In this document: positions 1 through 64,000 of the stretch, piece by piece
How the letters are laid out: the number at the start of each line of letters is the position of its first letter
How positions within the stretch are numbered: the stretch's first letter is position 1
NCBI GenBank assembly: GCA_020850355.1
Contig: JADZEX010000091.1
Location: forward strand, 35,755-99,754
From: Fimbriimonadaceae bacterium
GTDB lineage: Bacteria; Armatimonadota; UBA10988
Direction of reading: 5' to 3'
DNA length: 64,000 nucleotides
The notes under the pieces: generated by a model
Seen by the model: only the letters and a program-made list of their open reading frames with translations
Databases searched by the model: none
What the model was told of the DNA's origin: nothing
Translations under genes and position numbers: made by a program

Positions 1-919
1 GCCGGACGCCGGCGCAGATGGCGTTGGTGACGGCCCGGCGGTCGACCGGCAGGCCCAGCGCGCGGATCTGCTTTTCGAGGCTGGCCGCCCGCTCGTCGGA
101 CCAGGGGTGCGTCTGAAAGGCGCCGAGCTCGACGGGCTGCGGGCGGCTGCGGTAGAGGCGGTAGAGCCGCTCGAAACAGGTGATCAGCCCGACCGGGTTG
201 AAGCCGGCGCGGTAGGCGTAGAAGCAGCCGGCCCAGTCGGCCTGGGCCTCGGCGTCGACCGAGTGGCCGTTGAGCAGGGCGAGGTGGACGTACTGCACCA
301 TGCCGGCGACATGCGAGACGTCCAGCCCCATGAAAGCGGCGGCGATTAGGGCCAGCAGTTGCTGAGTGTTGTAGCGCTGAATCCGCTGCACCTGCTCCCG
401 CAGGTGGTGGTAGGTGCTGTGGGCCACCTCGTGCGCCAGGATCCCCGCCAACTCGTCATCGCTCTGACAGAACTCGATCATCCCGCGGGTCACGAAGAGG
501 TTGCCGCCCCAGGCACTGAAGGCGTTGATCTCGTCGGTGTCGAGCAGCCGGAACGTGAAGCCCAGCTCCTCGGGCGGGCCGGTGGGCTGGTCCAACCGGA
601 TCTGCCGCGGCCCGACCAGGCGGGCCGCCGTGATGATCCGGTGGGCCATCGCCTCGACCCGCTTCTGCTGTAGCGGGTTCTCCCAGGCGGGCACTTCCTT
701 GGTGTAGAAGGCCACCACCTGCTGGCCCTGACGCAACTCCTCGGCCAGGTCGTAGCGCCGCTCGCCCAGATCGACCTCCAGCGACCGATCGGGCAACTCG
801 GCGTCGGGCCGCAGCAGCGTCGGCACGATCGGCTCGCCGTCGGACCAGCCGGGCAGCCCGGCGCCGAGGACAGCCAGCAGGCAGAGCACGAGGCGGCGGC
901 CAGCCCGGATCGACAACAC
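1..919 (-). CDS. M48-family zinc metallopeptidase, 3' end truncated by window start
   Basis: Own translation of the third minus frame (not in the ORF track because it runs off the window): GTG start at 919 preceded by AGGAG, signal-peptide-like N-terminus (RRLVLCLLAVLGAGLPGW), HEXXH motif HEVAHS. Confidence 0.65.
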   Translation of the reverse strand, partial: MLSIRAGRRLVLCLLAVLGAGLPGWSDGEPIVPTLLRPDAELPDRSLEVDLGERRYDLAEELRQGQQVVAFYTKEVPAWENPLQQKRVEAMAHRIITAARLVGPRQIRLDQPTGPPEELGFTFRLLDTDEINAFSAWGGNLFVTRGMIEFCQSDDELAGILAHEVAHSTYHHLREQVQRIQRYNTQQLLALIAAAFMGLDVSHVAGMVQYVHLALLNGHSVDAEAQADWAGCFYAYRAGFNPVGLITCFERLYRLYRSRPQPVELGAFQTHPWSDERAASLEKQIRALGLPVDRRAVTNAICAGVR

Positions 920-979
920 GCAACTCCTATTCGGGGAGACGCACCCCGGCGGGATTCGTTCCCCGCGACCGCTGCCACG

Positions 980-1831
980 CTACGCGCGGCGCGGCTGTCC
1001 GACCTCCTGCAGCAGCGCCCGCAAAGTCTCTTCCGGCAGGCTCGAGGCGTGGCGTTCGGTCGGGAAGAGCCCGGCGCGGACCTCGTCCTGGTAGTCGGTC
1101 AGGGCCCCCTCGATGGTCTCCGCGAGGCGGGCATACTGCTTGGCGTGACGCGGCACGAAGTCGGCGTAGAGGCCCAGCAGGTCGTGCCACACCTGGACCT
1201 GGCCGTCGGTGTCAGGCCCCGAGCCGATGCCGATGGTCGGCACCGCCAGCTCGCTGGTGACCATCCGCGCCAAGGCCGCGGGAACGCACTCCAGGACCAC
1301 CGCAAAGGCTCCGGCATCGGCCAGGCGGCGCGCCTCGTCGCGGATGGCGTGGGCCTGCTCGCGCGTTTTCCCGCGGACGATCTGCTTGCCGAACTGGTAG
1401 GCCGACTGCGGTGTGTAGCCAAGATGCCCCATCACCGGGATGCCGTGCTCGACAATCGCGGCGACCACCTCGGCCATCTTGCCGCCGCCTTCCAGCTTGA
1501 CGGCCTGCACGCGCCCTTCCTGAAACAGGCGCGCCGCCGATTCCAGGCCCTGCGCCGCGTCGCGATAGCTCATGAAAGGCAGATCGCCCACGACCATCGC
1601 GCGCTGGCTGCCGCGGACTACCATCCGGCTGTGGTAGACGATGTCCTGCAGCGTCACCGGAATCGTCGAGTCGTGGCCCTGCACCACCGTGCCCAGGCTG
1701 TCGCCCACCAGAATCAGCGGCAAGCCGGCGCGGTCGACCAGTTGGGCACTGGTGTAATCGTACGCGGTGACCATCGCGAACTTCTCGTCGCGACGCTTGT
1801 AGTCGGCCAAGTCCTGCACCGTCACGCGCAT
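980..1831 (-). CDS. panB: 3-methyl-2-oxobutanoate hydroxymethyltransferase (ketopantoate hydroxymethyltransferase)
   Basis: Track ORF; translation has classic PanB motifs (MVTAYDY, LVGDSLG, GHLGYTPQS, PTIGIGSG). Confidence 0.9.
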   Translation of the reverse strand: MRVTVQDLADYKRRDEKFAMVTAYDYTSAQLVDRAGLPLILVGDSLGTVVQGHDSTIPVTLQDIVYHSRMVVRGSQRAMVVGDLPFMSYRDAAQGLESAARLFQEGRVQAVKLEGGGKMAEVVAAIVEHGIPVMGHLGYTPQSAYQFGKQIVRGKTREQAHAIRDEARRLADAGAFAVVLECVPAALARMVTSELAVPTIGIGSGPDTDGQVQVWHDLLGLYADFVPRHAKQYARLAETIEGALTDYQDEVRAGLFPTERHASSLPEETLRALLQEVGQPRRA

Positions 1832-1842
1832 CGGGGTCTCCG

Positions 1843-2229
1843 TCAGACCAGCTCGGGGCTCAGCACCGCGGGCTCCTCGATTCGGGTCACGCGGTTGTCG
1901 GCATCGACCTGCACCAACCGCGGCCGGAACTCGGTCAGCTCTTGCTCGGTCAGCCAGCCGTAGGCAATCACAATCGCCAGGTCACCGGCCGCACCCAGGC
2001 GGGCTGCGGCGCCGTTGAGGCAAATCGTCCCGCCGCCGCGCGCGCCGGGAATCAGGTAGGTCTCCAGCCGCGCGCCGGTGTTGATATTGACCACCTGGAC
2101 CTGCTCGTACGGCAGCAAGCCGGCGGCGTCCAAGAGGTCCAAGTCCACCGTCAAGCTGCCAACGTAGTTCAGGTTGGCGTCGGTGATCGTCACCCGGTGC
2201 AGCTTGGCTCGACAGAAAGCCCTCAACAT
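1843..2229 (-). CDS. panD: aspartate 1-decarboxylase
   Basis: Internal ATG at 2229 of track ORF 1843..2496 gives a 128-aa protein (MLRAFCRAKLHRVTITDANLNYVGS...) typical of PanD; GAGGA upstream; the longer N-terminal extension is low-complexity. Confidence 0.85.
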   Translation of the reverse strand: MLRAFCRAKLHRVTITDANLNYVGSLTVDLDLLDAAGLLPYEQVQVVNINTGARLETYLIPGARGGGTICLNGAAARLGAAGDLAIVIAYGWLTEQELTEFRPRLVQVDADNRVTRIEEPAVLSPELV

Positions 2230-2237
2230 CGCCGTCC

Positions 2238-2675
2238 TCACAGGTCCCGTGACAGGAACACCACCGACGGGTCCTCGTTGCCCGGCAAGTAGCGGTCGTT
2301 GAACCCGCAGATGCGGAACCCGCTCTGCAGGTAGAACTCGATCAAGGGCCCGCCCTGCGGCTCGAAGTCCATCAGCACCAGCGCGCCACGCAACTTGGCG
2401 GCGCCCAGCAGGGCCTCCAGCAACAGGCGGCCCTGGCCATGGCCGCGACGGTCGCGGCGGATCGTCAGGTCCATCACCCAGGCCACCTGGTTCCATTGCC
2501 AGAGCTGGCAGCCGCCGACGCCGATCACCTCGTGGTCGGCACTCTCCAAGACCACCCAGGCCTCTTTGCCCGACTCGAAAGCCACCAGGAAGTCGTCGGC
2601 ATTGCGCCCGGTCGCCGTGATCGAGGCGCAGGTTGCGGCGTCGTCGGCGCAGGCCGGGCGAGTGCTACTTGGCAC
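2238..2675 (-). CDS. GNAT-family N-acetyltransferase
   Basis: Track ORF; acetyl-CoA binding-type motif RRGHGQGRLLLEAL; stop lies 9 nt upstream of panD start. Start codon uncertain. Confidence 0.65.
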   Translation of the reverse strand: MPSSTRPACADDAATCASITATGRNADDFLVAFESGKEAWVVLESADHEVIGVGGCQLWQWNQVAWVMDLTIRRDRRGHGQGRLLLEALLGAAKLRGALVLMDFEPQGGPLIEFYLQSGFRICGFNDRYLPGNEDPSVVFLSRDL

Positions 2676-3039
2676 GGTAACTCCGTCCCTGGCCGAGTTC
2701 GGTCAGCTCGGCGGCATACTGCCGATAGGCCGCCGCCTTGCTGTCGTCGACCGCCGGCCGTTGCGACGGCGGCCGCTGCCGGCGACCCTCACCCAGGCGG
2801 TCCAACTCGGCCGCGTACTCCCGCACCGCCCCGCGCTTCAACGACTCCGGCGCCGCGACGCTCGGGCGACCGTGCAGCGCGTCCCGCACACCGGCCGCGC
2901 GGACCACGTCGCGCTCGTCCCAGACTCGCCAGTTGCGCCAGTCCCGCGAAACATCCGGGAGCCGACCCTCGGCGATCCAGCGCAGCAGCGTGTTCTTCGA
3001 CACGCCAATCTGCTCCGCCACCTCAGCCGTGCTGTACAC
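2665..3039 (-). CDS. helix-turn-helix DNA-binding protein (MerR/excisionase-type HTH)
   Basis: GTG start at 3039 preceded by GGAGGA; N-terminal HTH (YSTAEVAEQIGVSKNTLLRWIAEGRLP); C-terminal duplicated EYAAEL..LG.G segments; 3' end overlaps GNAT start by 11 nt. Confidence 0.5.
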   Translation of the reverse strand: MYSTAEVAEQIGVSKNTLLRWIAEGRLPDVSRDWRNWRVWDERDVVRAAGVRDALHGRPSVAAPESLKRGAVREYAAELDRLGEGRRQRPPSQRPAVDDSKAAAYRQYAAELTELGQGRSYRAK

Positions 3040-3070
3040 CAGCGTCCTCCAAGCCGTCCGCTGTCCCTGT

Positions 3071-3084
3071 CCAGGTATACCTGG
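3071..3084. promoter_or_regulatory. perfect 14-bp palindrome CCAGGTATACCTGG in divergent promoter region (candidate operator)
   Basis: Seen directly; lies about 32 bp upstream of the HTH gene start and about 145 bp upstream of the methyltransferase start, flanked by GTACAC/GTGTAC inverted repeats. Confidence 0.3.
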
Positions 3085-3227
3085 TGTACTCACACGGTAG
3101 CGCGTCGAACGCCGGCTGTCAAGGCGGCCCTGCTGCCGGGCGTCCCGCGGCCGCGCCTGCTGGGCTGGCCGGTGGGCTGTCAGAGCTGCGGCGGCGGCGC
3201 AGACTGATCGGTCGGCAGGAGCTGCTT

Positions 3228-3896
3228 GTGAGTTGGCTGACCCGGACTCTGAAGACGGCGGTGTTGCGCTGCGGCTGGGAGATCCAGCGCCGGCCGGATC
3301 TGCTGCAGATCCGCCGGGTGGGCGATCGCGCGGTGCGCGTGCCCGCGGCGCAGTTCCGCGGCGCCAGCGGCCTGCGACTGAATCTCGGCTGCGGCTTCGC
3401 CCCACTCGAGGGGTACGTCAACATCGATGTCCGCGACCTGCCCGAGGCCGACTTCATCGCGCCGGTCACCGACCTGGGTGCTTTCCCTGATGGCTGCGCC
3501 AGCGAGGTGCGGATGGACGCGGTCTACGAGCACCTCTACCACTTCGAGAGACCGCCGGCGCTGGCCGAGTGGTACCGCGTGCTGGCGCCGGGTGGCGAAC
3601 TGCACCTGAACTGGATTCCCGACTTCGAGCTGACGATCCAGCACTACCTGAACCGGCCGCCAGGCCTGACGGGCGAGTGGTTCGACCTGGCGCACGCCGC
3701 CAATCTGCTGTCCGGTCTGTACACCGCGACCGACGTGCCCGAGATGCTCCACAAGGGTCTCTTCACAAAGGCCTCGGTGCAAGCCGAGCTGGAGTCGGCC
3801 GGGTTTGTGGTCGACGCGGTCACCAACCCCTGCTACACCAACGAGCCCTACCCCGTCGCGATGTGTGCCCAGGCCCACCGACCGACCAGCCCCTGA
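3228..3896 (+). CDS. class I SAM-dependent methyltransferase
   Basis: GTG start at 3228 with AGGAG upstream, in frame with track ORF 2439..3896; motif I LNLGCGFAPLEGYVNID and Methyltransf_11-like core. Confidence 0.7.
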   Translation: MSWLTRTLKTAVLRCGWEIQRRPDLLQIRRVGDRAVRVPAAQFRGASGLRLNLGCGFAPLEGYVNIDVRDLPEADFIAPVTDLGAFPDGCASEVRMDAVYEHLYHFERPPALAEWYRVLAPGGELHLNWIPDFELTIQHYLNRPPGLTGEWFDLAHAANLLSGLYTATDVPEMLHKGLFTKASVQAELESAGFVVDAVTNPCYTNEPYPVAMCAQAHRPTSP

Positions 3897-3903
3897 GCGC
3901 CCC

Positions 3904-4014
3904 GTTTCACGTGAAACAGGCCGGGCCGACCATCACGGCGCGAGGCGGTTTCACGTGAAACAGGCCGGACCAGCCGCCACGGCGCGACGGCCGGGGTGGT
4001 GTTTCACGTGAAAC
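3904..4014. repeat. array of 3 palindromic repeats (core GTTTCACGTGAAAC) at 3904, 3948, 4001
   Basis: Seen in sequence; spacing 44 and 53 bp; first two units share extended similarity (..AGGCCGGnCC..CACGGCGCGA..). Confidence 0.9.
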
Positions 4015-4048
4015 GGCCACCTGCCATCGCGCAGGGAGGCGGTCGGGC

Positions 4049-5566
4049 GTGTCGAACCCGGCGGCCATGGGCAAGGTGTCCGAGCAACCCGTCCCCGTCG
4101 CGCCGCGCCGCGGCTGGCTCGTCGCGGCACTCCTGATGCACTTCAGTCTGGGCGGCTACTACCTGGCCCGCCTGCCGCTGTGGGGTGCGGTACCGGACGA
4201 GCCGTTGCATTACAGCACCATCAAGTACGACGCCGAGTTCTTGCGGCAGCCGGTGATCACCAACCCTCGCCCTTGGGCCGAGCCCCTGGCGGTCTACTGC
4301 TTCACCGCCGACCCCGTTGGCGCCGGTGGCCACGGGCCGCTCTACTACTGGACCTGCGTGCCGGTCTTCTGGTTGACCCGCGGGCTGACCGTCGCCGCCC
4401 AGCAGCTGGTGCTGCGCGGCTGGACGTTGTTGCTGAGCAGTCTGCTGCTCTGGTTCGCCTGGCGCGGGCTGCAGCTCGCCTGTCGCGACGACCTGCGTCC
4501 GGTCGGCCCGGCGCTCCTGGTGATCGCGTGTTGGCCGCACCGCTTGATGCTCAGCGCGGTGATTTACAACGACATCGCCGTCGCGACGATGGGGGCGCTC
4601 GCGGTCTGGCTGCTCTGGCGCGCTGCGCCGCTGGCTGGCCGGCGGCCCTGGCTGCTGGCCGGCGCGGCCTTCGGGCTGGCGTTCTTGGGCAAACGCAGCG
4701 GGCTCGTCTTGCTGCCGGGTTGTCTGCTGCTGCCCTGGCTCTGGCCCCGCCAGGAAGGCCGGCGCTGGCGGGCGGCGTGCCGCCAGAACGGTGCCTGGCT
4801 GCTGGGTGCCGCGCTGGTCGGCGGCTGGTGGCTGTGGCGCGACCTGTGGATCTACGGGCGGCTGTTTCCCACCGAGCCGGGGTTTGAGGAGCACTACACC
4901 AACGCGCTGTGGCTCTGGTTCGCACATCCGGAGATCTTCTGGTTCAAGGTCCGTCTGGCGCTCCCGGGCCTCTGGCTGAGCCTCTGGAGCCAGGTCGGCT
5001 GGGTGCCGCTGGACGTCGCCGCGTGGCGTCCCATCGCGCTGGCCCTGTACGGCAGCCTGGCGGTCGCCAGCGGCCTGACCGTGGTCGGCCTGGTCGGAGC
5101 CTGTTGCAGCCGCCGTCGCCGCTTGACGGGCGAGCCGCGCGCACTGCTCGGCAGCGCGGCGGTGATGGTGCTCGGCATGGTCTACGGGGCGCTGCACTGG
5201 GTGGTGCAGTACAGCCTGCACAACCACCAGGAGACCGGCAAGCACGCCCTGGTGGTGCTGCTGCCGCTGCTGCTGCTGGTCGTCACCGCCGGCCGCTGGC
5301 TGGCCGGCCCCGACCGCGTGGCGCCCCTCCTGGTGGCGCTGGCCGTGCTCCTGCTCAGCTTCAACGTCGCCAGCATCGTGCGGCTCGAGGGCTACCTCAT
5401 TCCGACCTGGCGCCCCCCGACGCCAAACCTCGCGGGCGAACGGGTCCGCGACCTGCCGTCCGGGGTGGCGCCGGGCATCTGGCACCGTTACCGCGTGCCG
5501 GGGACCATTCAACGCGGCGGTGCGGTGCCGCCGCCGCCGGCACCGGGGGAGGGTTGGCATGGCTGA
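4049..5566 (+). CDS. polytopic membrane protein, GT-C-type glycosyltransferase candidate (ArnT/PMT-like)
   Basis: Track ORF; many hydrophobic segments, Trp-rich, N-terminal loop with DEP motif; GGGAGG upstream. Confidence 0.45.
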   Translation: MSNPAAMGKVSEQPVPVAPRRGWLVAALLMHFSLGGYYLARLPLWGAVPDEPLHYSTIKYDAEFLRQPVITNPRPWAEPLAVYCFTADPVGAGGHGPLYYWTCVPVFWLTRGLTVAAQQLVLRGWTLLLSSLLLWFAWRGLQLACRDDLRPVGPALLVIACWPHRLMLSAVIYNDIAVATMGALAVWLLWRAAPLAGRRPWLLAGAAFGLAFLGKRSGLVLLPGCLLLPWLWPRQEGRRWRAACRQNGAWLLGAALVGGWWLWRDLWIYGRLFPTEPGFEEHYTNALWLWFAHPEIFWFKVRLALPGLWLSLWSQVGWVPLDVAAWRPIALALYGSLAVASGLTVVGLVGACCSRRRRLTGEPRALLGSAAVMVLGMVYGALHWVVQYSLHNHQETGKHALVVLLPLLLLVVTAGRWLAGPDRVAPLLVALAVLLLSFNVASIVRLEGYLIPTWRPPTPNLAGERVRDLPSGVAPGIWHRYRVPGTIQRGGAVPPPPAPGEGWHG

Positions 5567-7046
5567 GCCCGCACCGCCCTGGCCACGCCTCGTCACCTGG
5601 GCCGTGGGGCTGACGGCGCTGCTGGTGCTGCTGACCTCCACGGTGGTGCCTTTGCGCGTCGGCGATGTCTACATCTACCTGCGAGTCGCCGTGCCACTGC
5701 TGCCGCGGCTGCTGCTGCCGGCGGCGGGGTGTCTGGGTTTGCTGGCCTGGGTGCGCTGGGCGGCCCACGGCACGCGCCGGCGCGTCACGGTGGTCGTGGT
5801 GATGCTGGGGTGGTGGCTGCTGGTCGGGGTGATGGTGGCCCCGCCCGCGGGGCCGGCGGCACCCGTCACGGTGATGTATGCCGACGGCAGCAACAGCTAC
5901 CTGGCCACTGCCCACGAGGTCGGCAACGTCTTCAGTTTCGTCCGCGACTACCAACGCAGCATGCCCAGCCTGCGACTGCACGCTCAAACTCAAGCCCCGG
6001 GCGCGACGCTCGTGCATTGGCTGCCACTCCAGGCGTTGCGGCAGTCCGCGCTGTTTCAAGGGCTGCTCGAGCTCCTCGCAGCCCGGTTCGGGCGCGGCTA
6101 CACGGTGCCAGATTACGCCGTGGCCCAACTTTGGCTCAACCAGGTGCGGTTGACGCCGCCGGAGGCGGCGGCGGGGTTCTGGATCGCCGTGCTCTGGGCC
6201 GGGGCGATCGCCCTGACGGCAGGCGTGTTGCACCGCTGGGCGCTCCACCTGTCGACGCCACGAGCAGCCGCCCTGGCGACGGCGCTCTGGCTCACCGCGC
6301 CAGCCGTCTGGTGCTACACGCCGACCGTCGACGGCCTCTGGGCGCTTGGCTATGTGGTGTTCACGGCCCTCTGTTGGCGGGCCTCGTCGGTCGACTGTCG
6401 ACCGCAGCCCCTGGCCTGGCTGGGTCTCGGCGTCTTGGCTGGGTTCGGGTTGTTCTTCAACCTCGGCTATGTCCTGTTGCCGGTCTGGGCGGCTGGTCTC
6501 CTGCTAAGCCTAGGTGCGCCCGGCAGTCGCCGCTGGAGGTGCCTCGTTGCGCTGGTCGCCGGTTGGCTGCTGGCCTTGCTACTGCTCCACCTGCTGCTCG
6601 GGTACCAGGCCCTGGCGGTCGGCCTGGAGGCTGGCCGGCTGCGGGCGCACTGGTGGGGCCGCGGCCACCTGCTCTTCGCCTGCCTCAACCTCCCTGAGTT
6701 CTGGCTCGGCCTGGGAGTGCCGACGGCCGTTGTGGCCCTCGTTGCCGCCGTCCGCGGCGGGGACGCGGCAACTCGCACCATGCTGCTGCTGCTGCTGGCC
6801 CTGCAGGCCATTCTCAGCATCGCCGGCCTGGTCCGAGGTGAGACAGCTCGGATGTGGCTGTTCGCCATGCCGGTCAACTGCCTGGCCGCCACGGACTACC
6901 TCGACCGCCGCTGGCCAGACCGGACGCTGGCCGCGGACGTCCTGCTCCTGGCCGCTCAGCTCACCGCGGCTTGGGCCATGCTGCTGAACTGGTGTCCCTG
7001 GGGGACCTTTGCGCAGCCGCTCTATGAGGCCAGATTCTGGTTCTAG
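5559..7046 (+). CDS. polytopic membrane protein (second GT-C-like candidate)
   Basis: ATG at 5559 (MAEPAPPWPRL...) preceded by GGGAGGG, overlapping the upstream gene by 8 nt; multiple predicted TM helices. Confidence 0.45.
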   Translation: MAEPAPPWPRLVTWAVGLTALLVLLTSTVVPLRVGDVYIYLRVAVPLLPRLLLPAAGCLGLLAWVRWAAHGTRRRVTVVVVMLGWWLLVGVMVAPPAGPAAPVTVMYADGSNSYLATAHEVGNVFSFVRDYQRSMPSLRLHAQTQAPGATLVHWLPLQALRQSALFQGLLELLAARFGRGYTVPDYAVAQLWLNQVRLTPPEAAAGFWIAVLWAGAIALTAGVLHRWALHLSTPRAAALATALWLTAPAVWCYTPTVDGLWALGYVVFTALCWRASSVDCRPQPLAWLGLGVLAGFGLFFNLGYVLLPVWAAGLLLSLGAPGSRRWRCLVALVAGWLLALLLLHLLLGYQALAVGLEAGRLRAHWWGRGHLLFACLNLPEFWLGLGVPTAVVALVAAVRGGDAATRTMLLLLLALQAILSIAGLVRGETARMWLFAMPVNCLAATDYLDRRWPDRTLAADVLLLAAQLTAAWAMLLNWCPWGTFAQPLYEARFWF

Positions 7047-7112
7047 CCAGCCGTCGGCTCGTGCTAACATGAACCTCACGGAACCGCTGCGGCGGTTCTT
7101 GGAGCAACGGAC

Positions 7113-8420
7113 GTGCGCCAGGTTGTCGCTGCGTTGGTAGGTGGGCTGCTGGTGGCGGGGGCGAGCTGCTCGGCGGCTGCGCCGAAGAACATCATCATGC
7201 TGATCGGCGATGGTTGCGGCCAGCACCACTTCGCCGCCGGTTCGATCTACCGCTTTGGCGCTCCGGGCCGGGCGGCCCACGACCGCTTCCCAGTCAAGCT
7301 GTTCGCCTCCACCTACTCGTCCGAGAGCGGTGGCTACGATCCGGCGACGGTCTGGACCTCGCTGGCCGCGATGCAGGCCAAACCGACCGACTCCGCCGCC
7401 GCCGCCACCGCGCTGGCGACGGGCGTCAAGACCTACAACGCCGCCATCGGTGTCGGTCCGGACAAGCAGCCGCTGCCGAACATCGTCGAACGCGCCGAAG
7501 CCCGCGGCAAGGCCACGGGGGTGGTCAGCACGGTGCCCCTCTCGCACGCCACGCCAGCCGGCTTCGTGGCCCACCAGCCGAGTCGCAGTTCGTATGCGGC
7601 GATCGCCAGCGAGATGATCCTGCGGAGCGCCGTGGACGTGATCATCGGCGGCGGCCATCCGGACTTCGACGCCGCCGGCCGACCCGCGGCGAAGGCCGAC
7701 CCGAACTACGTCGGCGGGGCTGAGACCTGGGCCCAGGTCCAAGCTGGCCGGGCTGGCGCCGATGCCGACCGCGACGGCCGGCCGGATCCCTTCACGCTGG
7801 TCACTGCCCGCTCGGCCGTCGTCAAGTTGGCCAGCGGCCGCACGCCGCGCCGCCTTCTGGTGGTACCACCGGTGCGAGAGTCCTGGCAGGCCGGTCGGCC
7901 GCAGGGCAAGCCGCGCCGGCCGTTCGATGACCCGCTCCTGGCCGCCGTCCCGACCCTCGCCGAAGCCACCGCCGCGGCGCTCAATGTGCTCGACGACGAC
8001 CCCGACGGCCTGTTCCTGATGGTGGAGGGCGGCGCCATCGACTGGGCCTCGCACAACAACGACGCCATCCGCATGGTCGAGGAAGTGATCGACTTCCAGC
8101 AGGCCATCGAGCAGGTGATCGCCTGGGTCGAACAGCGCAGCTCGTGGGAAGAGACGCTGGTGATCGTCACCGCCGACCACGAGACCGGCTGCCTGACCGC
8201 CCCCGATGGCCAGTTGGCGACGGCCCTGCGCGGCCACCGCGGCGAGCTGCCGGCGCTGCTCTGGAACAGCAAGGGCCACACCAACAGCCTGGTCCCGGTC
8301 TATGCCCGCGGCGCCGGCAGCGAGCGGCTGACCGCCGCGGCGACCCGCCGCGATCCGGTGCGGGGCGCCTACCTCGACAACACCGACCTCGCCAAGGCGA
8401 TGTTCGCCGCCTGGCGCTGA
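7113..8420 (+). CDS. alkaline phosphatase (PhoA family), secreted
   Basis: Track ORF; signal peptide; motifs DSAAAATALATGVKTYN and ADHETG typical of PhoA-type alkaline phosphatases. Confidence 0.8.
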   Translation: MRQVVAALVGGLLVAGASCSAAAPKNIIMLIGDGCGQHHFAAGSIYRFGAPGRAAHDRFPVKLFASTYSSESGGYDPATVWTSLAAMQAKPTDSAAAATALATGVKTYNAAIGVGPDKQPLPNIVERAEARGKATGVVSTVPLSHATPAGFVAHQPSRSSYAAIASEMILRSAVDVIIGGGHPDFDAAGRPAAKADPNYVGGAETWAQVQAGRAGADADRDGRPDPFTLVTARSAVVKLASGRTPRRLLVVPPVRESWQAGRPQGKPRRPFDDPLLAAVPTLAEATAAALNVLDDDPDGLFLMVEGGAIDWASHNNDAIRMVEEVIDFQQAIEQVIAWVEQRSSWEETLVIVTADHETGCLTAPDGQLATALRGHRGELPALLWNSKGHTNSLVPVYARGAGSERLTAAATRRDPVRGAYLDNTDLAKAMFAAWR

Positions 8421-8435
8421 GCGGGCGCGCCGGCG

Positions 8436-8544
8436 CTGTTTCACGTGAAACAGCGCTGCACTGGCCCCGCCTGCCCACCTGCTGTTTCACGTGAAACAGC
8501 TCCCGACGGAGCGCGCCACCGACGGTCTGTTTCACGTGAAACAG
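8436..8544. repeat. array of 3 palindromic repeats CTGTTTCACGTGAAACAG at 8436, 8482, 8527
   Basis: Seen in sequence; periodicity 45-46 bp; positions confirmed by CFT-stop/FHVKQ artefact ORFs in the track. Confidence 0.9.
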
Positions 8545-8635
8545 CCGGCCGAGGCGCGGCTTCCCACGGGTCCTGCGGCCGGCAGACTTGACAGCACCGC
8601 CCGCGGCGAGTATCCCTGCCGCGTGGAGTCTGCTG

Positions 8636-9799
8636 ATGCTGGGATGCTGGGCGGTCTTGGCGGTGAGTCTGGCAGCCACCCCGGTGGTGACGGTCCAGGA
8701 CGGCCAGCTCCGGCGCGATGGGCGGCCCTACCGGGCCTTTGGCCTCAACGTCCGCGATCTGGCCGACCGCGTGCTGGACGAAGGTCCGGCCGCGCAGGCC
8801 AGCTTCGACTGCCTGCGCTGGCTGGGCCAGCAGCAGGTCCCTTTCATCCGCTTCTGGGCCTCCTACTTCAACAACCGCGCGAAGTACCTGGCTAACCCGG
8901 CTCAGTACTGGGAGCGGATGGACCTGCTGGTGGCAGCTGCCGAACAGGCCAACGTCGGGCTCCTGCCAACGCTGTTCTGGTGCAACTGGGACGTCCCCTG
9001 GGACCACGGCGAGTCGCGTCTCGACTGGGGCCGCGCCGACTCGCAGACGCGCGCCTTCGCAGCGCGCTACACCCGCGAGTTCATCGAGCGCTACCGCGAC
9101 CGGCCGATCGTCTGGATCTACGAGTACGCCAACGAGAGCAACCTGGCCTGGGACTTGCCGAACTGGCAGCAGTTCCTGCCCGCAGAGCGCCGGATCGACG
9201 CCAACGCCGCCACCGCCGCGGTCGGCCAGGCGGCGCTGCAGTGGTTTGGCAGCGAGGTGCGGCGGCTGGATCCGCGACGGCCGATCTCGTCCGGCTGCAG
9301 CGCCCCGCGGCCGGCGCAGTGGCACATGGCCACTGCCGCTGAGCGGCAGCACAATCCGTGGACCGTCGACAGCCTCGACGAGCGGGTGATCGCCGCCGGC
9401 TGGACCGCCCCCGACCCGGTCGACCTGCTCAGCGTGCATCACTACGAGCCGCACACCGGCTACGATCCGGCCAAGACGCGCGCCAACGTCGCCGAGCTGA
9501 TGACTGTGGCCCAACGCCTGCGCAAGCCGCTCCTGATCGGCGAGTTTGGGGTGCTCGATGGGCATGGCAAGATCGGCCCCGAGTTCGACACCGCACCCTA
9601 TCAGGCCAACGCTCGCGACCTCTGCGAGGCGATCTACCAGGCCCAGGTGCCGCTGGCGGCCTGGTGGGTCTACGCCGTCGAGCCGTGGGGCTTCTGCATG
9701 GGGGCGCTGAATCCGCAGTATGGCAAGTTCGACGGCATCGCCGCGCTGCTCCGCGAGTACAACGCCAAGATCGCCAGCGACCTGGCCAGGGAGGGCTAG
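8636..9799 (+). CDS. glycoside hydrolase, GH5-like (clan GH-A) secreted
   Basis: ATG at 8636 gives signal peptide MLGCWAVLAVSLAA; candidate acid/base in IYEYANESN and nucleophile in LLIGEFGV. Confidence 0.55.
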   Translation: MLGCWAVLAVSLAATPVVTVQDGQLRRDGRPYRAFGLNVRDLADRVLDEGPAAQASFDCLRWLGQQQVPFIRFWASYFNNRAKYLANPAQYWERMDLLVAAAEQANVGLLPTLFWCNWDVPWDHGESRLDWGRADSQTRAFAARYTREFIERYRDRPIVWIYEYANESNLAWDLPNWQQFLPAERRIDANAATAAVGQAALQWFGSEVRRLDPRRPISSGCSAPRPAQWHMATAAERQHNPWTVDSLDERVIAAGWTAPDPVDLLSVHHYEPHTGYDPAKTRANVAELMTVAQRLRKPLLIGEFGVLDGHGKIGPEFDTAPYQANARDLCEAIYQAQVPLAAWWVYAVEPWGFCMGALNPQYGKFDGIAALLREYNAKIASDLAREG

Positions 9800-9802
9800 G
9801 CG

Positions 9803-10981
9803 ATGCTCTGGAGCGCCGCCCTGGCCGGCCTCTTGCTGGCCGCGCCGCCGCAGTATCTGGTACTGAACACCGCCGCGCCACCCACGGCGCAGCTCTTTGA
9901 TCAGGTCCGCGCCGGCTGCGGAACGGGATCGCCGGCGCGCCGGATCGGGGTCGCGGCGATCTTCTCGTACTTGCATCACCCCCGCGAGCGGGTGCTGGCC
10001 GACCTGCGGGAGTTCCTGCGGTTGGCCGCGGTCACCGACACCCCGGTGGTGGTGCAGCTCGACGGCGAGAACTGGTGGGGCGGCCGACCCGACCTGTGGA
10101 ACTGGTGGGACCCGGCCCAACCGGGCTACGACCCGGCCAACCGGCAGAACGTCGAGTGGACCGGCTGGGGGCCGCAGCACGCCATCCAGATCGCCTGGCG
10201 CAACTGGGGCCGGCAGATCCGCGTCCTGCCGCCGCCGAATCTGCTCAGCCCGCGCTACCGGGCGGCTTGCCACGCCGAACTGGCGGTGCTGGTGCCAGAG
10301 ATCCTGAGCTGGTGGCGGCAACTGCCCGCCCAGCAGCAGGACCTGCTGATTGGCATCAAGGTCGGCTGGGAGAGCTCGCTGGGCGTCAACGCCTGGTACT
10401 ACCCGGACGGCAACGCCCTGCTGGCGCGGCCCGCCGCGGACGACCCGCAGACGGGGCTGCGTCCGGCGGAGCCGCCCAGCCGAGGCGTCGTGACCATCGG
10501 CTACGCCGCGGCCAGCACCGGCGGTCTGCGGCTCAGCGGCGAGCTGACCGAGGCCGACCAGGCCGCGGTGGTGCGGCGCCACCTGGCCGACCTCTGCGCC
10601 GTCCACGCGCGGCTGGGCGTGCCCCGCGACCGGCTGTTCACGCATGTCGCTGGCTGGCGCGAGGGCGAGCTGCTCTACGCTGCCGGCCTCAACCCGCACG
10701 CCTGCCCCGGCTGGAGCTTCTACCGCTACGCCAGCGACCCACGGCGCGACGCCGGCGTGCAGCAGGCCCTGACGCAGAGCGACGCCCCGGCCTGGGCCGC
10801 GGTCGAGTGGTGGCTCGGGTCCCGCGACCAGGCCGCCTGGTCGGCCGCCTTGGCCGTCACCCTGGCCGATCCCCGGTGCCGCTACCTGGCGGTCTACAAC
10901 TGGCAGAGCATCTGCGACCAGCCGGCGGTCCTGCAAGCCATCCGCGACGCTTGCCGGCCGGCCGCCGGCCCCCCGCCCTGA
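9803..10981 (+). CDS. hypothetical secreted protein, possible glycoside-hydrolase-like TIM barrel
   Basis: Track ORF with GGGAGGG upstream; N-terminal signal-like segment; Trp-rich; no confident family assignment. Confidence 0.45.
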   Translation: MLWSAALAGLLLAAPPQYLVLNTAAPPTAQLFDQVRAGCGTGSPARRIGVAAIFSYLHHPRERVLADLREFLRLAAVTDTPVVVQLDGENWWGGRPDLWNWWDPAQPGYDPANRQNVEWTGWGPQHAIQIAWRNWGRQIRVLPPPNLLSPRYRAACHAELAVLVPEILSWWRQLPAQQQDLLIGIKVGWESSLGVNAWYYPDGNALLARPAADDPQTGLRPAEPPSRGVVTIGYAAASTGGLRLSGELTEADQAAVVRRHLADLCAVHARLGVPRDRLFTHVAGWREGELLYAAGLNPHACPGWSFYRYASDPRRDAGVQQALTQSDAPAWAAVEWWLGSRDQAAWSAALAVTLADPRCRYLAVYNWQSICDQPAVLQAIRDACRPAAGPPP

Positions 10982-11040
10982 GCACCAACTCGCGAGTCCG
11001 GCGCCCGGCGACGGTGTTGCGTCGTGCGCAACAACCGCGC

Positions 11041-11070
11041 TTGACAGTGAGTTGCCGACCAGCGTACGCT
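11041..11070 (+). promoter_or_regulatory. candidate sigma70-type promoter (-35 TTGACA, -10 TACGCT, 18-bp spacer)
   Basis: Seen in sequence upstream of lipoprotein gene; preceded by inverted repeat GTTGCGtcgtgCGCAAC at 11016..11032. Confidence 0.35.
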
Positions 11071-11183
11071 TCGCAGCGACGGTTCGGTGGATGCCTTCGG
11101 GGGGCCTGAGTTGGGCTGCGCGGCAGCGCCTGGTGGTGCTGCCTGAGCTCCAGGGGAGGAGCACGCTCAGGAAGGGGCTCGTG

Positions 11184-13103
11184 ATGATCACGCGCCGACG
11201 GCTCGGCACGTTGACGGCCGGTCTGACCCTGGCACTCTTGGCGTTCGGCTGCGGCGGGGGCAGCACGCCAGTCACCCCCGGCGCTGGCGACGACTACGGC
11301 AGCGGCACCTTCAAGCGCCTGGGCAGTGCCACGCTGAAGTGGGTCGCTGGCGAACTCGGCAGCACGGCCATCGGCGGCGCCGCCGGGATTGGCATGGACG
11401 CCGCCCTCGAAGCGATCTTCGGCAACGACACCGAGCGCATCGAGGAGGGCATGGACGAGTGCAACCAGAAGCTCGACCAGGTCCTGGACCGACTCGACGC
11501 CATCTCGACCCAGCTCGACGACGCCCTCGACGCCATCGAAGAGTCCCGTGACGACATCGAGGCGCTGAACCAAGAGCTGGCCATCAAGGAACCGATCGAC
11601 ATCATCCAGTCGGACTACCGCAACCTGGAACAGCTCTCGCGCTGGGCGTCGGACGACGATGATGGCAACGACCCCACCTCCGACGACGCCGAGGAGCTGG
11701 CCGACACCATCCGCAGCACCTCGAAGCACGACATCCCCCTGCAACTCGACCGGATGCACTCCGGCATCGTCGGCGGCACTGGCAGTGGCAAGGGCGCGCT
11801 GAAGGAGTGGACCGACCAGATCCTCAACGGCATCCACAACGGCGACGACCTCTACGACGCCTACCAGACCTTGGAGAGCTACTTCGGCGAGCTGCTGACC
11901 ATCCAGACCAAAGGCATGTTGCTGATTGCCAATGCCTACGAAATGGACGACGACGACAGCCGCTACGTCGGCACGGCCCAGAGCTACCGCGACGAGGTCT
12001 TCTACCCGCACGTTGAAGAGCAGCTCGAGAAGTTCCTCCAGTTGGCGGAGAGCTTGGTGGCTGACCAGTGTCGGCCGAACCGCGGCACCTTCCTGATGCA
12101 CGGCAGCAGCGGCGAGATCTACAGCCGGATGGACTGGATCGCGGCGCAGTGCGCCGAGGAGTGGACCGCCGAGCACAACGGGCCGAAGTACCAGTACGGG
12201 CTGCACGTCCACATCTGGACCGATGACAACAAGGTCCGCCCGGCCGGTTCGGGGTTCAGTTCCGACATGCCCTGCGAGGTCTACTACGGCCCGACCGCCG
12301 ACCATGACCAGCTCGCTTTCGACGAGGCCTGGGGAGGCGCGACGGCGCGTCGCTACGCCACGCAGCGGTACGTCGACCTGATGCTGCTGGACGATGACCC
12401 CCGGGTCGCCGCCTTCGACTGGGCTGAGAAGGTGCGCGTCTACACCTACGGCCGCAACCCGTTCGAGTCGAAGACCCTGCACATCCTGCAAGACCTGGTG
12501 GCCGGCGTCGACTGGACCCGCGATGCCACCCTGCGTTACTACGACCGGGACTACAACCAGGTTGAGGCCGGGACCGCAGGCGCCCAGCCGCATTGCACGA
12601 TTGTGGTCGATTACCGGATCCAGGAAGTGCCGCTGATCTGGGACGTCAACGAGGCGGAGACCGACACCAGCGCCACCGGTTGGACCGTCGAGCGGCTAAG
12701 GCCGGGCAGTTCGGCGGTCACCGAGCACTGGTGTGGCCTGCGCGGCACACCGGCCAAGAAGTCGTCGCAGCAGACGGGGTTCTCGATGCGGTTGGACTGC
12801 CGCAACGATTGGATCACCTCGCAGTCCGACAAAGACGTGATCGCCGCCTTTGAGGGGCGCATCGCGGTCTCCCGGAACTGCCGCCAGCAAGACAACCCGC
12901 GGTTCTGGCAGAAGTACGGCTGGGCCGTCCAGGTGACTTCCAGCTCCTGGACCGGCTACGAGCAGCGGATCAACGGCATCAAGAAGAACGAGCGCTTCAA
13001 GCCGGGCCTCAAGGTCGGCATCAACACGACCGGTGGCAGCAACAACGCCACCACCTGCGAGTACGAGCTGCGCGTGCGGAAGGTGCGGCTCTATGCGCCG
13101 TGA
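11184..13103 (+). CDS. acidic secreted lipoprotein of unknown function
   Basis: ATG at 11184; lipobox LLAFGC; N-terminal helical region with repeating LDxxLDxIxxxLD pattern; unusually Asp/Glu/Lys-rich compared with neighbours. Confidence 0.55.
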   Translation: MITRRRLGTLTAGLTLALLAFGCGGGSTPVTPGAGDDYGSGTFKRLGSATLKWVAGELGSTAIGGAAGIGMDAALEAIFGNDTERIEEGMDECNQKLDQVLDRLDAISTQLDDALDAIEESRDDIEALNQELAIKEPIDIIQSDYRNLEQLSRWASDDDDGNDPTSDDAEELADTIRSTSKHDIPLQLDRMHSGIVGGTGSGKGALKEWTDQILNGIHNGDDLYDAYQTLESYFGELLTIQTKGMLLIANAYEMDDDDSRYVGTAQSYRDEVFYPHVEEQLEKFLQLAESLVADQCRPNRGTFLMHGSSGEIYSRMDWIAAQCAEEWTAEHNGPKYQYGLHVHIWTDDNKVRPAGSGFSSDMPCEVYYGPTADHDQLAFDEAWGGATARRYATQRYVDLMLLDDDPRVAAFDWAEKVRVYTYGRNPFESKTLHILQDLVAGVDWTRDATLRYYDRDYNQVEAGTAGAQPHCTIVVDYRIQEVPLIWDVNEAETDTSATGWTVERLRPGSSAVTEHWCGLRGTPAKKSSQQTGFSMRLDCRNDWITSQSDKDVIAAFEGRIAVSRNCRQQDNPRFWQKYGWAVQVTSSSWTGYEQRINGIKKNERFKPGLKVGINTTGGSNNATTCEYELRVRKVRLYAP

Positions 13104-13158
13104 CCTTCGCCGGCCGGGCGGGCGCCAACGGGGCCGATCGCCGGGTGAGGAGCGAGCC

Positions 13159-13389
13159 ATGCAACCACTACGACGTCGCTGGGGGCAGACACTTCCCGAG
13201 TACGCCCTGCTGCTCTGCCTGCTGGCAGTGGCCGCAATCGCCATTCTGGCGGTGCTCGGCCGCAAGAACCGCGACACCTACACCAGCACCAATGACAGCC
13301 TGGTGACCACCAACGCCGATGTCAAGAGCGGCAAAGGTGGTGGTGGCGGTGGTGGCGATGGACCGGCGCCGGTGGGCGGACACTGGTAG
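13159..13389 (+). CDS. Flp/Fap-type pilin-like small protein
   Basis: ATG at 13159 with GAGGAG upstream; short basic leader then G-x4-EY motif (WGQTLPEYALLL) and hydrophobic helix; Gly-rich C-terminus. Confidence 0.45.
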   Translation: MQPLRRRWGQTLPEYALLLCLLAVAAIAILAVLGRKNRDTYTSTNDSLVTTNADVKSGKGGGGGGGDGPAPVGGHW

Positions 13390-13416
13390 CGAGTGGGCTG
13401 ACGAACGGGGGTCTCG

Positions 13417-15423
13417 ATGACCACGCGACGAAGCGGATACCTGCTGACCGGGTTGGTGCTGCTGACCTTGCTGGCGGCCTGCGGCGGCGGGCTGGGGCTG
13501 TTCCAGGAGCCGTCCCCGGGCAACGTGCCGCCCGACCGCCTGGCCCTGATCAGCGGCGGCGGCGGGCAGTACCTGGTGCCGGTCCGGATCGGCAACCAGA
13601 CCTTCCGCCTGCTGCTCGACACCGGCTTCCAAGCGGTGTTGGTGTTCGCAGACCTGGTGCGGGCCGACAACACCGAGGTCGTCCGGACCGGCGAACGGGC
13701 CAACCTGCAGTTCGGCTCCGGGCCGCGCCGCGGCGAAATCGCCAGTGCCCCGATCGCCGTCGGCCAGCGCAGCGGCACCGCGCGGCTGCTGCTGGTGGAC
13801 AACCCCACCTCCAGTGATGATCCCTCCCTGACCTGGAAGGGCGCCGACGGGATCCTCGGCCTGCGCTTCCAGCCGGGCGCGACCGACCTCGGTAGCGCGC
13901 GCCTGGATCCGCCGCTGCTGGCCCTGGCGCCACGGATCCGGTCGATGGAGTTCGACCTGCAGCCCGGCGGCGCGACCTTGGTGCTCGGTGGCACGCCGGT
14001 CCTCGGCTCGGCCAACCCGGCCGCCGTGTTCACCGCGCAGACCACCACCGAGCTCCGCAACGACCGGATCCGCGAGAACTACGCCGACCTCGAGGTGCCC
14101 TTCCAGATCAGCTCCAGCCGCGGCGTCGCCAACGCGGAGGACCTCGACATCCTGCTCGACACCGGCGCCGCCAGCCTGCTGGTGCTCGACGAACCGCTGG
14201 CCGCGCAACTGGGCTACGACCGCGGCTCGCAGAGCTGGACCATCCCGGCCGACGAGCTGCTCGACCTGCGACTGCTGGGTCTGGCCGGTCAGATGCCGAT
14301 CACGCCGCCCTTCCAGGTCCGCGATGTGCGCGTGGCCGACCTCGGCAACACCACCTTCGACGCGGTCCTCGGGCTCGACCGGTGGCAGCAGTATGTCGTG
14401 GCCTTCGACTTCATCGACTTCTCGTTGGGCGGACCCGAGGGTACCTTCCGGTTCCTGCGCCACGACCAGATCGGCGCCGCCACCGGGGGGTGCCAGCGGC
14501 CTGACCGCCACTTCGTGGCCCTGCGCGGGCTCAACTCCTCGGGTGAGGATGGCTCGCCGGCCCTCAGCGCCGACGGTCGGGTGATCGTCTTCGAGACCGA
14601 TCGCCACGGCGGACGCGGTCTGCGGGACATCGCCTGCTACGACCGACAGGCCCAGGCATTGGTGGACATCGGGTCGATCAACTCGGAAAGCAACGACGAG
14701 ACTCCCGCGGTCTCGGGCGACGGCAACCTGATCGCCTTCACCTCCGACCGGCCGGGCGGCCAGGGCGACTTCGACATCTACCTCTTCGACGTCGCCGCCG
14801 GGTCGTTCATCGATCTGCCCGGCCTAAACACCACGGCCTTGGAGCGCTCGCCCGGCCTCAGCGCCGACGGACGCTTCGTCTCGTTCCGCTCCGAACGCGA
14901 CGCCTCAGACTCGCCGTCGGACGTCTACCTCTACGACCGCCAGACCGCCGCGCTGGTGGCGACGCCTGGACTCAACAGCGCCGCCGACGAGTTCACCAGC
15001 GCCCTTAGCCGGCACGGCGAGCGGCTGGTTTTCGAGGCGCTCAACCGGCCCGGCGACGCCGGTGGGGTCGACGTACACCTGTACGACGTCACCGCGGGCG
15101 CCCTGGTCCCGCTCTCGGCCGCGGTCAACAGCAACCGCTTCGACGCCTTCGTCAACCTCAGTGCCAACGGGCGCTGGATGACCTGCTTCAGCGAGCGGGC
15201 CGCAGCCACGCCCGGCGCTGCCGGTCGGGACATCCTGCTGGTGGACCTTGGCCGCAACGGCACTGATGGCCGGCCGGGAGTGCTGGTGGACCTGCCGGGC
15301 CTGAACTCGGCCTACGAGGAGTCGTCCTCGTCGCTGAACGACGATGGCACGCTGATCGCCTTCGCGTCGAGCCGTTGCGGCGGCTCGGGTGGCTTGGACA
15401 TCTACCTCTACCAGCGCGACTGA
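13417..15423 (+). CDS. lipoprotein with retropepsin-like aspartyl protease domain fused to TolB-like PD40 beta-propeller repeats
   Basis: Track ORF; lipobox LLAAC; two DTG motifs (LLLDTGFQAV, ILLDTGAASLLVLD); repeated PD40-like units (SPALSADGRVIVFETDR, TPAVSGDGNLIAFTSDR, SPGLSADGRFVSFRSER). Confidence 0.65.
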   Translation: MTTRRSGYLLTGLVLLTLLAACGGGLGLFQEPSPGNVPPDRLALISGGGGQYLVPVRIGNQTFRLLLDTGFQAVLVFADLVRADNTEVVRTGERANLQFGSGPRRGEIASAPIAVGQRSGTARLLLVDNPTSSDDPSLTWKGADGILGLRFQPGATDLGSARLDPPLLALAPRIRSMEFDLQPGGATLVLGGTPVLGSANPAAVFTAQTTTELRNDRIRENYADLEVPFQISSSRGVANAEDLDILLDTGAASLLVLDEPLAAQLGYDRGSQSWTIPADELLDLRLLGLAGQMPITPPFQVRDVRVADLGNTTFDAVLGLDRWQQYVVAFDFIDFSLGGPEGTFRFLRHDQIGAATGGCQRPDRHFVALRGLNSSGEDGSPALSADGRVIVFETDRHGGRGLRDIACYDRQAQALVDIGSINSESNDETPAVSGDGNLIAFTSDRPGGQGDFDIYLFDVAAGSFIDLPGLNTTALERSPGLSADGRFVSFRSERDASDSPSDVYLYDRQTAALVATPGLNSAADEFTSALSRHGERLVFEALNRPGDAGGVDVHLYDVTAGALVPLSAAVNSNRFDAFVNLSANGRWMTCFSERAAATPGAAGRDILLVDLGRNGTDGRPGVLVDLPGLNSAYEESSSSLNDDGTLIAFASSRCGGSGGLDIYLYQRD

Positions 15424-15427
15424 CGCC

Positions 15428-15850
15428 TCAGCGCAGGTGCTTGCGGAAGCTGTGGCTCATCCGCTCGTAGCCGAGATGCTGCTCGTAGAAGCGGTGCGCG
15501 GCGAGGCGCTGCACGCCCGAAGTGAGGGCGATCTGCTGGCAGCCTGCGCCCCGCCCGAGCTCCTCGACCGCGCCCAGCAGCAGGCGGCCGTAGCCCTGCG
15601 ACCGCGCCGTCGCGGTGGTCACCAGGTCGTACACATAGACGTGCCGGCCGTGGTAGAGGTTGGTCAGAATGACGAACCCCGCGACCGCCACAATCTGCCC
15701 GGCCACCCGTACCACCAGTTGGCGGTAGCCTTCGGCGCGCATCGCCTCCAGGAGCGCCAGGTAGGCACTCAGGTCGAGCTGCGTGCGCAACTCGGCGAGC
15801 ACCGCCCAGGCCTCCTGGAACTCGCTGGCGGTGGTCAACTCCGCGACCAC
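15428..15850 (-). CDS. GNAT-family N-acetyltransferase
   Basis: Motif RSQGYGRLLLGAVEEL; start taken at GTG 15850 because longer starts overlap the upstream gene (alternative TTG at 15871 overlaps its stop). Confidence 0.6.
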   Translation of the reverse strand: MVAELTTASEFQEAWAVLAELRTQLDLSAYLALLEAMRAEGYRQLVVRVAGQIVAVAGFVILTNLYHGRHVYVYDLVTTATARSQGYGRLLLGAVEELGRGAGCQQIALTSGVQRLAAHRFYEQHLGYERMSHSFRKHLR

Positions 15851-15867
15851 CGGCTGGGCCGGGCCGT

Positions 15868-17181
15868 TCAAGGCTGCACCGCCGGCAAGGTCGGCAGGAC
15901 GACCCCGCTGAGGTCGCTCCGGGAGACCGCCGCGATGGCCCGCCACCAGGCCACTTGCGAGGCGGGAGTCCGCTCGCAGTGCGGGCTGAAGACAATCACC
16001 CGACCTGCGCCGTACTGCCCCAACGCGACGGCCGCCCTGGTGTTGGTGCGAGTCTTGTCGGAAACATCGGCACCGTAGGTGGCCAAGGTCCGGAACGGGG
16101 GCAACGCGGCCACGCCGGCCGGCTCCATCGCCAGCGGGCCGCCGTGGTAGGTGGTGTCGTGGCGGCCGGCGCAGCCGAGCACCTGCTCGCCGTCGGCGGT
16201 GAACCGCAACGGCACCACCGCACCGCCGCTGCCGACGGGCATCTTGGCGTTGATCACGCCGAGAAACGACTCGCGGTTGCAGGAGGCCAGGAACGCGCCG
16301 GCGCAGACCCCCACCAGGCCGCCCCCGCCGCGCACGTAGTCACGGACCCGCTGCAGACCGGCCGCGCCAAGGGCCTTGGCCTGCTCGCTGGCCAGGCCGC
16401 CGCCGAAGATCACCGCATCAAACTGCGACAGCGCCCCGGCCTGCAGATCCTCGGGCCCGCACAAGTGCAGCTCCAGCCAGGGCAGGTGGCTCACCGAGCG
16501 GGTCAGCCAGTAAGGGTCCCGGCCGATCGAGCTGCTCGCGCCGGGGCCATCGTAGATCGCGCCAAGGGCCCGCTGGCGGCGCTGGGCCGGGTCGGTCGGC
16601 AGGCACTGCTCCGGGCTGGCCGTCGCGGCCAGCACGCCGAGCCGGGAGAGCAGCCCGTAGACGGCGTGGCGGAACTGCCGGACGCGCCAGTAGATCCGGT
16701 TGTCGGGGTCGCGCGTGGCGGCCGTGGTCACCACCAGCACCGCGGCGCCGCCGGCTGCCGCCCGCAGCCGTTCGCGCTCGCCGGCCGCCAGCGCGCCGAC
16801 CTGCCACCGCCGTTCGGGCTGCGGCACCAGGCGGTTCAGATCGCTCGCCACGTCGCGCAGCAAGGCCTGTTGAGCAGGGTCCGACCCTTCCAGCGTGGCA
16901 CCGCTGGCGGCCGGGATGTGGCTCCGCCACTCGAAGGACTCCCGCAGCACCACCACCAGCGCGGCGGCCGCACTGCCGGCAGCGCGCGGCTGCCACGGGT
17001 CAGGCTGCACTTCCAGCCGCCCACCCGCGCCGGGCCAGGTGGCGATCTGGCGGGCCGCCAGGGCCGCCGCGGGGCCATCGCTTAGCGGGTCGACCAGCAC
17101 CCGCACCAGCGGCGCAGCCGGCAGGGCCGGGCTGAGCAGGCAGCACAACAGGATCGACAGATACTGGCGGTAGCGCCCCAT
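15868..17181 (-). CDS. secreted protein with class I glutamine amidotransferase-like (BPL_N/ThuA-like) domain
   Basis: ATG at 17181 with GGAG upstream; signal peptide MGRYRQYLSILLCCLLSPALPAAP; motif FGGGLASEQAKALGAAGLQRVRDYVRGGGGLVGVCAGAF. Confidence 0.4.
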   Translation of the reverse strand: MGRYRQYLSILLCCLLSPALPAAPLVRVLVDPLSDGPAAALAARQIATWPGAGGRLEVQPDPWQPRAAGSAAAALVVVLRESFEWRSHIPAASGATLEGSDPAQQALLRDVASDLNRLVPQPERRWQVGALAAGERERLRAAAGGAAVLVVTTAATRDPDNRIYWRVRQFRHAVYGLLSRLGVLAATASPEQCLPTDPAQRRQRALGAIYDGPGASSSIGRDPYWLTRSVSHLPWLELHLCGPEDLQAGALSQFDAVIFGGGLASEQAKALGAAGLQRVRDYVRGGGGLVGVCAGAFLASCNRESFLGVINAKMPVGSGGAVVPLRFTADGEQVLGCAGRHDTTYHGGPLAMEPAGVAALPPFRTLATYGADVSDKTRTNTRAAVALGQYGAGRVIVFSPHCERTPASQVAWWRAIAAVSRSDLSGVVLPTLPAVQP

Positions 17182-17338
17182 CCAACAGCTCCGATCGGCG
17201 GTCTGCGATGTGCCCATTGTAGCGCCACTGGCGGCGTCCAGGACCATTGGAGTCCTGCGGCGCTTGCCGCAAGCGGCCTGCAGGTGGCAAACTGTTACAC
17301 AGTGGGGAGGTGCCAGGCTGGTTTTGGGGAGGGCCACG

Positions 17339-19252
17339 TTGGCGAGGTGCTTTCCGGGGGAGCTGCCACAGAGTGTGCGGACGCTGCCGGGCCGGGCGGC
17401 CGAGATCGCCCTGTTCGACCGGCTCCAGGCGCTGCCCGAGCCGTTCCAGGTGTTCTACAGCGTGCGCTGGCAAGGATCTGGCACGCGGGGCAGCCCGCGC
17501 GACGGCGAGGCCGACTTCGTGGTCGCGCACCCCGAGCATGGCATCCTGGTGCTTGAGGTGAAGGGCGGGCAGGTCGCCTACCAGGGTAACTCCGCGGGTT
17601 GGGTCAGTCTCACGCCGTTAGGGCAGGCCCGCCGTGGCTCGCGCGATCCGCTCCGCCAGGCCAGTGAGTCGCGCCACGTGCTGCTGGCGCACCTCTCCAC
17701 GAGCAAGGGCTGGCGACAGGGCCGCTTCACGATGGCCTACGCCGTGGCGTTGCCGGACATCGTCCTGCCGCCAGGTCTTGGCTTGCCGCCGAGTGCGCGG
17801 CCAGAGGTGATGTTGGACAGCGTCGCCCTGGCCGATCCGCAGGCAGCCCTGGAACGTGTCTGGCAGTTCTGGCGCAACCCGGCCACCGACCAGCCGCTGG
17901 GCGCGGACCGCCTGCAGCGTCTGGTCGAGCTGCTGGAAGGGCAAGTGCGGTTGCCGCTCGCTCCCGGGCGGCGGGCCTTCGACCGGCGGCTGGTGGAGCA
18001 CGTCTTGGCGTTCGTCGCGGAGCACCGCTCCGGCGCCGCGGCGGTGCGGGCGGTGGGCGCCATGCTGGGTCTGCTCGGTGTGCTGCTGGCCGGGGCCGTC
18101 GAACTCCGCACCGACCCACTGAAGCAGCATCCCAGCCTGGCCGCTCTCGACCTGCCGCCGGGCACGCGCCTGCTGATCACCGCCCGCCGCCACGGGCAGC
18201 AGCAGTTGGCCTGGATCCGCCCCGACGGCCGTGACTTCCGGACGCTCCGCCGAGCGGCCGCAGGACACTATCTGGGCGGCGCGGCCCTGGAGCCCGGCGG
18301 CCCGCGCCTGGTGTGCTGCGAGGTCCGCGAAGACAACCAGAGCGGCGCCCTGCTGGTGCTGGATCTGGCCAGCGGGAGCGCAAGCCGCCACGCCCCCAGC
18401 AAGGTGCCCAGCGAGACCTGTTGGCTGCCGGGCGGGCGAGCGGTCTACTTCACCGCAACGCCGCACCCCCTCAACACGGTGAAGCTGGACCTGCGCACCG
18501 GGCGTGAGACCGCGGTCACCGCGGTCTGGCAGAGCAACGGCCCGACGCTCTCACCGGATGGGCAGTGGCTGCTCCGCCAGCAGGGCGGGCGCGAAGACGA
18601 CCGCCTGTGGGTCGGTCCGGCCGACGGCCCGGAGTCGCGGCCCTTGCTCAACCTGACCCGCGCCTACGCCCCAGCGTGGAGCCCCGACGGTTCGCAGATC
18701 GCGTTCGTCGCCAGCCCCACCGGCAGCTCGGTCAACCGGCTCTACATCGCCAACGCCGACGGCTCCGAGCCGCGCCAGTTGACGGCTTGGACCGGCTCCG
18801 ACAGCCATCCTGCGTGGTCGCCGGACGGGCGCTGGATCGCCTTCTCCGCCGACCATCAAGACGACGGTGAGATCTACCTGGTTCGCCCCGACGGCAGCGC
18901 GCTGCGGCGGCTGACGTTCAACCGCGAGCTGGACGGTCAGCCGCGCTGGTGGCCGGCGGCGCCGTGGCGGCCAGTGGTCACGACGGTGCAGATCGCAGCC
19001 GATGCCGACCGAATCCGGCCCGGGCAGGTGGTGCACCTGTGGGCCACGGCGTGCGGCCGCGCCGGTGCGGTGCTGACCTGGCCGCGCTTCGCTTGGCGCG
19101 CCGTCAACGGTGGCGGCGTGCTGCGGGTCACTGGCCCGCGCACCGCGGAGTTTGTGCCGGGCAACGCGCCGCTGGACTACGACCCGCAGATCGCCGCGAT
19201 CAACGTCCGGTCGGCCACCATCCGCCTGCCCTGGGCCCGCCGCGGCCACTAG
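17339..19252 (+). CDS. NERD-domain protein with predicted TM segment and C-terminal PD40 beta-propeller repeats
   Basis: NERD signature GEADFVVAHPEHGILVLEVKGG; hydrophobic segment AVGAMLGLLGVLLAGAV; PD40-like repeats (PAWSPDGSQIAFVASP, PAWSPDGRWIAFSADHQDDGEIYLV). Start uncertain: TTG 17339 after GGGGAGGG, or ATG 17210. Confidence 0.55.
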   Translation: MARCFPGELPQSVRTLPGRAAEIALFDRLQALPEPFQVFYSVRWQGSGTRGSPRDGEADFVVAHPEHGILVLEVKGGQVAYQGNSAGWVSLTPLGQARRGSRDPLRQASESRHVLLAHLSTSKGWRQGRFTMAYAVALPDIVLPPGLGLPPSARPEVMLDSVALADPQAALERVWQFWRNPATDQPLGADRLQRLVELLEGQVRLPLAPGRRAFDRRLVEHVLAFVAEHRSGAAAVRAVGAMLGLLGVLLAGAVELRTDPLKQHPSLAALDLPPGTRLLITARRHGQQQLAWIRPDGRDFRTLRRAAAGHYLGGAALEPGGPRLVCCEVREDNQSGALLVLDLASGSASRHAPSKVPSETCWLPGGRAVYFTATPHPLNTVKLDLRTGRETAVTAVWQSNGPTLSPDGQWLLRQQGGREDDRLWVGPADGPESRPLLNLTRAYAPAWSPDGSQIAFVASPTGSSVNRLYIANADGSEPRQLTAWTGSDSHPAWSPDGRWIAFSADHQDDGEIYLVRPDGSALRRLTFNRELDGQPRWWPAAPWRPVVTTVQIAADADRIRPGQVVHLWATACGRAGAVLTWPRFAWRAVNGGGVLRVTGPRTAEFVPGNAPLDYDPQIAAINVRSATIRLPWARRGH

Positions 19253-19303
19253 CCCTGCGGCAGGCGTGCTCGGACCGCGCCTCCGAGCGGCTGTGCAGCG
19301 GCG

Positions 19304-19427
19304 CTGTTTCACGTGAAACTCGCGCCGGGCCCCGCCGCCCCCGCGCTGTTTCACGTGAAACAGACAGCCGCCGCGATGGCCCGCAGCGATCCAGCAGCCG
19401 GGCTGTCGCCCGTTTCACGTGAAACAG
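19304..19427. repeat. array of 3 palindromic repeats at 19304, 19346, 19412
   Basis: Seen in sequence between the NERD gene and the homocysteine methyltransferase gene. Confidence 0.9.
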
Positions 19428-19472
19428 GCGGTCCGGAGGACAGTGCTATAATCGCCGCTCTGAGGTGATTCG

Positions 19473-21377
19473 ATGGCGGACTCGCGGCTGATGCAGGCCC
19501 TGACCGAGCGCGTGCTGGTGGGCGACGGCGCGATGGGGACGCAGCTCGTCGCGCGCGGCGCGGCCTGGTCCAGCACGCTGGACCAGCTCAACCTGACGCA
19601 GCCGGACCTGGTGCTGGCCGTCCACCGTGAGTACCGTGCCGCGGGCGCCGAAGTCTTGGAGACCAACACTTTCGGCGCCAATCGGTTGCGGTTGGAGCGG
19701 GCCGGGCTCGGCGAGCAGGTGGCAGCGATCTGCGTCGCCGGCGTGCGACTGGCTCGCGAGGCGGCGGGGAGCGACGGGTTTGTGCTCGGCAGCCTCGGGC
19801 CGGTCGGCCGCGACCTGCCGCGGGGCGAAGCGCCGCTGAGCAACGAGGATCTCGCTGGCGCCTTCCGCGAGCAGGCCGTGGCGCTGGTCGAGGCGGGCGT
19901 CGATGGGTTGGTGCTGGAGACCTTCGTCGCGATGGACGAGCTGGCGCTGGCCGTGATCGCCGCGCGTGAAGTGGCCGAGGTGCCGATCCTGGCCCAGTTC
20001 AGTATGCCCGACCGCCTCAGCGGCTCCGAGATCGACCGGGTGCTGCGGACGATGGTCAGCCTGCGCGAGGCCGGCGCGACCGTCCTCGGCGCCAACTGCG
20101 GCTTCGGCCCGCTGCATCTGGTGCAGGCCGTCGAACGCCTCTGCGGCGCCACCGACGCCCCGGTCTCGGCCTTCCCGAACGCCAGCTTCCCGCAGGTCCA
20201 GGGCGGGCGATACGTCTTCAGCGACCAGGTCGAGTACTTCGTCGCCGCTGCCGAGCGGCTGACCGCGGCCGGCGTGACGCTGCTGGGCGGCTGTTGCGGA
20301 ACCACGCCGGAGCACATCGCCGCCGTGGCGGCCCGCGTTGCCGGGCGCCCGGTGGCCGCTCGCCCGACACCCGTACTGCTGCCGCCGCCGCCCGAACCAC
20401 GGCAGCCGGTGGCGGCTCCGCCCGCGGTGCCGGCGTTGTTGGAGCCGCTTGGGCGGGAGCCGGTGGTGGTGGTGGAGCTGGACCCGCCGCGCGGTCTGGA
20501 CTACGAGAAGGTCCTCTTCGGGGCGCAGGAACTGGCGGCCGCGGGCTGCCACGCCATCAGCATCGCCGAGAACCCGTTGGCCAGCATCCGGATGAGCAGC
20601 ATCGCGCTCAGCTACCTGGTGCAGCGCGAGGTCGGCATCCCGGCGGTCTGCCACCTGACCTGCCGCGATCGCAACCTGCTGGGGCAGCAGTCGGCGCTAA
20701 TGGGAGCGAGCGCGCTGGGGGTCGACACGATCCTGGCTCTCACCGGTGACCCCATCAACCTGGCCGGCCACAACGAGGCGAAGGGCGTCTTCGACACCAA
20801 CAGCTTCGGCCTGGTGCGCATGCTCAACGACCTCAACGCCGGCCGCAACGCGCTCGGGGCGGCGCTCGAGCGGCGCACGCGCTTCACCGTGGGGGTGGCC
20901 TTCGACCCCAACGCGGCGCGGCTCGAGGCGGCCGTGCGGCGGCTCGAAAAGAAGATCGCCCTGCACTGCGACTTCGCGATGTCGCAGATGGTCTACGAGC
21001 CGACCCGGATCGCCGCGATGTACGCCGCCACGGCCCACCTGGCGTTGCCGATCTTCGTCGGTCTGATGCCGCTGGTCTCGGCCCGTAACGCGCGCTACCT
21101 GCACAACGAAGTGCCCGGGATGCGGATCCCCGACGAGCTGCAACAGCGCCTGGCCGCGGTCGACGGTGACCGGGCCGCCAGTCAGGCCGTCGGTCAGGCG
21201 ATCTGCTCCGAGCAGATCGACCTGGCGCTGGCCGCCGGGGCGCCGGGCATCTACCTGGTCACGCCGTTCGGCCGCGTCGGCCTGTTGGTCGAGCTGGTGC
21301 AGCACCTCCGGCAGCGCGTGCGCGAGGGTCTCTGGCAGCCCCGCGGCGGCTGGACTACCGCCGTGGCGCCAGCTTAG
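19473..21377 (+). CDS. bifunctional homocysteine S-methyltransferase / 5,10-methylenetetrahydrofolate reductase (YitJ-like fusion)
   Basis: Track ORF; N-terminal Hcy-binding domain ending in zinc motif GGCCGTTPEHI, C-terminal MetF-like domain. Confidence 0.85.
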   Translation: MADSRLMQALTERVLVGDGAMGTQLVARGAAWSSTLDQLNLTQPDLVLAVHREYRAAGAEVLETNTFGANRLRLERAGLGEQVAAICVAGVRLAREAAGSDGFVLGSLGPVGRDLPRGEAPLSNEDLAGAFREQAVALVEAGVDGLVLETFVAMDELALAVIAAREVAEVPILAQFSMPDRLSGSEIDRVLRTMVSLREAGATVLGANCGFGPLHLVQAVERLCGATDAPVSAFPNASFPQVQGGRYVFSDQVEYFVAAAERLTAAGVTLLGGCCGTTPEHIAAVAARVAGRPVAARPTPVLLPPPPEPRQPVAAPPAVPALLEPLGREPVVVVELDPPRGLDYEKVLFGAQELAAAGCHAISIAENPLASIRMSSIALSYLVQREVGIPAVCHLTCRDRNLLGQQSALMGASALGVDTILALTGDPINLAGHNEAKGVFDTNSFGLVRMLNDLNAGRNALGAALERRTRFTVGVAFDPNAARLEAAVRRLEKKIALHCDFAMSQMVYEPTRIAAMYAATAHLALPIFVGLMPLVSARNARYLHNEVPGMRIPDELQQRLAAVDGDRAASQAVGQAICSEQIDLALAAGAPGIYLVTPFGRVGLLVELVQHLRQRVREGLWQPRGGWTTAVAPA

Positions 21378-22612
21378 TCGAGCACCATGCCCTTCGGGAC
21401 GACAACGATGCCGGTCTCGGTGACGGTGAACCGCCGCCGGTCGTGCTCGGGGTCGACGCCGATCTGGTAGCCCTCCGGCACCCGCACATGCTTGTCGACG
21501 ATGGCGCGCCGAATCGTGGCATGGCGCCCGATGTCGACATTGCCGAAGAGGATACTGTCGGTGACTTCGCTGAAGCTGTTGACCCGCACGTGCGGCGACA
21601 GCAGCGAGCGTTGCACCCGCCCGCCCGAGACGATGCAGCCGGGCGCCAGCAGCGACTCGACCGCCATCCCGATGCGGCGCGTCTCCTCGACCGCATGGAC
21701 GGTGCGGGCCGGCGGCGCCGACCAGATGCGGGTGTGGATCGGCCAGTCCGGATCGTACAGATTGAACGGCGGGACCACCTGCAAGAGGTCCATGTTGGCG
21801 TCGAAGTAGCTGTCGAGCGTGCCGATATCGCGCCAGTAGCCGGTCTCGTTGGTCAGCGGGTCGCGGAACCGGAAGGCTTGCACCGGCATCTCACGCTGCA
21901 CCATCGTGGGGATGATGTTCTTGCCGAAGTCGTGCGCCGAGTCGGTGCGGGCGTCGTCCGACAGCATCCGCACCAGGTCGCGGGTGTTGAAAATGTAGAC
22001 GCCCATCGAGGCCAGGGCGATGTCCGGGTTACCGGGCACCGGCTTCGGGTGGGCAGGCTTCTCGTCGAACCCGATGATGCGGTCGGCCTCGTTGACGGTC
22101 ATCACCCCGAGCCGCGTGGCTTCGGCAATCGGGACCTCCATGCAGGCGATCGTCAGCGCGGCCCCCTGGTCGATGTGCGCCTGCAGCATCTGGCCGTAGT
22201 CCATGCGGTAGATGTGGTCGCCCGAGAGGATCAGCACAAACTCCGGCCGCTCCTGCTCGAGCAGGTAGATGTTCTGGAAGATCGCGTCGGCGGTGCCGCG
22301 GTACCAGTCGCCGACGACCCGCTGCTGCGGCGGGATCAGCTCGACGTACTCGCCGCGGATCAGGTTGAACAGCGGCCCCCACGCTTCGCGGACGTGGCGG
22401 TGTAGCGAGAACGAGCGGTACTGCGTCAGGACGTTGATCCGGAAAACGCCCGAGTTGAGGCAGTTGGAGAGCGTGAAGTCGATGATCCGGTAGAGCGCGC
22501 CGAAGGGCACGGCTGGCTTGGCCCGGTCGCGAGTCAGGGGGTAGAGGCGATTGCCGACTCCGCCGGCCATCAGCATCGCGACGGTCCGCTGCAACGGCGA
22601 CGAGGTGCTCAT
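21374..22612 (-). CDS. glgC: glucose-1-phosphate adenylyltransferase
   Basis: Track ORF; motifs LAGGVGNRLYPLT, LILSGDHIYRMDY; start ATG overlaps the stop of the upstream response regulator (ATGA). Confidence 0.9.
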   Translation of the reverse strand: MSTSSPLQRTVAMLMAGGVGNRLYPLTRDRAKPAVPFGALYRIIDFTLSNCLNSGVFRINVLTQYRSFSLHRHVREAWGPLFNLIRGEYVELIPPQQRVVGDWYRGTADAIFQNIYLLEQERPEFVLILSGDHIYRMDYGQMLQAHIDQGAALTIACMEVPIAEATRLGVMTVNEADRIIGFDEKPAHPKPVPGNPDIALASMGVYIFNTRDLVRMLSDDARTDSAHDFGKNIIPTMVQREMPVQAFRFRDPLTNETGYWRDIGTLDSYFDANMDLLQVVPPFNLYDPDWPIHTRIWSAPPARTVHAVEETRRIGMAVESLLAPGCIVSGGRVQRSLLSPHVRVNSFSEVTDSILFGNVDIGRHATIRRAIVDKHVRVPEGYQIGVDPEHDRRRFTVTETGIVVVPKGMVLD

Positions 22613-22974
22613 GCGGCGCCCCCACGGAGCACGTTCTGGACGGTGTCGATCAACTCGGCCGGGTCCGAGGATTTGACCACATAAGCCGCGGCCGACCAGC
22701 TCATGAAGTTGTCCTGGTAAGCCGAGTAGGCGGTGTTCAAGACCACTGGCAGCTTGTTGTCGATGTCCATCACCTCGCGCAGCAGATCGAGGCCGTCTTT
22801 GCCGGGCATGTTGATGTCCAGCACGACGACATCCGGCCGCCTCTCGCGAATCGCCTGCAGCGCCGCCTCGGCGTCGGCTGCCACCCGCACCTCGTAGCCG
22901 CGCGCGGTGAACACGTCCTCGTACAAGATGCGCTCGCTGTCGTCGTCCTCGACGATCAGGATTTCACTGGCCAT
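22609..22974 (-). CDS. single-domain response regulator (CheY-like receiver)
   Basis: ATG at 22974 (MASEILIVEDD...) with GAGGAG upstream; phospho-acceptor context VVVLDINMPGKDG; overlaps the 3' end of the kinase gene. Confidence 0.8.
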   Translation of the reverse strand: MASEILIVEDDDSERILYEDVFTARGYEVRVAADAEAALQAIRERRPDVVVLDINMPGKDGLDLLREVMDIDNKLPVVLNTAYSAYQDNFMSWSAAAYVVKSSDPAELIDTVQNVLRGGAA

Positions 22975-25900
22975 TGGTGCTCTCCTCAGCTTCGGCCGCC
23001 GACTCACCGTGCTCGGGGAGCGGCAGTTGGATGATGAACGTCGCGCCGTCGCCGGCGCGGCTCTCGGCGATCAGATTGCCGCCATGGTCGTTGACGATTT
23101 TCCGGCTCACCGCCAGGCCGAGCCCGGTGCCATCGGCCTTGTTGGTGAAGAACGGGTTGAAGATCTCCTCCAGCCGGTCGGGCGGGATTCCCGGCCCGCT
23201 GTCGCCAACGCGGATCTCGAGGCTCTTGCCATCGCGGCTCGGCCCGGTGTGGACCGTCAGTTGCCCGCCCGGCGCCATCGCCTGCACCGCGTTGCGGACT
23301 AGATTCAGGACCACCTGCTTGATCTTCCCACCGTCCACCTCCACCTGCGGGAGGTCATCGGCCAAGGTGACGCCGACCGTCGTTTGTGTATCCTCGAAGA
23401 CCGGCTGCTGCAGGCTGATCACGTCGCGCACGAGGTCATTGATCGACAACCAGGCCAGCTCCGGCTTGCCCGGCGCAGTGAAGTCGGCGACGTTGCGCAG
23501 GATCTGCTCCAGCCGCTTGACCTCCTTGACAATGATCGCCGAGCGGCTGCGCACGTAGGCCGGTTGGTCGGCACGTTCGCCCACCATCCGCGCGAACCCG
23601 CCGATGCTCACCAGCGGGTTGCGAATCTCGTGCGCCACATGCGCCGCGACCTGGCCGATGCCCGCCAGCCGCTCGGCCTGGGCCAGCTTGTTCTGCGTCC
23701 GGGTCAGCTCGTCGATCGAGGTTTCCAGCTTCTCGAAGGCCTGGGCATTGGCCAGCGCCACCCCGGCCTGGTTGGCGAAGGTCGAGAGCATCCGAATGCT
23801 GTCCCGGCTGATCGGGTCGCGGGTGAACAGGTTGTCGGCGACAATCAGCCCGAGCACCGACTCCTGCGACACCAGCGGCACCACCAGCAGCTCGGCCGCG
23901 CCGCTGAAGCGCCGCAGCTCGGCGCCCAGGGCGAGGTCTTCCTCATCGCCCTCGCGCAGCAGAATCGGGGCCCGCCAGCGGCGCAGGTGGTCATCTTCGG
24001 CGGCTACCGGCACCACCACGCGCGCTTCCTCGCGGGCGGGCCGCCGCGCGCCGCGGGTGCGGTCGTACTCGCGCAGAAACTCGCGCAGCGACTTCTTGTG
24101 GCCGAGCTGGTGCCAGATCTCACCCGCCTCGGCCGGCGAACTCGGCCCGACCCGGAGGCTCTCGACCAGCCGGTCGCGTTCACGGTCGTAGAGGAACAGG
24201 GTGGCGCGGTTGAAGCCGAAGCCCGGCCCCGCGGTGACGCAGGTCAGGATGGCCTGCAGCAGCCGCTCGCTGTCCAGCGTGCGTTGCATCTCCTCGCCGA
24301 TGTCCTGCAACATCGAGAGCTGGTAGAGCCGCTTCAGCCGCAGCGTGGCGTCGTGGAGCATCACGATCACGCTGGTCTCGTACTCCCGCACGATGCGGAG
24401 CCGCACATCGGCGTAGCGCTCGGCGCCCGCGAAGTCGAAGTAGCGCACCTCGCGCTGGTCGATCGGCCGCTGCGTCTCCTGCAGGCGGGTGACCAGCTCG
24501 AAGAACCGGCTCTCCTCCAGCAACGACGCCGGGAACACCTCGCTGGCGTGGCGGTGCATGATCTCGTTGACGCTCTGCCCAAAAAACTCGCAGTAGCGGC
24601 GGTTGACGAACTTCACGCGCAGGTCGTCGTCCAGCAGGATCAACGCTGACGGCACCGCCTCCATGATGTTGTGGCGCATCGCCTGCAGCATCTTGGTCTG
24701 CCGCAGGCTCTCGTCAGCCTCCATGCAGCGCGCCAGCAGGCCAGCCAGCGCCTCCATCGCGGCGCGGTCCAGGCGGTCAAAGCGGTTCGGCCGCTGGCTC
24801 TCGACGTCCAGCACCCCGAAGACCTGGGGCCCCAGGCGGATCGGCACGCACAGCTCGCTACGGACGTTGCGGTGAACCGGGGAGGGGTCGAAATAGTGCG
24901 GGTCCAGCAGCACGTCGTTGGCGACGTAGCTGGTCTGCGTGCGCAGCACCTCGCCGAACACGCCGACCGCCAACGGCTGCTCGAAGGACTCGCCGAGGGC
25001 GCCGCGGCGGTGCCCGGCCTGGGCCCGCAGACGGAAGACCTGGGCCTCCTCAGCGACCTCGTAGACCGCCACGTCGTAGTAGCCGAAGTCGGTCTGGATC
25101 GTGTCGACGACACTCTTCATCAACCGCTTGGCGTCCCCGATGTTGGCGATCGCCGCGGCGCCGACGCGGCTGATCAGCTCGAACTGCGCCGACCGCTTGC
25201 GCTCTTCTTCGTACCGGCGGGCGTTGTCCAGAATCACCGCGAAGTGGCTGGCCAGGTGGTCAAGCTGCAACCGGTCGGCCTCGTCGTACGCCTCCGGCCG
25301 GCGGTGCAGCAGCATCAGCGAGCCCATCGCCTCGGCGTTGTAGACCAGCGGGCTGATCAGCGCCGAGCGGAACCCGAGGTCGGCCAGTCGGATATCATCC
25401 GGGCCGGGGTTGCCGAGGGTCGTCAGGTCGCCGATGCGGAGCGAGCGGTGGGCCGCCAGCGCGCGGCCGTGGAGCGTCGCATCGCGGTCGATCAACCGCT
25501 CGCTGCCGACCACCAGCCCGGCATCGCCCAGTAGCACGCGACAGCGCAGCCGCTCGGCCTCGGCTTCGGGCAGACAGACGGTCATCGCATCCAGCGGCAG
25601 CAGGCCCTCGATCTGCGAGGCGATGGTCCGGAAGGTCTGGTCGCGGTCGATGATCCGACTGGTGGCGGCCAGGATCCGGTTCATCGTCTCCAGTTGCCGG
25701 GTCTTGCGCGCCGCTTCGCGCTCCAGGCGTTTCTTCTCACTGATGTCGCGGACCACCGCCGAAGTGCCCAGGCGCTTGCCGGTGTGCGGATCGAAGATCG
25801 CGGTGCGGGTCACCTCGACGTCGATCCGGCGGCCGTCCTTGGTCAGCCGGACGGACTCGAAGTTGCGCACGAAACCTCGTTCGTTGACCAGGCGGGTGAG

Positions 25901-26923
25901 CCGCTCGAGCTCGCCGGACTCGATCACCTCGGGCGGCATCAAGACATCGGCCGGCCGGTTGAGGATCTCGTCGGCGGTGTAACCGAAGACCTCGCGCGCG
26001 CCCTTGTTCCAGGAGCGCAGCCGGTTGTCGGTGTCGATCGTCATCACGGCTTCGGCCGTCTCGGTGACCGCGGCGCGCAGGTAGGCCGCTTCGCGCTCGG
26101 TCTCGGCCAGCGCCAGCGACTCTTGACTGGTGTCTCGCACGCTGACCTGGGCGACCTGCTGCTCCTCGTGCGGGACCATCGTGAGCTGCAGCATGACCTT
26201 GTGGATCTGCCCGTCGACGCCCTGGATCAGGACTTCGTCGAAGCGGCGCGAGCCCGCCACGGCGACCCGCCGCAGCGCTTCGCCGACCTCATCGCGCCGC
26301 GGCCCGACGACGAGGTCGGTGAACCGCGTGATGGCCAGTTGCTGCTGCGACAGGCCGGTCAGCTCGACCGCCTGGGCGTTGCAGAGCACGACGCAGCCGC
26401 TGCGCAGCTCGACCAGGTAGACCGCGTCGTAGGTGTTGTTGAGCAGGAAGCGGGTGAGCGCCTCGCTGTCGCGCAGCTTGCGCTCGTGGAAGGTGTAGTA
26501 GAACGAGTTGACGAGCACCCGGCTCTCGTCGATTTGCTCTTCGAGCAGATCGCAGACCGCGGCCCGGGGCTGGGTCTCGGGCAGTTGCTGCAGCGCGGCG
26601 CGGATCAGCAGCCGCTTGAGGATCCGCAGGCCCTTGCTGAGCAGCGCGTAGGGCACGCGCGCGTGATAGGCCTCTTCGGCGGCGATCGAAAGCTGCACCT
26701 CGGCCGCGGCGCGACCCGGACCTTCCAGGAGCTCCGGCAGCCGCGGCAGGAAGCCCATCAGGCCCTCGACCAGCCCGGCGCGGGCGACGCTGCCGAGCTC
26801 GGCCCCGAGCGTTTCGAGCGACGCGCGCCAGGTCGGTTCGAGTTGCTCCAAGACCCGGCTGACGCAGCCGGCGGCGGCCGCCCGGACCTCGTCTGTGTAG
26901 TGGCCGACACCCTCCTCGGTCAT
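22964..26923 (-). CDS. large multi-sensor (PAS/GAF) histidine kinase
   Basis: Track ORF, 1319 aa; H-box HVAHEIRNPLVSI, G-box GTGLGLAVSRKIVNDHGG; multiple PAS/GAF-like segments upstream. Confidence 0.85.
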   Translation of the reverse strand: MTEEGVGHYTDEVRAAAAGCVSRVLEQLEPTWRASLETLGAELGSVARAGLVEGLMGFLPRLPELLEGPGRAAAEVQLSIAAEEAYHARVPYALLSKGLRILKRLLIRAALQQLPETQPRAAVCDLLEEQIDESRVLVNSFYYTFHERKLRDSEALTRFLLNNTYDAVYLVELRSGCVVLCNAQAVELTGLSQQQLAITRFTDLVVGPRRDEVGEALRRVAVAGSRRFDEVLIQGVDGQIHKVMLQLTMVPHEEQQVAQVSVRDTSQESLALAETEREAAYLRAAVTETAEAVMTIDTDNRLRSWNKGAREVFGYTADEILNRPADVLMPPEVIESGELERLTRLVNERGFVRNFESVRLTKDGRRIDVEVTRTAIFDPHTGKRLGTSAVVRDISEKKRLEREAARKTRQLETMNRILAATSRIIDRDQTFRTIASQIEGLLPLDAMTVCLPEAEAERLRCRVLLGDAGLVVGSERLIDRDATLHGRALAAHRSLRIGDLTTLGNPGPDDIRLADLGFRSALISPLVYNAEAMGSLMLLHRRPEAYDEADRLQLDHLASHFAVILDNARRYEEERKRSAQFELISRVGAAAIANIGDAKRLMKSVVDTIQTDFGYYDVAVYEVAEEAQVFRLRAQAGHRRGALGESFEQPLAVGVFGEVLRTQTSYVANDVLLDPHYFDPSPVHRNVRSELCVPIRLGPQVFGVLDVESQRPNRFDRLDRAAMEALAGLLARCMEADESLRQTKMLQAMRHNIMEAVPSALILLDDDLRVKFVNRRYCEFFGQSVNEIMHRHASEVFPASLLEESRFFELVTRLQETQRPIDQREVRYFDFAGAERYADVRLRIVREYETSVIVMLHDATLRLKRLYQLSMLQDIGEEMQRTLDSERLLQAILTCVTAGPGFGFNRATLFLYDRERDRLVESLRVGPSSPAEAGEIWHQLGHKKSLREFLREYDRTRGARRPAREEARVVVPVAAEDDHLRRWRAPILLREGDEEDLALGAELRRFSGAAELLVVPLVSQESVLGLIVADNLFTRDPISRDSIRMLSTFANQAGVALANAQAFEKLETSIDELTRTQNKLAQAERLAGIGQVAAHVAHEIRNPLVSIGGFARMVGERADQPAYVRSRSAIIVKEVKRLEQILRNVADFTAPGKPELAWLSINDLVRDVISLQQPVFEDTQTTVGVTLADDLPQVEVDGGKIKQVVLNLVRNAVQAMAPGGQLTVHTGPSRDGKSLEIRVGDSGPGIPPDRLEEIFNPFFTNKADGTGLGLAVSRKIVNDHGGNLIAESRAGDGATFIIQLPLPEHGESAAEAEESTNGQ

Positions 26924-26968
26924 CGCTCGATCCTGCCGCCGCGCTTCGCCAAGGGGCGCGGCAACCCT

Positions 26969-27994
26969 TCAGCTCGCCTGGCGCAGAAAGGCCGCGGCCT
27001 CCTCGGGCGCCACCGGGTTGATGTGGAAGCCAGTGCCCCACTCGAAGCCGGCCGTGCCGGTGACTCGGGGTAGAATCTCGAGGTGCCAGCGCCAGTCGTG
27101 GGCCAGCGTGCCCCAGTAGTCCGGCCGGCCCGGCCGAGCACTGGTCGAGGGGGCGTTGAAGAGCATGTAGTTGTAGGCTGGATCGCCCAGCGCCGCGCGC
27201 ACGCGGCGTAGCACGCCGACCAGCACCGCGGCCAGGTCGGCCCGCTCGGCGTCGGTCAGCAGCGTGAAGTCATGACACTGCCGCAGGGGGTAGACCACCA
27301 GCTCGAAGGGCGACCGCGACGCGTAGGGCGCCAGCACCAGGTGATGCGCCGACTCCAGCACGACCCGGCTGCCATCGCGCCGCTCCTGGTCGATCAGGTC
27401 GGCGAAGAGGCAGCGTTCCTTGCGCCGAAAGTGCTCCCGCGCGGCCGCCAGCTTGGCCTTCGGCAGCGCCGGGATGATCGGTGTGGCGATCAACTGCGAG
27501 TGCGGGTGCCGCAGGGTCGCCCCGGCGGCTGCGCCGCGGTTGCGGAAGACGCAGTGGTAGCGGAGCCGCAGGTCGCGGCGCAAGTCGCGAATCCGCTCGG
27601 TGTAGGCGGTCAGTACCTTCTCGACGTGGCCGGGCGGCAGGTCGGACAGGTCGACATCATGGCGCGGCGTCTCGATGATCACCTCGTGCGCGCCGACCCC
27701 GTTCATGGCGTCGAACAGCCCGACCGCCCGCGGGTCGACCTGCCCCTCGACCTGCAGCGCCGGGAACCGGTTCGGGACCACCCGGACATCCCAGACCGGG
27801 CCATTGGCGGGGCTACCGGGTGGCCGCACGGCGAACACCTCGGCCGGGGTCTTGTCCTCGTTGCCGGCGGTGAACGGTCCGTTTGGCATCAGCGGCAGCT
27901 CGGCCTCGCCCGAGGGGGGCAGCGGGCGGTGGCCGCGCTCGGCCGCGATGATCACCCAACGGTCCAGGATCGGGTCCTTGCGCAGTTCGGGCAT
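26969..27994 (-). CDS. GalT-family (HIT-like) nucleotidyltransferase/phosphorylase; galactose-1-phosphate uridylyltransferase homologue
   Basis: ATG at 27994 (MPELRKDPILDRWVIIA) with GGAGAGG upstream; active-site motif HPHSQ. Confidence 0.75.
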   Translation of the reverse strand: MPELRKDPILDRWVIIAAERGHRPLPPSGEAELPLMPNGPFTAGNEDKTPAEVFAVRPPGSPANGPVWDVRVVPNRFPALQVEGQVDPRAVGLFDAMNGVGAHEVIIETPRHDVDLSDLPPGHVEKVLTAYTERIRDLRRDLRLRYHCVFRNRGAAAGATLRHPHSQLIATPIIPALPKAKLAAAREHFRRKERCLFADLIDQERRDGSRVVLESAHHLVLAPYASRSPFELVVYPLRQCHDFTLLTDAERADLAAVLVGVLRRVRAALGDPAYNYMLFNAPSTSARPGRPDYWGTLAHDWRWHLEILPRVTGTAGFEWGTGFHINPVAPEEAAAFLRQAS

Positions 27995-28011
27995 CGCACC
28001 TCTCCGGCCAG

Positions 28012-30177
28012 CTAGACCAACCAGTTCCGCAAGTCGTCGTCGGCCGCGGGCAGGGCCACCCGGTAGGTTCCGCGCCCCGGCCAGCGGTCGGCCAGCTCGG
28101 CGGCCTGGCCCAGCGCCACGCTCAACTCGAAGTGACCAGCAACCGCGGGCACCGCCGCCAGGGGGATGGCCAGCTCGACGAACCGGTCGACGGCGACCAG
28201 CGCGGTGCCCCCGCGACTCAGCGCGACATGCCGCGGCAGGGCGCGCTGCGTCGGGCTCGGCAGCCGCAGCTCCAGCTCCGTGGGGCCGGCAGTCAGTTGC
28301 AGCAGCAGACTCCAGGTCCCCGACGGAAGGCCTCGGGCGAGGTCGATCGCCAGGTAGAGGTGGGTGCTGTCGAAGCCGTAGCGCACCGCCTCGATGCTGG
28401 CGCCTTCGGCCTGCCGGCTCATCGCCCCGGCCGGCCCGCGACCCTCCAACCGCCCGGCCGCCCGCCACTCGTAGAACCAGGTCTCACGGCCGTCGACCTG
28501 GGGAGTCAGCGGCCCGACCGGCGGGGTCAACGGCGTGCTCGCGGCCAGCCCGGCGATCGGCTCGGCCAGGGCACCTGGCGCCGCCCGGCCGAGCAGCTCC
28601 CAGACCCGGGTCAGGTGATCCCGGAAGAGCGCGTCGAAGGCCGCGTCGTCAGCGCTGGAGTGGTCGTCGCCGTACCAACAGAACCAGTCGCTCCCCTCGG
28701 CAATCGAGAGGTGCTCCCAAGCCTGCTCGAGCACTTCCGGCGGCAGGCCGTCGGCGGCCTCAACCAGCGCGGCGCGAGTCAGGTGGAGCAGCTCCCAGGC
28801 GCGCTGGTCTTCGCGGTGGCCGGCCCAGATGTAGAAGTCGTGGTTGATCCAGGAGCCCGGGAAGACCCACTCCAGGGCCGGCGGTTGCGGCGCCCGGGCG
28901 AGATGCTCGCTGAAGGTCAGCGGTTCCAACCAGGGATGCGCTTCGAGCTCCTGGTAGAGCCGGCGCAGGAAGTCGTAGCCGTTGCGGGGGTAGTACTCCC
29001 AGCAGTTCTCGCCGTCCAGGATCACCGCCACCACCGGGCGCTCCAACGCGCCCGCCTGTCCGGCGGTTCGCTCCAACAGCCGAATCAGATCGGCGACGGC
29101 GTCCTCGGGTCGCCACGAGGCGTAGTCGAAGCCGATCTTGTCGCTGGCGCGGTGATGGCGGAAGAACAGGTTGAGGCCCTCGAACTGCCACGGCTGCAGG
29201 AAGTCGACGGCCTCGGGACGGCGTCCGGGCCGCCCACTGGGGTCGCCCTGCCGCAGCAGGCTGTGGCTCAGAATCTGCTCGTCGGTGGCCGCCCAGCGGA
29301 AGCCGGCGGCGGCGGCAAGCTGCAGCGCGCGCGTCGAGACCGAGCCCTCCGACGGCCAGAGACCCGCCGGCGCGAAGCCGAGCAACTGCTCGCAGAGCTG
29401 CCGGCCGCGCTGCAGTTGCCGCGCGGCGTCGTCCGGCAGATCGACCACGCCGGGCGGCATCGCCACGCCCGGCATCGCCGTCTGCACGTCCGGGTAGTGG
29501 CACAGTAGCGGCAGAATCGGATGGTAGTAAGGCGTCGTCGAGAGCTCGACGTGGCCGGCCTGGGCCGCCGCCACATAGCGCGGGATCACCTCGCCGACTG
29601 CCGCGTCGAGAGTGGCGTGCAGCGCCTGCTGATCGGCCTCACTGTAGCCGCGGCCCTGGGCCACCAGGCTGGCCACCAGTGGATCACGGGAGCGCAGGTG
29701 GTGCCCGCACCAGGCCAACTGAAACCAGACCTGCAGATCGCGCCAGTCCTGCGTCGTGAAGCGCTGAATCGTCTCGTCGACGACCGCCGGCAGGAGGTGG
29801 CGGCCACGCAGCTCCAGCAGCTCGGCGTAGCGCGGCACCGGCTCGATCATCTGGGGCCAGTGGCACTTGAAGCCGTTCTCCAGCAGCCAGCGGCAGTCGT
29901 CGGCGCTGAGGTCGTCGGCCGGGATGGCGGTGATCCGGCGGGCGGCGTCGGTGGTCGTGCCAGCGGCGTAGCGCTGCACCTGGTCCAGCAGCGAGGGCAC
30001 CAGGTTGAAGGTCAGGTGGCAGCCGGGAAACTCGGCGGCCACGGCGATCATGTCGAGGTAGTCTTTGAGGGCGTGGAGGCGGGTCCAGGGCAGCACCATC
30101 TCCCCGCTGCGCGGGTCGCCATACCAGGGCTGGTGCATGTGCCAGAGGAACGTGACTGAGGTTGGCCGGCCGCTCAT
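28012..30177 (-). CDS. glycoside hydrolase family 57 protein (alpha-glucan-active; branching enzyme, amylase or glucanotransferase)
   Basis: ATG at 30177; GH57 N-terminal signature FLWHMHQPWY. Confidence 0.8.
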   Translation of the reverse strand: MSGRPTSVTFLWHMHQPWYGDPRSGEMVLPWTRLHALKDYLDMIAVAAEFPGCHLTFNLVPSLLDQVQRYAAGTTTDAARRITAIPADDLSADDCRWLLENGFKCHWPQMIEPVPRYAELLELRGRHLLPAVVDETIQRFTTQDWRDLQVWFQLAWCGHHLRSRDPLVASLVAQGRGYSEADQQALHATLDAAVGEVIPRYVAAAQAGHVELSTTPYYHPILPLLCHYPDVQTAMPGVAMPPGVVDLPDDAARQLQRGRQLCEQLLGFAPAGLWPSEGSVSTRALQLAAAAGFRWAATDEQILSHSLLRQGDPSGRPGRRPEAVDFLQPWQFEGLNLFFRHHRASDKIGFDYASWRPEDAVADLIRLLERTAGQAGALERPVVAVILDGENCWEYYPRNGYDFLRRLYQELEAHPWLEPLTFSEHLARAPQPPALEWVFPGSWINHDFYIWAGHREDQRAWELLHLTRAALVEAADGLPPEVLEQAWEHLSIAEGSDWFCWYGDDHSSADDAAFDALFRDHLTRVWELLGRAAPGALAEPIAGLAASTPLTPPVGPLTPQVDGRETWFYEWRAAGRLEGRGPAGAMSRQAEGASIEAVRYGFDSTHLYLAIDLARGLPSGTWSLLLQLTAGPTELELRLPSPTQRALPRHVALSRGGTALVAVDRFVELAIPLAAVPAVAGHFELSVALGQAAELADRWPGRGTYRVALPAADDDLRNWLV

Positions 30178-30308
30178 AGCCCTCAGGGCGCCGCGGCGGG
30201 CAGAACGGGCAGGCCGCGTCACCCCAGGAGCCGAGTATGCTCCCGCCGGGGCCAGGAGTCAACGTGGCAGACGCCTCCCGAACACCGGCCGCAGCAGCTT
30301 GCAGGCCG

Positions 30309-30423
30309 GTGTTTCACGTGAAACACCGGCCCCGCCGGAGCCCAGCCGGCTGCGCCCGGGCCTCCGTTTCACGTGAAACAGCGTTTGGCGCCGGGCCGGT
30401 GCGAGCTGTTTCACGTGAAACAG
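30309..30423. repeat. array of 3 palindromic repeats at 30309, 30366, 30406 (first extends to 24-bp perfect palindrome CCGGTGTTTCACGTGAAACACCGG)
   Basis: Seen in sequence between two minus-strand genes. Confidence 0.9.
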
Positions 30424-30441
30424 CGGTCCGCGCAGCGGCGG

Positions 30442-33400
30442 TCAGGGGCCGCTGCGCCGCAGCTTCACCGCGACATCGCCGCGAATCCTTGGCAACTCCA
30501 CCGTCGTCGCGCTGGCGGTCACGGTGACCGGCAGCCGGCTGGTCGCGACGCCCTGGGTGGTGTCCCAGAACTCGGCCTCCCAGCGGCCGTTGGTCAGACC
30601 GTCGACGCTGACCCGGCCGCCCTCGACCGCCTGCAGCGGCTCTTGCTGCATCACCTGGCGGTACCAGGTCGCGCGCCGGTCTTGGACCCACAGGAAGGCC
30701 TGCGTCGGGCCGCGCATCGCCCAGCAGCGGAGCTGCGCGGGGCTCACCGCCGGCGTCAGCGGCTGCAGCCCCAGCGTCGTCAGAGGCTCACCTGCCAGGT
30801 ACCGCGCCAGGGCCCGCAGGTGGTGGTGTTGCTCGAACTTGGTGACCAGGTACGACAGCCACTCCGTGCCGCCGCCGGCGAAGCCCTGGTGGAAGCTGGC
30901 CCAGAGCTGGTTGTGCAGATGCACCATGTTGGGACTGCGGGCGGCGAACGCCTCGGCCGACTGGCCGAGGCCGGGACCGATTTCGCAGAGTCCGCCCTCG
31001 GAACTGAAGACCGGCTTGCCGACGCCCAGCAGCGGCTCGATCTGGGCCGCGGTCAGCGCGGCGAGGTCGGTGCCGAGGCCGTCGGGGATGTCGCGCGAGG
31101 GAACGTACCAGCCACCGAGATCGACGAGGTCGCTGCCGCGCCCTTGCCACGCGCCGCCCTCGCCGATGATGGTCGGGTGCTCGTAGACGTCGGCCTGCCG
31201 GAAGGTCGCGACCAGCTCGCTGATCCAGCCCGCCAGTAGCGGCTCGGGCTGGCGGAACGAGACCTCGTCGCCGTAGCCGTAGTAGAGGAGTTGCGGGCTG
31301 GCGGCGTAGCGTGCGGCGATCAGCTCCACCAGGTTGCGGCACATCGCCCGCGCCCGGCCGTTGGTATAGACGCTGTCGGGTGTCTCGCACGGTCCCCCGG
31401 CGCCGCGGTAGAAGGCCTTGTCCTCGAACGGCCCGCGGCGCAGCTCGTCGTCAAAGACCTGCAAGTAGATGCCGTGCCGTGTCGCGCTGTCCAGTATCTG
31501 GTCCAGGCGGTGCAGCGCGAACTGCGAGTAGACGTCGGGCCAGGTCCGCAGCTCGCCCCACTGGAAGGTCGGCAGGAAGGCGTAGTTCTGCTGGAACGAA
31601 GCCTGCAGGGCAAACTGCGCGTCGATCGCCGCGAGGCTCTGCGGCAGCCAGCCGGAGACTCCCAGGATGAAGAACGGCTGGCCGTTGTCGTGCTCCAGGT
31701 AGCGCGGGTCGCGCCGGCTGACGCGCACGAAGCCGGGGCTCTCGGAGGCCGTGCAGGTGAACTGCCGCTCTCCGGACCGGACCAGCCCCTGGCCGTCGTC
31801 GAGGGCGACCTGCCAGCGGTAGAGCCCGGTCTCGCGCGGCGTGTAGCGGATCTGCCAGGCCGCCCCGGCCTGCGGTTCGAGGGCGCCGGACGGCTGCAAC
31901 GTCGTGAAGTCCTGGCGGAAGAAGCCGGCCACGCGGTCGATGCGACCCGCCGGTGTGGTGAACCAGGCGGTCAGACTGACGTCGTCCGAGTCGTACGGGT
32001 TGGCGTAGTCGGCCTGCAGATCGACCTCAATGGCCAGCGGCTGGTAACGCGGCACGCTGCCGGCGGCCAGGCCGTGGCAGTCGTCGCTGGCGTAGCGGGT
32101 CAGGTCGTAGCTGCGAACGCGGATCCAACTGACGCTGTCCGCGATGTTGCGGACGCTGATGCGGTGCCGGCCCGCGCTCACCGGCACGGCGAAGCGTTGG
32201 TTGTAGGTACAGGTATCGATGTTCCAGCGGTCGTCGTGGCGCGAGCCGGGCTGTCCGGCCGCGGGCAGCTCGAAGACCGTCGGCTGGTCGTCGACCTGAA
32301 TCTGCAGCCGCGCGTCGACGCCGATCTGCTCGACGAACACCCCGAACTCGCCAGCGGCGGCGTAGTCGACCAGAAAGATCGGCGGCGGGCCGTGTTGCTG
32401 GCGCGCCTGCCCATGCAGATGCGTCCCGAGCTGCCGCAGATCGGGCGGCGTGGCGGCGGTCAAGTCAAACTCGGCCGGGTCCTGGTCCGACCGTTGGAAC
32501 GGCCCGCGCGGCAGCAGCGTGACGTCGAACGGCCCGCCGGCCGCGAAGCGCGGTCGGATCCGCCGGAGCTGTGGCCGGGGTGAGCGCTGCGCGAACGGCG
32601 CCACCGCCGCGATCTCAAGCGGCCGCGCGCCAGCGTTGACCGCGCTCGGCAGGGCGTCGGCCGGCAGGACCACGACCGGCGAGTGGCGATTCAACAGGTG
32701 TCGCGGCAACGGCAGAGCGGCCAGTTCGGCGGCGCTGAAGGCAGTCTGGTCACCGCGCGCCAGCAGCCGCAGGCTGAAGCCCTTGGCCGCCAGCCAGGCA
32801 TCGTTGTGCCAACCCAGCAGCAGCCCGTAGCGGCCCGCCGGAGCGGGCTGCGGCAGCACCGCGAACCCGCGCTGGGCGTCGACCGGCAGGCCGGCGGTGA
32901 GCAGCGTCGGGGCCTGCCAGATCCCGCCCCAGGCCGGCCCCCAGACCCGCACGGTCAGCAGGTTCGGCGCGCCGTACTGCAGGTGGTCGGTGAGGTTCAG
33001 GCGACCGACCCCGGCGCTGCCGCCGGCCACGGCGCAGGCGCCCTCCTCGGCGGCGTTCCAGGTGGTCCGGACCAGCGCGCCGTTGACCCAGATCCAGCCG
33101 TACTGCTCGATCCGCCCGAGGTGCAGCTCGATCTGCCGGCCCCGCCAGGTCTCCGGGATGGTCAGCCAGCGGCGGTACCAGACGAAGCCGGCGTGGTTGG
33201 TGAGACCCTGCGAGGCCCAGCTCCCGACCAGTTGACCCGGTCGCCAGTCGTCGTCGGTGATCCCGGCGGTGTGCCAACCGGACTCTTCCCCGGTGGCCTG
33301 CGGATCGGCCCGCAGCCGCCAGCCCGGGCCCGCCAGGTCGACCACTCCCGCGGCGGGGTCAATCGTCAGCGCCGCGCCGGGCGGCTGGGCTGCCGGCAGC

Positions 33401-33957
33401 TCCAGCAGGGCAGGCGTCGCCCCCACGGCGGCGTCGCAGCGGGCCGGGCCGGGCGTCACCCAGAACCCATCGAGCAGGGCCTGATGCCGCCAGATCCGCA
33501 ACGTCGGCCGCAACTCCAAGACGTGCGCGCCGGCGGCCAGGGCCCCGAGCGGTGTCCTGACGAGACCCCAGCGGGGATCGCCCTGGTGCTCCAGCTCCTG
33601 GGTCGGCAACAGCACGATCGGCTGCCAGGGACCGCCGTCGAGGCGCACGTGCCAGACCTTCAGCAGCCGGCCCAGCTTGAAGTACGGTGCGTAGGGACTC
33701 GCCGCGTAGCGCAGCAGCAGCGTCGCCGCGGCGAACGGCGTGGGCAGCTCCAGACGGCAGACCAGCGGGTCGAGCCCCGCCCCGCCGAGCGAGACGGCGC
33801 GGTCGCCGGAGGCCGCGGCCGCCGGCAGCACCTGCGCGCCTGCGGCCGGCGCCTGAGGGTCCCACAGCGCTTCGGCCTCCACCCAGCGCGAGGCGGGCGC
33901 CGCGAGCGTGGGACCGAGCAAACTCAGACCGAGCAGCAACAGCGCCAGGCGGGACAT
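30442..33957 (-). CDS. large secreted multidomain glycoside hydrolase (GH2-type sugar-binding jelly-roll plus TIM-barrel GH5-like region)
   Basis: ATG at 33957 with GGGAG upstream; signal peptide MSRLALLLLGLSLLG; beta-galactosidase-like segment FVWYRRWLTIPETWRGRQIELHLGRIEQYGWIWVNG. Confidence 0.55.
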   Translation of the reverse strand: MSRLALLLLGLSLLGPTLAAPASRWVEAEALWDPQAPAAGAQVLPAAAASGDRAVSLGGAGLDPLVCRLELPTPFAAATLLLRYAASPYAPYFKLGRLLKVWHVRLDGGPWQPIVLLPTQELEHQGDPRWGLVRTPLGALAAGAHVLELRPTLRIWRHQALLDGFWVTPGPARCDAAVGATPALLELPAAQPPGAALTIDPAAGVVDLAGPGWRLRADPQATGEESGWHTAGITDDDWRPGQLVGSWASQGLTNHAGFVWYRRWLTIPETWRGRQIELHLGRIEQYGWIWVNGALVRTTWNAAEEGACAVAGGSAGVGRLNLTDHLQYGAPNLLTVRVWGPAWGGIWQAPTLLTAGLPVDAQRGFAVLPQPAPAGRYGLLLGWHNDAWLAAKGFSLRLLARGDQTAFSAAELAALPLPRHLLNRHSPVVVLPADALPSAVNAGARPLEIAAVAPFAQRSPRPQLRRIRPRFAAGGPFDVTLLPRGPFQRSDQDPAEFDLTAATPPDLRQLGTHLHGQARQQHGPPPIFLVDYAAAGEFGVFVEQIGVDARLQIQVDDQPTVFELPAAGQPGSRHDDRWNIDTCTYNQRFAVPVSAGRHRISVRNIADSVSWIRVRSYDLTRYASDDCHGLAAGSVPRYQPLAIEVDLQADYANPYDSDDVSLTAWFTTPAGRIDRVAGFFRQDFTTLQPSGALEPQAGAAWQIRYTPRETGLYRWQVALDDGQGLVRSGERQFTCTASESPGFVRVSRRDPRYLEHDNGQPFFILGVSGWLPQSLAAIDAQFALQASFQQNYAFLPTFQWGELRTWPDVYSQFALHRLDQILDSATRHGIYLQVFDDELRRGPFEDKAFYRGAGGPCETPDSVYTNGRARAMCRNLVELIAARYAASPQLLYYGYGDEVSFRQPEPLLAGWISELVATFRQADVYEHPTIIGEGGAWQGRGSDLVDLGGWYVPSRDIPDGLGTDLAALTAAQIEPLLGVGKPVFSSEGGLCEIGPGLGQSAEAFAARSPNMVHLHNQLWASFHQGFAGGGTEWLSYLVTKFEQHHHLRALARYLAGEPLTTLGLQPLTPAVSPAQLRCWAMRGPTQAFLWVQDRRATWYRQVMQQEPLQAVEGGRVSVDGLTNGRWEAEFWDTTQGVATSRLPVTVTASATTVELPRIRGDVAVKLRRSGP

Positions 33958-34064
33958 CGGGGCAACTCCCAGATTCGGTGGCGCGGCCATTCGCCCGCCG
34001 CGGCCCGCACTCCTGCGGCAGGAACCCGGCCAGCGGTGCCGCAATCCGTCGCACGGAGATCGCC

Positions 34065-36473
34065 ATGCCGCGGTTCACGCTGCTGCTGACCCTCAGTCTG
34101 ACTGCCGCCCACGGCGCGCTGACGCTCGATCAGCGGCCCGCCGTGGAGGGCGAGTGGGGCTATCGCCCGGCGCCGGGTGCCCGCTGCGAGGTCAACCCGC
34201 CGGGCTTCAGTTGGCGCCCGACCAGCGGCACGGCCAGCTACGAGCTGCAGGTCGGCCGCGGCGGCGACTTCGCGACGGTGGCCTACCAGGCCGGCGGCAT
34301 CCGCTACAACGTCCATTGCCCCCCGCAGGCGCTGCCGGCGGGCGACTACGTCTGGCGCGACCGCGCGCTGGACACCGCCGGCGCGGCCAGCGAGTGGAGC
34401 GAGGCGCGCGCCTTCACGCTGCCGGCGACCGCGGTGGCGCTGCCGCTGCCGGCGAAGGCCGACCTGCTGGCGCGGGTGCCGGCCGGTCATCCGCGGCTGT
34501 TCGTGCGGCCGGAGCAGATGGACCGCCTGCGGCAGTTGGCCGCGGGCGACCTCAAGCCGGCCTACGACGACCTCCGCAAACGCTGCGACGACCTCCTCGT
34601 GAAGCCGCCCCCGACCGCCGAACCACCGCGCTATCCCGAGGGCATGGTGCGGAGCAGTGAGGAATGGCTGAAGATCTGGTGGGGCAACCGCACCTACACC
34701 GTCGCCGCACTCGACAGCGCCGCCACCTTGGCCTTCACCTGGCGGCTCAGCGGTCACGAACCGTACGGTCAACTGGCCCGCCGGTTGCTCCTCGACTGCG
34801 CCAGGTGGGACCCCCTCGGCGCCACCGGCTTCCGGTACAACGACGAGGCCGGGATGCCCTACAACTGGGGCTTCGCGCGGACCTACACCTTCCTCTGGGA
34901 CCTGCTGAGCCCGGCCGAACGCGCCGAGTGCCAGCGGGTCATGAAGATCCGCGGCGACGAGATGTTCAAGTTCCTCTGCCCGCGCCACTTCTGGCAGCCG
35001 TACAACAGCCACAACAACCGCGCCTGGCACAAACTCGGGGAGATCGGGCTGGCCTTCCTGGGCGAAGTCGAAGGCGCCGACGAGTGGGTCTGGTTCGCGA
35101 TGAACGTCTTCTGCTGCACCTACCCCGTGTGGTCGGACGATGACGGTGGCTGGCACGAGGGGTCGTCCTATTGGTACAGCTACCTCGACCGCTTCACCTG
35201 GTGGGCCGACATCATGCGCGCCGCGTTCAACATCGACGCCTACGACCAGCCCTACTTCGCGAAGATCGGCTACTACCCGCTCTACCTGATGCCCCCCGGC
35301 GCCGCCTGGGGCGGCTTCGGCGACCTGACGCCCGACCGCAAGGCGTCCGGCAATGTGCCGTTGGTCAGCAACCTGGCAGCGCAGGCTGGCAACGGGCATT
35401 GGCAGTGGTATGTCGAGCAGATGGGCGGTCCGACCGCCAAGAGCGGCTACGTCGGCTACATCCGCGGCGCGCTACCGCCAGTCAAGGCGACCGCGCCCAA
35501 CGACCTGCCGACCTCGCGCCTGTTCCGCGGCACCGGGCAGGCCTGCCTCAACAGCACGCTTAGCAGCGCTGCCGACAACGTCCAGGTGGTCTTCAAGTCG
35601 AGTCCCTTCGGCACCCAGTCGCACGGCTACGAGGCCAACAACTCGTTCATCCTGTCAGCCTTCGGCAAGCCGCTGCTAATCCAGACCGGCCGCCGCGACA
35701 CTTACGGCAGCGAACACCACCGCGACTGGATGTGGTCGACCCGCTCCGTCAACAACATCCTGGTCAATGGCCGCGGGCAGGTGGCGCACTCCGCGACGGC
35801 GCACGGCGAGGTGGTCGGCTTCGCCACGTCACCCGGCATCGACGCCGTGGTCGGCGAGGCGGCCGGCTCCTACCGCGTCGACCCGACCGCTGAGCAGAAG
35901 GCCGCGGGCGCCCAGCCGCAGCGGCCGCTGGAGAGCTTCCGGCGGGCGGTGATCCTGGTCAAGCCCGACCTCGTGATCGTCTGGGACCGTCTCCGGGCGA
36001 AGGAGCCGGCGACCTTCGACTACTGGCTGCACGCGCCGCAGCGCTTCGCCGGCGACAGCCCGGCCGCCTGGCGGGTCACCAACGGCGAGGTCAGCGCCGA
36101 CCTGGAGCTGCATACCCCAACGCCGCTGACCTGGCGGCAGACCGACCAGTACGACCCCAACCCCCGCGACCGCGTCAAGGTCCGCGAGTGGCACCTCACT
36201 GCCAGCACCAGCGACCCGCGCCGCGAGTTGCCCTTCCTGCTGCTCGCCCGGCCCACCCGCCCCGGCGCCCCACCCCTGCCGCCGGCCGCGGTGCAGCACC
36301 TGCCGGCGGGCTATCTCGTCCGCCAGCCCCTGGCCGCGGGTGAGGTGGTGGCCCTGCTCCCGACCGGCGCCGCCCCGCTGAGCGGCCACGGCCTGACCAC
36401 CCAGGGCGAACTGCTGATCGAGCGGCGGCAGCCCGGCCAGCCCCCGCAGACCCTGCGGCTGCCGGCGGGGTAG
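34065..36473 (+). CDS. heparinase II/III-like polysaccharide lyase family protein, secreted
   Basis: ATG at 34065 with GGAG upstream; signal peptide; alpha/alpha-toroid-like N-terminal half and beta-rich C-terminal half; assignment by overall resemblance only. Confidence 0.5.
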   Translation: MPRFTLLLTLSLTAAHGALTLDQRPAVEGEWGYRPAPGARCEVNPPGFSWRPTSGTASYELQVGRGGDFATVAYQAGGIRYNVHCPPQALPAGDYVWRDRALDTAGAASEWSEARAFTLPATAVALPLPAKADLLARVPAGHPRLFVRPEQMDRLRQLAAGDLKPAYDDLRKRCDDLLVKPPPTAEPPRYPEGMVRSSEEWLKIWWGNRTYTVAALDSAATLAFTWRLSGHEPYGQLARRLLLDCARWDPLGATGFRYNDEAGMPYNWGFARTYTFLWDLLSPAERAECQRVMKIRGDEMFKFLCPRHFWQPYNSHNNRAWHKLGEIGLAFLGEVEGADEWVWFAMNVFCCTYPVWSDDDGGWHEGSSYWYSYLDRFTWWADIMRAAFNIDAYDQPYFAKIGYYPLYLMPPGAAWGGFGDLTPDRKASGNVPLVSNLAAQAGNGHWQWYVEQMGGPTAKSGYVGYIRGALPPVKATAPNDLPTSRLFRGTGQACLNSTLSSAADNVQVVFKSSPFGTQSHGYEANNSFILSAFGKPLLIQTGRRDTYGSEHHRDWMWSTRSVNNILVNGRGQVAHSATAHGEVVGFATSPGIDAVVGEAAGSYRVDPTAEQKAAGAQPQRPLESFRRAVILVKPDLVIVWDRLRAKEPATFDYWLHAPQRFAGDSPAAWRVTNGEVSADLELHTPTPLTWRQTDQYDPNPRDRVKVREWHLTASTSDPRRELPFLLLARPTRPGAPPLPPAAVQHLPAGYLVRQPLAAGEVVALLPTGAAPLSGHGLTTQGELLIERRQPGQPPQTLRLPAG

Positions 36474-36552
36474 GTCGGGCCTTTGCGGGTTTGTTAGGAG
36501 TGGTGCAGGTAGCGTACTTCCCAGCCGGGCAGTCGGCTGGGAGGTACGGGCG

Positions 36553-39363
36553 ATGGTGCTGGTCCGCAGCGGACGAACCCAGCTCTGCCGGGGCCTGTCC
36601 TGCGCCGCCGCCAGACTCGGTAGCGGCCTGGCCGTGGCACTGGTGTCGGGCTGCCTCCTTGAGCCAGCGGAGCCGCCCGCGCGGGCGGTGGAGTCTGTCC
36701 AGCCGCGAGGATCGCTGCGGGTGACGGTGAGTTGGGAGTTGCCTCCCGAGGTCAGCCCGCAGCTACAGCCAGTGCGAGTTGAGGTGCGGCTGACTGGCGA
36801 ACTGGCCAACCTGGAGGCCGAGCCGCTGGTGGAGCTGCCGGCAGGCCGTGGCCGCAGCGTGCGCGAACTGGGCGACCTGCCCGTTGGCTGCTACCATCTG
36901 GGTCTGACCGCCCACGGGCCGGCGGGCGCACTGGTCGCAGTGCACCGCGAGGTGTGGCTCAGCGCGGCGCGGCCCGTCGAGTTGGCCGCCACCCTCAGCT
37001 TCGGCGATCAGCGGCGGCCAACGGTGGCGCTGCTGCTGCCGGCGACGGTCCGTGTGGGGGAGTTGCTGGCCCTGACCGGCGCGGCCTGGCGGGACGGCCG
37101 GCCGTTGCCAGAGCTGCGCTGGCAGTGCAGCTCGGCCCAGCCGCCCTGGCCCTGCCCCACCGCCGTCGTGCCGGGGCACTGCTTCGAAGCTGCCGGCACG
37201 CCAGAAGTCCGGCTGTCGGCCGGCGGTCGCGCGGCCCGCACGAGTTGTGGCCTGCCGCTGGAGGTCGTTCCCGAGCACGTGCGGCTGGCCGGCTTCTCTG
37301 ACGCTGCCGGGCGCTGGCGGCCAACCGGGAATGTGTTTGGGGCCACCCGCCTCGCCGCGACCGCCGCCGGCGCGGTGCCGCCCGTACAGGTCGACTGCTA
37401 CCTCGACGGGCTTTGGCTGGGGCGGGCGACCACCCCCCAGGAGGGCCGCTACGACTGGCCCTACCAGGCGCCACCCAGCGGCGCTGGTGCGCACCACTTG
37501 CGGCTGCAGGCGACCTGCGCTGACGGCTCGGTGCTGTCCCACGAGGGCGGCTTCAGCGTCAGACCGACGGCGACCGCGCCGCCGGCCGCGCTGCAGGTGA
37601 GTCCCGCCAGGGTGTTGTTGCGGCCAGGGCAGCGCTGCCAGTTGCGCGCCAACCAGGCCGTGAACTGGCGCCTGATCGGCCCGGCGCCGGGCGGTGCGGT
37701 CACGCCACTGGGCGTCCTGGTGGCCCCAGCCATGCCTGGCGAGTACCGCGTCGAGGCACGGACGGCACCGGAACTGGCCGCCGCCGGTGATGGAGCGGAG
37801 ATGCGGCTGGTGCCAGCCGGGCCGTTCACCATGGGCAGTCCGACCGGGACCAGCGCAACCGACGAGAGTCCGTCGCGGCGGATCCAGCTCGCGGCCTATC
37901 GGATCCACCGCTACGAAGTCAGCAACCGCCAGTACGCGACCTTCCTGAACTCGCGCCGGCCGACGCAGCCAGAGCTGCAGCGCTGGATCGACCTGGGAGA
38001 GGGCGAGCAGACCCGGATCCAGCGGTTGGCGGGGCGGTACACGGTGGTCTCAGGATGGGAGCAGCACCCAGTGGTGCGTGTCTCTTGGTATGGCGCGCAA
38101 GCCTACGCAGAGCATTTCGGCCTACGGCTGCCGACTGAGGCGCAGTGGGAGAAGGCCGCCCGCGGGACCGCCGACCAGCGCACCTACCCTTGGGGTGACG
38201 ACCCGGCCGACGGTGAGTCGACGGCGGCCGACGGCGACTCGGGCGGATTGGACCTCACGACCACGCCAGTCGGCAGCCTGGCCCACGAGGTTAGCCCGTT
38301 GGGCGTGTGCGACATGGCCGGGAACGTCAGTGAGTGGTGTGCTGACTGGTATGCACCTGGGTGGTACCATCGCTTGCCCAGCCACGATCCACTGAACCGC
38401 CAACCGGGGCCCTACCGAGTTCACCGTGGTGGCACCTGGAAGCACCTGCAGCGGCAGCAGCGGATCACGCGCCGGAACGCCCGGACGGCCGGTTGCCAGG
38501 ACAGCACGCTGGGCTTCCGCTGTGTCGGCGATCCGATCGCGCCGCGCACGGCGGTGGTCCGAGTCGTCGTGGCCAGCCGGGCAGCGGTGCTACCGGCTGG
38601 CGCGGGCGACGGGGCGACGATGCTGCTGGTGCCGGCCGGGCCGTTCACGATGGGCAGCCCGCCCGGGGTCGGCGCGGCCGATGAGCGTCCCGCACGGCGC
38701 ATCAACCTGGCCGCCTTCCGGATCCACCGCCACGAAGTGACCACCGGGCAGTATGCGGCGTTCCTCAACCAGCGCCGGCCCACCGAGGGGGAGCTGCGGC
38801 GCTGGATCGACACCGCTGATCCCGACTTTCAGCGGGTCCATCGGTCCGGCGCGGCCTACCACGTGGCGGCCGGGTTCGAGAACCACCCGATGACTTTGGT
38901 CACCTGGTACGGCGCGCAGGCCTATGCCGAGCACTACGGCTTGCAGCTTCCGACCGAGGCCCAGTGGGAGAAGGCGGCGCGTGGCAGCAACGATGCCAGA
39001 CTGTACCCGTGGGGCAACCAGTGGGACCCCCAGCGTGCGAACAGCGCTGGCGTCGTCGGTGCCGACCAGTGGCCTGCCGCCGCCCCGGTGACCGCGTTCG
39101 CGGCCGGGGCGAGTCCTTACGGGGTACTCAACCTGGCGGGCAATGTCTGGGAGTGGTGCCGCGACCGGTACTGGAGTGGCTGGTACCGCCAGATGCCGAG
39201 CAACTCGCCAGTCAACGAATCGATCGGTCACTGCTTCGTGGCGCGCGGCGGTTCGTGGTTGTACGCGGCCGGACACCAGCGGGTCGCCGCCCGAATCCGC
39301 CGGATGCCGGACTGTCGGGACTACACCCTTGGGTTCCGATGCGTGGCGCCACCTGCAAGCTGA
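36553..39363 (+). CDS. lipoprotein with two tandem FGE-sulfatase (SUMF1/EgtB/PvdO-type) domains
   Basis: Track ORF; lipobox LVSGC; two copies of the FGE pattern (LVPAGPFTMGSP...LRLPTEAQWEKAARG...YPWG...GNVSEW / ...GNVWEW...RGGSW). Confidence 0.75.
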   Translation: MVLVRSGRTQLCRGLSCAAARLGSGLAVALVSGCLLEPAEPPARAVESVQPRGSLRVTVSWELPPEVSPQLQPVRVEVRLTGELANLEAEPLVELPAGRGRSVRELGDLPVGCYHLGLTAHGPAGALVAVHREVWLSAARPVELAATLSFGDQRRPTVALLLPATVRVGELLALTGAAWRDGRPLPELRWQCSSAQPPWPCPTAVVPGHCFEAAGTPEVRLSAGGRAARTSCGLPLEVVPEHVRLAGFSDAAGRWRPTGNVFGATRLAATAAGAVPPVQVDCYLDGLWLGRATTPQEGRYDWPYQAPPSGAGAHHLRLQATCADGSVLSHEGGFSVRPTATAPPAALQVSPARVLLRPGQRCQLRANQAVNWRLIGPAPGGAVTPLGVLVAPAMPGEYRVEARTAPELAAAGDGAEMRLVPAGPFTMGSPTGTSATDESPSRRIQLAAYRIHRYEVSNRQYATFLNSRRPTQPELQRWIDLGEGEQTRIQRLAGRYTVVSGWEQHPVVRVSWYGAQAYAEHFGLRLPTEAQWEKAARGTADQRTYPWGDDPADGESTAADGDSGGLDLTTTPVGSLAHEVSPLGVCDMAGNVSEWCADWYAPGWYHRLPSHDPLNRQPGPYRVHRGGTWKHLQRQQRITRRNARTAGCQDSTLGFRCVGDPIAPRTAVVRVVVASRAAVLPAGAGDGATMLLVPAGPFTMGSPPGVGAADERPARRINLAAFRIHRHEVTTGQYAAFLNQRRPTEGELRRWIDTADPDFQRVHRSGAAYHVAAGFENHPMTLVTWYGAQAYAEHYGLQLPTEAQWEKAARGSNDARLYPWGNQWDPQRANSAGVVGADQWPAAAPVTAFAAGASPYGVLNLAGNVWEWCRDRYWSGWYRQMPSNSPVNESIGHCFVARGGSWLYAAGHQRVAARIRRMPDCRDYTLGFRCVAPPAS

Positions 39364-39397
39364 CCTTGAAGCCTGTGACGGGGGGCGCCACCGCCCC

Positions 39398-40099
39398 TCA
39401 CCAGCAGTTGGCGCCCCAGCCCGGGACGGGTAGCTGGTGGTTGAGGGCGGCAAGGGGCGACCAGGAGACGTGGCCGTCCAGGTAGACGGAGTTGGCACCA
39501 ACGTCGTGGTGGGCGGGGGCGTGGCGGGCAGCGGTCTGGTAGACCCAGTCGTTGACCAGCACCACCGCGGCCGGGGGCCGGGAGTCGTCGCGACCGAGCG
39601 GGCCGCTGGCAGGGTCGGTCGCGGCGGTGCCCGGCGGGCAGTGGCCGGCCCAGAAGGCGTAGCCGGTGAAGTAGCGGCCGAGGCTGTCCGGCATCAGCGC
39701 AATCGCCTTGGAGTCCGATCCCGACTGCGAGAACTCAGCATGGCTGGTGACCCAGACGTTGGGGCAGTGCCAGGCCTGGCGGTCGCGGAGGTAGGGGTGC
39801 AAGACGCCGTAATACCAGCGCGGGCTGATGGTGTTGGGTGCCTCGGGTCCGCCGCCGTGGGCGACGTCTTCGGCGTTGCGTGGAAAGCGCTGGTCATAGT
39901 CGGCGGCGTACAGCAGGAGGGCGCGGCCGAGCTGGCCGAGGCGGACGGCGCAGACGGCGCGGCGGGCGTCTTCGTCAGGCGCCCGACCGTTGTGGCGCCA
40001 GAGCAGCCAGGTGCCCAGGAGCACCGGCAGCAGCAGCAGGGCCGTTGGCAGCAGGGAGACCTGGTGGGTGCGGCGAGGCTGCTCATGAGGTGGCTGCAT
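39398..40099 (-). CDS. H-X9-DG (DUF1559-like) protein
   Basis: Track ORF; C-terminal motif HHDVGANSVYLDGHV matches H-X9-DG; N-terminal hydrophobic segment but no canonical prepilin cleavage motif. Confidence 0.55.
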   Translation of the reverse strand: MQPPHEQPRRTHQVSLLPTALLLLPVLLGTWLLWRHNGRAPDEDARRAVCAVRLGQLGRALLLYAADYDQRFPRNAEDVAHGGGPEAPNTISPRWYYGVLHPYLRDRQAWHCPNVWVTSHAEFSQSGSDSKAIALMPDSLGRYFTGYAFWAGHCPPGTAATDPASGPLGRDDSRPPAAVVLVNDWVYQTAARHAPAHHDVGANSVYLDGHVSWSPLAALNHQLPVPGWGANCW

Positions 40100-40169
40100 C
40101 GGGGGCTGCTCCCTGCGCCCAACGGACTGGTCGATGTGCTAGGGTGACGCCTGGGAGGGGTGGCGGCCG

Positions 40170-43100
40170 ATGCGGTGGGAGTTCCAGTTACTCGGGGGCC
40201 TCGCGGCGCGCTGCGGCGAGCGGGAGGTGGCGGAGTTCCGGAGCAGCAAGGGGCGCGGCGTCCTGGCTCGGTTGCTGCTGCAAACCGGCGAGCGCCTGCG
40301 GCGGGCGGTGGTGGCCGCGGAGTTCTGGCCCGAGTCCGAAGCTCGCAGCGCCCTCAACTCGCTGACCACCGAACTCTCGAAACTCCGGCAGGCGCTGCAC
40401 TGCGACGCGGTTGAAGACCGGCGGCTGCTGCCGCCGGGGCAGCGCGAGATCTGGATCGACGCGGGCCTGGTCCGCACCGACCTGCAGGCGTTTGAGCAGA
40501 CGGTGGCCGAGTTCGACGCGTTGGGACGGCGGGGCGAGCCCGCCGAGCTGACCTTGGCACGGTTGCGGTTGTGCGGCGGAGAGCTGCTGCCAGAGCTCGA
40601 GGGTACCTGGCTGACCAGCCGCCGGACCGCTGTGCGGCAGGCCTGGCTGCGGCTGGCGGCCGGCGCGGCCGAAGGTCTGCGGAGCGCCGGACGGATGTCC
40701 GCCGCGGCGGCGTTGGCGCACCAGGCGGTGCAGTACTACCCGCTCGACGAACCGGCGCTGCGCTTCGCGATGCGGTTGCTCGCCGATCTGGGTGAGACGG
40801 CTGCCGCGTTGCGACAGTACGAAGCCCTGCGAGCCCGGCTGCACACGGGCTATGGCCTGGCTCCGGCGGCCGAGACCAGCGACCTGGCAGCCGACCTCGG
40901 CGCCGACCTGGCAGCCGGAGCCGACCAGCGCGCCGAGGAGCTGGCCGCGGCGGCGACTCAGCAGATCGCGCACGGCCGACTCCGAGCGGCCGAGCTGGGG
41001 CTCCGGCGGGCTCTCGTCACGGGTCTCCGAGGCCCGGCGGCAGCACAGGTACAGCGGCAACTGCGTGCCGTGTCGCGGGCGCTCCCGCCGGTGGTCTGGG
41101 AGCGCGCCACCGGGCGAACCGTGGTGGACGGTGTGGTGCGTCGCGACGGCGCGGTGCTGCTGTGCCACCCGGCCGGGAGGTGGTCGTGCTGGCGGACCGG
41201 GCAGGCAACACCAGTGGTCGAGGGCCAGTGTGGCGACGGCCTGGTCCTGGGGTCCTGGCTGGGCCGGTCCGCCGAGCTGGTGTTGGCGGCGGCCACCGGT
41301 GAGTTGCACTGGCAGTCGTTGGCGGCGTCGCGGCCCCGGGCCACGGCGCATGTCCCAGGGCCACCGCTGGCGCTGACCACCTCGCCGGACCGGCGCTGGG
41401 CGGCAGTCGGCCTGGAGCGCCACGGCGTAGTGCTGTGGGACCTGGCGCACGACGAGCTGTACGAACTGCCGGCGATCACACGAGCAGACTGCCTCGCCTT
41501 TGCGCCGAACGGGGCCCGACTGGCGGCCGGAGCCCGCAGCGGTGAGCTGACCGTCTGGGAGCTGGCGACCGGGCAGGCGGTGTGGCAGACCCAGCAGCCG
41601 GGCGCTGTGCGCGGGCTGGCCTGGTCGCCAGACGGGTTGTTGCTGGCCACGGCGGGCGGCGATCATCGGGCGCGGATCTGGCAGTGGGACGGCCGTGGTG
41701 GGGCCATGCAGGAGCTGCCACATGGGGACCGGGCAGTGCACGCCGTGGCCTGGCTGGCGCGCGGCGAGCGACTGGTCAGCGTAGCCGGCGACGGTCGTCT
41801 GCGGAGCTGGCCTGGGGCCACCGCGGCGGGCCAGGCGACGGTGGTCAGCCTGGGCGGCGACCTGACGCGGCTCTGGGGCCATCCAGATGGGCACCACGTG
41901 TTGGCGTTGACCGCGCATGGTGTCGCCCACCTGGTGGACCTGGCCGCGGAGCCGGCGGCGGACCTCGAGGCCGTGGGAGAGGGGCTCGCGGCAGTCGGCT
42001 TTGTCGGCACGCGGGGCGATCTGCTGTTGGTTGAGGCGGCCGGCAGTCTCCGACAACTCGACCTGATGGCCGCCGGACCGGACCGGGCGCTGCTGCATGC
42101 ATCCGGCTGCCACGTGGCGCGCGCCGTATGGTCGCCGGACGAGCAACGCCTGGTGACCGCCGGCACCGACGGCGGCGTGCGAGTCTGGAGCGCCGCCGGT
42201 CGACTGGAGCAGAGTTGGCAACTGGCCGAAGTGGTGCGCGAGGTGGTCTGGGACCAGTCCGGGGGCCTGCTGGCGCTGACCGCTGAGGGAGAGCTGGTGG
42301 CGCTGGCCCGGGACGGCCTGGCCCGCCGTGACCACCTGCCTGGAGCGCCGATGCGGCACCTCGAGCTGCGTCCGGCCGAAGGCCTGTTGCTGGCCGCCAG
42401 TGGCACTGCGGTGCGCTGGTGGAGCTGGCCGACCTTTCGCCTCCAAGGTGGCTTCGAGGTCGCCGGCCACTGCCGCGCGGTCGCCCTGTCGCCAGACGCC
42501 CGGGTGGTCTACGTGGCGGAACTGGGTGGCCGCGTGACCGCCCGGCGCCGGACGGGCGAGCTGCTGTGGGAGCGGGCGCTGGACCGGGCGCCGTGGCGCC
42601 TGGTGGTGACCGCGTCAGGTCTGCTCGTGGCCGGCACCTCGCCGGCGGTGCTGCTGGCAGCGGCCGACGGCGAACCGGTCGGGGCGGGCTGGCCGCATCC
42701 GGGCGAGTGCCACCAGGTCGCCCTTGACCCAGCCCAGAAACGTGTGGCGCTGACGACCAGCGCAGGGCCGGTCTTGGTGGTCGATCCGGCCCGGCCACAG
42801 CAGGCAGCGGTGGTGCTGGAACGCCGCCGATGGGGTCTGTGGAGCGAGTTCACGGCAGCCGGCACGCTGCTGGCCGCCGGCGACGATGGCGAGGTCCGGG
42901 AGTTCTGTACTGCCAGTGGCCGGCTCTTGGTCCCGCCCCGCCCGGTTCCGGCGCTGGTCCCCTTTCTGAGCCAGCGCCAGGCCGACGGCCAGATCACCGC
43001 CACCTGCGGCGATGGTCGCGTCTACTTCTGGCACGCTGCCGCCCACGGCCAGGCGGCGCCCGCGGCGGCGCCTGCGGCGACTCCCGTCGCACGCGCCGTT

Positions 43101-43796
43101 TGGCACGAGCGGCAGGCTGCCAACTGCGCCCAGGCCGGGTTGCCGGCTGGCGCGTGGTGGCATCTGCAGCGCGCGCTGCGAGCGCAGCCCACGGAGGCCT
43201 GGAACTGCTGGCAAGCCGCCCTGGCCGCCTGGGAGGTGGGCCGCCCGGATCGGACCGCAGCCCTGCTGCGCCGCGCCAGTGCCCTCACCAGCGATCCGCG
43301 CCCCGCGGCTGATGCGCTGCTGTTGGCTGCCTGGCGCGACGGTGCTGGGGCGGTCGCTCCCGCGGCCGAGCGGCTGCTCGCAACCGTGACAGCGCTGGGC
43401 CGCAGTCCGCTCGCCTGGCAGGCGCTCCGCCGCTGGCTGGTGATTGCCGAGTGGGCTGACCTGGTACGAGCACTGCCGGCAGACCTGCTGGAGAGCGCAC
43501 CGCACCTCGCTTCGGCGGCCCGGTTGGAGGTGCTGGCGGCCTGGCACCTGCGCTGTCAGCGGAATGTCCTGGCTGCCGCCACCATCGACCGGTGCTGGTC
43601 TGCCGCCCGCCATCAGCGCTCGCTCTGGGCGTCCGCGGTACGGGCCTTGGCGCTACAGCGCCTGGGCCGCTGCGAAGGTGGGCTAGCTGCCGAGCATGCC
43701 CGGGCCCTGGCCGTTGCGACCGCCAGCGATCCCGTCTGGCCGCACCGCATCGAGGCTGCCTGTTGGCAGCGCGAGCTGACGCTGGCCGGCGGCTGA
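40170..43796 (+). CDS. SARP-family (OmpR-type wHTH plus BTAD) regulator fused to WD40 repeats and C-terminal TPR-like region
   Basis: Track ORF, 1208 aa; GGGAGGGG upstream; N-terminal MRWEFQLLGGLAA...ALRFAMRLLADLGETAAALRQYEALRARL (BTAD); WD40 units (LATAGGDHRARIWQW, VTAGTDGGVRVWSA); no P-loop seen. Confidence 0.65.
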   Translation: MRWEFQLLGGLAARCGEREVAEFRSSKGRGVLARLLLQTGERLRRAVVAAEFWPESEARSALNSLTTELSKLRQALHCDAVEDRRLLPPGQREIWIDAGLVRTDLQAFEQTVAEFDALGRRGEPAELTLARLRLCGGELLPELEGTWLTSRRTAVRQAWLRLAAGAAEGLRSAGRMSAAAALAHQAVQYYPLDEPALRFAMRLLADLGETAAALRQYEALRARLHTGYGLAPAAETSDLAADLGADLAAGADQRAEELAAAATQQIAHGRLRAAELGLRRALVTGLRGPAAAQVQRQLRAVSRALPPVVWERATGRTVVDGVVRRDGAVLLCHPAGRWSCWRTGQATPVVEGQCGDGLVLGSWLGRSAELVLAAATGELHWQSLAASRPRATAHVPGPPLALTTSPDRRWAAVGLERHGVVLWDLAHDELYELPAITRADCLAFAPNGARLAAGARSGELTVWELATGQAVWQTQQPGAVRGLAWSPDGLLLATAGGDHRARIWQWDGRGGAMQELPHGDRAVHAVAWLARGERLVSVAGDGRLRSWPGATAAGQATVVSLGGDLTRLWGHPDGHHVLALTAHGVAHLVDLAAEPAADLEAVGEGLAAVGFVGTRGDLLLVEAAGSLRQLDLMAAGPDRALLHASGCHVARAVWSPDEQRLVTAGTDGGVRVWSAAGRLEQSWQLAEVVREVVWDQSGGLLALTAEGELVALARDGLARRDHLPGAPMRHLELRPAEGLLLAASGTAVRWWSWPTFRLQGGFEVAGHCRAVALSPDARVVYVAELGGRVTARRRTGELLWERALDRAPWRLVVTASGLLVAGTSPAVLLAAADGEPVGAGWPHPGECHQVALDPAQKRVALTTSAGPVLVVDPARPQQAAVVLERRRWGLWSEFTAAGTLLAAGDDGEVREFCTASGRLLVPPRPVPALVPFLSQRQADGQITATCGDGRVYFWHAAAHGQAAPAAAPAATPVARAVWHERQAANCAQAGLPAGAWWHLQRALRAQPTEAWNCWQAALAAWEVGRPDRTAALLRRASALTSDPRPAADALLLAAWRDGAGAVAPAAERLLATVTALGRSPLAWQALRRWLVIAEWADLVRALPADLLESAPHLASAARLEVLAAWHLRCQRNVLAAATIDRCWSAARHQRSLWASAVRALALQRLGRCEGGLAAEHARALAVATASDPVWPHRIEAACWQRELTLAGG

Positions 43797-43834
43797 GCCG
43801 GCTGGACCGTCGCCACGTCAGCGCCCGCCGCGCC

Positions 43835-43850
43835 GTTTCACGTGAAACAG
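43835..43850. repeat. single palindromic repeat GTTTCACGTGAAACAG between convergent genes
   Basis: Seen in sequence. Confidence 0.9.
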
Positions 43851-43857
43851 CCGATGC

Positions 43858-45753
43858 TCAGCCCGCCGGGCCGAAGTCCAGGGTCAGCCGCCGGGCGTCC
43901 TTTTGGATCTGCACCGTGGCGGCCCCGAAGTCGGCGCTCAGGAACGGGCTGTCGAAGGCCTTGGACGGGCGAAAGTCGACCGGCTGGCCGTCCACGCTGG
44001 GGGGCTGGCGCCAGGTGGTGTCGAGGGTGAGCGTGGTTTGGTGCAGGCGGCTGGTGTAGCGCAGCAGGCCGTCCGTCAGGTCCCACGGGTTGCCCACCAC
44101 GCTGGCCTGGAAGGCCGCCAGGTCGGCGCACTGCTCGCGGCGGGCGACCTCCAGGATCACCGGGCTGAACTCGTCGCCGCAGGCCAGCCAGTCGCCGAGG
44201 TCGAGGGCGGCGTCCGCTTCGTGGTGCTGCGCTTGAGAGTCCGGTTCCCAGGTGGTCGGCCCGCGCACCACCCGCACCGCGGCGTAGGCGCGCGGGGCGG
44301 TGACAAAGACCCAGCCGTCGCGCTCGACCCGCGGCAACGCGCGATCGAACCAGACGCGCCAGCCCTTGGCATTGCTCTCGCGGAGCCGTTGGGTCAGCAT
44401 CACGCCGCGGTGGACGACCGACCAGCTGGCGTTGTAGACGCTGCCCTTGGCCGGGCGCAGCGGCTGCGGGAAGATCCGGGCGGTGGGGTGGCCGGCGAAG
44501 ATCACCCCGTCCCAGCGGTTCTGGCTCGAGATGTTGGTCCAGCTTGCGGCGGGCTGTGCCGGCAGCAGACTCGCGCCGAGGAGGTAGTCGGGCGTGACGT
44601 AGCTGACGCGCCGGAGGCCGGCCGCGGGGTCCAGGGCGTAGACGCCCTGCGGGCTGTGGAACGGGTGGCCCGGTGGGGCGTAGTTCGGCAACGGCGCGTC
44701 GGCCGCGTGGGTCGCGGCCAGGCCGAGGCGGCGGCTGGTCGAGGTGTAGACGCCGCGGCCGGCCGGGTCGAGGGCCAGGTCTACCACCACCGGGTCGGGT
44801 CGCCAGAAGGTCGTGGCGCCGCACCAGTGGCCAGGGTGCTTGCTCTTGGCGGCGCCGAGGCCGAAGTGGTACCAGGGCAGGCCGTCGATGGAGCTGAGGG
44901 CGGTGGAGTTGCGGCCAGGGTAGCAGCGGTGGCGGCTGCCGCCGCGTTGGCCGTCGAACTGCTCGGTTGCCCAGTCGGCCCAGAAGAGGTTCAGGAGTTG
45001 GGCAAACTGCAGCCGCAGCCGCGGATCGGGCGCGAAGTCGGCCAGGTTGTACCAGCCGCCGAGGGTGTACTTGCCATAGTCGGAGTTGCACTCGACCAGC
45101 AACCCACCCGTGGCGCGGTGGCGGGCGAAGCGCAGGAAGTAGGCATCGAAGGCCGCCGCCATCGCCGCCGGGGTGGTGCCGTCGTCGTAGCGCCGGTCGC
45201 GGTAGGCCGGGCTGGCCGCGAACAGGTGGGCGGCGCCCCAGAAGCTGGACCAGGCCTGGGCGTGGTGGTTCTCGCTGCCCCAGACCCAGAGGTCGCGCTC
45301 CGGCAAGGTCATTTCGAGCCGACACCGCGGCGCTGCCCAGGTCCAGAGCAGCTCCAGGATCAGCGCCTCGGCGGTCGGACTGAGACGACCGGCGTAGTGC
45401 GGGCTGTCGCGGCCGAACAGGAAGACGAGCCGTTCCAAGAGGTAGGCGTGCCAGTGGAAGCCGCTCTCGCCGGTGCCGGCCATCGCGGGCAGCAGCTCAG
45501 CGCGGACCGCCTGCAGCCCGGCCTCGGCCTCGGCGGTGCGCTGGTTGAGCCAGTAGGCCGCCAGCGCAAAGCCCTCGTGCCGCCAGGCCCCGCTGCTGGG
45601 ATAGGGACTGGCCAACAGCGCGGTCAAGAGGGCCTGCCGCCGCTCCTGGGCGCCGGCGATCACGCGCTGCACCGCGGCGTCGTCGACCGCCAGGGCCGGT
45701 CCCGCCAGCAGCACCGCCAGCCAACCTACCCGGCGCAGGCATTCGCCAGCCAT
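43858..45753 (-). CDS. hypothetical secreted protein, possible polysaccharide-degrading enzyme
   Basis: ATG at 45753 with GGAGAG upstream; signal peptide MAGECLRRVGWLAVLLAGPALA; no confident family assignment. Confidence 0.45.
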   Translation of the reverse strand: MAGECLRRVGWLAVLLAGPALAVDDAAVQRVIAGAQERRQALLTALLASPYPSSGAWRHEGFALAAYWLNQRTAEAEAGLQAVRAELLPAMAGTGESGFHWHAYLLERLVFLFGRDSPHYAGRLSPTAEALILELLWTWAAPRCRLEMTLPERDLWVWGSENHHAQAWSSFWGAAHLFAASPAYRDRRYDDGTTPAAMAAAFDAYFLRFARHRATGGLLVECNSDYGKYTLGGWYNLADFAPDPRLRLQFAQLLNLFWADWATEQFDGQRGGSRHRCYPGRNSTALSSIDGLPWYHFGLGAAKSKHPGHWCGATTFWRPDPVVVDLALDPAGRGVYTSTSRRLGLAATHAADAPLPNYAPPGHPFHSPQGVYALDPAAGLRRVSYVTPDYLLGASLLPAQPAASWTNISSQNRWDGVIFAGHPTARIFPQPLRPAKGSVYNASWSVVHRGVMLTQRLRESNAKGWRVWFDRALPRVERDGWVFVTAPRAYAAVRVVRGPTTWEPDSQAQHHEADAALDLGDWLACGDEFSPVILEVARREQCADLAAFQASVVGNPWDLTDGLLRYTSRLHQTTLTLDTTWRQPPSVDGQPVDFRPSKAFDSPFLSADFGAATVQIQKDARRLTLDFGPAG

Positions 45754-45827
45754 CGCCGCTCTCCGCGCACCGCGTTCGCGTCCGCCCGGCCAGTCCCTCC
45801 CGGCGGTGCGCGCCGCGCCCGCGCGCG

Positions 45828-45944
45828 GTGTTTCACGTGAAACAGCGGTCCGCGTGGTCGGCCGGCTCGCGATGCTGCGGGGTGTTTCACGTGAAACAGT
45901 GCGCCCCACGCCGGCCGCGGTGCCGCGTGTTTCACGTGAAACAG
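45828..45944. repeat. array of 3 palindromic repeats GTGTTTCACGTGAAACAG at 45828, 45882, 45927
   Basis: Seen in sequence in divergent intergenic region. Confidence 0.9.
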
Positions 45945-45992
45945 CAGGGATCCCAGCCGCGCGGCCGAAGCAGCGGGCACTGGAGGACCGCC

Positions 45993-47975
45993 ATGCTGCG
46001 GCTACTCGTCGTGCTCGCCCTCACTGGTTGCTGTGCCACTGCCGCGGTCGACCAGGCTGCCATCGACGATGTCCTGGCAGGCCGGCGTAAGGAAGCCAAG
46101 GCCTCCTGGTGGGGCTTCGACGCGGCCGACTCGACCAAGGCCTTGCAGGCCGCGATCTCCAGCGGTGTGCCGAAGCTGGTGGTCGACAAGGTCGGTGCGA
46201 CCTGGTTCACCGAGCCGCTGCAACTGGTCAGCAACCAGGAGATCACCTTCGAGCCGGGAGTGGTGGTGCAAGCCAAGCGCGGCAGCTTCCAGGGCACCGG
46301 CGACTCCCTCCTGACGGCGGTGCGCTGCGAGAACGTCAGCCTGAAGGGTCCCGGGGCGACGCTCAAGATGTGGCGCAGCGACTACGCCGCCGCGCCCTAC
46401 AAGAAGGCCGAGTGGCGCCACGTGGTGTTCCTCCGAAGCTGCCGCAACATCTGGATCGAGGGCCTCACGCTGGCCGAGTCCGGCGGCGATGGGATCTACC
46501 TCGGCACGACCGGCGACGGCACCTGGAACAAGGACATCACGATTCGGCAGGTGATCTGCGACCGCAACTACCGTCAGGGGATCAGCGTGATCTGCTCTGA
46601 AAACCTGCTGATCGAGGACACCATCCTCCGCGACACCGCCGGCACCGCGCCGCAAGCTGGGATCGACTTCGAGCCGAACCACGCCAACGAGCCCCTGATC
46701 AACTGCGTCATGCGGCGCTGCACCACCCAGGGCAACCGCGGCGGCGGGTACGCCGCCTACCTCAACAACCAGACGGCCGCCACCCCGCCGCTGGGACTGC
46801 GCCTGGAGGACTGCCGCTCGATCGACGATGCCACCTATGGCTTCTTCTACAGCGCGGGCGGCACGCCGGCCAGCTCCGTGCGCGGCGGCTTCGAGCTGAT
46901 CCGCTGCACCTTCGAACGACCAGGCGGCTCCGCGATCCTGATCACCAACAAGCCCGCCGCCGCTGGCGCCGCGCGGCTGGTCGGGTGTCGAGTGGTCCAA
47001 CCCGCGGCCGGCCACCCCGAACTGCCGCCGGTGTTGCTCTCCGCCGGCGCCGACTCGGGCGAGCCCCACGGCAACATCGACTTCGGCGAGCTGACCATCG
47101 AAGATGACGTCGACCGGCAGCCGATCCGGTTCAACGACTCCTCGGGCGATGCCAGTCTGGTCGACCTCCGGGGCACGTTCATCGTCGTCCGCGGCGGCCA
47201 GACGCAGCGCTTCCCGCTGACCAAGGAGCAGGTCACCGCCTGGATGCCGGTCTTCGAGATTCGCCAGTTGCCGCGCCTCAATCTGGCGCAACTGCGCCTG
47301 GAGCCGACCGGTCCCGCGCCCGTCCCGGCCGCCGGCGCCCTGCAATATGCCCGCCAGCGGCGCGTCGGGCGCTGGCTGCTCTGGGCTGCCGCGGGCGAAA
47401 CCGTCCGGCTGGCGCTGCACTACCTGCAGGTGGGCAGCTACGACGGGCCGGCCACGCCGCTGCAGGTGCTGGGACCCGACGGCAAGCCGGTCCACCAGAC
47501 CTCCGCGGCCTTCAAAGCGGTCACCGAGACCAGCTTCACGGCCGTGGCCAGCGGCCTCTACCAGGTGCAGTTCGACGCCGCAGGCAACCAGGCCGCGCTC
47601 GCTTCGAGCACCCACCGCCTGTTCCTCAACGCCGATGGCACGGCCGTCTGGCTGATCGGCAGCACCGGGGAGTTGTGGTTCTGGGTGCCCCAGGGCACCC
47701 GGCAGTTCGACCTGCGGGTCCGCGGCTCCGGGCCCCGCGAGGCCGTCCGGGCCCTGCTCTACAACAGCGCCGGCAACCTGGTCAAGGAGTACGACGACAT
47801 CACCACGGTCGCCCAGTTTGAGGTGGACCTCCCCGCACCGTCGGCCGGCGAGGCCTGGCGAGTCGTGCTCCAGAAGCCGAGCCACAGCTCGATGGAGGAC
47901 TTCTACCTGGAGCTCCGCGGGATCCCGTCGCTGTTTGGTGCCACCCGCGAGGCCCTGCTCCGTCCGGCCCGCTAA
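45993..47975 (+). CDS. secreted right-handed parallel beta-helix protein (pectate-lyase-like fold)
   Basis: ATG at 45993 preceded by GGAGGA; signal peptide; repeated segments such as IWIEGLTLAESGGDGIYLG and LIEDTILRDTAG. Confidence 0.6.
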   Translation: MLRLLVVLALTGCCATAAVDQAAIDDVLAGRRKEAKASWWGFDAADSTKALQAAISSGVPKLVVDKVGATWFTEPLQLVSNQEITFEPGVVVQAKRGSFQGTGDSLLTAVRCENVSLKGPGATLKMWRSDYAAAPYKKAEWRHVVFLRSCRNIWIEGLTLAESGGDGIYLGTTGDGTWNKDITIRQVICDRNYRQGISVICSENLLIEDTILRDTAGTAPQAGIDFEPNHANEPLINCVMRRCTTQGNRGGGYAAYLNNQTAATPPLGLRLEDCRSIDDATYGFFYSAGGTPASSVRGGFELIRCTFERPGGSAILITNKPAAAGAARLVGCRVVQPAAGHPELPPVLLSAGADSGEPHGNIDFGELTIEDDVDRQPIRFNDSSGDASLVDLRGTFIVVRGGQTQRFPLTKEQVTAWMPVFEIRQLPRLNLAQLRLEPTGPAPVPAAGALQYARQRRVGRWLLWAAAGETVRLALHYLQVGSYDGPATPLQVLGPDGKPVHQTSAAFKAVTETSFTAVASGLYQVQFDAAGNQAALASSTHRLFLNADGTAVWLIGSTGELWFWVPQGTRQFDLRVRGSGPREAVRALLYNSAGNLVKEYDDITTVAQFEVDLPAPSAGEAWRVVLQKPSHSSMEDFYLELRGIPSLFGATREALLRPAR

Positions 47976-47981
47976 AGCGGC

Positions 47982-48010
47982 TTGACGACCGCCACCGTGG
48001 CAAGTAACAT
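47982..48010 (+). promoter_or_regulatory. candidate sigma70-type promoter (-35 TTGACG, 17-bp spacer, -10 TAACAT) upstream of cbiM
   Basis: Seen in sequence 31 bp upstream of the cbiM ATG. Confidence 0.4.
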
Positions 48011-48040
48011 GCTTCTGGCGAAGCGTGCCACGAGGCGAGA

Positions 48041-48994
48041 ATGCATCTGCCCGACGGGTTCCTCAGTGCGCCGGTCAGCACGGTGCTGGCGGCTGCCAGC
48101 TTTGGTGGCCTGGGCGCCGCGGTGCGCCGCAGCCGGCCGGCGGTCGACGCGCCCGTGGTGACGCCGCTGCTGGGGGTGGCGGCGGCGTTCGTGTTTTGCG
48201 CCCAGATGTTCAACTTCCCGATTTCCGGCGGCACCACCGGCCACCTGCTCGGCGCGGCGCTGGTCACCGCGCTGCTGGGACCCTGGCGAGCGATGCTGGT
48301 GATGGCCAGCGTGCTGCTGGTGCAGGCGCTGATCTTCGCCGACGGCGGGGTCGTGGCGCTGGGGGCCAACCTCTTCAACATGGCGGTGGCGGCGCCGCTG
48401 CTGGCGGGGCTGGTGCAGGGTCTGGTGCAGCGTGCCGGCCGGCAGGCCCGCTGGACCCGGGAGGTCGGCCTGGCGGTCTCGGCGTGGCTGACGGTGCAAC
48501 TGGCGGCGGCCTGCTGCGCCGTGGAGATCGCGTTTTCGGGCACTGCGCCGCTGGCCGTGGTGCTCCCGGCGATGCTGGCCGTGCACGCCGTGATCGGACT
48601 CGGCGAGGCGCTGCTCAGCGTGGCGGCCTATCGTGTGGTGGTCGGAGCCCGGCCCGAGTTGGCGGGGCACGAGCGGCCGGTCGCCGAGCTGGCGACGATG
48701 GAACTGTGGCGGCTGGCGGCGATGCTGGCGCTCGGCCTGCTGGTGGTCGCTTTGGCCTTCCCTTACCCGGATGGCCTGGAGTGGGTGGCCGAGCAGCAGC
48801 AGTTTGGCCACCACGCCCGCGACGGCTTCGCGGCGGCGCCGCTGCGCGACTACGCCGTGCCTGGCCGCCCGGTTGGGAGCGGCTTCGATTGGTTCGGCAG
48901 CTACCTCTCGGCGATCCTCGGCGCCGCGTTGTGCGGCGGGCTGATGCGGTGGCTCGGCCGAGCCGGCCGCCAGGCTCCGGATGACGCCTCGTGA
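48041..48994 (+). CDS. cbiM: ECF transporter substrate-specific component CbiM (cobalt/nickel), possibly with fused CbiN-like C-terminus
   Basis: Track ORF; characteristic N-terminus MHLPDGFLS; polytopic membrane protein. Confidence 0.75.
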   Translation: MHLPDGFLSAPVSTVLAAASFGGLGAAVRRSRPAVDAPVVTPLLGVAAAFVFCAQMFNFPISGGTTGHLLGAALVTALLGPWRAMLVMASVLLVQALIFADGGVVALGANLFNMAVAAPLLAGLVQGLVQRAGRQARWTREVGLAVSAWLTVQLAAACCAVEIAFSGTAPLAVVLPAMLAVHAVIGLGEALLSVAAYRVVVGARPELAGHERPVAELATMELWRLAAMLALGLLVVALAFPYPDGLEWVAEQQQFGHHARDGFAAAPLRDYAVPGRPVGSGFDWFGSYLSAILGAALCGGLMRWLGRAGRQAPDDAS

Positions 48995-49788
48995 GCTGGC
49001 CGCTGTGGGCCCAACTGCTGGCCATCGCCGCCTGCGGTGCGGCAGGACTGACCCTCACCCGGAGCCTCTTCGCGGCCGACGCGACCCGTGCCCAGCTCGG
49101 GTTGGAGGTCAGCCGCGGCGACTCCCTGCTGCACCGCACGCCCGCGGTCTGCAAGTTGCTCGGCCTGCTGGCCCTGGCGGTCAGCGCGGCGCTGTTGCCC
49201 CCGGCCGGGCTGAGCGTCCCTGGCGCGCTGGTGCTGCTGCTGCTGGTCGCGGCGCGGTTGCCGCTGCGGGCGGTGGCCGCGCGGGCCGCCGAACTGCTGC
49301 CCTTGGCGCTGATCGTCGCCGTCGGGGCTCTGCTGCGCGGCGACCCGGTCTTGTTCGTGGCGACGCTGGGCCGGGCGCTGATCACGGTCGCCGCGGTGGT
49401 CGCGCTGACTCTGAGCACGCCCCAGCCGGAGATTCTGCGGGCCGCCCGCCGGCTCGGGTTGCCGGCGCCGCTGGTCGAAATCATCGCGCTGCTGCTGCGC
49501 TACCTGGTGGTGGTGCTGGACGAGGCCAACCGGCTGGCGCTGGGGTTCAGCCTGCGGGCGGTCGGGCCGCGTGACTTGCGGCTCGCGCGACCGCTGGGAC
49601 GGGTGATCGGCGCCCTGGCGGTGCGCAGCCTCGAGCGCGGCGAGCGCGTGCATCAGGCGATGCTGGCGCGCGGCTACGACGGCACCTGGCCAGCGCTGCA
49701 GCGGGCGCCCGCACCGTCGGTCGCGGCGTGGCTGGGCTGCGGGCTGTTCCTGTCGCCGTTGCTGGCGGCGCTAAGCTACTGGCGATGA
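48991..49788 (+). CDS. cbiQ: ECF transporter transmembrane (T) component CbiQ
   Basis: Track ORF; GTG start overlaps cbiM stop (GTGA); polytopic, EcfT-like. Confidence 0.7.
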   Translation: MSWPLWAQLLAIAACGAAGLTLTRSLFAADATRAQLGLEVSRGDSLLHRTPAVCKLLGLLALAVSAALLPPAGLSVPGALVLLLLVAARLPLRAVAARAAELLPLALIVAVGALLRGDPVLFVATLGRALITVAAVVALTLSTPQPEILRAARRLGLPAPLVEIIALLLRYLVVVLDEANRLALGFSLRAVGPRDLRLARPLGRVIGALAVRSLERGERVHQAMLARGYDGTWPALQRAPAPSVAAWLGCGLFLSPLLAALSYWR

Positions 49789-50510
49789 GCGATCCGGCGC
49801 TGGCCTTCAGGCAACTCAGCTACGCCTACCCCGACGGCACCGCGGCGCTGCGGTCGGTCTCGTTCGCGCTGGCTCCCGGCGAGCGAGTCGGGCTGGTCGG
49901 GCCGAACGGCGCCGGCAAGTCAACTCTGCTGCTGCACGCCGTTGGGCTGCTCCCGGCCCGGGGCGCCGTGCTGGTCGGCGGTCTCGACCCGGACCGCGTC
50001 CCGCGGGAGGTGCGGCAGCAGGTCGGGCTGCTGTTCCAGAATCCCGACGACCAGTTGTTTCTGCCGACGGTCGCTGAGGATGTCGCCTTCGGGCCGCTCA
50101 ACCTCGGACTGTCCGCCGCAGACGTCGAGCAGCGCGTGGCCACCGCCCTGGCGCAGGTTGGGCTGACCGGCCTGGGCGCCAAGCTGCCGCAGCATCTCTC
50201 GTTGGGGCAGCGCCGCCGCGCGGCGTTGGCGACGGTCCTGGCGATGGGCTGCCAGACGCTGGTGCTGGATGAGCCGACCGCCAACCTGGACCCCGGCGGG
50301 CGACGGCAACTGCTGGCGCTGCTGACGCAGTTGCCCGGCGCGCTGCTGCTGGCGACCCACGACCTGGAAGCCGTGCTGCAGCTCTGCCCGCGGGTGGTCG
50401 TGCTGCGCGCTGGCGAGGTCGTGGCCGATGGCGAGACCGCCGCGCTCTTGGCTGATCCCGAGCTGATGCAGCGCTGCGAGCTGGAAGTGCCTTGGCCGCT
50501 GCGCCGTTGA
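49785..50510 (+). CDS. cbiO: ECF transporter ATP-binding component CbiO (ABC ATPase)
   Basis: ATG at 49785 overlapping cbiQ stop (ATGA); Walker A GPNGAGKST, signature LSLGQRRR, Walker B LVLDEPTANLD. Confidence 0.85.
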   Translation: MSDPALAFRQLSYAYPDGTAALRSVSFALAPGERVGLVGPNGAGKSTLLLHAVGLLPARGAVLVGGLDPDRVPREVRQQVGLLFQNPDDQLFLPTVAEDVAFGPLNLGLSAADVEQRVATALAQVGLTGLGAKLPQHLSLGQRRRAALATVLAMGCQTLVLDEPTANLDPGGRRQLLALLTQLPGALLLATHDLEAVLQLCPRVVVLRAGEVVADGETAALLADPELMQRCELEVPWPLRR

Positions 50511-50529
50511 CGGCACGGCGCGGCGGCGG

Positions 50530-51579
50530 CTAACGCGGGCCGGCGGCCCGACACTCGCGCAGGATGGTGGTGTAGGTCTCTTCCCAGCGGTGCTCCGGGA
50601 CGTCTTCGGTGACGCCCACGATGAACCCGCGGCCGTCGCCGGACTCGCGGATCATCTGCCGCGTGACCGCAGCGACCGTCGCGGCATCGGCCAGGTGCAG
50701 CGAGCTCGGGAAGTTGATCCAGAGCGCCTTGTCCGGCCAGACCTGGCGGGCCTCGGCGACGGTTAAGTCGCAGTCCGGCGAGGGCGTCAGGGCTTCGATG
50801 TAGTCCAGCGAACTGCGCGCCACGAGGTCGGCCCACAGGCGGTTGTTGTCGTCGAGGTGTGAGCCGACCAGCTTGCCGCCGCGGTGCAGAATCGCGCAGG
50901 CCTCTTCGATCGGCCCCAGGACGAACTCCTCGAAGTTGGCCCGGCCCAGGATACTGGGGCTGTGGTTGCCGCCAAGGTTGACGGTCCACGCCGGCGAGTC
51001 GGCGATCAGCTCGCAGATCTCCCGGAAGCTGCGGTGCAGCGCGGCGATCAGGGCGAGGCACTCGGCGCGGTGGTCCATCCACTCGTAGCCGAAGGTCAAC
51101 GAGCCCATGTAGTGGCTGATCAGCGTCTGGATCGGGATGTTGCTGGTGCCCACCCGTTGGTGCGCGTCCTCGCCCCAGCGGCGGCCGGCGGCCAGGAACG
51201 GCTCCGGAGCGGGCTGCCAGGTCTCGGCCTCGATCATCGCCAGCAGCGGCTCGAAGTCGGCGACCGACTTGTAGAGATGCTCGTGGGTCCAGGTGGTGTA
51301 CCCGAGCGGCTCAACGACGGTGGTCAGCTCGCCGGCCGCGGTGGTGAAGATCCGCCGCTCCAGGCGCCGACCGTCGCGCACGAACGATTCGCTGCGCCAG
51401 CTCACCCCGCGCGGCCCGCCGCCGAAGACCCCAGCGCGGCGATCGACGATGCACAGCCCGTCGTTGCGCAACTGCCGCTCCACCGCCGAGGTCGGCAGCT
51501 TGCTCTCGTAGACGGTGAACGGGATCCAGTCGACCGGTTCCCAGCGCAGCGCGGCGGCGACACGTTCGCGAGGGCTCAT
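50530..51579 (-). CDS. uroporphyrinogen decarboxylase (URO-D) family protein, not canonical HemE (MtaA/CmuA-like)
   Basis: Track ORF; overall URO-D-like length and composition; lacks the HemE N-terminal RQAGR motif. Confidence 0.55.
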   Translation of the reverse strand: MSPRERVAAALRWEPVDWIPFTVYESKLPTSAVERQLRNDGLCIVDRRAGVFGGGPRGVSWRSESFVRDGRRLERRIFTTAAGELTTVVEPLGYTTWTHEHLYKSVADFEPLLAMIEAETWQPAPEPFLAAGRRWGEDAHQRVGTSNIPIQTLISHYMGSLTFGYEWMDHRAECLALIAALHRSFREICELIADSPAWTVNLGGNHSPSILGRANFEEFVLGPIEEACAILHRGGKLVGSHLDDNNRLWADLVARSSLDYIEALTPSPDCDLTVAEARQVWPDKALWINFPSSLHLADAATVAAVTRQMIRESGDGRGFIVGVTEDVPEHRWEETYTTILRECRAAGPR

Positions 51580-51628
51580 CGCGGCGGCTCCCGGTGAGCT
51601 GTTGGCTGCCTCGCCGCGCGGTCCTGCC

Positions 51629-51673
51629 TTGACCAGCTCGTAACGCTGCCGTTACAGCCGCCCGCTGTAACAG
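51629..51673. promoter_or_regulatory. overlapping inverted repeats (GTAACGctgcCGTTAC; GTTACAGccgcccgCTGTAAC) in divergent promoter region, with TTGACC -35-like hexamer
   Basis: Seen in sequence between the URO-D-like gene and the DUF1549/DUF1553 operon. Confidence 0.3.
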
Positions 51674-51769
51674 TTCGGACAACCGCCTAAGTCGTCCGCA
51701 AGATGAGTGGTGAGCCGATCCATGCGGCTACCGGGAGCGCGCGCCTCCCGGATTGGGAGGTCTCCGGCG

Positions 51770-53962
51770 ATGCGTTCGGTCCGCGCCACAACCTGGGCAG
51801 TGCTGGCGGTGCTCGCGGCCGGAGTCCGGGTCCACGGCCAGGGCGCCAGTCGGCCGGTCTACTTCGTGCGCGACGTCGCGCCGATCTTCGACCGCGAGTC
51901 GTGCAGCTCGTCGCCCTGCCACGGCAAGTTCGGCGGCGGCCAGGGCCGGCTGCAGCTCTCCCTGATGACGCTCTCCCCGGAGGCCGACTTCGCTGGGCTG
52001 GAGCCGCTGATCGATCTCCAGAACCCCGCCAACAGCGTGCTGTTGCAGAAGCCCAGCGGCAAGTCGCCACACGCTGGTGGGCGGCGCTTCCGGGAGAATG
52101 CCAAGGAGTACCAGACGATTCTGCGCTGGATCCAGGAAGGCTGCCGCAACCCGACTCGCGAGCCGCTGCCGGTGCGGCTGCGGGTGACTCCGGAGCGCTT
52201 CAACTTCACGCCCGACAAGAACCAGGGCCGGATTCAGGTCACCGCCGAGTTCGCCGATGGGTCGGCCGAGGACGTCACGGACCGCACCCGGTTCATCAGC
52301 CCGGACGAGGAACAGGTCGAAGTGACTCCGGCGGGCTACGTCACGATGCAGCGCTGGGGCCTGACCAACGTCGTCTGCCGCTACGTTGGGCTGACCAAGG
52401 CGGTGTTCATCTCGCTGCCGCGCCCCAAGACCGCTGCCGACCCGGCCCCGCCGAAGGTGGCCGCGGGCAACCTGGTCGACGCGCTGGTCCACAAGAACCT
52501 CGAGTGGCTGAACATCAACCCGGCTCCGCGCTGCGACGACTACACCTTCCTGCGGCGGATCTACCTTGACCTGGTCGGGGCCCTGCCCGATCCGGCGACG
52601 ATTCGGGCGTTTGTGAAGGACCCCGATCCGAGCAAGCGGGCGAAGCTGGTGGACCAGTTGCTGGACGACCCGCGGTTCGTCGCGATGCGCACGCTGCGGC
52701 TCGGGGACATGCTGCGGATCAACCCGCGCAAGCTGGCCAATGGTCCGTTGCAGGCCCGCGCGGCGATGATCTTCGACGACTGGCTGCGCCGCAGCGTGCG
52801 CGACAACAAGCCGTTCAACAAGCTGACCCACGAGCTGGTCAACGCCCGCGGCTCGACGATGCTCAACGGCCCGGCCAACTTCTACCGCGTCGAGCGCTCG
52901 CCAGAGAACCGCGCCGAGACGATCGGGCAGGCTTTTCTGGGCGTGCGCCTGAGCTGCGCACGCTGCCATAACCATCCCTTCGACCGCTGGAACACCGACG
53001 ACTACTGGGAGTTCGCGGCGTTTCTGGCAAAGATCCGCGAGCGCGGCGCCGAGCTGTTTGACGACCGCGAGCTGTACGTCGACAACAAGGCCCAGCTTCG
53101 CAACCAGGCGGTGACCAGCAAGAAGAAGGGCCAGGTGGCGGTGCCGACCTTCCTCGGCGGACCGAGCCTGCCGCAGGAGCAGTTCCAGGGCGACTACCTG
53201 CAGGCGCTGGCCGACTGGATCACCAACGACGACAACCCGTACTACGGCAAGGCCACCGTGAACCGCGTCTGGTCGCACTTCCTGGGCCGCGGGGTGGTGA
53301 CGCCGGTCGACGACATTCGCGAGACCAGCGTCGCCGCGGTGCCGGCGTTGTTGACGCTGTTGGCGCAGGAGTTCCGCCGCACCGGCTACGACACGAAGCA
53401 GTTGATCCGCCTGATCGTGACCAGCGAGACCTACCAGCGGTCCAGCAGCAGCGACACCACCAACGAGCTGGACAACCGCTTCTTCAGCCACTTCCAGCCG
53501 AAGCAGATGCTGGCGCAAGTGTTGCTGGACGCCATCAACACGGCCTGCGGCACCTGGGACCAGTACGCCAGCTTCCCACGAGGGACCACCGCGGTGGAGC
53601 TGCCGCTGATGGTCAACAACGACTTCCTGGACCGCTTCGGACGCAGCAACCGGGAGTTTCTGGCGACGCTCGACCCGCACGCCGAGCCGACCATGCCGCA
53701 GACGCTGCATCTGATCAACTCCGGGTACATCAACGGCAAGATCACCTCGCGCGAGGGAACCGTGGCGACCCTCGAACCGCAGCTTCGGGACGACCGCGTG
53801 CTGGTCGAAGAGCTCTACCTGCGGACCCTCTGCCGCCCGCCGAGCGCTGGCGAGCTGGAGCAGGTCCTGGGATACCTTAAGAAGATCCCAAACCGCCGCG
53901 AGGCGTTCGAGGATCTCCTGTGGGCGCTGATCAGCTCGCGGGAGTTTGTGTTCATCAGTTAG
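51770..53962 (+). CDS. DUF1549/DUF1553 domain protein (Planctomycete PSD1-type), secreted
   Basis: ATG at 51770 after GGGAGG; signal peptide; motif SCARCHNHPFDRW typical of DUF1549; N-terminal Cys-rich segment. Confidence 0.7.
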   Translation: MRSVRATTWAVLAVLAAGVRVHGQGASRPVYFVRDVAPIFDRESCSSSPCHGKFGGGQGRLQLSLMTLSPEADFAGLEPLIDLQNPANSVLLQKPSGKSPHAGGRRFRENAKEYQTILRWIQEGCRNPTREPLPVRLRVTPERFNFTPDKNQGRIQVTAEFADGSAEDVTDRTRFISPDEEQVEVTPAGYVTMQRWGLTNVVCRYVGLTKAVFISLPRPKTAADPAPPKVAAGNLVDALVHKNLEWLNINPAPRCDDYTFLRRIYLDLVGALPDPATIRAFVKDPDPSKRAKLVDQLLDDPRFVAMRTLRLGDMLRINPRKLANGPLQARAAMIFDDWLRRSVRDNKPFNKLTHELVNARGSTMLNGPANFYRVERSPENRAETIGQAFLGVRLSCARCHNHPFDRWNTDDYWEFAAFLAKIRERGAELFDDRELYVDNKAQLRNQAVTSKKKGQVAVPTFLGGPSLPQEQFQGDYLQALADWITNDDNPYYGKATVNRVWSHFLGRGVVTPVDDIRETSVAAVPALLTLLAQEFRRTGYDTKQLIRLIVTSETYQRSSSSDTTNELDNRFFSHFQPKQMLAQVLLDAINTACGTWDQYASFPRGTTAVELPLMVNNDFLDRFGRSNREFLATLDPHAEPTMPQTLHLINSGYINGKITSREGTVATLEPQLRDDRVLVEELYLRTLCRPPSAGELEQVLGYLKKIPNRREAFEDLLWALISSREFVFIS

Positions 53963-53984
53963 GCCCGACCAAGGGAGCCCCACA

Positions 53985-55334
53985 ATGCCCATCGACGAGA
54001 CCGGGATCCATACCGACTACTGCGACGGCCACGCCCGGCGCGATGTGCTGAAGGCTGGCGTGCTGGGGATGTTCGGCCTCAGCCTGAGCGGCTTCCTGCA
54101 GGCCCAGGCGGCGCAGGCCCAGACCGCTGCGGCGGGCGAGGCCGCGGCTGCCACCGCGCCGCGCGGCAAAGCCGACGCCTGCATCTTGCTGTTCCTGGCC
54201 GGCGGCCCGTCGCACCTCGATAGCTGGGACCCCAAGCCGAGCGCGCCCGAGGAAGTGCGCGGCAGCTTCAAGACCGTCGCCACGAAGCTGCCGGGGGTGC
54301 AGTTTGGGGAGCACATGACGCGCTGCGCGCAGATCGCCGGGGACCTCACGGTGATCCGCTCGATGACCTCGAAGGAGGCCGACCACGAGCGCGGGACGCA
54401 CTACCTGATGACCGGCTATCCGCCGCTCCCCGGCTTCGGGGTGCCGGCGGTGGGCAGTGTCGTCTCGAAGCTGCTGCCGTCCCGCAGCGTGCTGCCGCCG
54501 TACATCGCGGTGCCCAGCCCGGTGCAGTACGGCGGCGCTGGCTTCCTGGGCGCCGCGCTGGACCCCTTCAGCCCTGGCGGCGACCCCAGCAATCCGGGCT
54601 TCCGGGTGCGCGACCTGGCGCCCGAAGGCGGGCTGAGCATCGAACGGGTGGACCGCCGACAGTCCTTGCGGCAGGCGGTTGATGCCAGCTTCGCGCGGCA
54701 CGAGAAGTCGTCCGACGCGGCGCGAGCGGTCGATGAGTTCTACAAGTCGGCCTACGGGCTGATTTCCTCCAGCGAGGCCCGTGCAGCCTTCGACGTCGCC
54801 AAAGAGCCAGACGCCATGAAGGACCTCTATGGGCGCAACAGCCTGGGGCAGTCGTGCCTCCTGGCGCGCCGCCTGGTGCAGGCGGGGGTGCGCTTCGTGA
54901 CGGTCCAGAACGGCGGCTGGGACACCCACAACAACGGCTTCCAGGCGCTTGCCGGCAAGCTGCCGCCGCTCGACCAGGCGGTCGCGGCGCTGGTCACCGA
55001 TCTGAAGCAGCAGGGCATGTTGGAGCGGACGATGGTGCTGGTGATGGGCGAGTTCGGGCGCACCCCGCGGGTCAACCCGCAGGGCGGCCGCGACCACTAC
55101 CCGCAGTGCTTCAGCGTGGTGGCGGCCGGCGGTGGCTGGCAGCGCGGGGCGGTGGTCGGCTCGTCCGACGCGACCGGCGCCAATGTTGCCGAGCGCGGCG
55201 TCAAGCCGGAGGACCTCACGGCGACCGTCTACACGCTGCTGGGAATCGATCCCGACAGCGACCTCCACTCGCCCGAGGGCATCCGAATCGTGCTCAGCCG
55301 CGGCGGCGTCGCCGTGCGGGAGGCGCTGGCGTGA
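53985..55334 (+). CDS. DUF1501 domain protein (sulfatase-like fold, Tat signal; PSD2-type)
   Basis: ATG at 53985 after AGGGAG; twin-arginine-like RRDVLKAGVLG; DUF1501-like motifs (DSWDPK, TVQNGGWDTH). Confidence 0.75.
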   Translation: MPIDETGIHTDYCDGHARRDVLKAGVLGMFGLSLSGFLQAQAAQAQTAAAGEAAAATAPRGKADACILLFLAGGPSHLDSWDPKPSAPEEVRGSFKTVATKLPGVQFGEHMTRCAQIAGDLTVIRSMTSKEADHERGTHYLMTGYPPLPGFGVPAVGSVVSKLLPSRSVLPPYIAVPSPVQYGGAGFLGAALDPFSPGGDPSNPGFRVRDLAPEGGLSIERVDRRQSLRQAVDASFARHEKSSDAARAVDEFYKSAYGLISSSEARAAFDVAKEPDAMKDLYGRNSLGQSCLLARRLVQAGVRFVTVQNGGWDTHNNGFQALAGKLPPLDQAVAALVTDLKQQGMLERTMVLVMGEFGRTPRVNPQGGRDHYPQCFSVVAAGGGWQRGAVVGSSDATGANVAERGVKPEDLTATVYTLLGIDPDSDLHSPEGIRIVLSRGGVAVREALA

Positions 55335-58219
55335 ACCGCTCACGGCGGAGCTGGCTGTGGCTCGTGCTGCTCTCGTCGGCGGCCCTGGCGCAGGGCCCGC
55401 CGCGGCTGCAGGCGGTCTTCCCGGCCGGCGGCCGGGCCGGCAGCACCGTCGACGTGGTCCTGCGCGGGGGCCTCTCGGGTGCCTCGCAGATGTTCATCTA
55501 CGGCGAGGGCGTGAGCGGCGAGCTGCAACGGCGCGAAGGCGCCAGCGATGCCAACGGCCGGCGGCTGTTCAACCAGAAGTGCGCCACCTGCCACGAGTTG
55601 CGCTCGCCGGCCAACCGCCAGATGGCGCCGCCGCAGTGGGAGGCGACGGTCGACCGGATGATCAACCAGCGCGGCGCCGACATCAACGCCGCCGACCGCA
55701 AGTTGATCGTGGACTTCCTGCGCGCCGAGGCCGCGGCCGGCGTGGTGCTCGGCAAGGTGACCATCGCCGCCGATGCCAAACCGGGCCTGCGCGAGATTCG
55801 CGTGCTCACCGCGGCGGGTGTCTCGACAGCCTTCCCGTTCTACGTCTCGGGGCTCCCCGAGACCGTCGAGCAGGAGCCGAACGACACGCTCGAGCAGGCC
55901 CGCGAGCTGAGCCTGCCGGCGGTGGTCAACGGCTGCTGCGAGCGGCCGGGCGACCGCGACTACGTCCGCTTCAGCGCCAGGCGTGGCCAACGGCTGCTGC
56001 TGCGCGCGACGGCCTACCGCCTCAACCAGGACTCCCAGAGCTACTTCTCGGCCTGCCTCTACCTGTACAACGCCGCCAAGCAGGAGATCGCCGCCAACCT
56101 GGGTTTCGAGGACCTCGACCCGTTGATCGACTTCACCGTGCCCGACGACGGGGTGTACACCCTGGAGTGCCGCGACCTGCTGTACCGCGGCGGCGCCGCC
56201 AATGTCTACCGGCTGGAAGTCGGCGAGCTGGGCTACCGGCAGAGCATCTATCCGCTCGGCGGTCAACGCGGTGCGGCGCTGCAGGCGCTGGTGACCAGCG
56301 AGAACCAGCCCCACCGCGAGTGGCAGACCACCCTGGCGGCCGACCAGCCGCTCGGGCTGCAGGAGTTCGACACGCCGTTCGGCCTCTTTCGTTTCCACGT
56401 CAGCGCCTACCCCGACATCTTGGACAGCGGTGAGAGTAAGCCGCAGAACGTGCGGCTGCCGTGCGTGATCAACGGCTGGCTGGGCCGGCCGGGTGAGGCC
56501 GACCGGTACGTGCTGAGCGTGCCGGACAGCGAGCCGCAGGTGGTGCGACGCTGGATGGTGGTCGGGCCGTTCGACGGGCAGGACATCGGCGGCCTGGAGC
56601 GCGCGTTTGACCCCGAGCGCGAAATCCTCGGTGGCCGCTTCGACCCGGCGCGGCAGTTCAGCGCCAAGGGCGGGCAGGAGGGTTGGGAGGCCAAGGACGC
56701 CGACGCCACGACCGGCGTGGTCGGCCTGCCGGCGGGCACCAACGAGGTCTGGTACGGCCTCTACTCGTTCGAGTCCCGGCAAGAGGCCTACGGCCTGCTC
56801 TCGATTGGCAGCGACGATGGCTGCAAGGTCTGGCTGAACGGCAGCGTCGTCCACAGCTTCAAGGGCAACCGGCCGGCGCGGCTGGCGACCGACCTGGTGC
56901 CAGTGCGGTTCCGCCGCGGGCCGAACATCGTACTGCTGAAGGTCTTCAACGCCTCGGGGCCGGGTGGCCTGGGCCTGGCCTCGGGCGCGCAGAAGATCGA
57001 TGTCTTCGCCCGCCGGCTGGGCTCCCCGCTGAAGCCGGTGCTGAAGCTGGGCTTCGGCACGCGCTGGCTGTTCCAGTCGACCAACGACTACGACTTCCCG
57101 CAGCGACCGGGCGGCGATGTGCGTTGCGACTGGAGCTTTGCGCAGGGCGGCGAGTACGGGCTGCAGCTCGAGGACGCCGACGGCGCGGGTGGTGAGCGGT
57201 ACGCCTACCGCATCGAGATCGGGCCGGCGCAGCCGAGCGCCACGCTAAAGGTCTTTCCGGCCAACCCGAGTCTGCCCCCGGGCGGCGCGGTGCCGCTGGT
57301 GGTCGAACGCAGCAGCCTGAGCGGCTACGCGGGCGACCTGCGGCTGGTCTTCGAAGGTCTCCCGGCGGGCGTGACGGTGGACGACGCGGTGCTGCCGGCC
57401 GATGTCCCGTCGACCGTCGTGGTGCTCCGGGCGGCAGCGGCCGCCAAGCCCGCGGCGACGGCGCTGCGGGTGTACGGTGAGGTGCCCAGCCTGAGCGGAC
57501 CGCAGCGCTTCGAGGCGACGCCGCAGGACTTCTACCGGATTCAGAACAACGCCTTCCCGATCAGCCGGCGCGGCCTGGTGGCCGCCGTGACCGAGGAAGC
57601 GGCCCCCTACACCTTGACCGCCAGCCCGGCCAGTGTGCCGGTCCGACCGGGGCAGAAGGCCGAGCTGACCGTCACGGTGGACCGCCGGCCGGGGTTCAAC
57701 CAGGACATCAACCTGATCCTGATGGGCCTGCCGCCGAATGTCAGCGGCACCTCGACGGTGATCCGCGCCGACCGGCGCAGCGCCACGCTGGAGCTGAACT
57801 TCAGCGGCAACCTCCGCAACAGCGCCTTCGGGCAGTCGCGGGTGGCGGACGCCTATCGCGTGGTGGCGGTCGGACTGAACGGCGGCGACGGCCTCAGCGG
57901 CGGGACGATGTACTGCAGCCAGCCGATTGTCCTGGAGCCCTACGACCCGACCCGCGAGCCGCGCCAGGCCACCCCACCAGCGACCGCTGGTGGCGCCCGA
58001 CCAGCCCCGAATGCAGGCGAAGCGGCCGGCCGGATGCTGCTCGAGCGGCGCTGCGTGGGCTGCCACGCGCTGTACGATCCCGAGGAAACCAAGAAGTCGC
58101 TGGCCGACTGGACCGCCACGGTCGACCGCATGATCCAAAAGGGCGCCCGCGTCTCGAACGCGGAGCGGGACCAGATTCTGACCTACCTCCGGGCGGTGAC
58201 TGCCCGCCAGACACGCTGA
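55331..58219 (+). CDS. large secreted protein with N- and C-terminal c-type cytochrome domains (CxxCH x2) and internal pre-peptidase-C-terminal-like domains
   Basis: GTG start overlapping upstream stop (GTGA); haem-binding motifs CATCHE and CVGCHA; signal peptide WLWLVLLSSAALA. Confidence 0.7.
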   Translation: MNRSRRSWLWLVLLSSAALAQGPPRLQAVFPAGGRAGSTVDVVLRGGLSGASQMFIYGEGVSGELQRREGASDANGRRLFNQKCATCHELRSPANRQMAPPQWEATVDRMINQRGADINAADRKLIVDFLRAEAAAGVVLGKVTIAADAKPGLREIRVLTAAGVSTAFPFYVSGLPETVEQEPNDTLEQARELSLPAVVNGCCERPGDRDYVRFSARRGQRLLLRATAYRLNQDSQSYFSACLYLYNAAKQEIAANLGFEDLDPLIDFTVPDDGVYTLECRDLLYRGGAANVYRLEVGELGYRQSIYPLGGQRGAALQALVTSENQPHREWQTTLAADQPLGLQEFDTPFGLFRFHVSAYPDILDSGESKPQNVRLPCVINGWLGRPGEADRYVLSVPDSEPQVVRRWMVVGPFDGQDIGGLERAFDPEREILGGRFDPARQFSAKGGQEGWEAKDADATTGVVGLPAGTNEVWYGLYSFESRQEAYGLLSIGSDDGCKVWLNGSVVHSFKGNRPARLATDLVPVRFRRGPNIVLLKVFNASGPGGLGLASGAQKIDVFARRLGSPLKPVLKLGFGTRWLFQSTNDYDFPQRPGGDVRCDWSFAQGGEYGLQLEDADGAGGERYAYRIEIGPAQPSATLKVFPANPSLPPGGAVPLVVERSSLSGYAGDLRLVFEGLPAGVTVDDAVLPADVPSTVVVLRAAAAAKPAATALRVYGEVPSLSGPQRFEATPQDFYRIQNNAFPISRRGLVAAVTEEAAPYTLTASPASVPVRPGQKAELTVTVDRRPGFNQDINLILMGLPPNVSGTSTVIRADRRSATLELNFSGNLRNSAFGQSRVADAYRVVAVGLNGGDGLSGGTMYCSQPIVLEPYDPTREPRQATPPATAGGARPAPNAGEAAGRMLLERRCVGCHALYDPEETKKSLADWTATVDRMIQKGARVSNAERDQILTYLRAVTARQTR

Positions 58220-58232
58220 CCACCGCCGCCGG

Positions 58233-58368
58233 CTGTTTCACGTGAAACAGCACCAGACCCCGGCCGCCAAGGTGGCGCTGCCGCGGCGGCGGGGCCAATC
58301 CGGTGAACCCCGGCGCTCCGGGCGCCGTGTTTCACGTGAAACAGCGCGAGGTGTTTCACGTGAAACAG
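58233..58368. repeat. array of 3 palindromic repeats at 58233, 58327, 58351 (last two only 24 bp apart)
   Basis: Seen in sequence between convergent genes. Confidence 0.9.
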
Positions 58369-58400
58369 CGCCCCACTCCGGTCGCCGTCAGCGATCCGTG

Positions 58401-59066
58401 CTACGGCTTGTCGGTGCGCAGGATCGTGATCAGCGTCTGGTTCGCGACGCGGGCGATGCTGACCGTGAACTGCACCTTGGGATGTACCTTGATCAACGTC
58501 GCGGTCCGCCCGGCGGCGGTGGTGCGGCTGGAGTTGGCCAGCAGCGGCTGACCCAGGGCCTGCTCATAGAAGGCGTGGGCCTCGGCGACGCTGGCGCTGG
58601 TGCTGAGCTGGACGATGGTGGTGCGCCCGCTGGCGGTGGTGCTGACGGTGGCGAGGCCCTGCTTGGCGCGCGGGAACAGGCGCAGCCCGAGGCTGGCGTC
58701 GGTGACGGTGGTGCGGCCGGGCACCTGCGGCGCCGCTTTCCCCGGCCGGGTCGCGGCCGGCGGGGCCGCTGCGGCGGGCCGGGTCGTCGTCGCGTTGGCG
58801 GCGGGAGCTGGCCGGCCGGGCGGCGCGTCGCGGTCGGACGGCGGCGGCGCTGGCGCGGCTGAGGAGTTGGGCAAGGCGGTCTCGGCCGCTGCCGGCGGGG
58901 CCTCGGCGGCGCTGGTCGGGGGCGCCGCGGCCGCCGTGGGCGGAGTCGCCGGCGGAGCCGCCCCGGCAGGCCGCTCCGTGGTCTGCGTCGCATCGCGAGG
59001 CACGCAGGCGGTCAGCAGGAGCATGGTGCACCCGGCCGCCGACCACCACCGAGTGAGTCTAAGCAT
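58401..59066 (-). CDS. lipoprotein with Pro/Ala-rich linker and small C-terminal domain
   Basis: ATG at 59066; lipobox LLLTAC; long PA-rich low-complexity linker. Start could instead be at 59102. Confidence 0.45.
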   Translation of the reverse strand: MLRLTRWWSAAGCTMLLLTACVPRDATQTTERPAGAAPPATPPTAAAAPPTSAAEAPPAAAETALPNSSAAPAPPPSDRDAPPGRPAPAANATTTRPAAAAPPAATRPGKAAPQVPGRTTVTDASLGLRLFPRAKQGLATVSTTASGRTTIVQLSTSASVAEAHAFYEQALGQPLLANSSRTTAAGRTATLIKVHPKVQFTVSIARVANQTLITILRTDKP

Positions 59067-59098
59067 ACTCGGCAGCGTGCCACCGGGCGCGGCTGCCG

Positions 59099-59653
59099 TC
59101 AAGCTGGCGGCGACCGCAGGACCACCCGCGCGCGTCGCAGTGGCTGGCCCGTGGCCCGCTGCCAGTAGCCGGGCGTCAGCTCCGCGGCCACGCTTTCGGC
59201 GCTGCAGGCGGGGTCGCGGCGGCGTTCGACCACCTCGTGCCGGCGCGGGTCGTAGGGCTCGCCGAGGGAGGTAAAGGCCTCGACGTCCTGCTCGGCCAGG
59301 AGCTGGCGAAGCTGCTCGCGCGGCAGCTCCAGCGAGCTCAGCCGCGCCAGCAACTCGGTCGGGTCGCTGCTGGGCTGGGCCGCCTGCAGGCTGTCGAGGC
59401 GGTCGAGGACGTCGAGCAGGCCGCGGGCCAAGGTGGCGAAACGGCGTTCCGAGGTCTCCTCGATCCGCCGCACGACATCCAAGAAGGCCTGCGCCGAGGT
59501 GGCCAGGCGCGCGTCGAGGACGTCGTCGATCGCCGCGCGGGTGGCCTGGACGACGGCCGTCAGCTGCGCCAGTTCGGCGGCGGTCGCCTGGTGGTCGCGC
59601 CAGGTCGATTCACGCAGCCCAATCAGGGCGGCGGCCAGGTCGGCGGTGCTCAT
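59099..59653 (-). CDS. GrpE-like nucleotide exchange factor homologue
   Basis: Track ORF; C-terminal region GEPYDPRRHEVV...PGYWQRATGQPLRRARVVL resembles GrpE; helical N-terminal half. Confidence 0.45.
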   Translation of the reverse strand: MSTADLAAALIGLRESTWRDHQATAAELAQLTAVVQATRAAIDDVLDARLATSAQAFLDVVRRIEETSERRFATLARGLLDVLDRLDSLQAAQPSSDPTELLARLSSLELPREQLRQLLAEQDVEAFTSLGEPYDPRRHEVVERRRDPACSAESVAAELTPGYWQRATGQPLRRARVVLRSPPA

Positions 59654-60096
59654 GGGAGGTCCTCCCAGGGATCGATCAGGGCCAGGGCCAGGTGCGCCAG
59701 CAGCCAGGCCTCGAGGGCGTCGTCGGAGGGCAGGGGCGGCGCCGGCTCGGCGGTGATCTCGGCCGCGGTCAGCTCCTCGGCGGTCGGGACTGGCACGACG
59801 GCCAGCGGATCGGAGTCGGGCCAGGGCAGCAGCGTCGCCACGAGGTCAGCCTGCTCCGGCCAGGCCTGGTCTGGTTCGAGGACCAGCCAGTAGCTATCGG
59901 CTGCGGCTAGCGCCGCGGCATCCGGGTCGCGCAGCACCGCCAGGGCGTCGTTCAGAGCCTGCTGCCGGGCCTCGGCGAAGGGCCCTCGGCGGGCCGCCTT
60001 GTAGCACCGCGCAAACGCCGCCTCGACCTCGGCGAGGCTGGCCCGACGGGCCACGTTGAGGCGCGCCGCGGGGCTGTCGAGGGGTTCAGGGAGCAT
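59650..60096 (-). CDS. small hypothetical protein, degenerate J-domain-like N-terminus (no HPD)
   Basis: ATG at 60096 preceded by GGAGGTG; overlaps the upstream TPR gene by 11 nt and the downstream GrpE-like gene by 4 nt. Confidence 0.35.
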   Translation of the reverse strand: MLPEPLDSPAARLNVARRASLAEVEAAFARCYKAARRGPFAEARQQALNDALAVLRDPDAAALAAADSYWLVLEPDQAWPEQADLVATLLPWPDSDPLAVVPVPTAEELTAAEITAEPAPPLPSDDALEAWLLAHLALALIDPWEDLP

Positions 60097-63000
60097 CACC
60101 CACCTCCGGGGCGGCGAGCGCTGCCGCCCGTTCGCGCAAGCGGCGGGCGGCCTCCTGGCGATCCGCCGCCTGCGCCGCCAGGCGCGGGTCGAGGCTGACG
60201 GCCCGCCCGATGAGCTGCTGCAACCGCTCGAACGTCCCGACCATCTGCACTGCCTGGTGGGATCGCGCGGCGCCCGCCGGCGCGGCGGCGAGGGCCTGCA
60301 ACTCGGCCAGCCGGGTGCGGCCCAGCTCGTCGGCCTGGCTGAGGAGCGCAGGCGCGAGCCGCTCGGCGACTTCGCGGCGGAGCTGCCGCGCACTCGCCAC
60401 CAGCTCCGCCGGCAGCTCCAGCGCCAGCGCCTCGTCACAGCGGGCCAGCGCCTGGTCCAGCCGGGCGACGGCCTCGCCCTCGCGGGCCAGGTTGCCGAGG
60501 GAGGTGACCTGATGCAGCCAGGCCTGGGCGAGCGGCACCGGCTCCAGCGCGACCTTGGCAGCGTCGCGCGCGGCGGCGAAGAGGCCCAGCCAGTCGCCGG
60601 CGACACGCCGTTCGCGGCAGGCGTCCAGCAGGCGCTGCTGCAGGATCAGCCGCTGCTCCCGGACCGCCACGGCACGGTCGGGCTGGCGGAGCTCCAGGCC
60701 GGCCAGAAACCCGCCCGCGGCGGCGGCGCCGTGCGCCGTGGCCAGCACCGCGGCATGGTCCAGTTGCACGGCCAGGTCGTCGCCGGCCTGGCGCAGCAGC
60801 AGTTCGGACCGCTGCACCGCCTCCTCGCCGCGGCCGAGGTCGAGCAACGGCTGCAGGCTGGCGCGCAGCGCCTCGTGGTGGTCCGGCCGCAGCAGCAGCA
60901 GGGCCTCCAGATGAGCAACCTCGGGCGCCGGCTGGCCGAGCCGCCGGTAGAGCCGCGCCAGCCGATCGTGGGCGGCCGCGCGGACGGCCACCGGCTCGCC
61001 GGCCGACAGCGCCAGCTCCCGCGCCGCGGCGGCGGCCGCCAGGTCACCGCTGCGCTCCGCCACGATGGCGCGGTTGTGCCAGACGGCCGGTGAGGCGGGC
61101 AGGGCCTCCAAGGTCGCGGCGGCGGCGGCCCCGTCGCCGGCCGCCAACTGGGCAGCGGCCCGCAGGTTGCTGGCGGCAGCGCTCTGGTGTGCGGCGAGCG
61201 CGGCCGCGGCCGCGGCGACCTGGCCCTCGCGCAAGTGCGCGCCGGCAGCGGCCTGCGCCAGCGGTTCGAGCGCCGTCGGCAGGGCGGTCAGCGGGCCGCT
61301 CAAGACGGCCTCGACGGCCGCCAGCGCCGGCTCGTGGGGACCTCCCCGCAGGGGGCCGGCTGCCAGGGCAAAGCGGCTGGCGTCGCCCTGGCGGGCCGCC
61401 AGGCCGGCCCAAGCGAGCTGCAAGGCGGCGTGCTCACGGCAGCGTCGCAGCGCCTGCGGCACGGCCACCGCGGCCGTGTGCGGACGCGCGGGCAGCAGCG
61501 CCAGGACGGCCGCCGGGTTCAGCCGTAGGGCCTCTGGCAGCGCGGCCCAGGCCGCCGGGTCGTCGCCGGGCAGGCTCCAGAACCGCACCCAGGCTGCCGC
61601 CTCGGCGTACCGCGCCGTGACCTCCAGCGCGCCGACGGGCTCGCCACGCCGGCACCGCTGGCAGGCGGCCGTCAGCGCCAGCAGGCCGCGCAGGTCGTCC
61701 GCCAGGGCGGTGTCTAGCGCTGGCGCCAGGGCCTCGAGCAGCGTGCTGGCCGCCGGGTCGTCGGTGTCGAGGGCGGCCGCCACCCGGCGCAGCTCGAGCC
61801 GCCGCCGCTGGTCGCGCGTGAGCTGCGGATGCCACGGCCGGAGCTCCTCCGGCGGCGCCGTGCGGACCGCCAGCTCCAGCCAGGCTGCCCGCCAGCCGGG
61901 CACGTCGGCCGGGCTTGGGGAGTCGCTCGCCAGCAGCCGCCACGGCGTGGCGCTCTGCGCCAGCCGGTGGGCCGCGGGCAGCGCGTCGGCGGTGGCCGCG
62001 GCCAGCGGCGCCAGCGCCAGGCGCTGGCGAGCGGGCGACAACAGGTGGTCGAGCCCCGCGGCCAGCGCTGGCGACGTCCCGCTGCCCTGCGACGACCGCC
62101 AGAGTGCCTGCAGCGCGGTCAAGGTCGGGTGATCCCCCGCTGGCGGCGGCTGGTCGCGCTGCCCGGCCTGCCAGGCGACCAAGAAGAGGCGGGCCGCGAC
62201 CATCGGGTCGGCCGGTTGGCGGGCCTGCAGTTCGCGCAGCAGCGGCAGAGCGCGCGGCCGGTCGTGCTGCCAGGCATGCCGGGCCAGACAAGCCAGTAGC
62301 GGTGCCTGCTGCTCCGCCGGGGCGAGCTGCCAGAGCCGGTCGTCGAGCCGGGGTGCCCACTCGCCGGCCAGCACAGCCGCCGCCAGCCGGGCATGGTTGG
62401 CGGCGTCGCCGGAGTCGAGCTGCAACACCCGCCAGGCCGCCTGTTCGGCGACCGCGCCGCCGCAGCCAAGCAGGTACCGTGGCCAGCGCGGTTCGTCGGG
62501 CTGGGCGGTGGAGGCGGCCGCGACGACCGCCGCTCCCGCTGGCGTCGGTGGCTGTGCGGCGACCCAGGTGGCGGCTCGCAGCAGGAGCTGCTCGCGCTGA
62601 AGTCCGAGCGGCCGCAGCTCGGCGTCGCTGGCGCGGCTGGCAGACCACCAGAGCGCGGCGGCCACCGCCCGGTCGACGGCGGCGTCGCCGCGCACCGTGG
62701 CGGCGGCGAGGAGTAGGGCGCCGCTGTTGTCGCCGGCCTTCCAGGCGGCCTGGTAGGCTGGCAGCGCGGCGGCGCGATAGCGGCCGGTGCGGGCGTCGCA
62801 GCGGGCCACGCCGAGCTGGCCGCGGGAGGTCGCGCCCAGCGCGGCGAAGACCTCCCGGCTGACTTCGTCGTGGCGGCCAAGCAACTCCAGCTCGGCGGCC
62901 AGGCGCTCGACCACCACCGGCTGGCGGTCCTGGCCTTCCTGGAACCGGCGCAGCAGCAGCCGGAAGCCGTCGGCCGAGAGCTCGGGAAGCTGCCGCCAGG

Positions 63001-63493
63001 CGGGCACCAGCAGCCGCCAGAGCTCGTCGCGCGGGGCGGTGAGGTAGGCGCGCTCGACCCACGGCACACCCCACGCGGGCACCTCGCCGCGGCGGCGCCA
63101 GAGTTCGAGCAGACCGTGCTGCGGGCGCGGATCGTCGGGGTCGGCGACCATCGCCTGCCGCCACCACTCCTCGGCTGCAGCGTCCTGGCCGTCTCGTCCC
63201 GCCAGTTCGGCGAGCGCGCAGAGCGAGCCGACATCGCCGGGTGCCAGCTCGTGGGCCTGCCGCAGCCAGGCCGCCGCTTCGCGACGCGGGTCGCTGCCGC
63301 GCCGAGCCGGCAGGGCCAGCACCAGCTCGGCCGCCAGGCGCAGCAGTCCGAGGTCGCGCGGGCTGGCGGCCAGCAGGCGCCGGCAGCAGGTGAGGGCCGT
63401 GGCCTGGTCACCGGCCGCCAGGGCAGCTTGCAGCCTGGCCGTGTCGGCGCCCGGCCCGCTCTGGCTGCCACCGCGCCACCACCTCCGACCCAT
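60086..63493 (-). CDS. large Ala/Leu-rich TPR-like repeat protein
   Basis: Track ORF, 1135 aa; helical-repeat-like composition; no catalytic motif recognised. Low complexity makes boundaries less certain. Confidence 0.5.
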   Translation of the reverse strand: MGRRWWRGGSQSGPGADTARLQAALAAGDQATALTCCRRLLAASPRDLGLLRLAAELVLALPARRGSDPRREAAAWLRQAHELAPGDVGSLCALAELAGRDGQDAAAEEWWRQAMVADPDDPRPQHGLLELWRRRGEVPAWGVPWVERAYLTAPRDELWRLLVPAWRQLPELSADGFRLLLRRFQEGQDRQPVVVERLAAELELLGRHDEVSREVFAALGATSRGQLGVARCDARTGRYRAAALPAYQAAWKAGDNSGALLLAAATVRGDAAVDRAVAAALWWSASRASDAELRPLGLQREQLLLRAATWVAAQPPTPAGAAVVAAASTAQPDEPRWPRYLLGCGGAVAEQAAWRVLQLDSGDAANHARLAAAVLAGEWAPRLDDRLWQLAPAEQQAPLLACLARHAWQHDRPRALPLLRELQARQPADPMVAARLFLVAWQAGQRDQPPPAGDHPTLTALQALWRSSQGSGTSPALAAGLDHLLSPARQRLALAPLAAATADALPAAHRLAQSATPWRLLASDSPSPADVPGWRAAWLELAVRTAPPEELRPWHPQLTRDQRRRLELRRVAAALDTDDPAASTLLEALAPALDTALADDLRGLLALTAACQRCRRGEPVGALEVTARYAEAAAWVRFWSLPGDDPAAWAALPEALRLNPAAVLALLPARPHTAAVAVPQALRRCREHAALQLAWAGLAARQGDASRFALAAGPLRGGPHEPALAAVEAVLSGPLTALPTALEPLAQAAAGAHLREGQVAAAAAALAAHQSAAASNLRAAAQLAAGDGAAAAATLEALPASPAVWHNRAIVAERSGDLAAAAAARELALSAGEPVAVRAAAHDRLARLYRRLGQPAPEVAHLEALLLLRPDHHEALRASLQPLLDLGRGEEAVQRSELLLRQAGDDLAVQLDHAAVLATAHGAAAAGGFLAGLELRQPDRAVAVREQRLILQQRLLDACRERRVAGDWLGLFAAARDAAKVALEPVPLAQAWLHQVTSLGNLAREGEAVARLDQALARCDEALALELPAELVASARQLRREVAERLAPALLSQADELGRTRLAELQALAAAPAGAARSHQAVQMVGTFERLQQLIGRAVSLDPRLAAQAADRQEAARRLRERAAALAAPEVGDAP

Positions 63494-63549
63494 CGGCTGC
63501 CCTTCCGTGGGGATCCTAGCCGGCGGCTGCGGCGCCTGTCAAACGGGCC

Positions 63550-64000
63550 TCAGGCGCCCGCCGCGGCGTGCCACATCGTGGCATCGGGCAGGCGCCCGCT
63601 GCTGAAGTCGAGGCCGCACGCCTCGCAGGCCGGCTGGGCAGGGTCGTCCAGCGGGCTGCCACAGTGGCCACAGCAGGGCTGCTCGCGGTCGGCCACCGTG
63701 GCGAGGGTGACCCGTCCCAGCAGGTAGGGCCGGAAGACCAGGCCACAGAAGCTGCAGGCGGTGGCTCCATCGTTGAGACCGGCGCCGCACCAGGGGCAGC
63801 TCTTGAGGGTGCTCCAGCGGGCGGCCAGGTTCGCGAGCTCGTCGTCGGTGAGCTGCTCGCTGAAGTCGGGCTCCGGCTCGGGCGGTGGCGGGGGAAACTG
63901 CAGCTCGCGCTGGCAGCCCAGGCAGACCGTCGCTTCCCAGGCCAGCGGCCGCCCGCAGGCGCCACAGGCGGTGCTGGTCTGGCCGGCCGCCTCGACCTGC
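63550..64000 (-). CDS. zinc-ribbon domain protein with multiple CxxC pairs, 5' end truncated by window end
   Basis: Own translation of a minus frame running off the window: ...TACGACGRPLAWEATVCLGCQ...CPWCGAGL...CSFCGLVF...CCGHCGSPL...CEACGLDF; stop at 63550..63552. Confidence 0.45.
   Translation of the reverse strand, partial: QVEAAGQTSTACGACGRPLAWEATVCLGCQRELQFPPPPPEPEPDFSEQLTDDELANLAARWSTLKSCPWCGAGLNDGATACSFCGLVFRPYLLGRVTLATVADREQPCCGHCGSPLDDPAQPACEACGLDFSSGRLPDATMWHAAAGA

Follow-up and report, generated by a model that had tools for sequence, protein, structure and literature searches.

An HTH-GNAT gene pair heading pantothenate genes in Armatimonadota and Phycisphaerae: a candidate CoA-responsive repressor

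A gene for a small helix-turn-helix (HTH) protein and an overlapping gene for a GNAT-fold protein stand together behind a conserved, putative operator in two phyla, and the pair is a candidate for a so far undescribed feedback switch in the synthesis of coenzyme A precursors. We propose that HTH represses its own operon and that the co-translated GNAT, as a predicted (acetyl-)CoA-binding protein, provides the signal input. We hold this proposal tentatively, with somewhat less than even confidence. As a part of it, HTH, GNAT, panD and panB would form one operon with a sigma-70-type promoter (TTGACA, 17 nt, TACCGT).

In what follows, the window is the whole stretch of Fimbriimonadaceae DNA that was analysed, 64 kb long. 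The order HTH-GNAT-panD-panB on its minus strand is confirmed when read from the sequence. The features that matter here are these:

3117-3122, minus strand: -35 hexamer TTGACA, read from the sequence and conserved across lineages
3094-3099, minus strand: -10 hexamer TACCGT, 17 nt after the -35, a putative promoter element
3084-3091, minus strand: putative operator box 1, GAGTACAC, the first RRGTAYAC box
3071-3084, no strand: putative operator box 2, in the palindrome CCAGGTATACCTGG, with its core AGGTATAC at 3075-3082
3046-3050, minus strand: ribosome-binding site GGAGG of the HTH gene, 6 nt upstream of the GTG at 3039
2665-3039, minus strand: HTH gene, 124 aa, GTG start at 3039, TAG stop at 2665-2667
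2782-2838, minus strand: HTH tail motif, copy 1, K68-R86, KRGAVREYAAELDRLGEGR
2683-2739, minus strand: HTH tail motif, copy 2, K101-R119, KAAAYRQYAAELTELGQGR
2238-2675, minus strand: GNAT gene, 145 aa, GTG start at 2675, TGA stop at 2238-2240
2235-2239, minus strand: ribosome-binding site GAGGA of panD, overlapping the GNAT stop codon, TGAGGACGGCGATG
1843-2229, minus strand: panD, pyruvoyl-dependent aspartate 1-decarboxylase, 128 aa, ATG at 2229
980-1831, minus strand: panB, ketopantoate hydroxymethyltransferase, 283 aa

The 11-nt overlap of HTH and GNAT that the sequence-only reading had reported is borne out (GTGCCAAGTAG), and its distance of 9 nt from the GNAT stop to the panD ATG has to be corrected to 8 nt (2230-2237). 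The HTH and GNAT proteins are identical to NCBI MCC7495564.1 and MCC7495563.1, respectively. PanD matches PF02261 (E=8.5e-46) and exceeds the cut-off of 106 bits of TIGR00223 with 145.7 bits; its residues K9, H11, Y22, G24-S25, R54, T57, Y58 and N72 align with E. coli PanD, and the cleavage site Gly24-Ser25, the catalytic residues and the family model together place it among the PanDs. PanB is recognised by PF02548 (E=1.2e-104) and TIGR00222 (311.6 bits).

Linkage of HTH and GNAT to panD was checked in related genomes and proved to be conserved: the four-gene cassette is kept in about ten Armatimonadota lineages, with differing outer flanks. We found 21 homologues of GNAT with identities of 69-100%, and all those of at least 70% identity lie within such cassettes. 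Across cassettes the identity is 72-82% for GNAT, 66-78% for PanD and 64-78% for PanB, that is, GNAT is as conserved as the two biosynthetic enzymes. In both phyla HTH and GNAT overlap in every lineage, by 4-20 nt. Every HTH-GNAT pair found in the lineages examined of the two phyla is directly upstream of panD or of the gene for another protein, which we call X; the gene directly 3' of GNAT, 8-18 nt away, is always one of these two, and panB can be absent. There is no link of the pair to mobile elements in any locus examined. As a separate observation on the flanks, the upstream side of two of the loci (L007/L008) carries a Y1_Tnp gene and repeat elements.

The second phylum is Planctomycetota. 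In its Phycisphaerae a 40%-identical GNAT, together with an HTH protein whose domain is 56-59% identical, heads X-panB or X alone. X is an uncharacterised, highly conserved protein of 450 aa that occupies the slot of panD and is unrelated to PanD. It has no sequence match in Pfam, NCBIfam or the PDB, and its remote relatives from a search of 1.8 billion proteins are likewise without Pfam families. Its AlphaFold2 model is all-alpha and poor (pLDDT 58), and a Foldseek search with it returned nothing with E<0.4. In one locus (L061), HTH and GNAT are gone except for a decayed 3' remnant of GNAT, and X is intact. Such joint loss of the two genes with retention of X fits a dispensable regulatory unit. 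The comparison across phyla marks X as a candidate for a missing function of the pantothenate pathway in Phycisphaerae. That HTH and GNAT are a two-protein acetyl-CoA/CoA repressor and that X is, in addition, a new beta-alanine-supplying enzyme is a combination that we regard as doubtful.

Upstream of HTH, a -35 hexamer of the form TTGACA, TTGACT, TTGACG or TTGACC, a spacer of 16-17 nt and a TAnnnT-like -10 are present in all lineages compared, including L062. In orthologous loci the -10 reads TATGCT, GATACT, TATCAT, TATACT, TAAGCT or CATAAT, and its position relative to the -35 is kept. A generic promoter scan left the operon promoter unflagged, because its -10 is weak (three of six positions match), and gave one poor terminator-like site, inside panD. 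Our assignment of the promoter is made because of its conservation across lineages and not because of the generic scan.

The palindrome CCAGGTATACCTGG, suggested by the sequence-only reading as a candidate autoregulatory operator, is perfect and does lie at 3071-3084, with 31 nt between it and the start codon of HTH. By itself it has no significance beyond chance in a count of such palindromes over the window, where there are 33 perfect ones of 14 nt against about 15 expected from a first-order Markov model, 22 of the 33 belonging to an unrelated GTTTCACGTGAAAC repeat. The argument for an operator therefore rests on the GTAYAC boxes. RGTATACY occurs once in the 64 kb, with 0.08 occurrences expected. 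In each of the orthologous loci examined, the A+T-rich core of the palindrome is found again at this place in the promoter, and a GTATAC-centred palindrome is at the same place in L001, L004, L007, L010, L015, L019, L023 and L017. What is conserved is a pair of RRGTAYAC boxes at or just downstream of the -10 of the TTGACA promoter, in the -10/+1 region. In the window the two boxes, 9 bp apart, have no mismatch, and none of 500 shuffles is as good. Pairs exactly 9 bp apart are found in all ten lineages scored (by eye also in L062); mismatches summed over the ten lineages are 13 at 9 bp vs 31-50 at spacings 6-15, and at each locus at most 1.6% of shuffles equal the observed pair. Phylogenetic footprinting thus gives the suggestion of an autoregulatory operator strong support, with the paired boxes as the putative operator and HTH as the protein that would bind it.

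HTH is the kind of protein that could do so. Its residues 1-57 (2869-3039) are a winged HTH of the MerR type, and what remains is a variable linker and a tail. It matches HTH_17, MerR_1 (PF13411, E=3.7e-6) and MerR (PF00376) in Pfam, as well as the excisionase model TIGR01764, and the solved structures nearest to it are the DNA-binding domains of NmlR/MerR proteins 5e01, 5d90 and 5d8c (E about 6e-6, residues 2-49). In an alignment of homologues all 19 invariant residues fall within positions 1-47, the DNA-binding domain. The homologues are 90-158 aa long, and past residue 57 they have only the variable linker and a 19-residue motif. Neither a C-terminal effector domain nor a long dimerisation helix was found with Pfam and the alignment of homologues; the shortest homologues have 90 aa and therefore have no room for an effector domain. 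The aligned Armatimonadota homologues have the motif of the tail, K-x6-Y-A-x-[DE]-L-x-R-L-G-x-G-R, either once or twice, and its duplication is seen also in L010, L015 and L019. Phycisphaerae homologues have a single degenerate version, AAxSMxxF[GA]xG. The motif may be a docking site for GNAT.

The GNAT protein matches PF00583 and PF13508, and its AlphaFold2 model (pLDDT 89) has the GNAT fold. Together with this fold it has the acetyl-CoA-binding beta4-alpha3 motif that goes with membership in the superfamily. The acetyl-CoA loop RDRRGHGQG is encoded at 2430-2456, and within the pyrophosphate-binding motif R-x-x-G-x-G the residues R77, G78, G80 and G82 are invariant in both clades. The clades differ in charge, with a pI of 4.7-5.3 in Armatimonadota and 9.0-9.3 in Phycisphaerae. 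They also differ in the motif FY115LQNGF: the Armatimonadota proteins have it and look complete as catalysts, and the Phycisphaerae proteins have Leu in place of Tyr115.

The mechanism that we have in mind would be as follows. HTH would bind both RRGTAYAC boxes, and since these are directly downstream of the -10, bound HTH would block RNA polymerase and so repress transcription. HTH has a DNA-binding domain and no ligand-binding domain, and we propose GNAT, which is made from the overlapping reading frame, as the signal input. GNAT would bind the end product of the pathway (acetyl-CoA or CoA) and would then either dock on the tail motif or motifs of HTH (K-x6-Y-A-x-D-L-x-R-L-G-x-G-R) or acetylate HTH. 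If so, occupancy of the operator, and hence synthesis of beta-alanine and pantoate, would track the CoA pool. Several considerations weigh on this proposal. Given the difference in GNAT charge between the clades and the loose similarity of the tail motif, a conserved interface between tail and GNAT is not obvious. The Armatimonadota GNATs, which look catalytically complete and whose nearest relatives in sequence and fold are true enzymes with amino-acid-like amines or protein N-termini as substrates, favour an enzymatic role. Finally, what stays constant directly downstream is PanD or X and not panB, which fits equally well an action of GNAT on that protein or on its product.

Two alternative roles of GNAT were considered. 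GNAT might be an independently arisen analogue of PanZ that binds PanD or X when it carries (acetyl-)CoA and controls maturation or activity of that protein, the role of HTH being confined to autoregulation; we think this unlikely. A precedent exists in Enterobacteria, where acetyl-CoA-bound, GNAT-fold PanZ feeds the level of CoA back onto PanD (PMC4410942, PMC3398536); the logic of our own proposal has its precedent there as well. The CoA-binding fold of our GNAT and its fixed place 8-18 nt upstream of PanD or X, even where panB is missing, agree with such a role. So does the unusually arginine-rich CoA loop of the PanD-linked GNATs (RRDRRG), which resembles the PanD-contacting loop Leu66-Gly76 of PanZ, LRVREVTRRRG. 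However, this loop is the only place where homology to PanZ is seen. A profile comparison of GNAT with PanZ/PanM, for which the E. coli PanZ query sequence was verified against 4cry_B, gave an hhalign probability of 1.5% with 23 aligned columns, those of the CoA loop, and PanZ is absent from the 48 profile matches of GNAT to the PDB at E<=10. PanM/PanZ is confined to Gammaproteobacteria, and PanDs outside the PanM-containing members of that class cleave themselves without a helper (PMC4537548). The hydrophobic, invariant tail KAIPVQVA of PanD is the core of the PanZ interface (PMC4410942), whereas in nine GNAT-linked loci the end of PanD past ...NRVxxxxRPxV differs both in length and in sequence, with no such invariant tail. 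A single GNAT family would, moreover, need to recognise both PanD and X, which are unrelated to each other; X is retained in L061 despite the loss of GNAT; and the conserved overlap of HTH with GNAT would be left without an explanation. For the earlier idea that GNAT is a PanZ/PanM-like factor, the linkage to panD has stood, homology to PanZ is confined to the CoA loop, and in Phycisphaerae the pair precedes a protein unrelated to PanD.

Alternatively, GNAT might be an ordinary enzyme that belongs to the beta-alanine branch or guards it, N-acetylating a small amine (beta-alanine, aspartate, a toxic analogue or a side product are the candidates) or a protein N-terminus, with HTH as an independent repressor. 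The best sequence matches of GNAT are streptothricin, arsinothricin and phosphinothricin acetyltransferases, amino-acid N-acetyltransferases and RimI, the closest folds are acetyltransferases of the N-alpha and amino-acid types, and the Armatimonadota clade has kept both the CoA loop and the FY115 motif whole. Nevertheless, Pfam and NCBIfam return generic GNAT matches only, with scores far below the equivalog cut-offs (26 bits vs 420, for example), and therefore no substrate can be assigned; Tyr115 has become Leu in the Phycisphaerae GNATs; and we know of no step in pantothenate synthesis that requires acetylation. Distant relatives of 27-39% identity have a motif FRICGFNDRY and are encoded on low-GC contigs of archaeal- or CPR-like character, two of which are from archaeal MAGs (Bathyarchaeia, Woesearchaeota). 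No HTH or pan genes are near these relatives. They stand alone, as ordinary enzymes would, and without such neighbours they are uninformative on a function linked to pan genes. Nor would an enzyme of this kind explain why translational coupling to a DNA-binding protein is conserved or why the two genes were lost together in L061, and we regard such an enzyme as improbable.

A toxin-antitoxin pair was the alternative offered by the sequence-only reading, and it finds no support now; the pair would be of type II, with GNAT as toxin and HTH as antitoxin, and would have been inserted upstream of panD by chance. Its layout is present: the first gene encodes a small, basic DNA-binding protein that has a C-terminal tail, the genes overlap (by 4-20 nt), and conserved GTAYAC boxes form a palindromic putative operator at the promoter, by which the pair may be autoregulated in the manner of GNAT/RHH pairs such as KacAT (PMC6698736). 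However, known GNAT toxins have DUF1778/RHH antitoxins as partners (PMC9177977), whereas HTH is of the MerR type, matches no DUF1778 model (Pfam, E<=0.1) and is an excisionase-type HTH in NCBIfam. The Armatimonadota GNAT is acidic (pI 4.7-5.3) and conserved at the level of the housekeeping genes PanD and PanB, and the pair has a single context, co-directional and tightly packed with such genes in every lineage examined of two phyla, rather than a stand-alone, patchy and mobile distribution. Chains of TacT, AtaT, KacT or ItaT are absent from the PDB profile matches of GNAT (E<=10) and from its best fold matches, and PADLOC has no match for GNAT. Remoter relatives of HTH (P0055, P0056) are found in phage-like contexts, among integrase/resolvase genes and small ORFs, without GNAT. 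Taken with this evidence, a toxin-antitoxin pair is very improbable.

Two further candidates were rejected: an RNA leader or riboswitch, as no Rfam family reaches its gathering score within the window (which has no tRNAs either), and a role in anti-phage defence, for which PADLOC matches only a generic HTH (mad1) and neither GNAT nor X.

A functional analogy to PanZ, in the form of CoA-responsive control of the beta-alanine/pantothenate branch, is the direction that we prefer; its point of action would most likely be transcription, through HTH, rather than maturation of PanD. Pantothenate biosynthesis was without any identified regulation until PanZ (PMC4410942). In literature searches neither a transcription factor of panD/panB nor an account of an HTH-GNAT module turned up. 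In the combined reading that we called doubtful above, no earlier case would be known in which the end product feeds back on de novo pantothenate synthesis at the level of transcription, the GNAT fold would have been recruited independently a second time to sense CoA for the beta-alanine branch, and X would be a new kind of beta-alanine-supplying enzyme. If GNAT is the sensor, the pair would be a natural transcription switch responsive to acetyl-CoA/CoA and of practical interest; PanZ has already been engineered as an acetyl-CoA biosensor (bioRxiv 10.1101/2023.12.31.573774). With a conserved pair and a clearly defined putative operator in two phyla, these suggestions are directly testable with three small proteins and 60 bp of DNA.

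We know other systems that share parts of this arrangement. The closest relatives of GNAT in sequence and fold are the N-alpha-acetyltransferases RimI/Ard1/Naa and the amino-acid-type antibiotic N-acetyltransferases (OrfE, NAT/STAT/Sat, PAT/ArsN/YncA), which have the same size (about 145 aa) and the same motifs. Identity to RimI/Ard1/Naa and to the antibiotic N-acetyltransferases is only 14-27%, however, with scores far below cut-offs, and we know of no acetyltransferase of these types that has an overlapping HTH gene and heads pan genes. PanZ/PanM (E. coli YhhK) is likewise a small GNAT-fold protein with an acetyl-CoA/CoA loop and a functional tie to aspartate decarboxylase, and in both cases there is a possible route for feedback of the CoA pool on pantothenate synthesis. 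As far as we know, panZ does not neighbour panD and is not accompanied by an HTH gene. Our GNAT differs from PanZ in being co-translated with a DNA-binding protein and encoded immediately upstream of panD; the pair also precedes a protein other than PanD in Phycisphaerae, and the host phyla are different.

With the MerR relatives NmlR, TipAN, RacA and BldC, HTH shares the N-terminal winged HTH, and like BldC and RacA it is without the long dimerisation helix and the effector domain. Closely spaced, repeated boxes in the putative operator are another likeness to the MerR family. Unlike the arrangement in MerR, they are at or downstream of the -10 of a promoter with a 16-17-bp spacer and not inside a spacer of 19-20 bp. 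Such a position at -10/+1, together with the optimal spacer of 17 bp, points to repression by occlusion rather than to activation of the MerR type by DNA distortion. The tail of HTH, with its family-specific repeated motif, and its constant pairing with GNAT are further differences from the MerR relatives.

TacAT, AtaRT and KacAT resemble our pair in that the DNA-binding protein comes first and has a C-terminal tail, in the overlap of the genes and in the promoter palindromes, through which autoregulation may operate here too. They are unlike it in having RHH/DUF1778 proteins in place of a MerR-type winged HTH, our GNAT is not TacT-like in its PDB profile and fold matches, and our module is within a longer biosynthetic operon with the same pan context in every lineage examined. 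Since the KacAT toxin-antitoxin complex is a DNA-binding repressor (PMC6698736), the mechanism of a co-repressor made of HTH and GNAT can usefully be modelled on it.

In the window, whose G+C content is 71%, four minus-strand genes are packed into a tight chain, and family scans upheld all four assignments: a small DNA-binding protein (HTH), a GNAT-fold protein (GNAT), PanD and PanB.

2665-3039, minus strand: HTH, 124 aa; GTG start, GGAGG 6 nt upstream
2238-2675, minus strand: GNAT, 145 aa; GTG start within the HTH stop region, 11-nt overlap GTGCCAAGTAG
1843-2229, minus strand: panD; ATG 8 nt past the GNAT stop, GAGGA overlapping that stop
980-1831, minus strand: panB

This is the layout of the sequence-only reading, chain and 11-nt overlap included, with the sole correction that GNAT and panD are separated by 8 nt and not 9. 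In the PanD, both the cleavage site Gly24-Ser25 and the catalytic residues are present. GNAT and HTH are identical to MCC7495563.1 and MCC7495564.1, from a Fimbriimonadaceae (Armatimonadota) metagenome-assembled genome. Downstream of panB, a minus-strand ORF with a HEVAH zinc-protease motif (1-~920), by eye a putative M48-type peptidase, continues past the window's left edge; it lies outside the conserved cassette because other lineages carry different genes there. On the plus strand, an ORF divergent from the HTH promoter (3228-3896) is weakly methyltransferase-like (Methyltransf_11, E=5e-4), and two large ORFs have a weak PMT_2 glycosyltransferase match (4049-5566) and no Pfam match (5520-7046).

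A word-indexed search found 21 GNAT homologues (69-100% identity), all in Armatimonadota-type assemblies. The linkage of HTH and GNAT to panD, proposed as something to look for in relatives, is kept: the order HTH-GNAT-panD-panB is present in every Armatimonadota locus with enough sequence, and the outer flanks vary by lineage (ornithine/DAP decarboxylase, MutS plus Y1 transposase, pyrophosphatase, esterase, SmpB, peptidase S9). Compared with the window proteins, the homologues are 72-82% identical for GNAT, 66-78% for PanD, 64-78% for PanB and 53-64% for HTH; GNAT, ranging alongside PanD and PanB, is therefore under housekeeping-grade constraint. In L009, whose assembly belongs to the L007 lineage, an assembly error or a real frameshift has apparently broken the HTH frame (4675-5008), the N-terminal 48 residues of HTH being out of frame with the called 87-aa product; GNAT, panD and panB are intact there.

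The palindrome CCAGGTATACCTGG, at 3071-3084 as originally placed, had been suggested as an operator. Its length alone is not meaningful: perfect 14-nt palindromes occur 33 times in the window (~15 expected under a Markov model), and 22 of them are one unrelated repeat. It is made meaningful by its uniqueness, its position and the conservation of its core and boxes. Its A+T-rich core, RGTATACY, is found at a single place in the 64 kb (0.08 expected), a promoter with two boxes offset by 9 bp.

3117-3122, minus strand: -35 element TTGACA, 17 nt before the -10
3094-3099, minus strand: -10 element TACCGT, as read from that strand
3084-3091, minus strand: box 1, GAGTACAC, downstream of TACCGT
3075-3082, minus strand: box 2, AGGTATAC, inside the palindrome

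Ten lineages were compared over the 110 nt that precede the HTH start: the window, L001, L004, L007, L010, L015, L019 and L023 from Armatimonadota, and L017 and L060 from Phycisphaerae. All ten have a TTGAC(A/T/G/C) -35 with a 16-17 nt spacer and two RRGTAYAC boxes at a spacing of 9 bp. Mismatches to RRGTAYAC, summed over the lineages, number 13 at spacing 9 and 31-50 at all other spacings from 6 to 15, and in every one of these loci at most 1.6% of shuffles equalled the observed box match. Extended perfect palindromes are found at the operator in several lineages (GGTGAGTATACTCACC in L007, GTGAGTATACTCAC in L015, GGGTATACCC in L023), and another Phycisphaerae locus, L062, has the same layout as judged by eye. 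The remaining intergenic sequence upstream of HTH is not conserved among the lineages compared. With a unique core, a promoter position and boxes paired in every lineage, the palindrome holds up as an operator candidate. By sequence comparison, the boxes are a classical phylogenetic footprint of a putative protein-binding site over the -10/+1 region, the place expected of a repressor site.

The unrelated repeat, often extended to TGTTTCACGTGAAACAG, accounts for two thirds of the window's 14-nt palindromes.

3904-4014, 8438-8542, 19306-19425, 30311-30421, 43835-43848, 45830-45942, 58235-58366: 22 copies of the perfect palindrome GTTTCACGTGAAAC, mostly triplets, ~45 nt apart

Arranged in this way, the copies resemble a REP-type repeat, or else arrays of a binding site with a CACGTG core. 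In L007, three copies of another repeat (GAGCCGCATGCGCTGCCGCCGGAGCGGCGGCGGTACAATT...; 4280-4520, spacing 66-75 nt) lie between a Y1_Tnp gene, REP-associated tyrosine transposase-like, and the HTH promoter, probably as REP elements beside their RAYT.

HTH homologues led to a second clade, Phycisphaerae/Sedimentisphaerales according to the source names of the matches. Here HTH (96 aa, DNA-binding domain 56-59% identical) overlaps the gene of a 145-aa GNAT with 40% identity to that of the window, and an uncharacterised 450-aa protein, X, begins 10-11 nt after GNAT, in the panD position.

L017 4736-6085, also L018: X, in the panD slot behind HTH-GNAT
L059, L060, L061, L062 at 5001-~6380: X

panB comes after X in L017/L018 and L059 but is missing from that position in L060 and L062; in L062 its place (6450-7271) is taken by a second acetyltransferase (273 aa; GNAT and YoaP-like domains). 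The X family comprises at least 623 proteins of 445-460 aa (65-99% identity; Phycisphaerae/Sedimentisphaerales) with invariant Cys and His residues. X has no match in Pfam, NCBIfam or PDB, and its remote relatives are Pfam-less as well. The structure prediction, all-alpha, is not usable (pLDDT 58), and Foldseek with that model gave no match at E<0.4. X is a candidate non-orthologous replacement of aspartate decarboxylase. In L061, X stands alone with neither HTH nor GNAT; directly upstream (4940-5000) are a decayed GNAT 3' remnant (...LFYGYNL*) and the usual AGGAG ribosome-binding site. The pair has been lost jointly in this lineage, X remaining intact.

More distant GNATs (27-39% identity) share a C-terminal FRICGFNDRY motif; they are on low-GC contigs, two of which belong to archaeal MAGs (Bathyarchaeia, Woesearchaeota), and neither HTH nor pan genes are close by. 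Farther HTH relatives have integrase- or resolvase-rich surroundings, without GNAT.

HTH begins with a MerR-type winged HTH (residues 1-57); the alignment has 19 invariant residues, every one of them between positions 1 and 47. Past a variable linker, the tail carries one or two copies of the motif K-x6-Y-A-x-[DE]-L-x-R-L-G-x-G-R (K68-R86 and K101-R119 in the window, a single degenerate copy in Phycisphaerae). No room is left for an effector-binding domain. GNAT has a confidently predicted standard GNAT fold (AlphaFold2, pLDDT 89) with an acetyl-CoA loop (R77, G78, G80, G82) invariant across both clades. The overall pattern is a conserved operon with a conserved promoter-operator, in which a sensor-less DNA-binding protein is always translationally coupled to a protein of CoA-binding fold.

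Our preferred suggestion, held at somewhat less than even confidence, is that HTH is an autorepressor and GNAT its (acetyl-)CoA input. HTH would occupy both GTAYAC boxes and repress its own operon; GNAT would bring the signal: acetyl-CoA or CoA, with which the pathway fed by the operon ends. It may do so as a co-repressor docked on the tail motif, or by acetylating HTH, possibly at the conserved tail lysines or at invariant K15 of the recognition helix. KacAT-type toxin-antitoxin complexes (PMC6698736) provide a mechanistic precedent for one half of this idea and PanZ.AcCoA (PMC4410942) for the other.

Alternatively, GNAT could control PanD and X post-translationally, as PanZ does. PanD or X, not panB, is its invariant neighbour, and its CoA loop is arginine-rich. 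Nevertheless, we consider this unlikely. Homology to PanZ is absent: hhalign of the GNAT profile against a PanZ sequence that matches 4cry_B over all 127 residues gave 1.5% probability and aligned the CoA loop alone. Moreover, PanDs outside PanM-containing Gammaproteobacteria are self-processing (PMC4537548), PanD tails are variable, a single GNAT family would have to work with two unrelated partners, and X has survived GNAT loss.

Equally doubtful is that GNAT is a true acetyltransferase, acting on small molecules or N-termini, that guards the beta-alanine branch. Its closest relatives by sequence are such enzymes (streptothricin, arsinothricin and phosphinothricin acetyltransferases, amino-acid acetyltransferases, RimI), all family matches being far under family cut-offs, and the Armatimonadota GNATs, in which FY115LQNGF is conserved, keep intact catalytic motifs; but Tyr115 is Leu in Phycisphaerae, and the coupling to HTH would go unexplained. 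A toxin-antitoxin pair, the other early proposal, fits the gene layout but is very improbable, as the partner is of the wrong type, TacT, AtaT and KacT are absent from the sequence and fold matches of GNAT, the context is fixed and housekeeping, and the conservation level speaks against it.

Returning to the autorepressor, the evidence from comparison is clean and the idea can be tested directly; the mechanism is one that we infer, and both components are common folds. The open-access literature, to which this weak negative is confined, yielded no HTH-GNAT module and no transcription factor for panD/panB. Separately, HTH and GNAT are members of known superfamilies. Their combination lacks what defines PanZ/PanM, GNAT/DUF1778 toxin-antitoxin modules or full-length MerR regulators; we rate it as a putative MerR-type, domain-minimal repressor that has a GNAT as partner and is dedicated to the pantothenate branch.

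Follow-up and report, generated by a model that had tools for sequence, protein, structure and literature searches.

Nineteen intergenic palindromes of a Fimbriimonadaceae contig very probably form a multi-site chromosomal parS region

What is one and the same palindrome doing in seven places between the genes of a Fimbriimonadaceae contig? A first-pass annotation of this DNA counted nineteen perfect copies in seven loci and likened them to REP/BIME elements, with an operator array or an mRNA-end element as further options. The count has been confirmed. With up to one mismatch allowed, TGTTTCACGTGAAACA has exactly 19 matches in the window (the whole 64-kb stretch of DNA that was analysed) and none in any of 100 dinucleotide-preserving shuffles of it. 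The locus coordinates given at the time were right to within 1 bp. The matches group into six triplets and one single site, given here with strand, the positions of the 16-mers, centre-to-centre spacings and neighbouring genes.

Putative parS triplet 1: 3903-4015, strand "."; 16-mers 3903-3918, 3947-3962 and 4000-4015; spacings 44/53 bp; stop of ORF 2439-3896 (+) on one side, start of ORF 4049-5566 (+) on the other.
Putative parS triplet 2: 8437-8543, strand "."; 16-mers 8437-8452, 8483-8498 and 8528-8543, 3/3 lying in the perfect 18-mer CTGTTTCACGTGAAACAG; spacings 46/45 bp; alkaline-phosphatase gene 7113-8420 (+) and GH5-like gene 8588-9799 (+).
Putative parS triplet 3: 19305-19426, strand "."; 16-mers 19305-19320, 19347-19362 and 19411-19426; spacings 42/64 bp; stop of ORF 17210-19252 (+) to the left; to the right the promoter-like element TGCTATAAT and the start of a fused homocysteine S-methyltransferase/MTHFR gene, 19473-21377 (+).
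Putative parS triplet 4: 30310-30422, strand "."; 16-mers 30310-30325, 30365-30380 and 30407-30422; spacings 55/42 bp; GH57 gene 28012-30222 (-) and a gene for 1200 aa, 30442-34044 (-).
Putative single parS site: 43834-43849, strand "."; flanked by convergent genes 40170-43796 (+) and 43858-45754 (-), which are 61 bp apart.
Putative parS triplet 5: 45829-45943, strand "."; 16-mers 45829-45844, 45883-45898 and 45928-45943; spacings 54/45 bp; between divergent gene starts inferred from signal-peptide-like N-termini, a probable ATG at 45754 (-) and, for a lipoprotein-like beta-helix protein, an ATG at 45994 (+).
Putative parS triplet 6: 58234-58367, strand "."; 16-mers 58234-58249, 58328-58343 and 58352-58367; atypical spacings of 94 and 24 bp; between convergent genes 54854-58219 (+) and 58401-59102 (-).

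The triplets lie about 2-13 kb apart and span at least 55 kb, which agrees with the earlier statement that the loci divide the window into blocks of that size. Tandem, convergent and divergent gene contexts are all found among the seven loci, as had been described. Six loci do hold three copies, and the spacing of roughly 45 bp attributed to them fits five arrays but not triplet 6. The 12 spacings in the window are periodic at about 10 bp (nR2 = 7.0), as helical phasing would produce. However, 137 spacings from other genomes have no such period (R = 0.04) and no claim is made for it.

One clue to the nature of the palindrome is where it is found. No copy had been seen inside a CDS, and the gene calls of this analysis likewise place 7/7 loci in intergenic DNA, which makes up 4.1% of the window. 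The chance that seven independent loci would all be intergenic is about 2e-10. The two largest parS-free gaps in the window proved to be coding. The sequence of the 16-mer may account for this placement. On either strand one of its frames runs into a TGA stop, and the remaining frames would force codons ending in A or T, which are rare in a genome with about 90% G+C at third codon positions.

Another clue is how little the palindrome varies. The 14-bp core GTTTCACGTGAAAC is unchanged in 19/19 copies in the window, where there are no degenerate copies with 2-4 mismatches and no isolated half sites (GTTTCAC heptamers, n = 38, are every one part of the 19 full sites). The spacers are another matter. 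They differ between loci, as had been noted, but the suggestion that they can be related within a locus is true only of triplet 1 (TRF period 44, 76% matches; spacer z = 4.1), where homologous spacers indicate a probable tandem duplication. Spacer alignment finds no homology in the other five triplets, within or between loci. A fixed core amid diverged spacers, with neither decayed copies nor half sites around it, looks like a signature of selection. Two kinds of mobile DNA were also considered and rejected. Terminal inverted repeats of a known IS or MITE, the identity that the first-pass annotation had set against its own proposal, do not match loci whose spacers and flanks are unrelated to one another, homology being limited to the two spacers of triplet 1. 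The idea of a mobile cassette was dropped after alignment of spacers between arrays had returned homology within triplet 1 alone.

So what is conserved here? All 19 copies fit the chromosomal parS consensus tGTTNCACGTGAAACa with at most one mismatch (consensus as given in PMC7022226 and PMC7083940). The parS sites of Mycobacterium, Corynebacterium, Streptomyces and Caulobacter are tabulated as GTTTCACGTGAAAC or TGTTNCACGTGAAACA (PMC7022226), and a full-text literature search with the 14-mer leads almost exclusively to papers on ParB and parS. Very probably the palindromes are 19 chromosomal parS sites that jointly make up one multi-site centromere region, at least 55 kb long, in the chromosome of an uncultured member of the Fimbriimonadaceae. 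parS is an already known and well-understood kind of element that went unrecognised when the palindrome was proposed as a new REP-like family.

The same motif turns up next to parB in other genomes. At least 119 species representatives, drawn from many phyla, have triplets of the identical 14-mer, among them another member of the Armatimonadota (L104). In this set of 119 loci, which was selected on three or more copies per locus, 23/119 have an ORF with the ParB signature GERRxRA no more than about 1-2 kb from the array. The ten such ORFs tested all contain ParB_N and HTH_ParB domains (E = 1e-29 to 1e-37), and 8/10 contain ParB_C. A metagenome scan in which the query was a pair of the lineage-typical 18-mer returned 101 loci with paired sites, and 66/101 have the ParB motif in the same fetched locus. 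By tblastn, none of these 101 loci is kin to the MAG studied here.

These observations weigh heavily on the comparison with REP/BIME elements, the selfish or domesticated intergenic hairpin repeats that a RAYT (TnpA-REP) transposase spreads genome-wide. The resemblance to the REP/BIMEs of Enterobacteria and Pseudomonas is real, in that palindromic copies lie between genes in small clusters and in tandem, convergent and divergent contexts alike. However, REPs are lineage-specific, imperfect, dispersed over the genome, linked to RAYT and not associated with parB, whereas the palindrome in the window is an exact cross-phylum parS consensus and the same arrays adjoin parB genes in many phyla. REP families also contain decayed copies, unlike the window. 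The earlier remark that no RAYT-type transposase is present still holds, with no Y1/RAYT transposase domain in a Pfam scan of 40 ORFs of the window. The nearest available relatives (L120-L126), which were found via the fused metH/metF-type protein (65-71% amino-acid identity), point the same way: about 86 kb of their DNA contains no palindrome at up to 3 mismatches, versus 19 in 55 kb here. Altogether, a REP/BIME family is extremely unlikely. The orthologous neighbourhoods of these relatives have neither synteny nor parS, and triplet 3 is absent upstream of the orthologous gene. Positional conservation is therefore unusable as support for parS.

Could the palindromes act at the RNA level instead, as transcribed hairpins that terminate transcription or stabilise the 3' ends of mRNAs? 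Any one copy can fold into a hairpin with 7 bp in the stem and 4 nt in the loop, several arrays come after the 3' ends of genes, and triplet 2, at a minimum free energy of -76.9 kcal/mol, folds far better than its shuffles (z = -6.6). However, the folding is uninformative because any perfect palindrome folds so. The stem is rich in A/T and not in G+C as in an intrinsic terminator, a T-run follows none of the copies, and 0/9 copies in the 1-20 kb part of the window were called terminator-like. A terminator would also make no sense in triplet 5, between two divergent gene starts. The exact sequence is kept in 19/19 copies and in different phyla, and compensatory variation is absent, which argues for a protein that recognises double-stranded DNA and not for a structure. 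The mRNA-end proposal of the first-pass annotation is not supported, and an RNA-level role in general is vanishingly unlikely. A scan of the window against Rfam gave no family at the gathering threshold.

If a protein reads the DNA, it might be an ordinary dimeric transcription factor with the arrays as its operators, or the parS sites might serve mainly in local transcriptional control. Operators of dimeric helix-turn-helix proteins are typically perfect palindromes of 16-18 bp, and triplets 1, 2, 3 and 5 (45829-45943) are located just upstream of gene starts. There is even a precedent in Pseudomonas aeruginosa, where ParB at the intergenic sites parS3 and parS4 represses the adjacent promoters (PMC7022226). 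However, the single site and triplet 6 lie between convergent gene ends with no promoter to control, the functions of the neighbouring genes are unrelated, and the motif is parS, linked to parB in other genomes. The operator proposal came near the mark: the expected binder is dimeric and has a helix-turn-helix, but ParB is a segregation clamp and no classical repressor. Operators of an ordinary transcription factor, or transcriptional control as the main role of parS here, are very unlikely, although local repression by ParB could occur as a side effect.

What of the rest of the window? The 64 kb include no parA, parB, smc or dnaA among their ORFs, no ParB domain in any ORF, and no match to the DnaA box TTATCCACA with up to one mismatch. 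Because of this lack of TTATCCACA matches, oriC has not been placed in the window, across which the GC skew changes sign only weakly. The housekeeping genes panB, panD, a fused metH/metF-type gene, glgC and grpE are present and imply a chromosomal setting.

That the cognate protein is not seen in the window leaves room for a variation on the parS identity. Perhaps the sites belong to a ParB-family paralogue (Noc-like, KorB-like, or the ParB of a plasmid or chromid) and not to the main chromosomal ParB. Such paralogues recognise similar palindromes of 14-16 bp, and in some metagenome contigs two ORFs with the ParB motif are found around pairs of parS. However, the motif fits parS and not the Noc-binding site, ATTTCCCGGGAAAT. 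To our knowledge Noc is restricted to Firmicutes, another point against a Noc-like protein, and the contig has core housekeeping genes. Use of the sites by a paralogue is extremely improbable.

Multi-site chromosomal parS regions have been described before. Corynebacterium glutamicum has ten identical parS in 35 kb, of which 9/10 are intergenic, and ChIP-seq shows ParB at all of them (Bohm et al., 2020, PMC7083940). The likeness to parS1-10 is close: multiple identical 16-bp sites with the same consensus, clustered within tens of kilobases and mostly intergenic. The C. glutamicum sites, tens of kilobases away from oriC, give rise to several merged spreading zones of ParB (PMC7083940). The window differs in its 19 sites spread across 55 kb or more, versus 10 across 35 kb, in their grouping as six triplets plus a single site, in its phylum, Armatimonadota, and in being known from sequence alone. 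The origin-proximal parS clusters of Myxococcus xanthus (24 parS upstream of parAB; PMC3778016) and Streptomyces coelicolor (21 parS; PMC7022226) also belong to high-GC genomes, with about 20 parS in one region and the same palindrome core. However, the M. xanthus sites are directly upstream of parAB, whereas the window has no parAB within 64 kb, and the M. xanthus EMSA consensus is GTTCCACGTGGAAC versus the invariant core GTTTCACGTGAAAC here.

Tandem sites of this size are also found on a plasmid. In the sopC centromere of the F plasmid, a 43-bp unit is repeated 12 times in tandem, and SopB binds the 16-bp inverted repeat that every unit contains. Its period of about 43 bp is similar to the 42-55 bp seen in the window, and both are tandem palindromic 16-bp sites for the ParB family. 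However, sopC repeats whole units with conserved spacers, and it has another sequence and another ParB (SopB), whereas in the window the palindrome alone is conserved and the arrays are chromosomal. A plasmid centromere of the sopC type was accordingly rejected: spacers are not conserved in 5/6 arrays, and the contig has chromosomal housekeeping genes with no parAB in the window.

How would the 19 putative parS sites work? The steps that follow are established for ParABS systems and are carried over to this genome by inference. Dimers of ParB (Spo0J), presumably the organism's own, would recognise the 16-bp palindrome through a helix-turn-helix domain. ParB on parS would bind CTP, close as a clamp, leave the site and slide to the flanking DNA. 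Loading again and again would create a ParB-coated domain, which ParA-ATP would move so that the origin-proximal region is segregated, and from which SMC condensin would be loaded. The triplet arrangement may bring a functional benefit as well. Grouping sites in threes would multiply the rate of loading at each locus, and with arrays 2-13 kb apart the separate spreading zones might fuse into one large partition complex. In vitro, the force limit for DNA condensation by ParB-CTP grows with the number of parS copies (7 < 13 < 26).

For the most part this is a correction, in which a conspicuous repeat resembling a new REP-like family becomes a standard bacterial centromere. For annotation, the 178-kb contig of the Fimbriimonadaceae MAG can be labelled as the chromosome's partition region, a region that is probably close to the origin. 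It also suggests that the canonical parS/ParB system operates in the Armatimonadota in a multi-site form. We know of almost no cell-biology data for this phylum.

The sole mildly new point is the regular layout, in which triplets follow one another at intervals of about 2-13 kb across 55 kb or more. A keyword literature search found no description of closely spaced parS triplets as a class. Is the tight triplet (sites about 40-60 bp apart) a selected loading module and not an accident of duplication? This is a rather unlikely idea. If true, this Armatimonadota genome would have an unusually large, regularly punctuated 'regional centromere', and its layout would help to explain how the rate of ParB clamp loading and the size of the partition complex depend on how many sites there are and how they are spaced. 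parS triplets leave the understanding of the parS/ParB system unchanged, but they are common across phyla and may merit modest comparative or biophysical work on ParB loading. Exact triplets also occur in widely separated phyla: in Collinsella, where the period is strictly 39 bp, and in Streptomyces, Planctomycetota, Lachnospiraceae and bacteria of the candidate phyla radiation (CPR), with tightly spaced arrays at three of the Streptomyces loci (L012, L014 and L038).

A search of the window with TGTTTCACGTGAAACA, allowing up to two mismatches, returned 19 matches, each with at most one mismatch. The same sequence had no match in 100 dinucleotide-preserving shuffles. The copies lie at seven parS loci:

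3903-4015, three copies (array 1)
8437-8543, three copies (array 2)
19305-19426, three copies (array 3)
30310-30422, three copies (array 4)
43834-43849, one copy
45829-45943, three copies (array 5)
58234-58367, three copies (array 6)

The first-pass annotation had described 19 perfect palindromes at seven loci, six with three copies, and this stands, with its coordinates right to within 1 bp. Exactly three copies at six of seven loci is slightly unusual. The 14-bp core GTTTCACGTGAAAC is unchanged in 19 of 19 copies. The window (G+C about 70%) has neither degenerate copies with 2-4 mismatches nor isolated half sites. All 38 of its GTTTCAC heptamers, where 2.8 are expected, are parts of the 19 full sites.

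One clue to the identity of the palindrome is that, among the matches listed in a full-text literature search with GTTTCACGTGAAAC, nearly all concern ParB and parS. A review table gives the parS of Mycobacterium smegmatis as GTTTCACGTGAAAC, that of Corynebacterium glutamicum as TGTTNCACGTGAAACA, that of Streptomyces coelicolor as tGTTTCACCTGAAACa (as printed) and that of Caulobacter crescentus as t/cGTTt/cCACGTGAAAca (PMC7022226). Because this literature and the table entries agree with the core, the window palindrome can be identified by its sequence as canonical chromosomal parS, where ParB/Spo0J nucleates and is loaded. The first-pass annotation had not recognized it as such. The earlier idea of an operator array for a dimeric regulator holds only loosely, insofar as a dimeric HTH protein does bind such sites; here that protein would be ParB. 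At parS3/4 of P. aeruginosa ParB represses locally (PMC7022226) and, by analogy, local repression near the window sites is a possible side effect.

It is very probable that the 19 sites make up a multi-site parS centromere region of an already known kind. In C. glutamicum a 35-kb cluster, 73 kb away from oriC, comprises ten identical parS sites, nine of them intergenic; ChIP-seq shows ParB at every one, and the spreading zones appear as three merged ones (PMC7083940). There are 24 parS sequences upstream of parAB in M. xanthus (PMC3778016) and 21 parS in S. coelicolor (PMC7022226). The window layout would be a further instance of this multi-parS organization. Published work on ParABS, PMC8299390 included, describes how ParB dimers bind parS and how the bound ParB, on taking up CTP, closes into a clamp, leaves the site and slides along kilobases of DNA; ParA moves the ParB domain so formed, and SMC is loaded from it. 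ParB loading, clamp sliding, ParA transport and SMC loading are established for ParABS and would operate in this genome by extension. The force limit of in vitro DNA condensation by ParB-CTP grows with parS number (7 < 13 < 26; PMC8299390), which offers a rationale for many sites. Since arrays 2-13 kb apart lie within typical ParB spreading distances, the 19 sites would be expected to merge into a single unbroken partition complex spanning 55 kb or more.

Similar arrays occur in other genomes. A scan of GTDB representatives (one genome per species) for three copies of the 14-mer 25-55 bp apart gave at least 119 loci. Among the matches listed, these come from Collinsella, Streptomyces, Amycolatopsis, Lachnospiraceae, Oscillospiraceae, Bacilli, Planctomycetota, Myxococcales, Alpha- and Gammaproteobacteria, Treponema, Bacteroidota, Calditrichia, Paceibacterota and Magasanikbacteria, and from a Chthonomonadaceae MAG which, like the window organism, belongs to Armatimonadota; array size is 3-10 copies. 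In 23 of 119 loci, again among the matches listed, an ORF bearing GERRxRA, the CTP-binding signature of ParB, is found within about 1-2 kb of the array. Ten such ORFs were scanned with Pfam and all have ParB_N and HTH_ParB (E = 1e-29 to 1e-37), with ParB_C also in eight, so these ten are, by domain content, bona fide ParB. In a metagenome scan, two copies of the 18-mer form were found at 101 loci, and 66 of these have a ParB signature on the same, often short, contig piece. By chance, the signature motif would be met at about one of several thousand such loci. This excess argues that, across bacteria, closely spaced arrays of the exact palindrome are centromere sites and are linked to parB.

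These data do not support the REP/BIME interpretation proposed at first. The motif is universal and not lineage-specific, it is linked to parB elsewhere, and decayed copies are absent from the window. Pfam scans of the window ORFs also uphold the earlier statement that no RAYT-type transposase is present there. Fimbriimonadaceae belong to Armatimonadota, and the nearest available relatives were picked by the fused methyltransferase/MTHFR protein (65-71% identity). About 86 kb of their orthologous neighbourhoods holds no parS with up to three mismatches, showing that this lineage does not carry the motif as a general dispersed repeat. The gene neighbourhoods differ from that of the window, so the absence says nothing on positional conservation.

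Genes were called from third-position G+C, ORF lists and Pfam scans. The genome is compact, with 4.1% of the window intergenic, or about 3% when two further small genes are counted:

13159-13389, plus strand, 76-aa hydrophobic Gly-rich protein with a weak sub-threshold YxzE-like match
15428-15946, minus strand, GNAT acetyltransferase

These are the largest apparent gaps without parS, yet both are coding. The six largest true intergenic gaps are those holding the six triplets. All seven parS loci are intergenic (chance about 2e-10 for seven independent loci), in four tandem, two convergent and one divergent contexts, which bears out the earlier description. On either strand, one frame of the 16-mer contains a TGA, and the remaining frames would call for codons ending in A or T, which are rare in a window with about 90% G+C at third codon positions. 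No functional theme links the flanking genes, which include those for alkaline phosphatase, glycoside hydrolases, a fused homocysteine methyltransferase/MTHFR and WD40/BTAD proteins. Could the palindromes instead be terminators or mRNA-end elements? An RNA fold is favourable, yet this is trivial for any palindrome. No T-tails follow the palindromes, none in 1-20 kb was called terminator-like and one array sits between divergent gene starts, so this reading was rejected.

Pfam scans found no ParB, ParA, SMC, DnaA or transposase domains in window ORFs. The absence of parAB from 64 kb despite 19 parS sites is slightly unusual. The DnaA box TTATCCACA (up to one mismatch) is absent from the window, and an Rfam scan of it gave no match. 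GC skew drifts from about -0.02 (1-16 kb) through zero (16-38 kb) to about +0.05 (38-64 kb), beyond what gene orientation alone explains; a nearby replication-strand switch could be the source. G+C rises to 77-79% at 60000-64000, against about 70% elsewhere; this stretch has many long overlapping shadow ORFs and a 1135-aa ORF (60086-63493, minus strand) with only a weak TPR match. DUF1559/SBP_bac_10, PSCyt2 + PSD1 and DUF1501 genes, families usually counted as Planctomycete signatures, occur at 39398-40099 and 51707-55334 in this Fimbriimonadaceae-labelled MAG. An extended -10 element of TGCTATAAT type (19445-19455) precedes the fused homocysteine S-methyltransferase/MTHFR gene by about 20-30 bp, and is kept upstream of the orthologues in two relatives without a parS array (L124, about 600-615; L125, about 920-935).

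How did the arrays arise? In array 1 the two spacers show homology to each other (TRF period 44, 76% matches; local alignment z = 4.1), which fits a recent tandem duplication. Alignment of the remaining spacers found no relatedness within or between loci, and this rules out a single mobile cassette copied to all of them. A MITE or IS origin was likewise rejected, as the loci share nothing except the palindrome. That the core stays invariant while the spacers beside it have diverged freely indicates that the exact 14 bp are under strong purifying selection. This would be expected for a sequence-specific DNA-binding protein, whereas an RNA hairpin would tolerate compensatory changes.

Triplet centre-to-centre spacings are 44/53, 46/45, 42/64, 55/42, 54/45 and 94/24 bp. 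These 12 values hint at phasing of about 10 bp (Rayleigh nR2 = 7.0). In 137 de-duplicated spacings from the other genomes, however, a 10-11 bp periodicity is lacking (R = 0.04) and the sole signal, a weak one, is at 5.5 bp, so phasing is not claimed. The bases just outside the 16-mer (±9) are C on the left and G on the right in 29 of 38 window half sites, giving the 18-bp palindrome CTGTTTCACGTGAAACAG. In 586 half sites of other genomes T..A is preferred (T/A 55%, G 11%). This slightly unusual C..G bias could stem from the G+C-rich surroundings or from a ParB preference particular to the lineage.

Beyond annotating the partition region of an Armatimonadota MAG, and hinting that parS triplets could be compared between genomes, the finding is of low interest. 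Dozens of Collinsella species representatives (within L006-L119) have a triplet at a strict 39-bp period, which suggests maintenance as a unit across the genus. The Chthonomonadaceae contig (L104:4127-4448) ends within an array that has one degenerate and at least five perfect copies, the latter at a 58-bp period; short-read assemblies can break at arrays of this type. In gut metagenome contigs (L143, L150, L151, L160, L166, L168, L182 and similar), two GERRxRA ORFs about 1.8 kb apart, which may be a ParB paralogue pair, surround a parS pair at 37-bp spacing, with a third parS about 2.3 kb off. Keyword searches of the literature available to the analysis found no paper that treats natural tandem parS arrays on chromosomes as a class; by genome scan they are clearly common.

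What the first reader, a model, noticed from the sequence alone, without database searches (positions are those of the whole stretch)
11041..15423. Three-gene secreted module: acidic helical lipoprotein, Flp-like pilin, aspartyl-protease/PD40-propeller lipoprotein
Downstream of a candidate promoter (TTGACA -35) lie an acidic 639-aa lipoprotein with a coiled-coil-like N-terminus, a 76-aa protein with a Flp-pilin-like G-x4-EY motif, and a lipoprotein carrying two DTG aspartyl-protease motifs fused to TolB-like PD40 repeats. No tad/cpa assembly genes or TadV-type membrane prepilin peptidase are nearby. The soluble retropepsin-like protease next to a pilin-like substrate suggests a non-canonical processing or adhesion module, or a secreted effector with its maturation protease.
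Basis: partly seen in the sequence, partly recalled or inferred. Interest (0 to 1): 0.6.

Follow-up and report, generated by a model that had tools for sequence, protein, structure and literature searches.

The report
Tailed Flp pilin beside pepsin-propeller lipoprotein
In an uncultured Armatimonadota bacterium, a small pilus-subunit gene with an unusual tail sits between genes for an unknown lipoprotein and a lipoprotein that joins a pepsin-type protease to a TolB-type propeller; the trio recurs in relatives, its function is unknown, and the protease is very unlikely to be the enzyme that trims the pilin leader.

Summary
Three same-strand genes, with gaps of 55 and 27 bp, lie at 11184-15423 in a Fimbriimonadaceae MAG.

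- **ORF1:** a 639-aa acidic lipoprotein of an uncharacterised family (138 clusters, no Pfam or PDB relative).
- **ORF2:** a 76-aa Flp-type pilin. It has the G/xxxxEY motif and is 62% identical to flp genes in a real Tad locus. It also carries an extra 23-residue Gly-rich tail ending in His-Trp.

The trio recurs in four loci with different flanking genes. The pilin sits between the two large genes or downstream of them, and always ends in HW. None of about 130 flp genes outside this context ends that way.

ORF3 homologs also occur without a pilin. They then follow an ORF1-like, Hcp-like or leukocidin-like lipoprotein, and once a TadE-TadG-TadE cluster.

No tad genes lie in the 64 kb window.

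[quoted passage not shown] Any ORF3-pilin contact would therefore involve the external tail.

Function remains inferred.

The parts
11041..11046 (+). TTGACA hexamer proposed as a -35 element; weak candidate only
   Evidence: The sequence is present, but the promoter scan found no site passing its criteria in 10700-15700. The -10 candidate TACGCT matches 3 of 6 positions.
11184..13103 (+). ORF1: 639-aa acidic lipoprotein of an uncharacterised family, helical N-terminal half and beta-rich C-terminal half
   Evidence: lipobox Cys23, pI 4.6. No Pfam or NCBIfam family. 138 representative clusters at E<=1e-3. No PDB relative beyond coiled-coil noise. Family members lie directly upstream of ORF3 homologs in 5 loci.
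11184..11252 (+). ORF1 signal peptide with lipobox (LLAFG/C23)
   Evidence: PROSITE-type lipobox pattern match. The Cys is conserved in close homologs.
13147..13152 (+). GAGGAG Shine-Dalgarno-like sequence, 6 nt upstream of the ORF2 ATG
   Evidence: Read directly from the sequence.
13159..13389 (+). ORF2: 76-aa Flp-type prepilin paralogue
   Evidence: 62% identical over residues 5-53 to flp genes of a genuine Tad locus, L013. Orthologs score 25.1 and 16.9 bits on Pfam Flp_Fap. Four orthologs are aligned or translated.
13183..13203 (+). Flp processing motif G9/Q-T-L-P-E14-Y15
   Evidence: E14 and Y15 are invariant in the orthologs.
13318..13386 (+). C-terminal extension (residues 54-76), Gly-rich and ending in His-Trp; absent from canonical Flp pilins
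   Evidence: All 4 ORF3-linked orthologs end in (G/K)HW. None of about 130 flp genes in 80 other loci does.
13417..15423 (+). ORF3: 668-aa lipoprotein made of a pepsin-family domain and a TolB-type propeller
13417..13482 (+). ORF3 signal peptide with lipobox (LLAA/C22)
   Evidence: The consensus LAGCGGG is conserved among homologs.
13534..14466 (+). Bilobed pepsin-like (A1-type) aspartic peptidase domain, residues about 40-350
13618..13626 (+). N-lobe catalytic motif D68-T-G
   Evidence: D68 is invariant in 18 homologs. It aligns with the Asp32 motif of aspergillopepsin and penicillopepsin.
14158..14166 (+). C-lobe catalytic motif D248-T-G(-A)
   Evidence: D248 is conserved in 17 of 18 homologs and T249 is invariant.
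14512..15420 (+). Six-bladed TolB/PD40-type beta-propeller, residues about 366-668

Best explanation
This is a conserved, lineage-restricted cell-envelope module of Fimbriimonadaceae, not a pilin-leader processing system.

- ORF2 is a genuine Flp-type pilin paralogue. Its leader is most likely removed, and the pilin assembled, by a canonical Tad system (A24 peptidase TadV) encoded elsewhere in the genome. It differs from ordinary Flp pilins by a flexible Gly-rich C-terminal tail of about 23 residues ending in His-Trp. That tail would lie outside the cytoplasmic membrane.
- ORF3 is an exported lipoprotein. It most likely works as an extracytoplasmic pepsin-type endopeptidase whose TolB-type propeller selects or holds the protein it acts on.
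- ORF1 is its usual co-encoded lipoprotein partner or substrate.

The most likely working relationship is that ORF3 acts on, or docks with, its co-encoded neighbours outside the cytoplasm: ORF1, and in this clade the external tail of the pilin.

Shown: the identities, folds, conserved catalytic residues, lipoprotein signals and synteny.
Inferred: enzymatic activity, localisation, and any ORF3-ORF1 or ORF3-pilin contact.
For: Pilin identity:
- ORF2 has the G/xxxxEY motif followed by a hydrophobic helix.
- It is 62% identical to two flp genes in L013. Those genes sit next to Peptidase_A24, RcpC/CpaB and a TadZ-like gene.
- Its orthologs hit Flp_Fap at E 1.6e-5 and 0.0056.

ORF3:
- The model is confident (pLDDT 86.7).
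- The domain profile finds A1 peptidases in the PDB at E down to 1.8e-8. The alignment matches DTG, the flap region and DGILGL.
- D68 is invariant and D248 is present in 17 of 18 homologs.
- The lipobox is conserved.

Module:
- The gaps are 55 and 27 bp, and no terminator-like site lies on the + strand.
- The trio recurs in L006, L004/L005 and L093. The flanks are unrelated and the pilin position differs.
- The HW tail occurs in 4 of 4 linked pilins and in none of about 130 unlinked ones.
- An ORF1-family gene lies directly upstream of an ORF3 homolog in 5 distinct loci.

Second link to Tad: in L007 an ORF3 homolog lies in a same-strand run after TadE-TadG-TadE and an RcpC-like gene.
Against: - No experiment, expression data or complex prediction supports any contact among the three proteins.
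- The four trio loci are orthologous, so the linkage could partly be inherited synteny.
- ORF3 homologs exist without a nearby flp (L001/2, L003/9, L007, L008, L094). Two ORF1-family members have no ORF3 neighbour (L095, L097).
- ORF2 itself does not reach any Pfam or NCBIfam pilin model.
- The flap Tyr75 equivalent is Phe in this clade. Pfam Asp (PF00026) is sub-threshold for ORF3 (15.5 against 19.9 bits).
- The rest of the source genome could not be searched, so a Tad system in this organism is assumed from relatives.
- The ORF1 structure could not be modelled (pLDDT 35).
Confidence: 0.5

Rival explanations
1. No functional link to the pilin. ORF2 is simply an orphan Flp gene that travels with its neighbours. 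ORF1 and ORF3 form an independent envelope or surface pair, for example for protein scavenging or surface remodelling in a polymer-degrading heterotroph.
For: - ORF3 homologs occur without flp in 5 of 9 contexts.
- Neighbouring genes are often glycoside hydrolases: GH5 in the window, GH20 and GH42 in relatives.
- In other phyla the pepsin-propeller module sits at the N-terminus of giant proteins with PA14, Laminin_G and RCC1 domains, which look like adhesins.
- The four trio loci are orthologous.
Against: - The trio is kept while the flanks are completely replaced, and the pilin has moved within the module.
- The HW tail is exclusive to the linked pilins.
- There is an independent adjacency of an ORF3 homolog to TadE-TadG-TadE in L007.
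Confidence: 0.28
2. Tad-pilus-coupled cargo module. ORF2 is a dedicated minor or adapter Flp pilin whose HW tail docks into the TolB-type propeller. The pepsin-type protease (and ORF1) is thereby displayed on, or delivered by, a Tad pilus. This would be analogous to satellite 'Tip' clusters that carry their own Flp adapter.
For: - Precedent: the 59-aa Flp KilO, encoded in the satellite tip3 cluster, works only with that Tip (PMC12075869).
- The HW tail is exclusive to linked pilins.
- TolB propellers are known to bind short disordered Gly-rich peptides, the colicin TolB boxes (PMC2821528, abstract).
- L007 links an ORF3 homolog to a TadE-TadG-TadE cluster.
- Alternative upstream partners are Hcp-like and leukocidin-like lipoproteins, which look like effectors.
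Against: - ORF1 and ORF3 have lipoprotein signals, not class III prepilin signals. They cannot be pilus subunits like Tip proteins.
- The similarity of the tail to a TolB box is loose and untested.
- No complex prediction could be run.
- Predation or toxin activity in this lineage is unknown.
Confidence: 0.15
3. One reading: ORF3 is a soluble, non-canonical prepilin peptidase that cleaves ORF2 at G/QTLPEY in place of TadV.
For: The two genes are adjacent, both enzymes use aspartate catalysis, and no A24 peptidase lies in the 64 kb window.
Against: - The cleavage site faces the cytoplasm, and prepilin peptidases are polytopic membrane enzymes acting there (PMC10191384).
- ORF3 has a conserved lipoprotein export signal and no membrane-spanning domain.
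- Related genomes carry tadV next to near-identical flp genes (L013).
- Most ORF3 homologs have no pilin neighbour.
Confidence: 0.03
4. ORF2 is not a pilin but a small secreted or membrane bacteriocin-like peptide, matured or exported with the help of its neighbours.
For: There is a weak Pfam match to YxzE-like putative bacteriocin (19.5 bits, E 0.002, against a cut-off of 40). More distant ORF3 loci carry a methyltransferase and an ABC exporter with a cNMP-binding domain.
Against: - The match is far below threshold and disappears when the tail is removed.
- Homology to genuine flp genes in a Tad locus is much stronger.
- The ABC and methyltransferase genes are absent from all four loci that carry the small gene.
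Confidence: 0.03

Closest known systems
Flp/Fap pilins of Tad (type IVc) pili (Pfam PF04964)
   Same: - Short prepilin with a basic leader ending in Gly.
- Glu-Tyr at +5/+6, followed by a hydrophobic helix of about 20 residues.
- 62% identical to flp genes sitting beside tadV, rcpC and tadZ in L013.
   Different: - It is encoded away from any tad gene in 64 kb.
- It carries a 23-residue Gly-rich extension ending in His-Trp.
- ORF2 itself does not reach the Pfam model, and its orthologs are sub-threshold.
KilO/KilK adapter Flp minor pilins in satellite Tip clusters of Myxococcus xanthus (PMC12075869)
   Same: A small Flp gene is encoded in a satellite locus, away from the core machinery, next to the accessory proteins it serves.
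   Different: The neighbours here are lipoproteins (ORF1, ORF3), not TadE/TadF/TadG-type minor pilins. No functional data exist. Only L007 has a TadE-TadG-TadE cluster near an ORF3 homolog.
Peptidase family A1 (pepsin), including the bacterial homologs (shewasins; Rawlings and Bateman 2009, PMC2761423)
   Same: - Single-chain bilobed fold.
[quoted passage not shown]
- Significant profile matches to fungal and Plasmodium A1 enzymes.
   Different: - The described bacterial homologs lack signal peptides and are predicted to be intracellular (PMC2761423 abstract). ORF3 is a lipoprotein.
- ORF3 is fused to a propeller.
- The flap Tyr is Phe.
- Pfam PF00026 is sub-threshold for ORF3 itself.
TolB (Tol-Pal system)
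   Different: - TIGR02800 scores 41.8 bits against a cut-off of 343.
- The N-terminal TolA-binding domain is replaced by a protease.
- The gene is not in a tol-pal operon.
- The protein is lipidated.
Propeller-containing peptidases (tricorn, prolyl oligopeptidase, DPP-IV); comparison from general knowledge
   Same: A beta-propeller is fused to a peptidase domain. Faint precomputed Tricorn_N and Tricorn_2nd hits occur in homologs.
   Different: The catalytic domain there is a serine peptidase, not an aspartic one. No pepsin-propeller fusion turned up in the literature searches run here, none of which targeted that architecture.
Bacterial retropepsin-like proteases (APRc of Rickettsia, PMC4140852; secreted retropepsin-like enzymes of P. 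aeruginosa, PMC11957051)
   Same: Aspartic catalysis with a DTG motif, in the envelope or secreted. The ORF3 N-lobe hits Pfam Asp_protease_2 (31 bits).
   Different: Those enzymes are single-lobe and must dimerise. ORF3 has two different lobes in one chain, and its whole domain superposes on pepsins.

Membership tests
Flp/Fap pilin (Tad pilus subunit) | Short prepilin (about 50-80 aa) with leader-Gly/xxxxEY followed by a hydrophobic helix | tested here: met
   76 aa, with G9/QTLPEY15 followed by ALLLCLLAVAAIAILAVLG. E14 and Y15 are invariant in the aligned orthologs.
Flp/Fap pilin (Tad pilus subunit) | Reaches the curated Pfam Flp_Fap (PF04964) score | tested here: not met
   ORF2 gives no hit even at E<=10. 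Its orthologs score 25.1 and 16.9 bits against a cut-off of 32.2.
Flp/Fap pilin (Tad pilus subunit) | Homology to pilin genes located in bona fide tad loci | tested here: met
   62% identity over residues 5-53 to two flp genes in L013. These are followed by Peptidase_A24, RcpC/CpaB and a TadZ-like gene.
Flp/Fap pilin (Tad pilus subunit) | Encoded with, or dependent on, Tad assembly genes and TadV | tested here: inconclusive
   No tad gene lies in the 64 kb window. The rest of the genome could not be searched. Processing cannot be tested with these tools.
Peptidase family A1 (pepsin) | Two lobes in one chain, each with Asp-Thr/Ser-Gly | tested here: met
   D68-T-G and D248-T-G. D68 is invariant and D248 is present in 17 of 18 homologs.
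Peptidase family A1 (pepsin) | Hydrophobic-hydrophobic-Gly motif forming a psi-loop in each lobe (PMC2761423) | tested here: met
   DGILGL (G145 and G148 invariant) and AVLGL (A316, V317 and G319 invariant). DGILGL aligns with DGLLGL of aspergillopepsin.
Peptidase family A1 (pepsin) | Bilobed pepsin fold | tested here: met
Peptidase family A1 (pepsin) | Significant sequence similarity to A1 peptidases or the Pfam Asp (PF00026) model | tested here: inconclusive
   ORF3 alone scores 15.5 bits on PF00026 against a cut-off of 19.9. The family profile hits aspergillopepsin at E 1.8e-8 and nearly all its other PDB matches are A1 enzymes. The L011 homolog passes PF00026 at 31.1 bits.
Peptidase family A1 (pepsin) | Flap tyrosine (Tyr75 in pepsin numbering) | tested here: not met
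   The aligned position reads F-G-S-G in ORF3 and most Armatimonadota homologs. It is Tyr in the more distant ones.
Retropepsin-like (A2 / Asp_protease_2) homodimeric protease | A single lobe with one DTG, active as a homodimer | tested here: not met
   ORF3 has two non-identical lobes in one chain, and the whole domain superposes on pepsins. The Asp_protease_2 hit covers only residues 54-85.
Type IV prepilin peptidase (A24; TadV/CpaA/PilD) | Polytopic membrane protein with catalytic Asp residues at the cytoplasmic face; Peptidase_A24 domain | tested here: not met
   ORF3 gives no A24 hit. The model shows a beta-rich soluble fold with a single N-terminal signal helix and a lipobox. The topology requirement is taken from PMC10191384.
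TolB (Tol-Pal) | Six-bladed PD40 propeller | tested here: met
TolB (Tol-Pal) | Equivalog score, N-terminal TolA-binding domain and tol-pal operon context | tested here: not met
   TIGR02800 scores 41.8 bits against 343.15. The N-terminal domain is a protease. The neighbours are not tol or pal genes.
Bacterial lipoprotein (SPase II substrate) | Signal peptide ending in a lipobox with an invariant Cys | tested here: met
   The PROSITE-type pattern matches ORF1 (Cys23) and ORF3 (Cys22). The Cys is conserved in homologs. Lipidation itself cannot be tested here.

The most novel reading that the evidence does not exclude
The His-Trp-terminated Gly-rich tail of the Flp paralogue is a docking peptide for the TolB-type propeller of ORF3. 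If so, a Tad pilus (or a membrane-resident pilin pool) would display or deliver a pepsin-type protease and its ORF1 partner. That would be a new way to add function to Tad pili: lipoprotein cargo recruited through a pilin tail, rather than minor-pilin tips.
Probability: 0.12. Interest if true: 0.75.

Novelty: new variant of a known kind. Interest (0 to 1): 0.45.

Why it matters
- **A new protease architecture.** Pepsin-family enzymes are rare in bacteria, and the described ones are predicted to be cytoplasmic (PMC2761423). This one is an exported, lipid-anchored pepsin homolog fused to a TolB-type propeller, with conserved catalytic residues. The same module is repeated inside giant surface proteins in other phyla. 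That combination was not found in the literature searched here.
- **A possible new way to customise Tad pili.** The protease recurs next to a distinctive tailed Flp pilin and, in one relative, next to TadE-TadG-TadE. This hints that Tad pili in Armatimonadota may be coupled to envelope enzymes. The idea fits recent evidence that Tad pili are customised by satellite gene clusters (PMC12075869).
- **Current value.** Without experiments, this is a well-defined, testable candidate rather than a demonstrated system.

Tried and rejected
- **ORF1 structure.** AlphaFold with the only admissible alignment (4 sequences) gave pLDDT 35, so no fold search was attempted.
- **ORF1 sequence searches.** A 66-sequence profile found only coiled-coil noise in the PDB. 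Pfam scans of its members gave no shared family. NCBIfam gave nothing.
- **ORF2 word-based homolog search.** It found only ORF2 itself.
- **ORF2 against Pfam.** Even at E<=10 there was no Flp_Fap hit. The YxzE match (19.5 bits against a cut-off of 40) vanished when the tail was removed, so it was treated as noise.
- **Exact-match contig look-up for ORF3 and P0009.** Not on record.
- **afdb50 fold search.** The library was unavailable.
- **Promoter scan and Rfam.** Neither found anything in the region.
- **dN/dS-style count on the two closest flp orthologs.** It gave 5 synonymous and 6 conservative non-synonymous codon changes, too few to be informative.
- **ORF1 as a relative of the alternative partners.** The leukocidin-like (L094) and Hcp-like proteins showed no significant similarity to ORF1.
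- **Retropepsin reading of ORF3.** Rejected in favour of the pepsin family.

Full report
**Source and gene calls**

The window has 70% GC. Exact matches to NCBI proteins named 'MAG... [Fimbriimonadaceae bacterium]', with locus tags IT204_24690 and IT204_24695, place it in Armatimonadota.

- ORF1, 11184-13103, 639 aa
- ORF2, 13159-13389, 76 aa
- ORF3, 13417-15423, 668 aa

ORF1 and ORF3 have third-position GC of 0.91, typical of genes here. ORF2 reaches 0.83-0.90 in its core, in the correct frame, and is preceded by GAGGAG six bases upstream of its ATG. The gaps are 55 and 27 bp. The next gene downstream, a GNAT acetyltransferase, is on the opposite strand. No terminator-like site lies on the + strand inside the block.

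The proposed promoter is weak. TTGACA is present, but the -10 candidate matches only 3 of 6 positions, and the scan reports no promoter.

**ORF2 is a Flp-type pilin paralogue with an unusual tail**

ORF2 has a basic leader ending in Gly9, then Q-T-L-P-E-Y and a hydrophobic helix.

ORF2 itself reaches no Pfam or NCBIfam model. Three other lines of evidence identify it as a pilin:
1. Its orthologs next to ORF3 homologs hit Flp_Fap at E 1.6e-5 (25.1 bits) and 0.0056 (16.9 bits). Both are below the 32.2-bit cut-off.
2. A pattern scan of metagenomes found more than 271 relatives. These are typical 55-60-aa flp genes, often in tandem pairs.
3. The best locus, L013, is 62% identical over residues 5-53. 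Two flp genes there are followed by a TMEM260-like glycosyltransferase, Peptidase_A24 (TadV-type), RcpC/CpaB and a response-regulator/ParA-type TadZ-like gene. That is a genuine Tad locus.

ORF2 differs from these pilins by about 23 extra residues, Gly-rich and ending in His-Trp. The four ORF3-linked pilins (window, L006, L004/L005, L093) all end in (G/K)HW. None of about 130 flp genes in the 80 other loci does. None of those loci encodes an ORF1 or ORF3 relative.

**ORF3 is a lipoprotein with a pepsin-family domain and a TolB-type propeller**

The AlphaFold model, built on an 18-sequence alignment, is confident (pLDDT 86.7, pTM 0.83).

A profile of the N-terminal domain finds aspergillopepsin at E 1.8e-8, penicillopepsin at 5.3e-7 and endothiapepsin at 6.8e-6. 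Nearly all other matches at E<=1 are A1 enzymes. The alignment pairs LLLDTG with FDTG, FGSG with the YGDGS flap, and DGILGL with DGLLGL.

Conservation among 18 homologs:
- D68 is invariant.
- D248 is kept in 17 of 18.
- Both hydrophobic-hydrophobic-Gly motifs are invariant.
- The lipobox Cys is conserved.

This makes ORF3 a pepsin homolog rather than a retropepsin. It departs from the family in three ways. The flap Tyr is Phe in this clade. Pfam PF00026 is sub-threshold for ORF3 itself, although a homolog passes it. And unlike the bacterial pepsin homologs described so far, which lack signal peptides (PMC2761423), it is an exported lipoprotein fused to a propeller.

**ORF1 is an uncharacterised lipoprotein**

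ORF1 has a lipobox with Cys23 and a pI of 4.6. Its very acidic N-terminal half is predicted helical and its C-terminal half beta-rich.

Exhaustive phmmer found 138 representative clusters at E<=1e-3, mostly matching residues about 45-325. The family has no Pfam domain in common and no PDB relative. The structure prediction failed (pLDDT 35).

**Genomic contexts**

Nine distinct contexts of ORF3 homologs were read:

| Locus | Arrangement |
|---|---|
| window, L006 | ORF1 - flp - ORF3 |
| L004/L005, L093 | ORF1 - ORF3 - flp (L093 is cut upstream) |
| L001/L002 | divergent ORF1-family gene - ORF3, no flp |
| L008 | ORF1-family gene (profile E 1e-42) - ORF3 |
| L003/L009, L007 | Hcp-like lipoprotein (PF05638, 70.7 bits) - ORF3 - methyltransferase - ABC exporter with cNMP-binding domain |
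| L094 | leukocidin-like lipoprotein (PF07968, 25.9 bits) - ORF3 |
| L010-L012 (Planctomycetota, Hyphomicrobiales and Thiotrichales MAGs) | module tandemly repeated at the start of giant ORFs |

- In L007, the Hcp-like gene and the ORF3 homolog follow TadE, TadG, TadE and an RcpC-like gene in one same-strand run.
- The giant ORFs in L010-L012 are 1555, >2489 and >4128 aa. They carry PA14, Laminin_G and RCC1 domains. Their second module copy has lost its DTG motifs.
- The flanks of the four trio loci are unrelated, so the trio moves as a unit.
- Two ORF1-family genes looked up independently are not followed by an ORF3 homolog.

**Absence of Tad genes**

Pfam scans of the window's large ORFs found no Tad, Cpa or A24 gene. 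phmmer with TadE, TadG, RcpC, A24 and TadZ queries against all six-frame ORFs of at least 60 aa also found none.

**Interpretation**

[quoted passage not shown] ORF3 is an exported lipoprotein with no membrane domain, so it cannot reach Gly9/Gln10. Close relatives encode tadV beside near-identical pilins.

What remains is a conserved envelope module. A pepsin-type endopeptidase with a protein-binding propeller is nearly always preceded by another lipoprotein gene. In one clade it is joined by a pilin whose distinguishing feature, the HW tail, lies on the same side of the membrane as ORF3.

I consider it most likely (about 0.5) that ORF3 acts on or docks with these co-encoded proteins outside the cytoplasm.

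The main rival (about 0.28) is that the pilin is a passenger and ORF1 and ORF3 do something unrelated to pili.

A more novel reading (about 0.12-0.15) is that the tail is a docking peptide for the propeller, coupling lipoprotein cargo to a Tad pilus. Two precedents make this conceivable:
- Satellite Tip clusters in Myxococcus carry their own Flp adapter, KilO (PMC12075869).
- TolB propellers bind short disordered peptides, the colicin TolB boxes (PMC2821528).

None of these functional statements is shown here. All are inferences from sequence, fold and synteny.

**Verdict**

The finding is a new variant of known kinds: a tailed Flp pilin, and an exported pepsin homolog fused to a TolB-type propeller, with an uncharacterised partner. 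Interest is moderate (0.45). The architecture and the linkage are new and testable, but no mechanism has been demonstrated.

Noticed in passing
L012:9503-21886 (+), L011:1-7467 (+), L010:3282-7946 (+): In Thiotrichales, Hyphomicrobiales and Planctomycetota MAGs the pepsin-propeller module is tandemly duplicated at the N-terminus of giant ORFs (>4128, >2489 and 1555 aa). The second copy lacks the DTG motifs. PA14, Laminin_G and many RCC1 repeats follow. The L011 copy passes Pfam Asp (31.1 bits) and also hits DUF3443.
   Followed up: partly
L007:1235-13106 (+): A same-strand run with very short gaps: TadE, TadG-like, TadE, RcpC-like, a 693-aa protein, an Hcp-like lipoprotein, an ORF3 homolog, a methyltransferase and an ABC exporter with a cNMP-binding domain. 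This is a second, independent genomic link between the ORF3 family and Tad components.
   Followed up: partly
L003:7307-7957 and L007:7282-7956 (+): These are lipoproteins with a strong T6SS Hcp domain (PF05638, 70.7 bits) and a lipobox. They lie directly upstream of ORF3 homologs, outside any visible T6SS locus.
   Followed up: no
L094:955-2673 (+): A 572-aa lipoprotein with a leukocidin/hemolysin pore-forming toxin domain (PF07968, 25.9 bits, above the cut-off) lies directly upstream of an ORF3 homolog. This suggests that the variable upstream partner may be an effector or toxin.
   Followed up: partly
L013:8149-10287 (+): In a canonical Armatimonadota-like Tad locus, a TMEM260-like O-mannosyltransferase gene lies between the two flp genes and tadV. 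It may glycosylate the pilin.
   Followed up: no
window:17210-19252 (+): A 680-aa protein combines a NERD nuclease-related domain (34.7 bits) with PD40 propeller repeats (75 bits), an unusual pairing. It lies 2 kb downstream of the module.
   Followed up: no
window:39398-40099 (-) and 51707-55334 (+): A DUF1559 (prepilin-like, 'planctomycete-type') protein and a PSCyt2/PSD1 plus DUF1501 gene pair. These families are best known from Planctomycetota but here sit in an Armatimonadota MAG.
   Followed up: no
window:60000-64000: GC rises to 77-79%, with long overlapping ORFs on both strands (for example 60086-63493 on the - strand, 1135 aa, with only a weak TPR hit). Gene calls here are uncertain.
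   Followed up: no
window:36553-39363 (+) and 40170-43796 (+): A 936-aa protein with two FGE-sulfatase (formylglycine-generating enzyme-like) stretches, and a 1208-aa BTAD-WD40 protein. Both are large signalling or modification proteins unrelated to the finding.
   Followed up: no
A1 alignment, C-termini of P0006, P0007 and P0009: The ORF3 homologs of the Hcp-linked subgroup carry short C-terminal extensions ending in Arg-Trp (SRW, SRW, RRW). This is reminiscent of the His-Trp end of the linked pilins. The significance is unknown and it may be chance.
   Followed up: no
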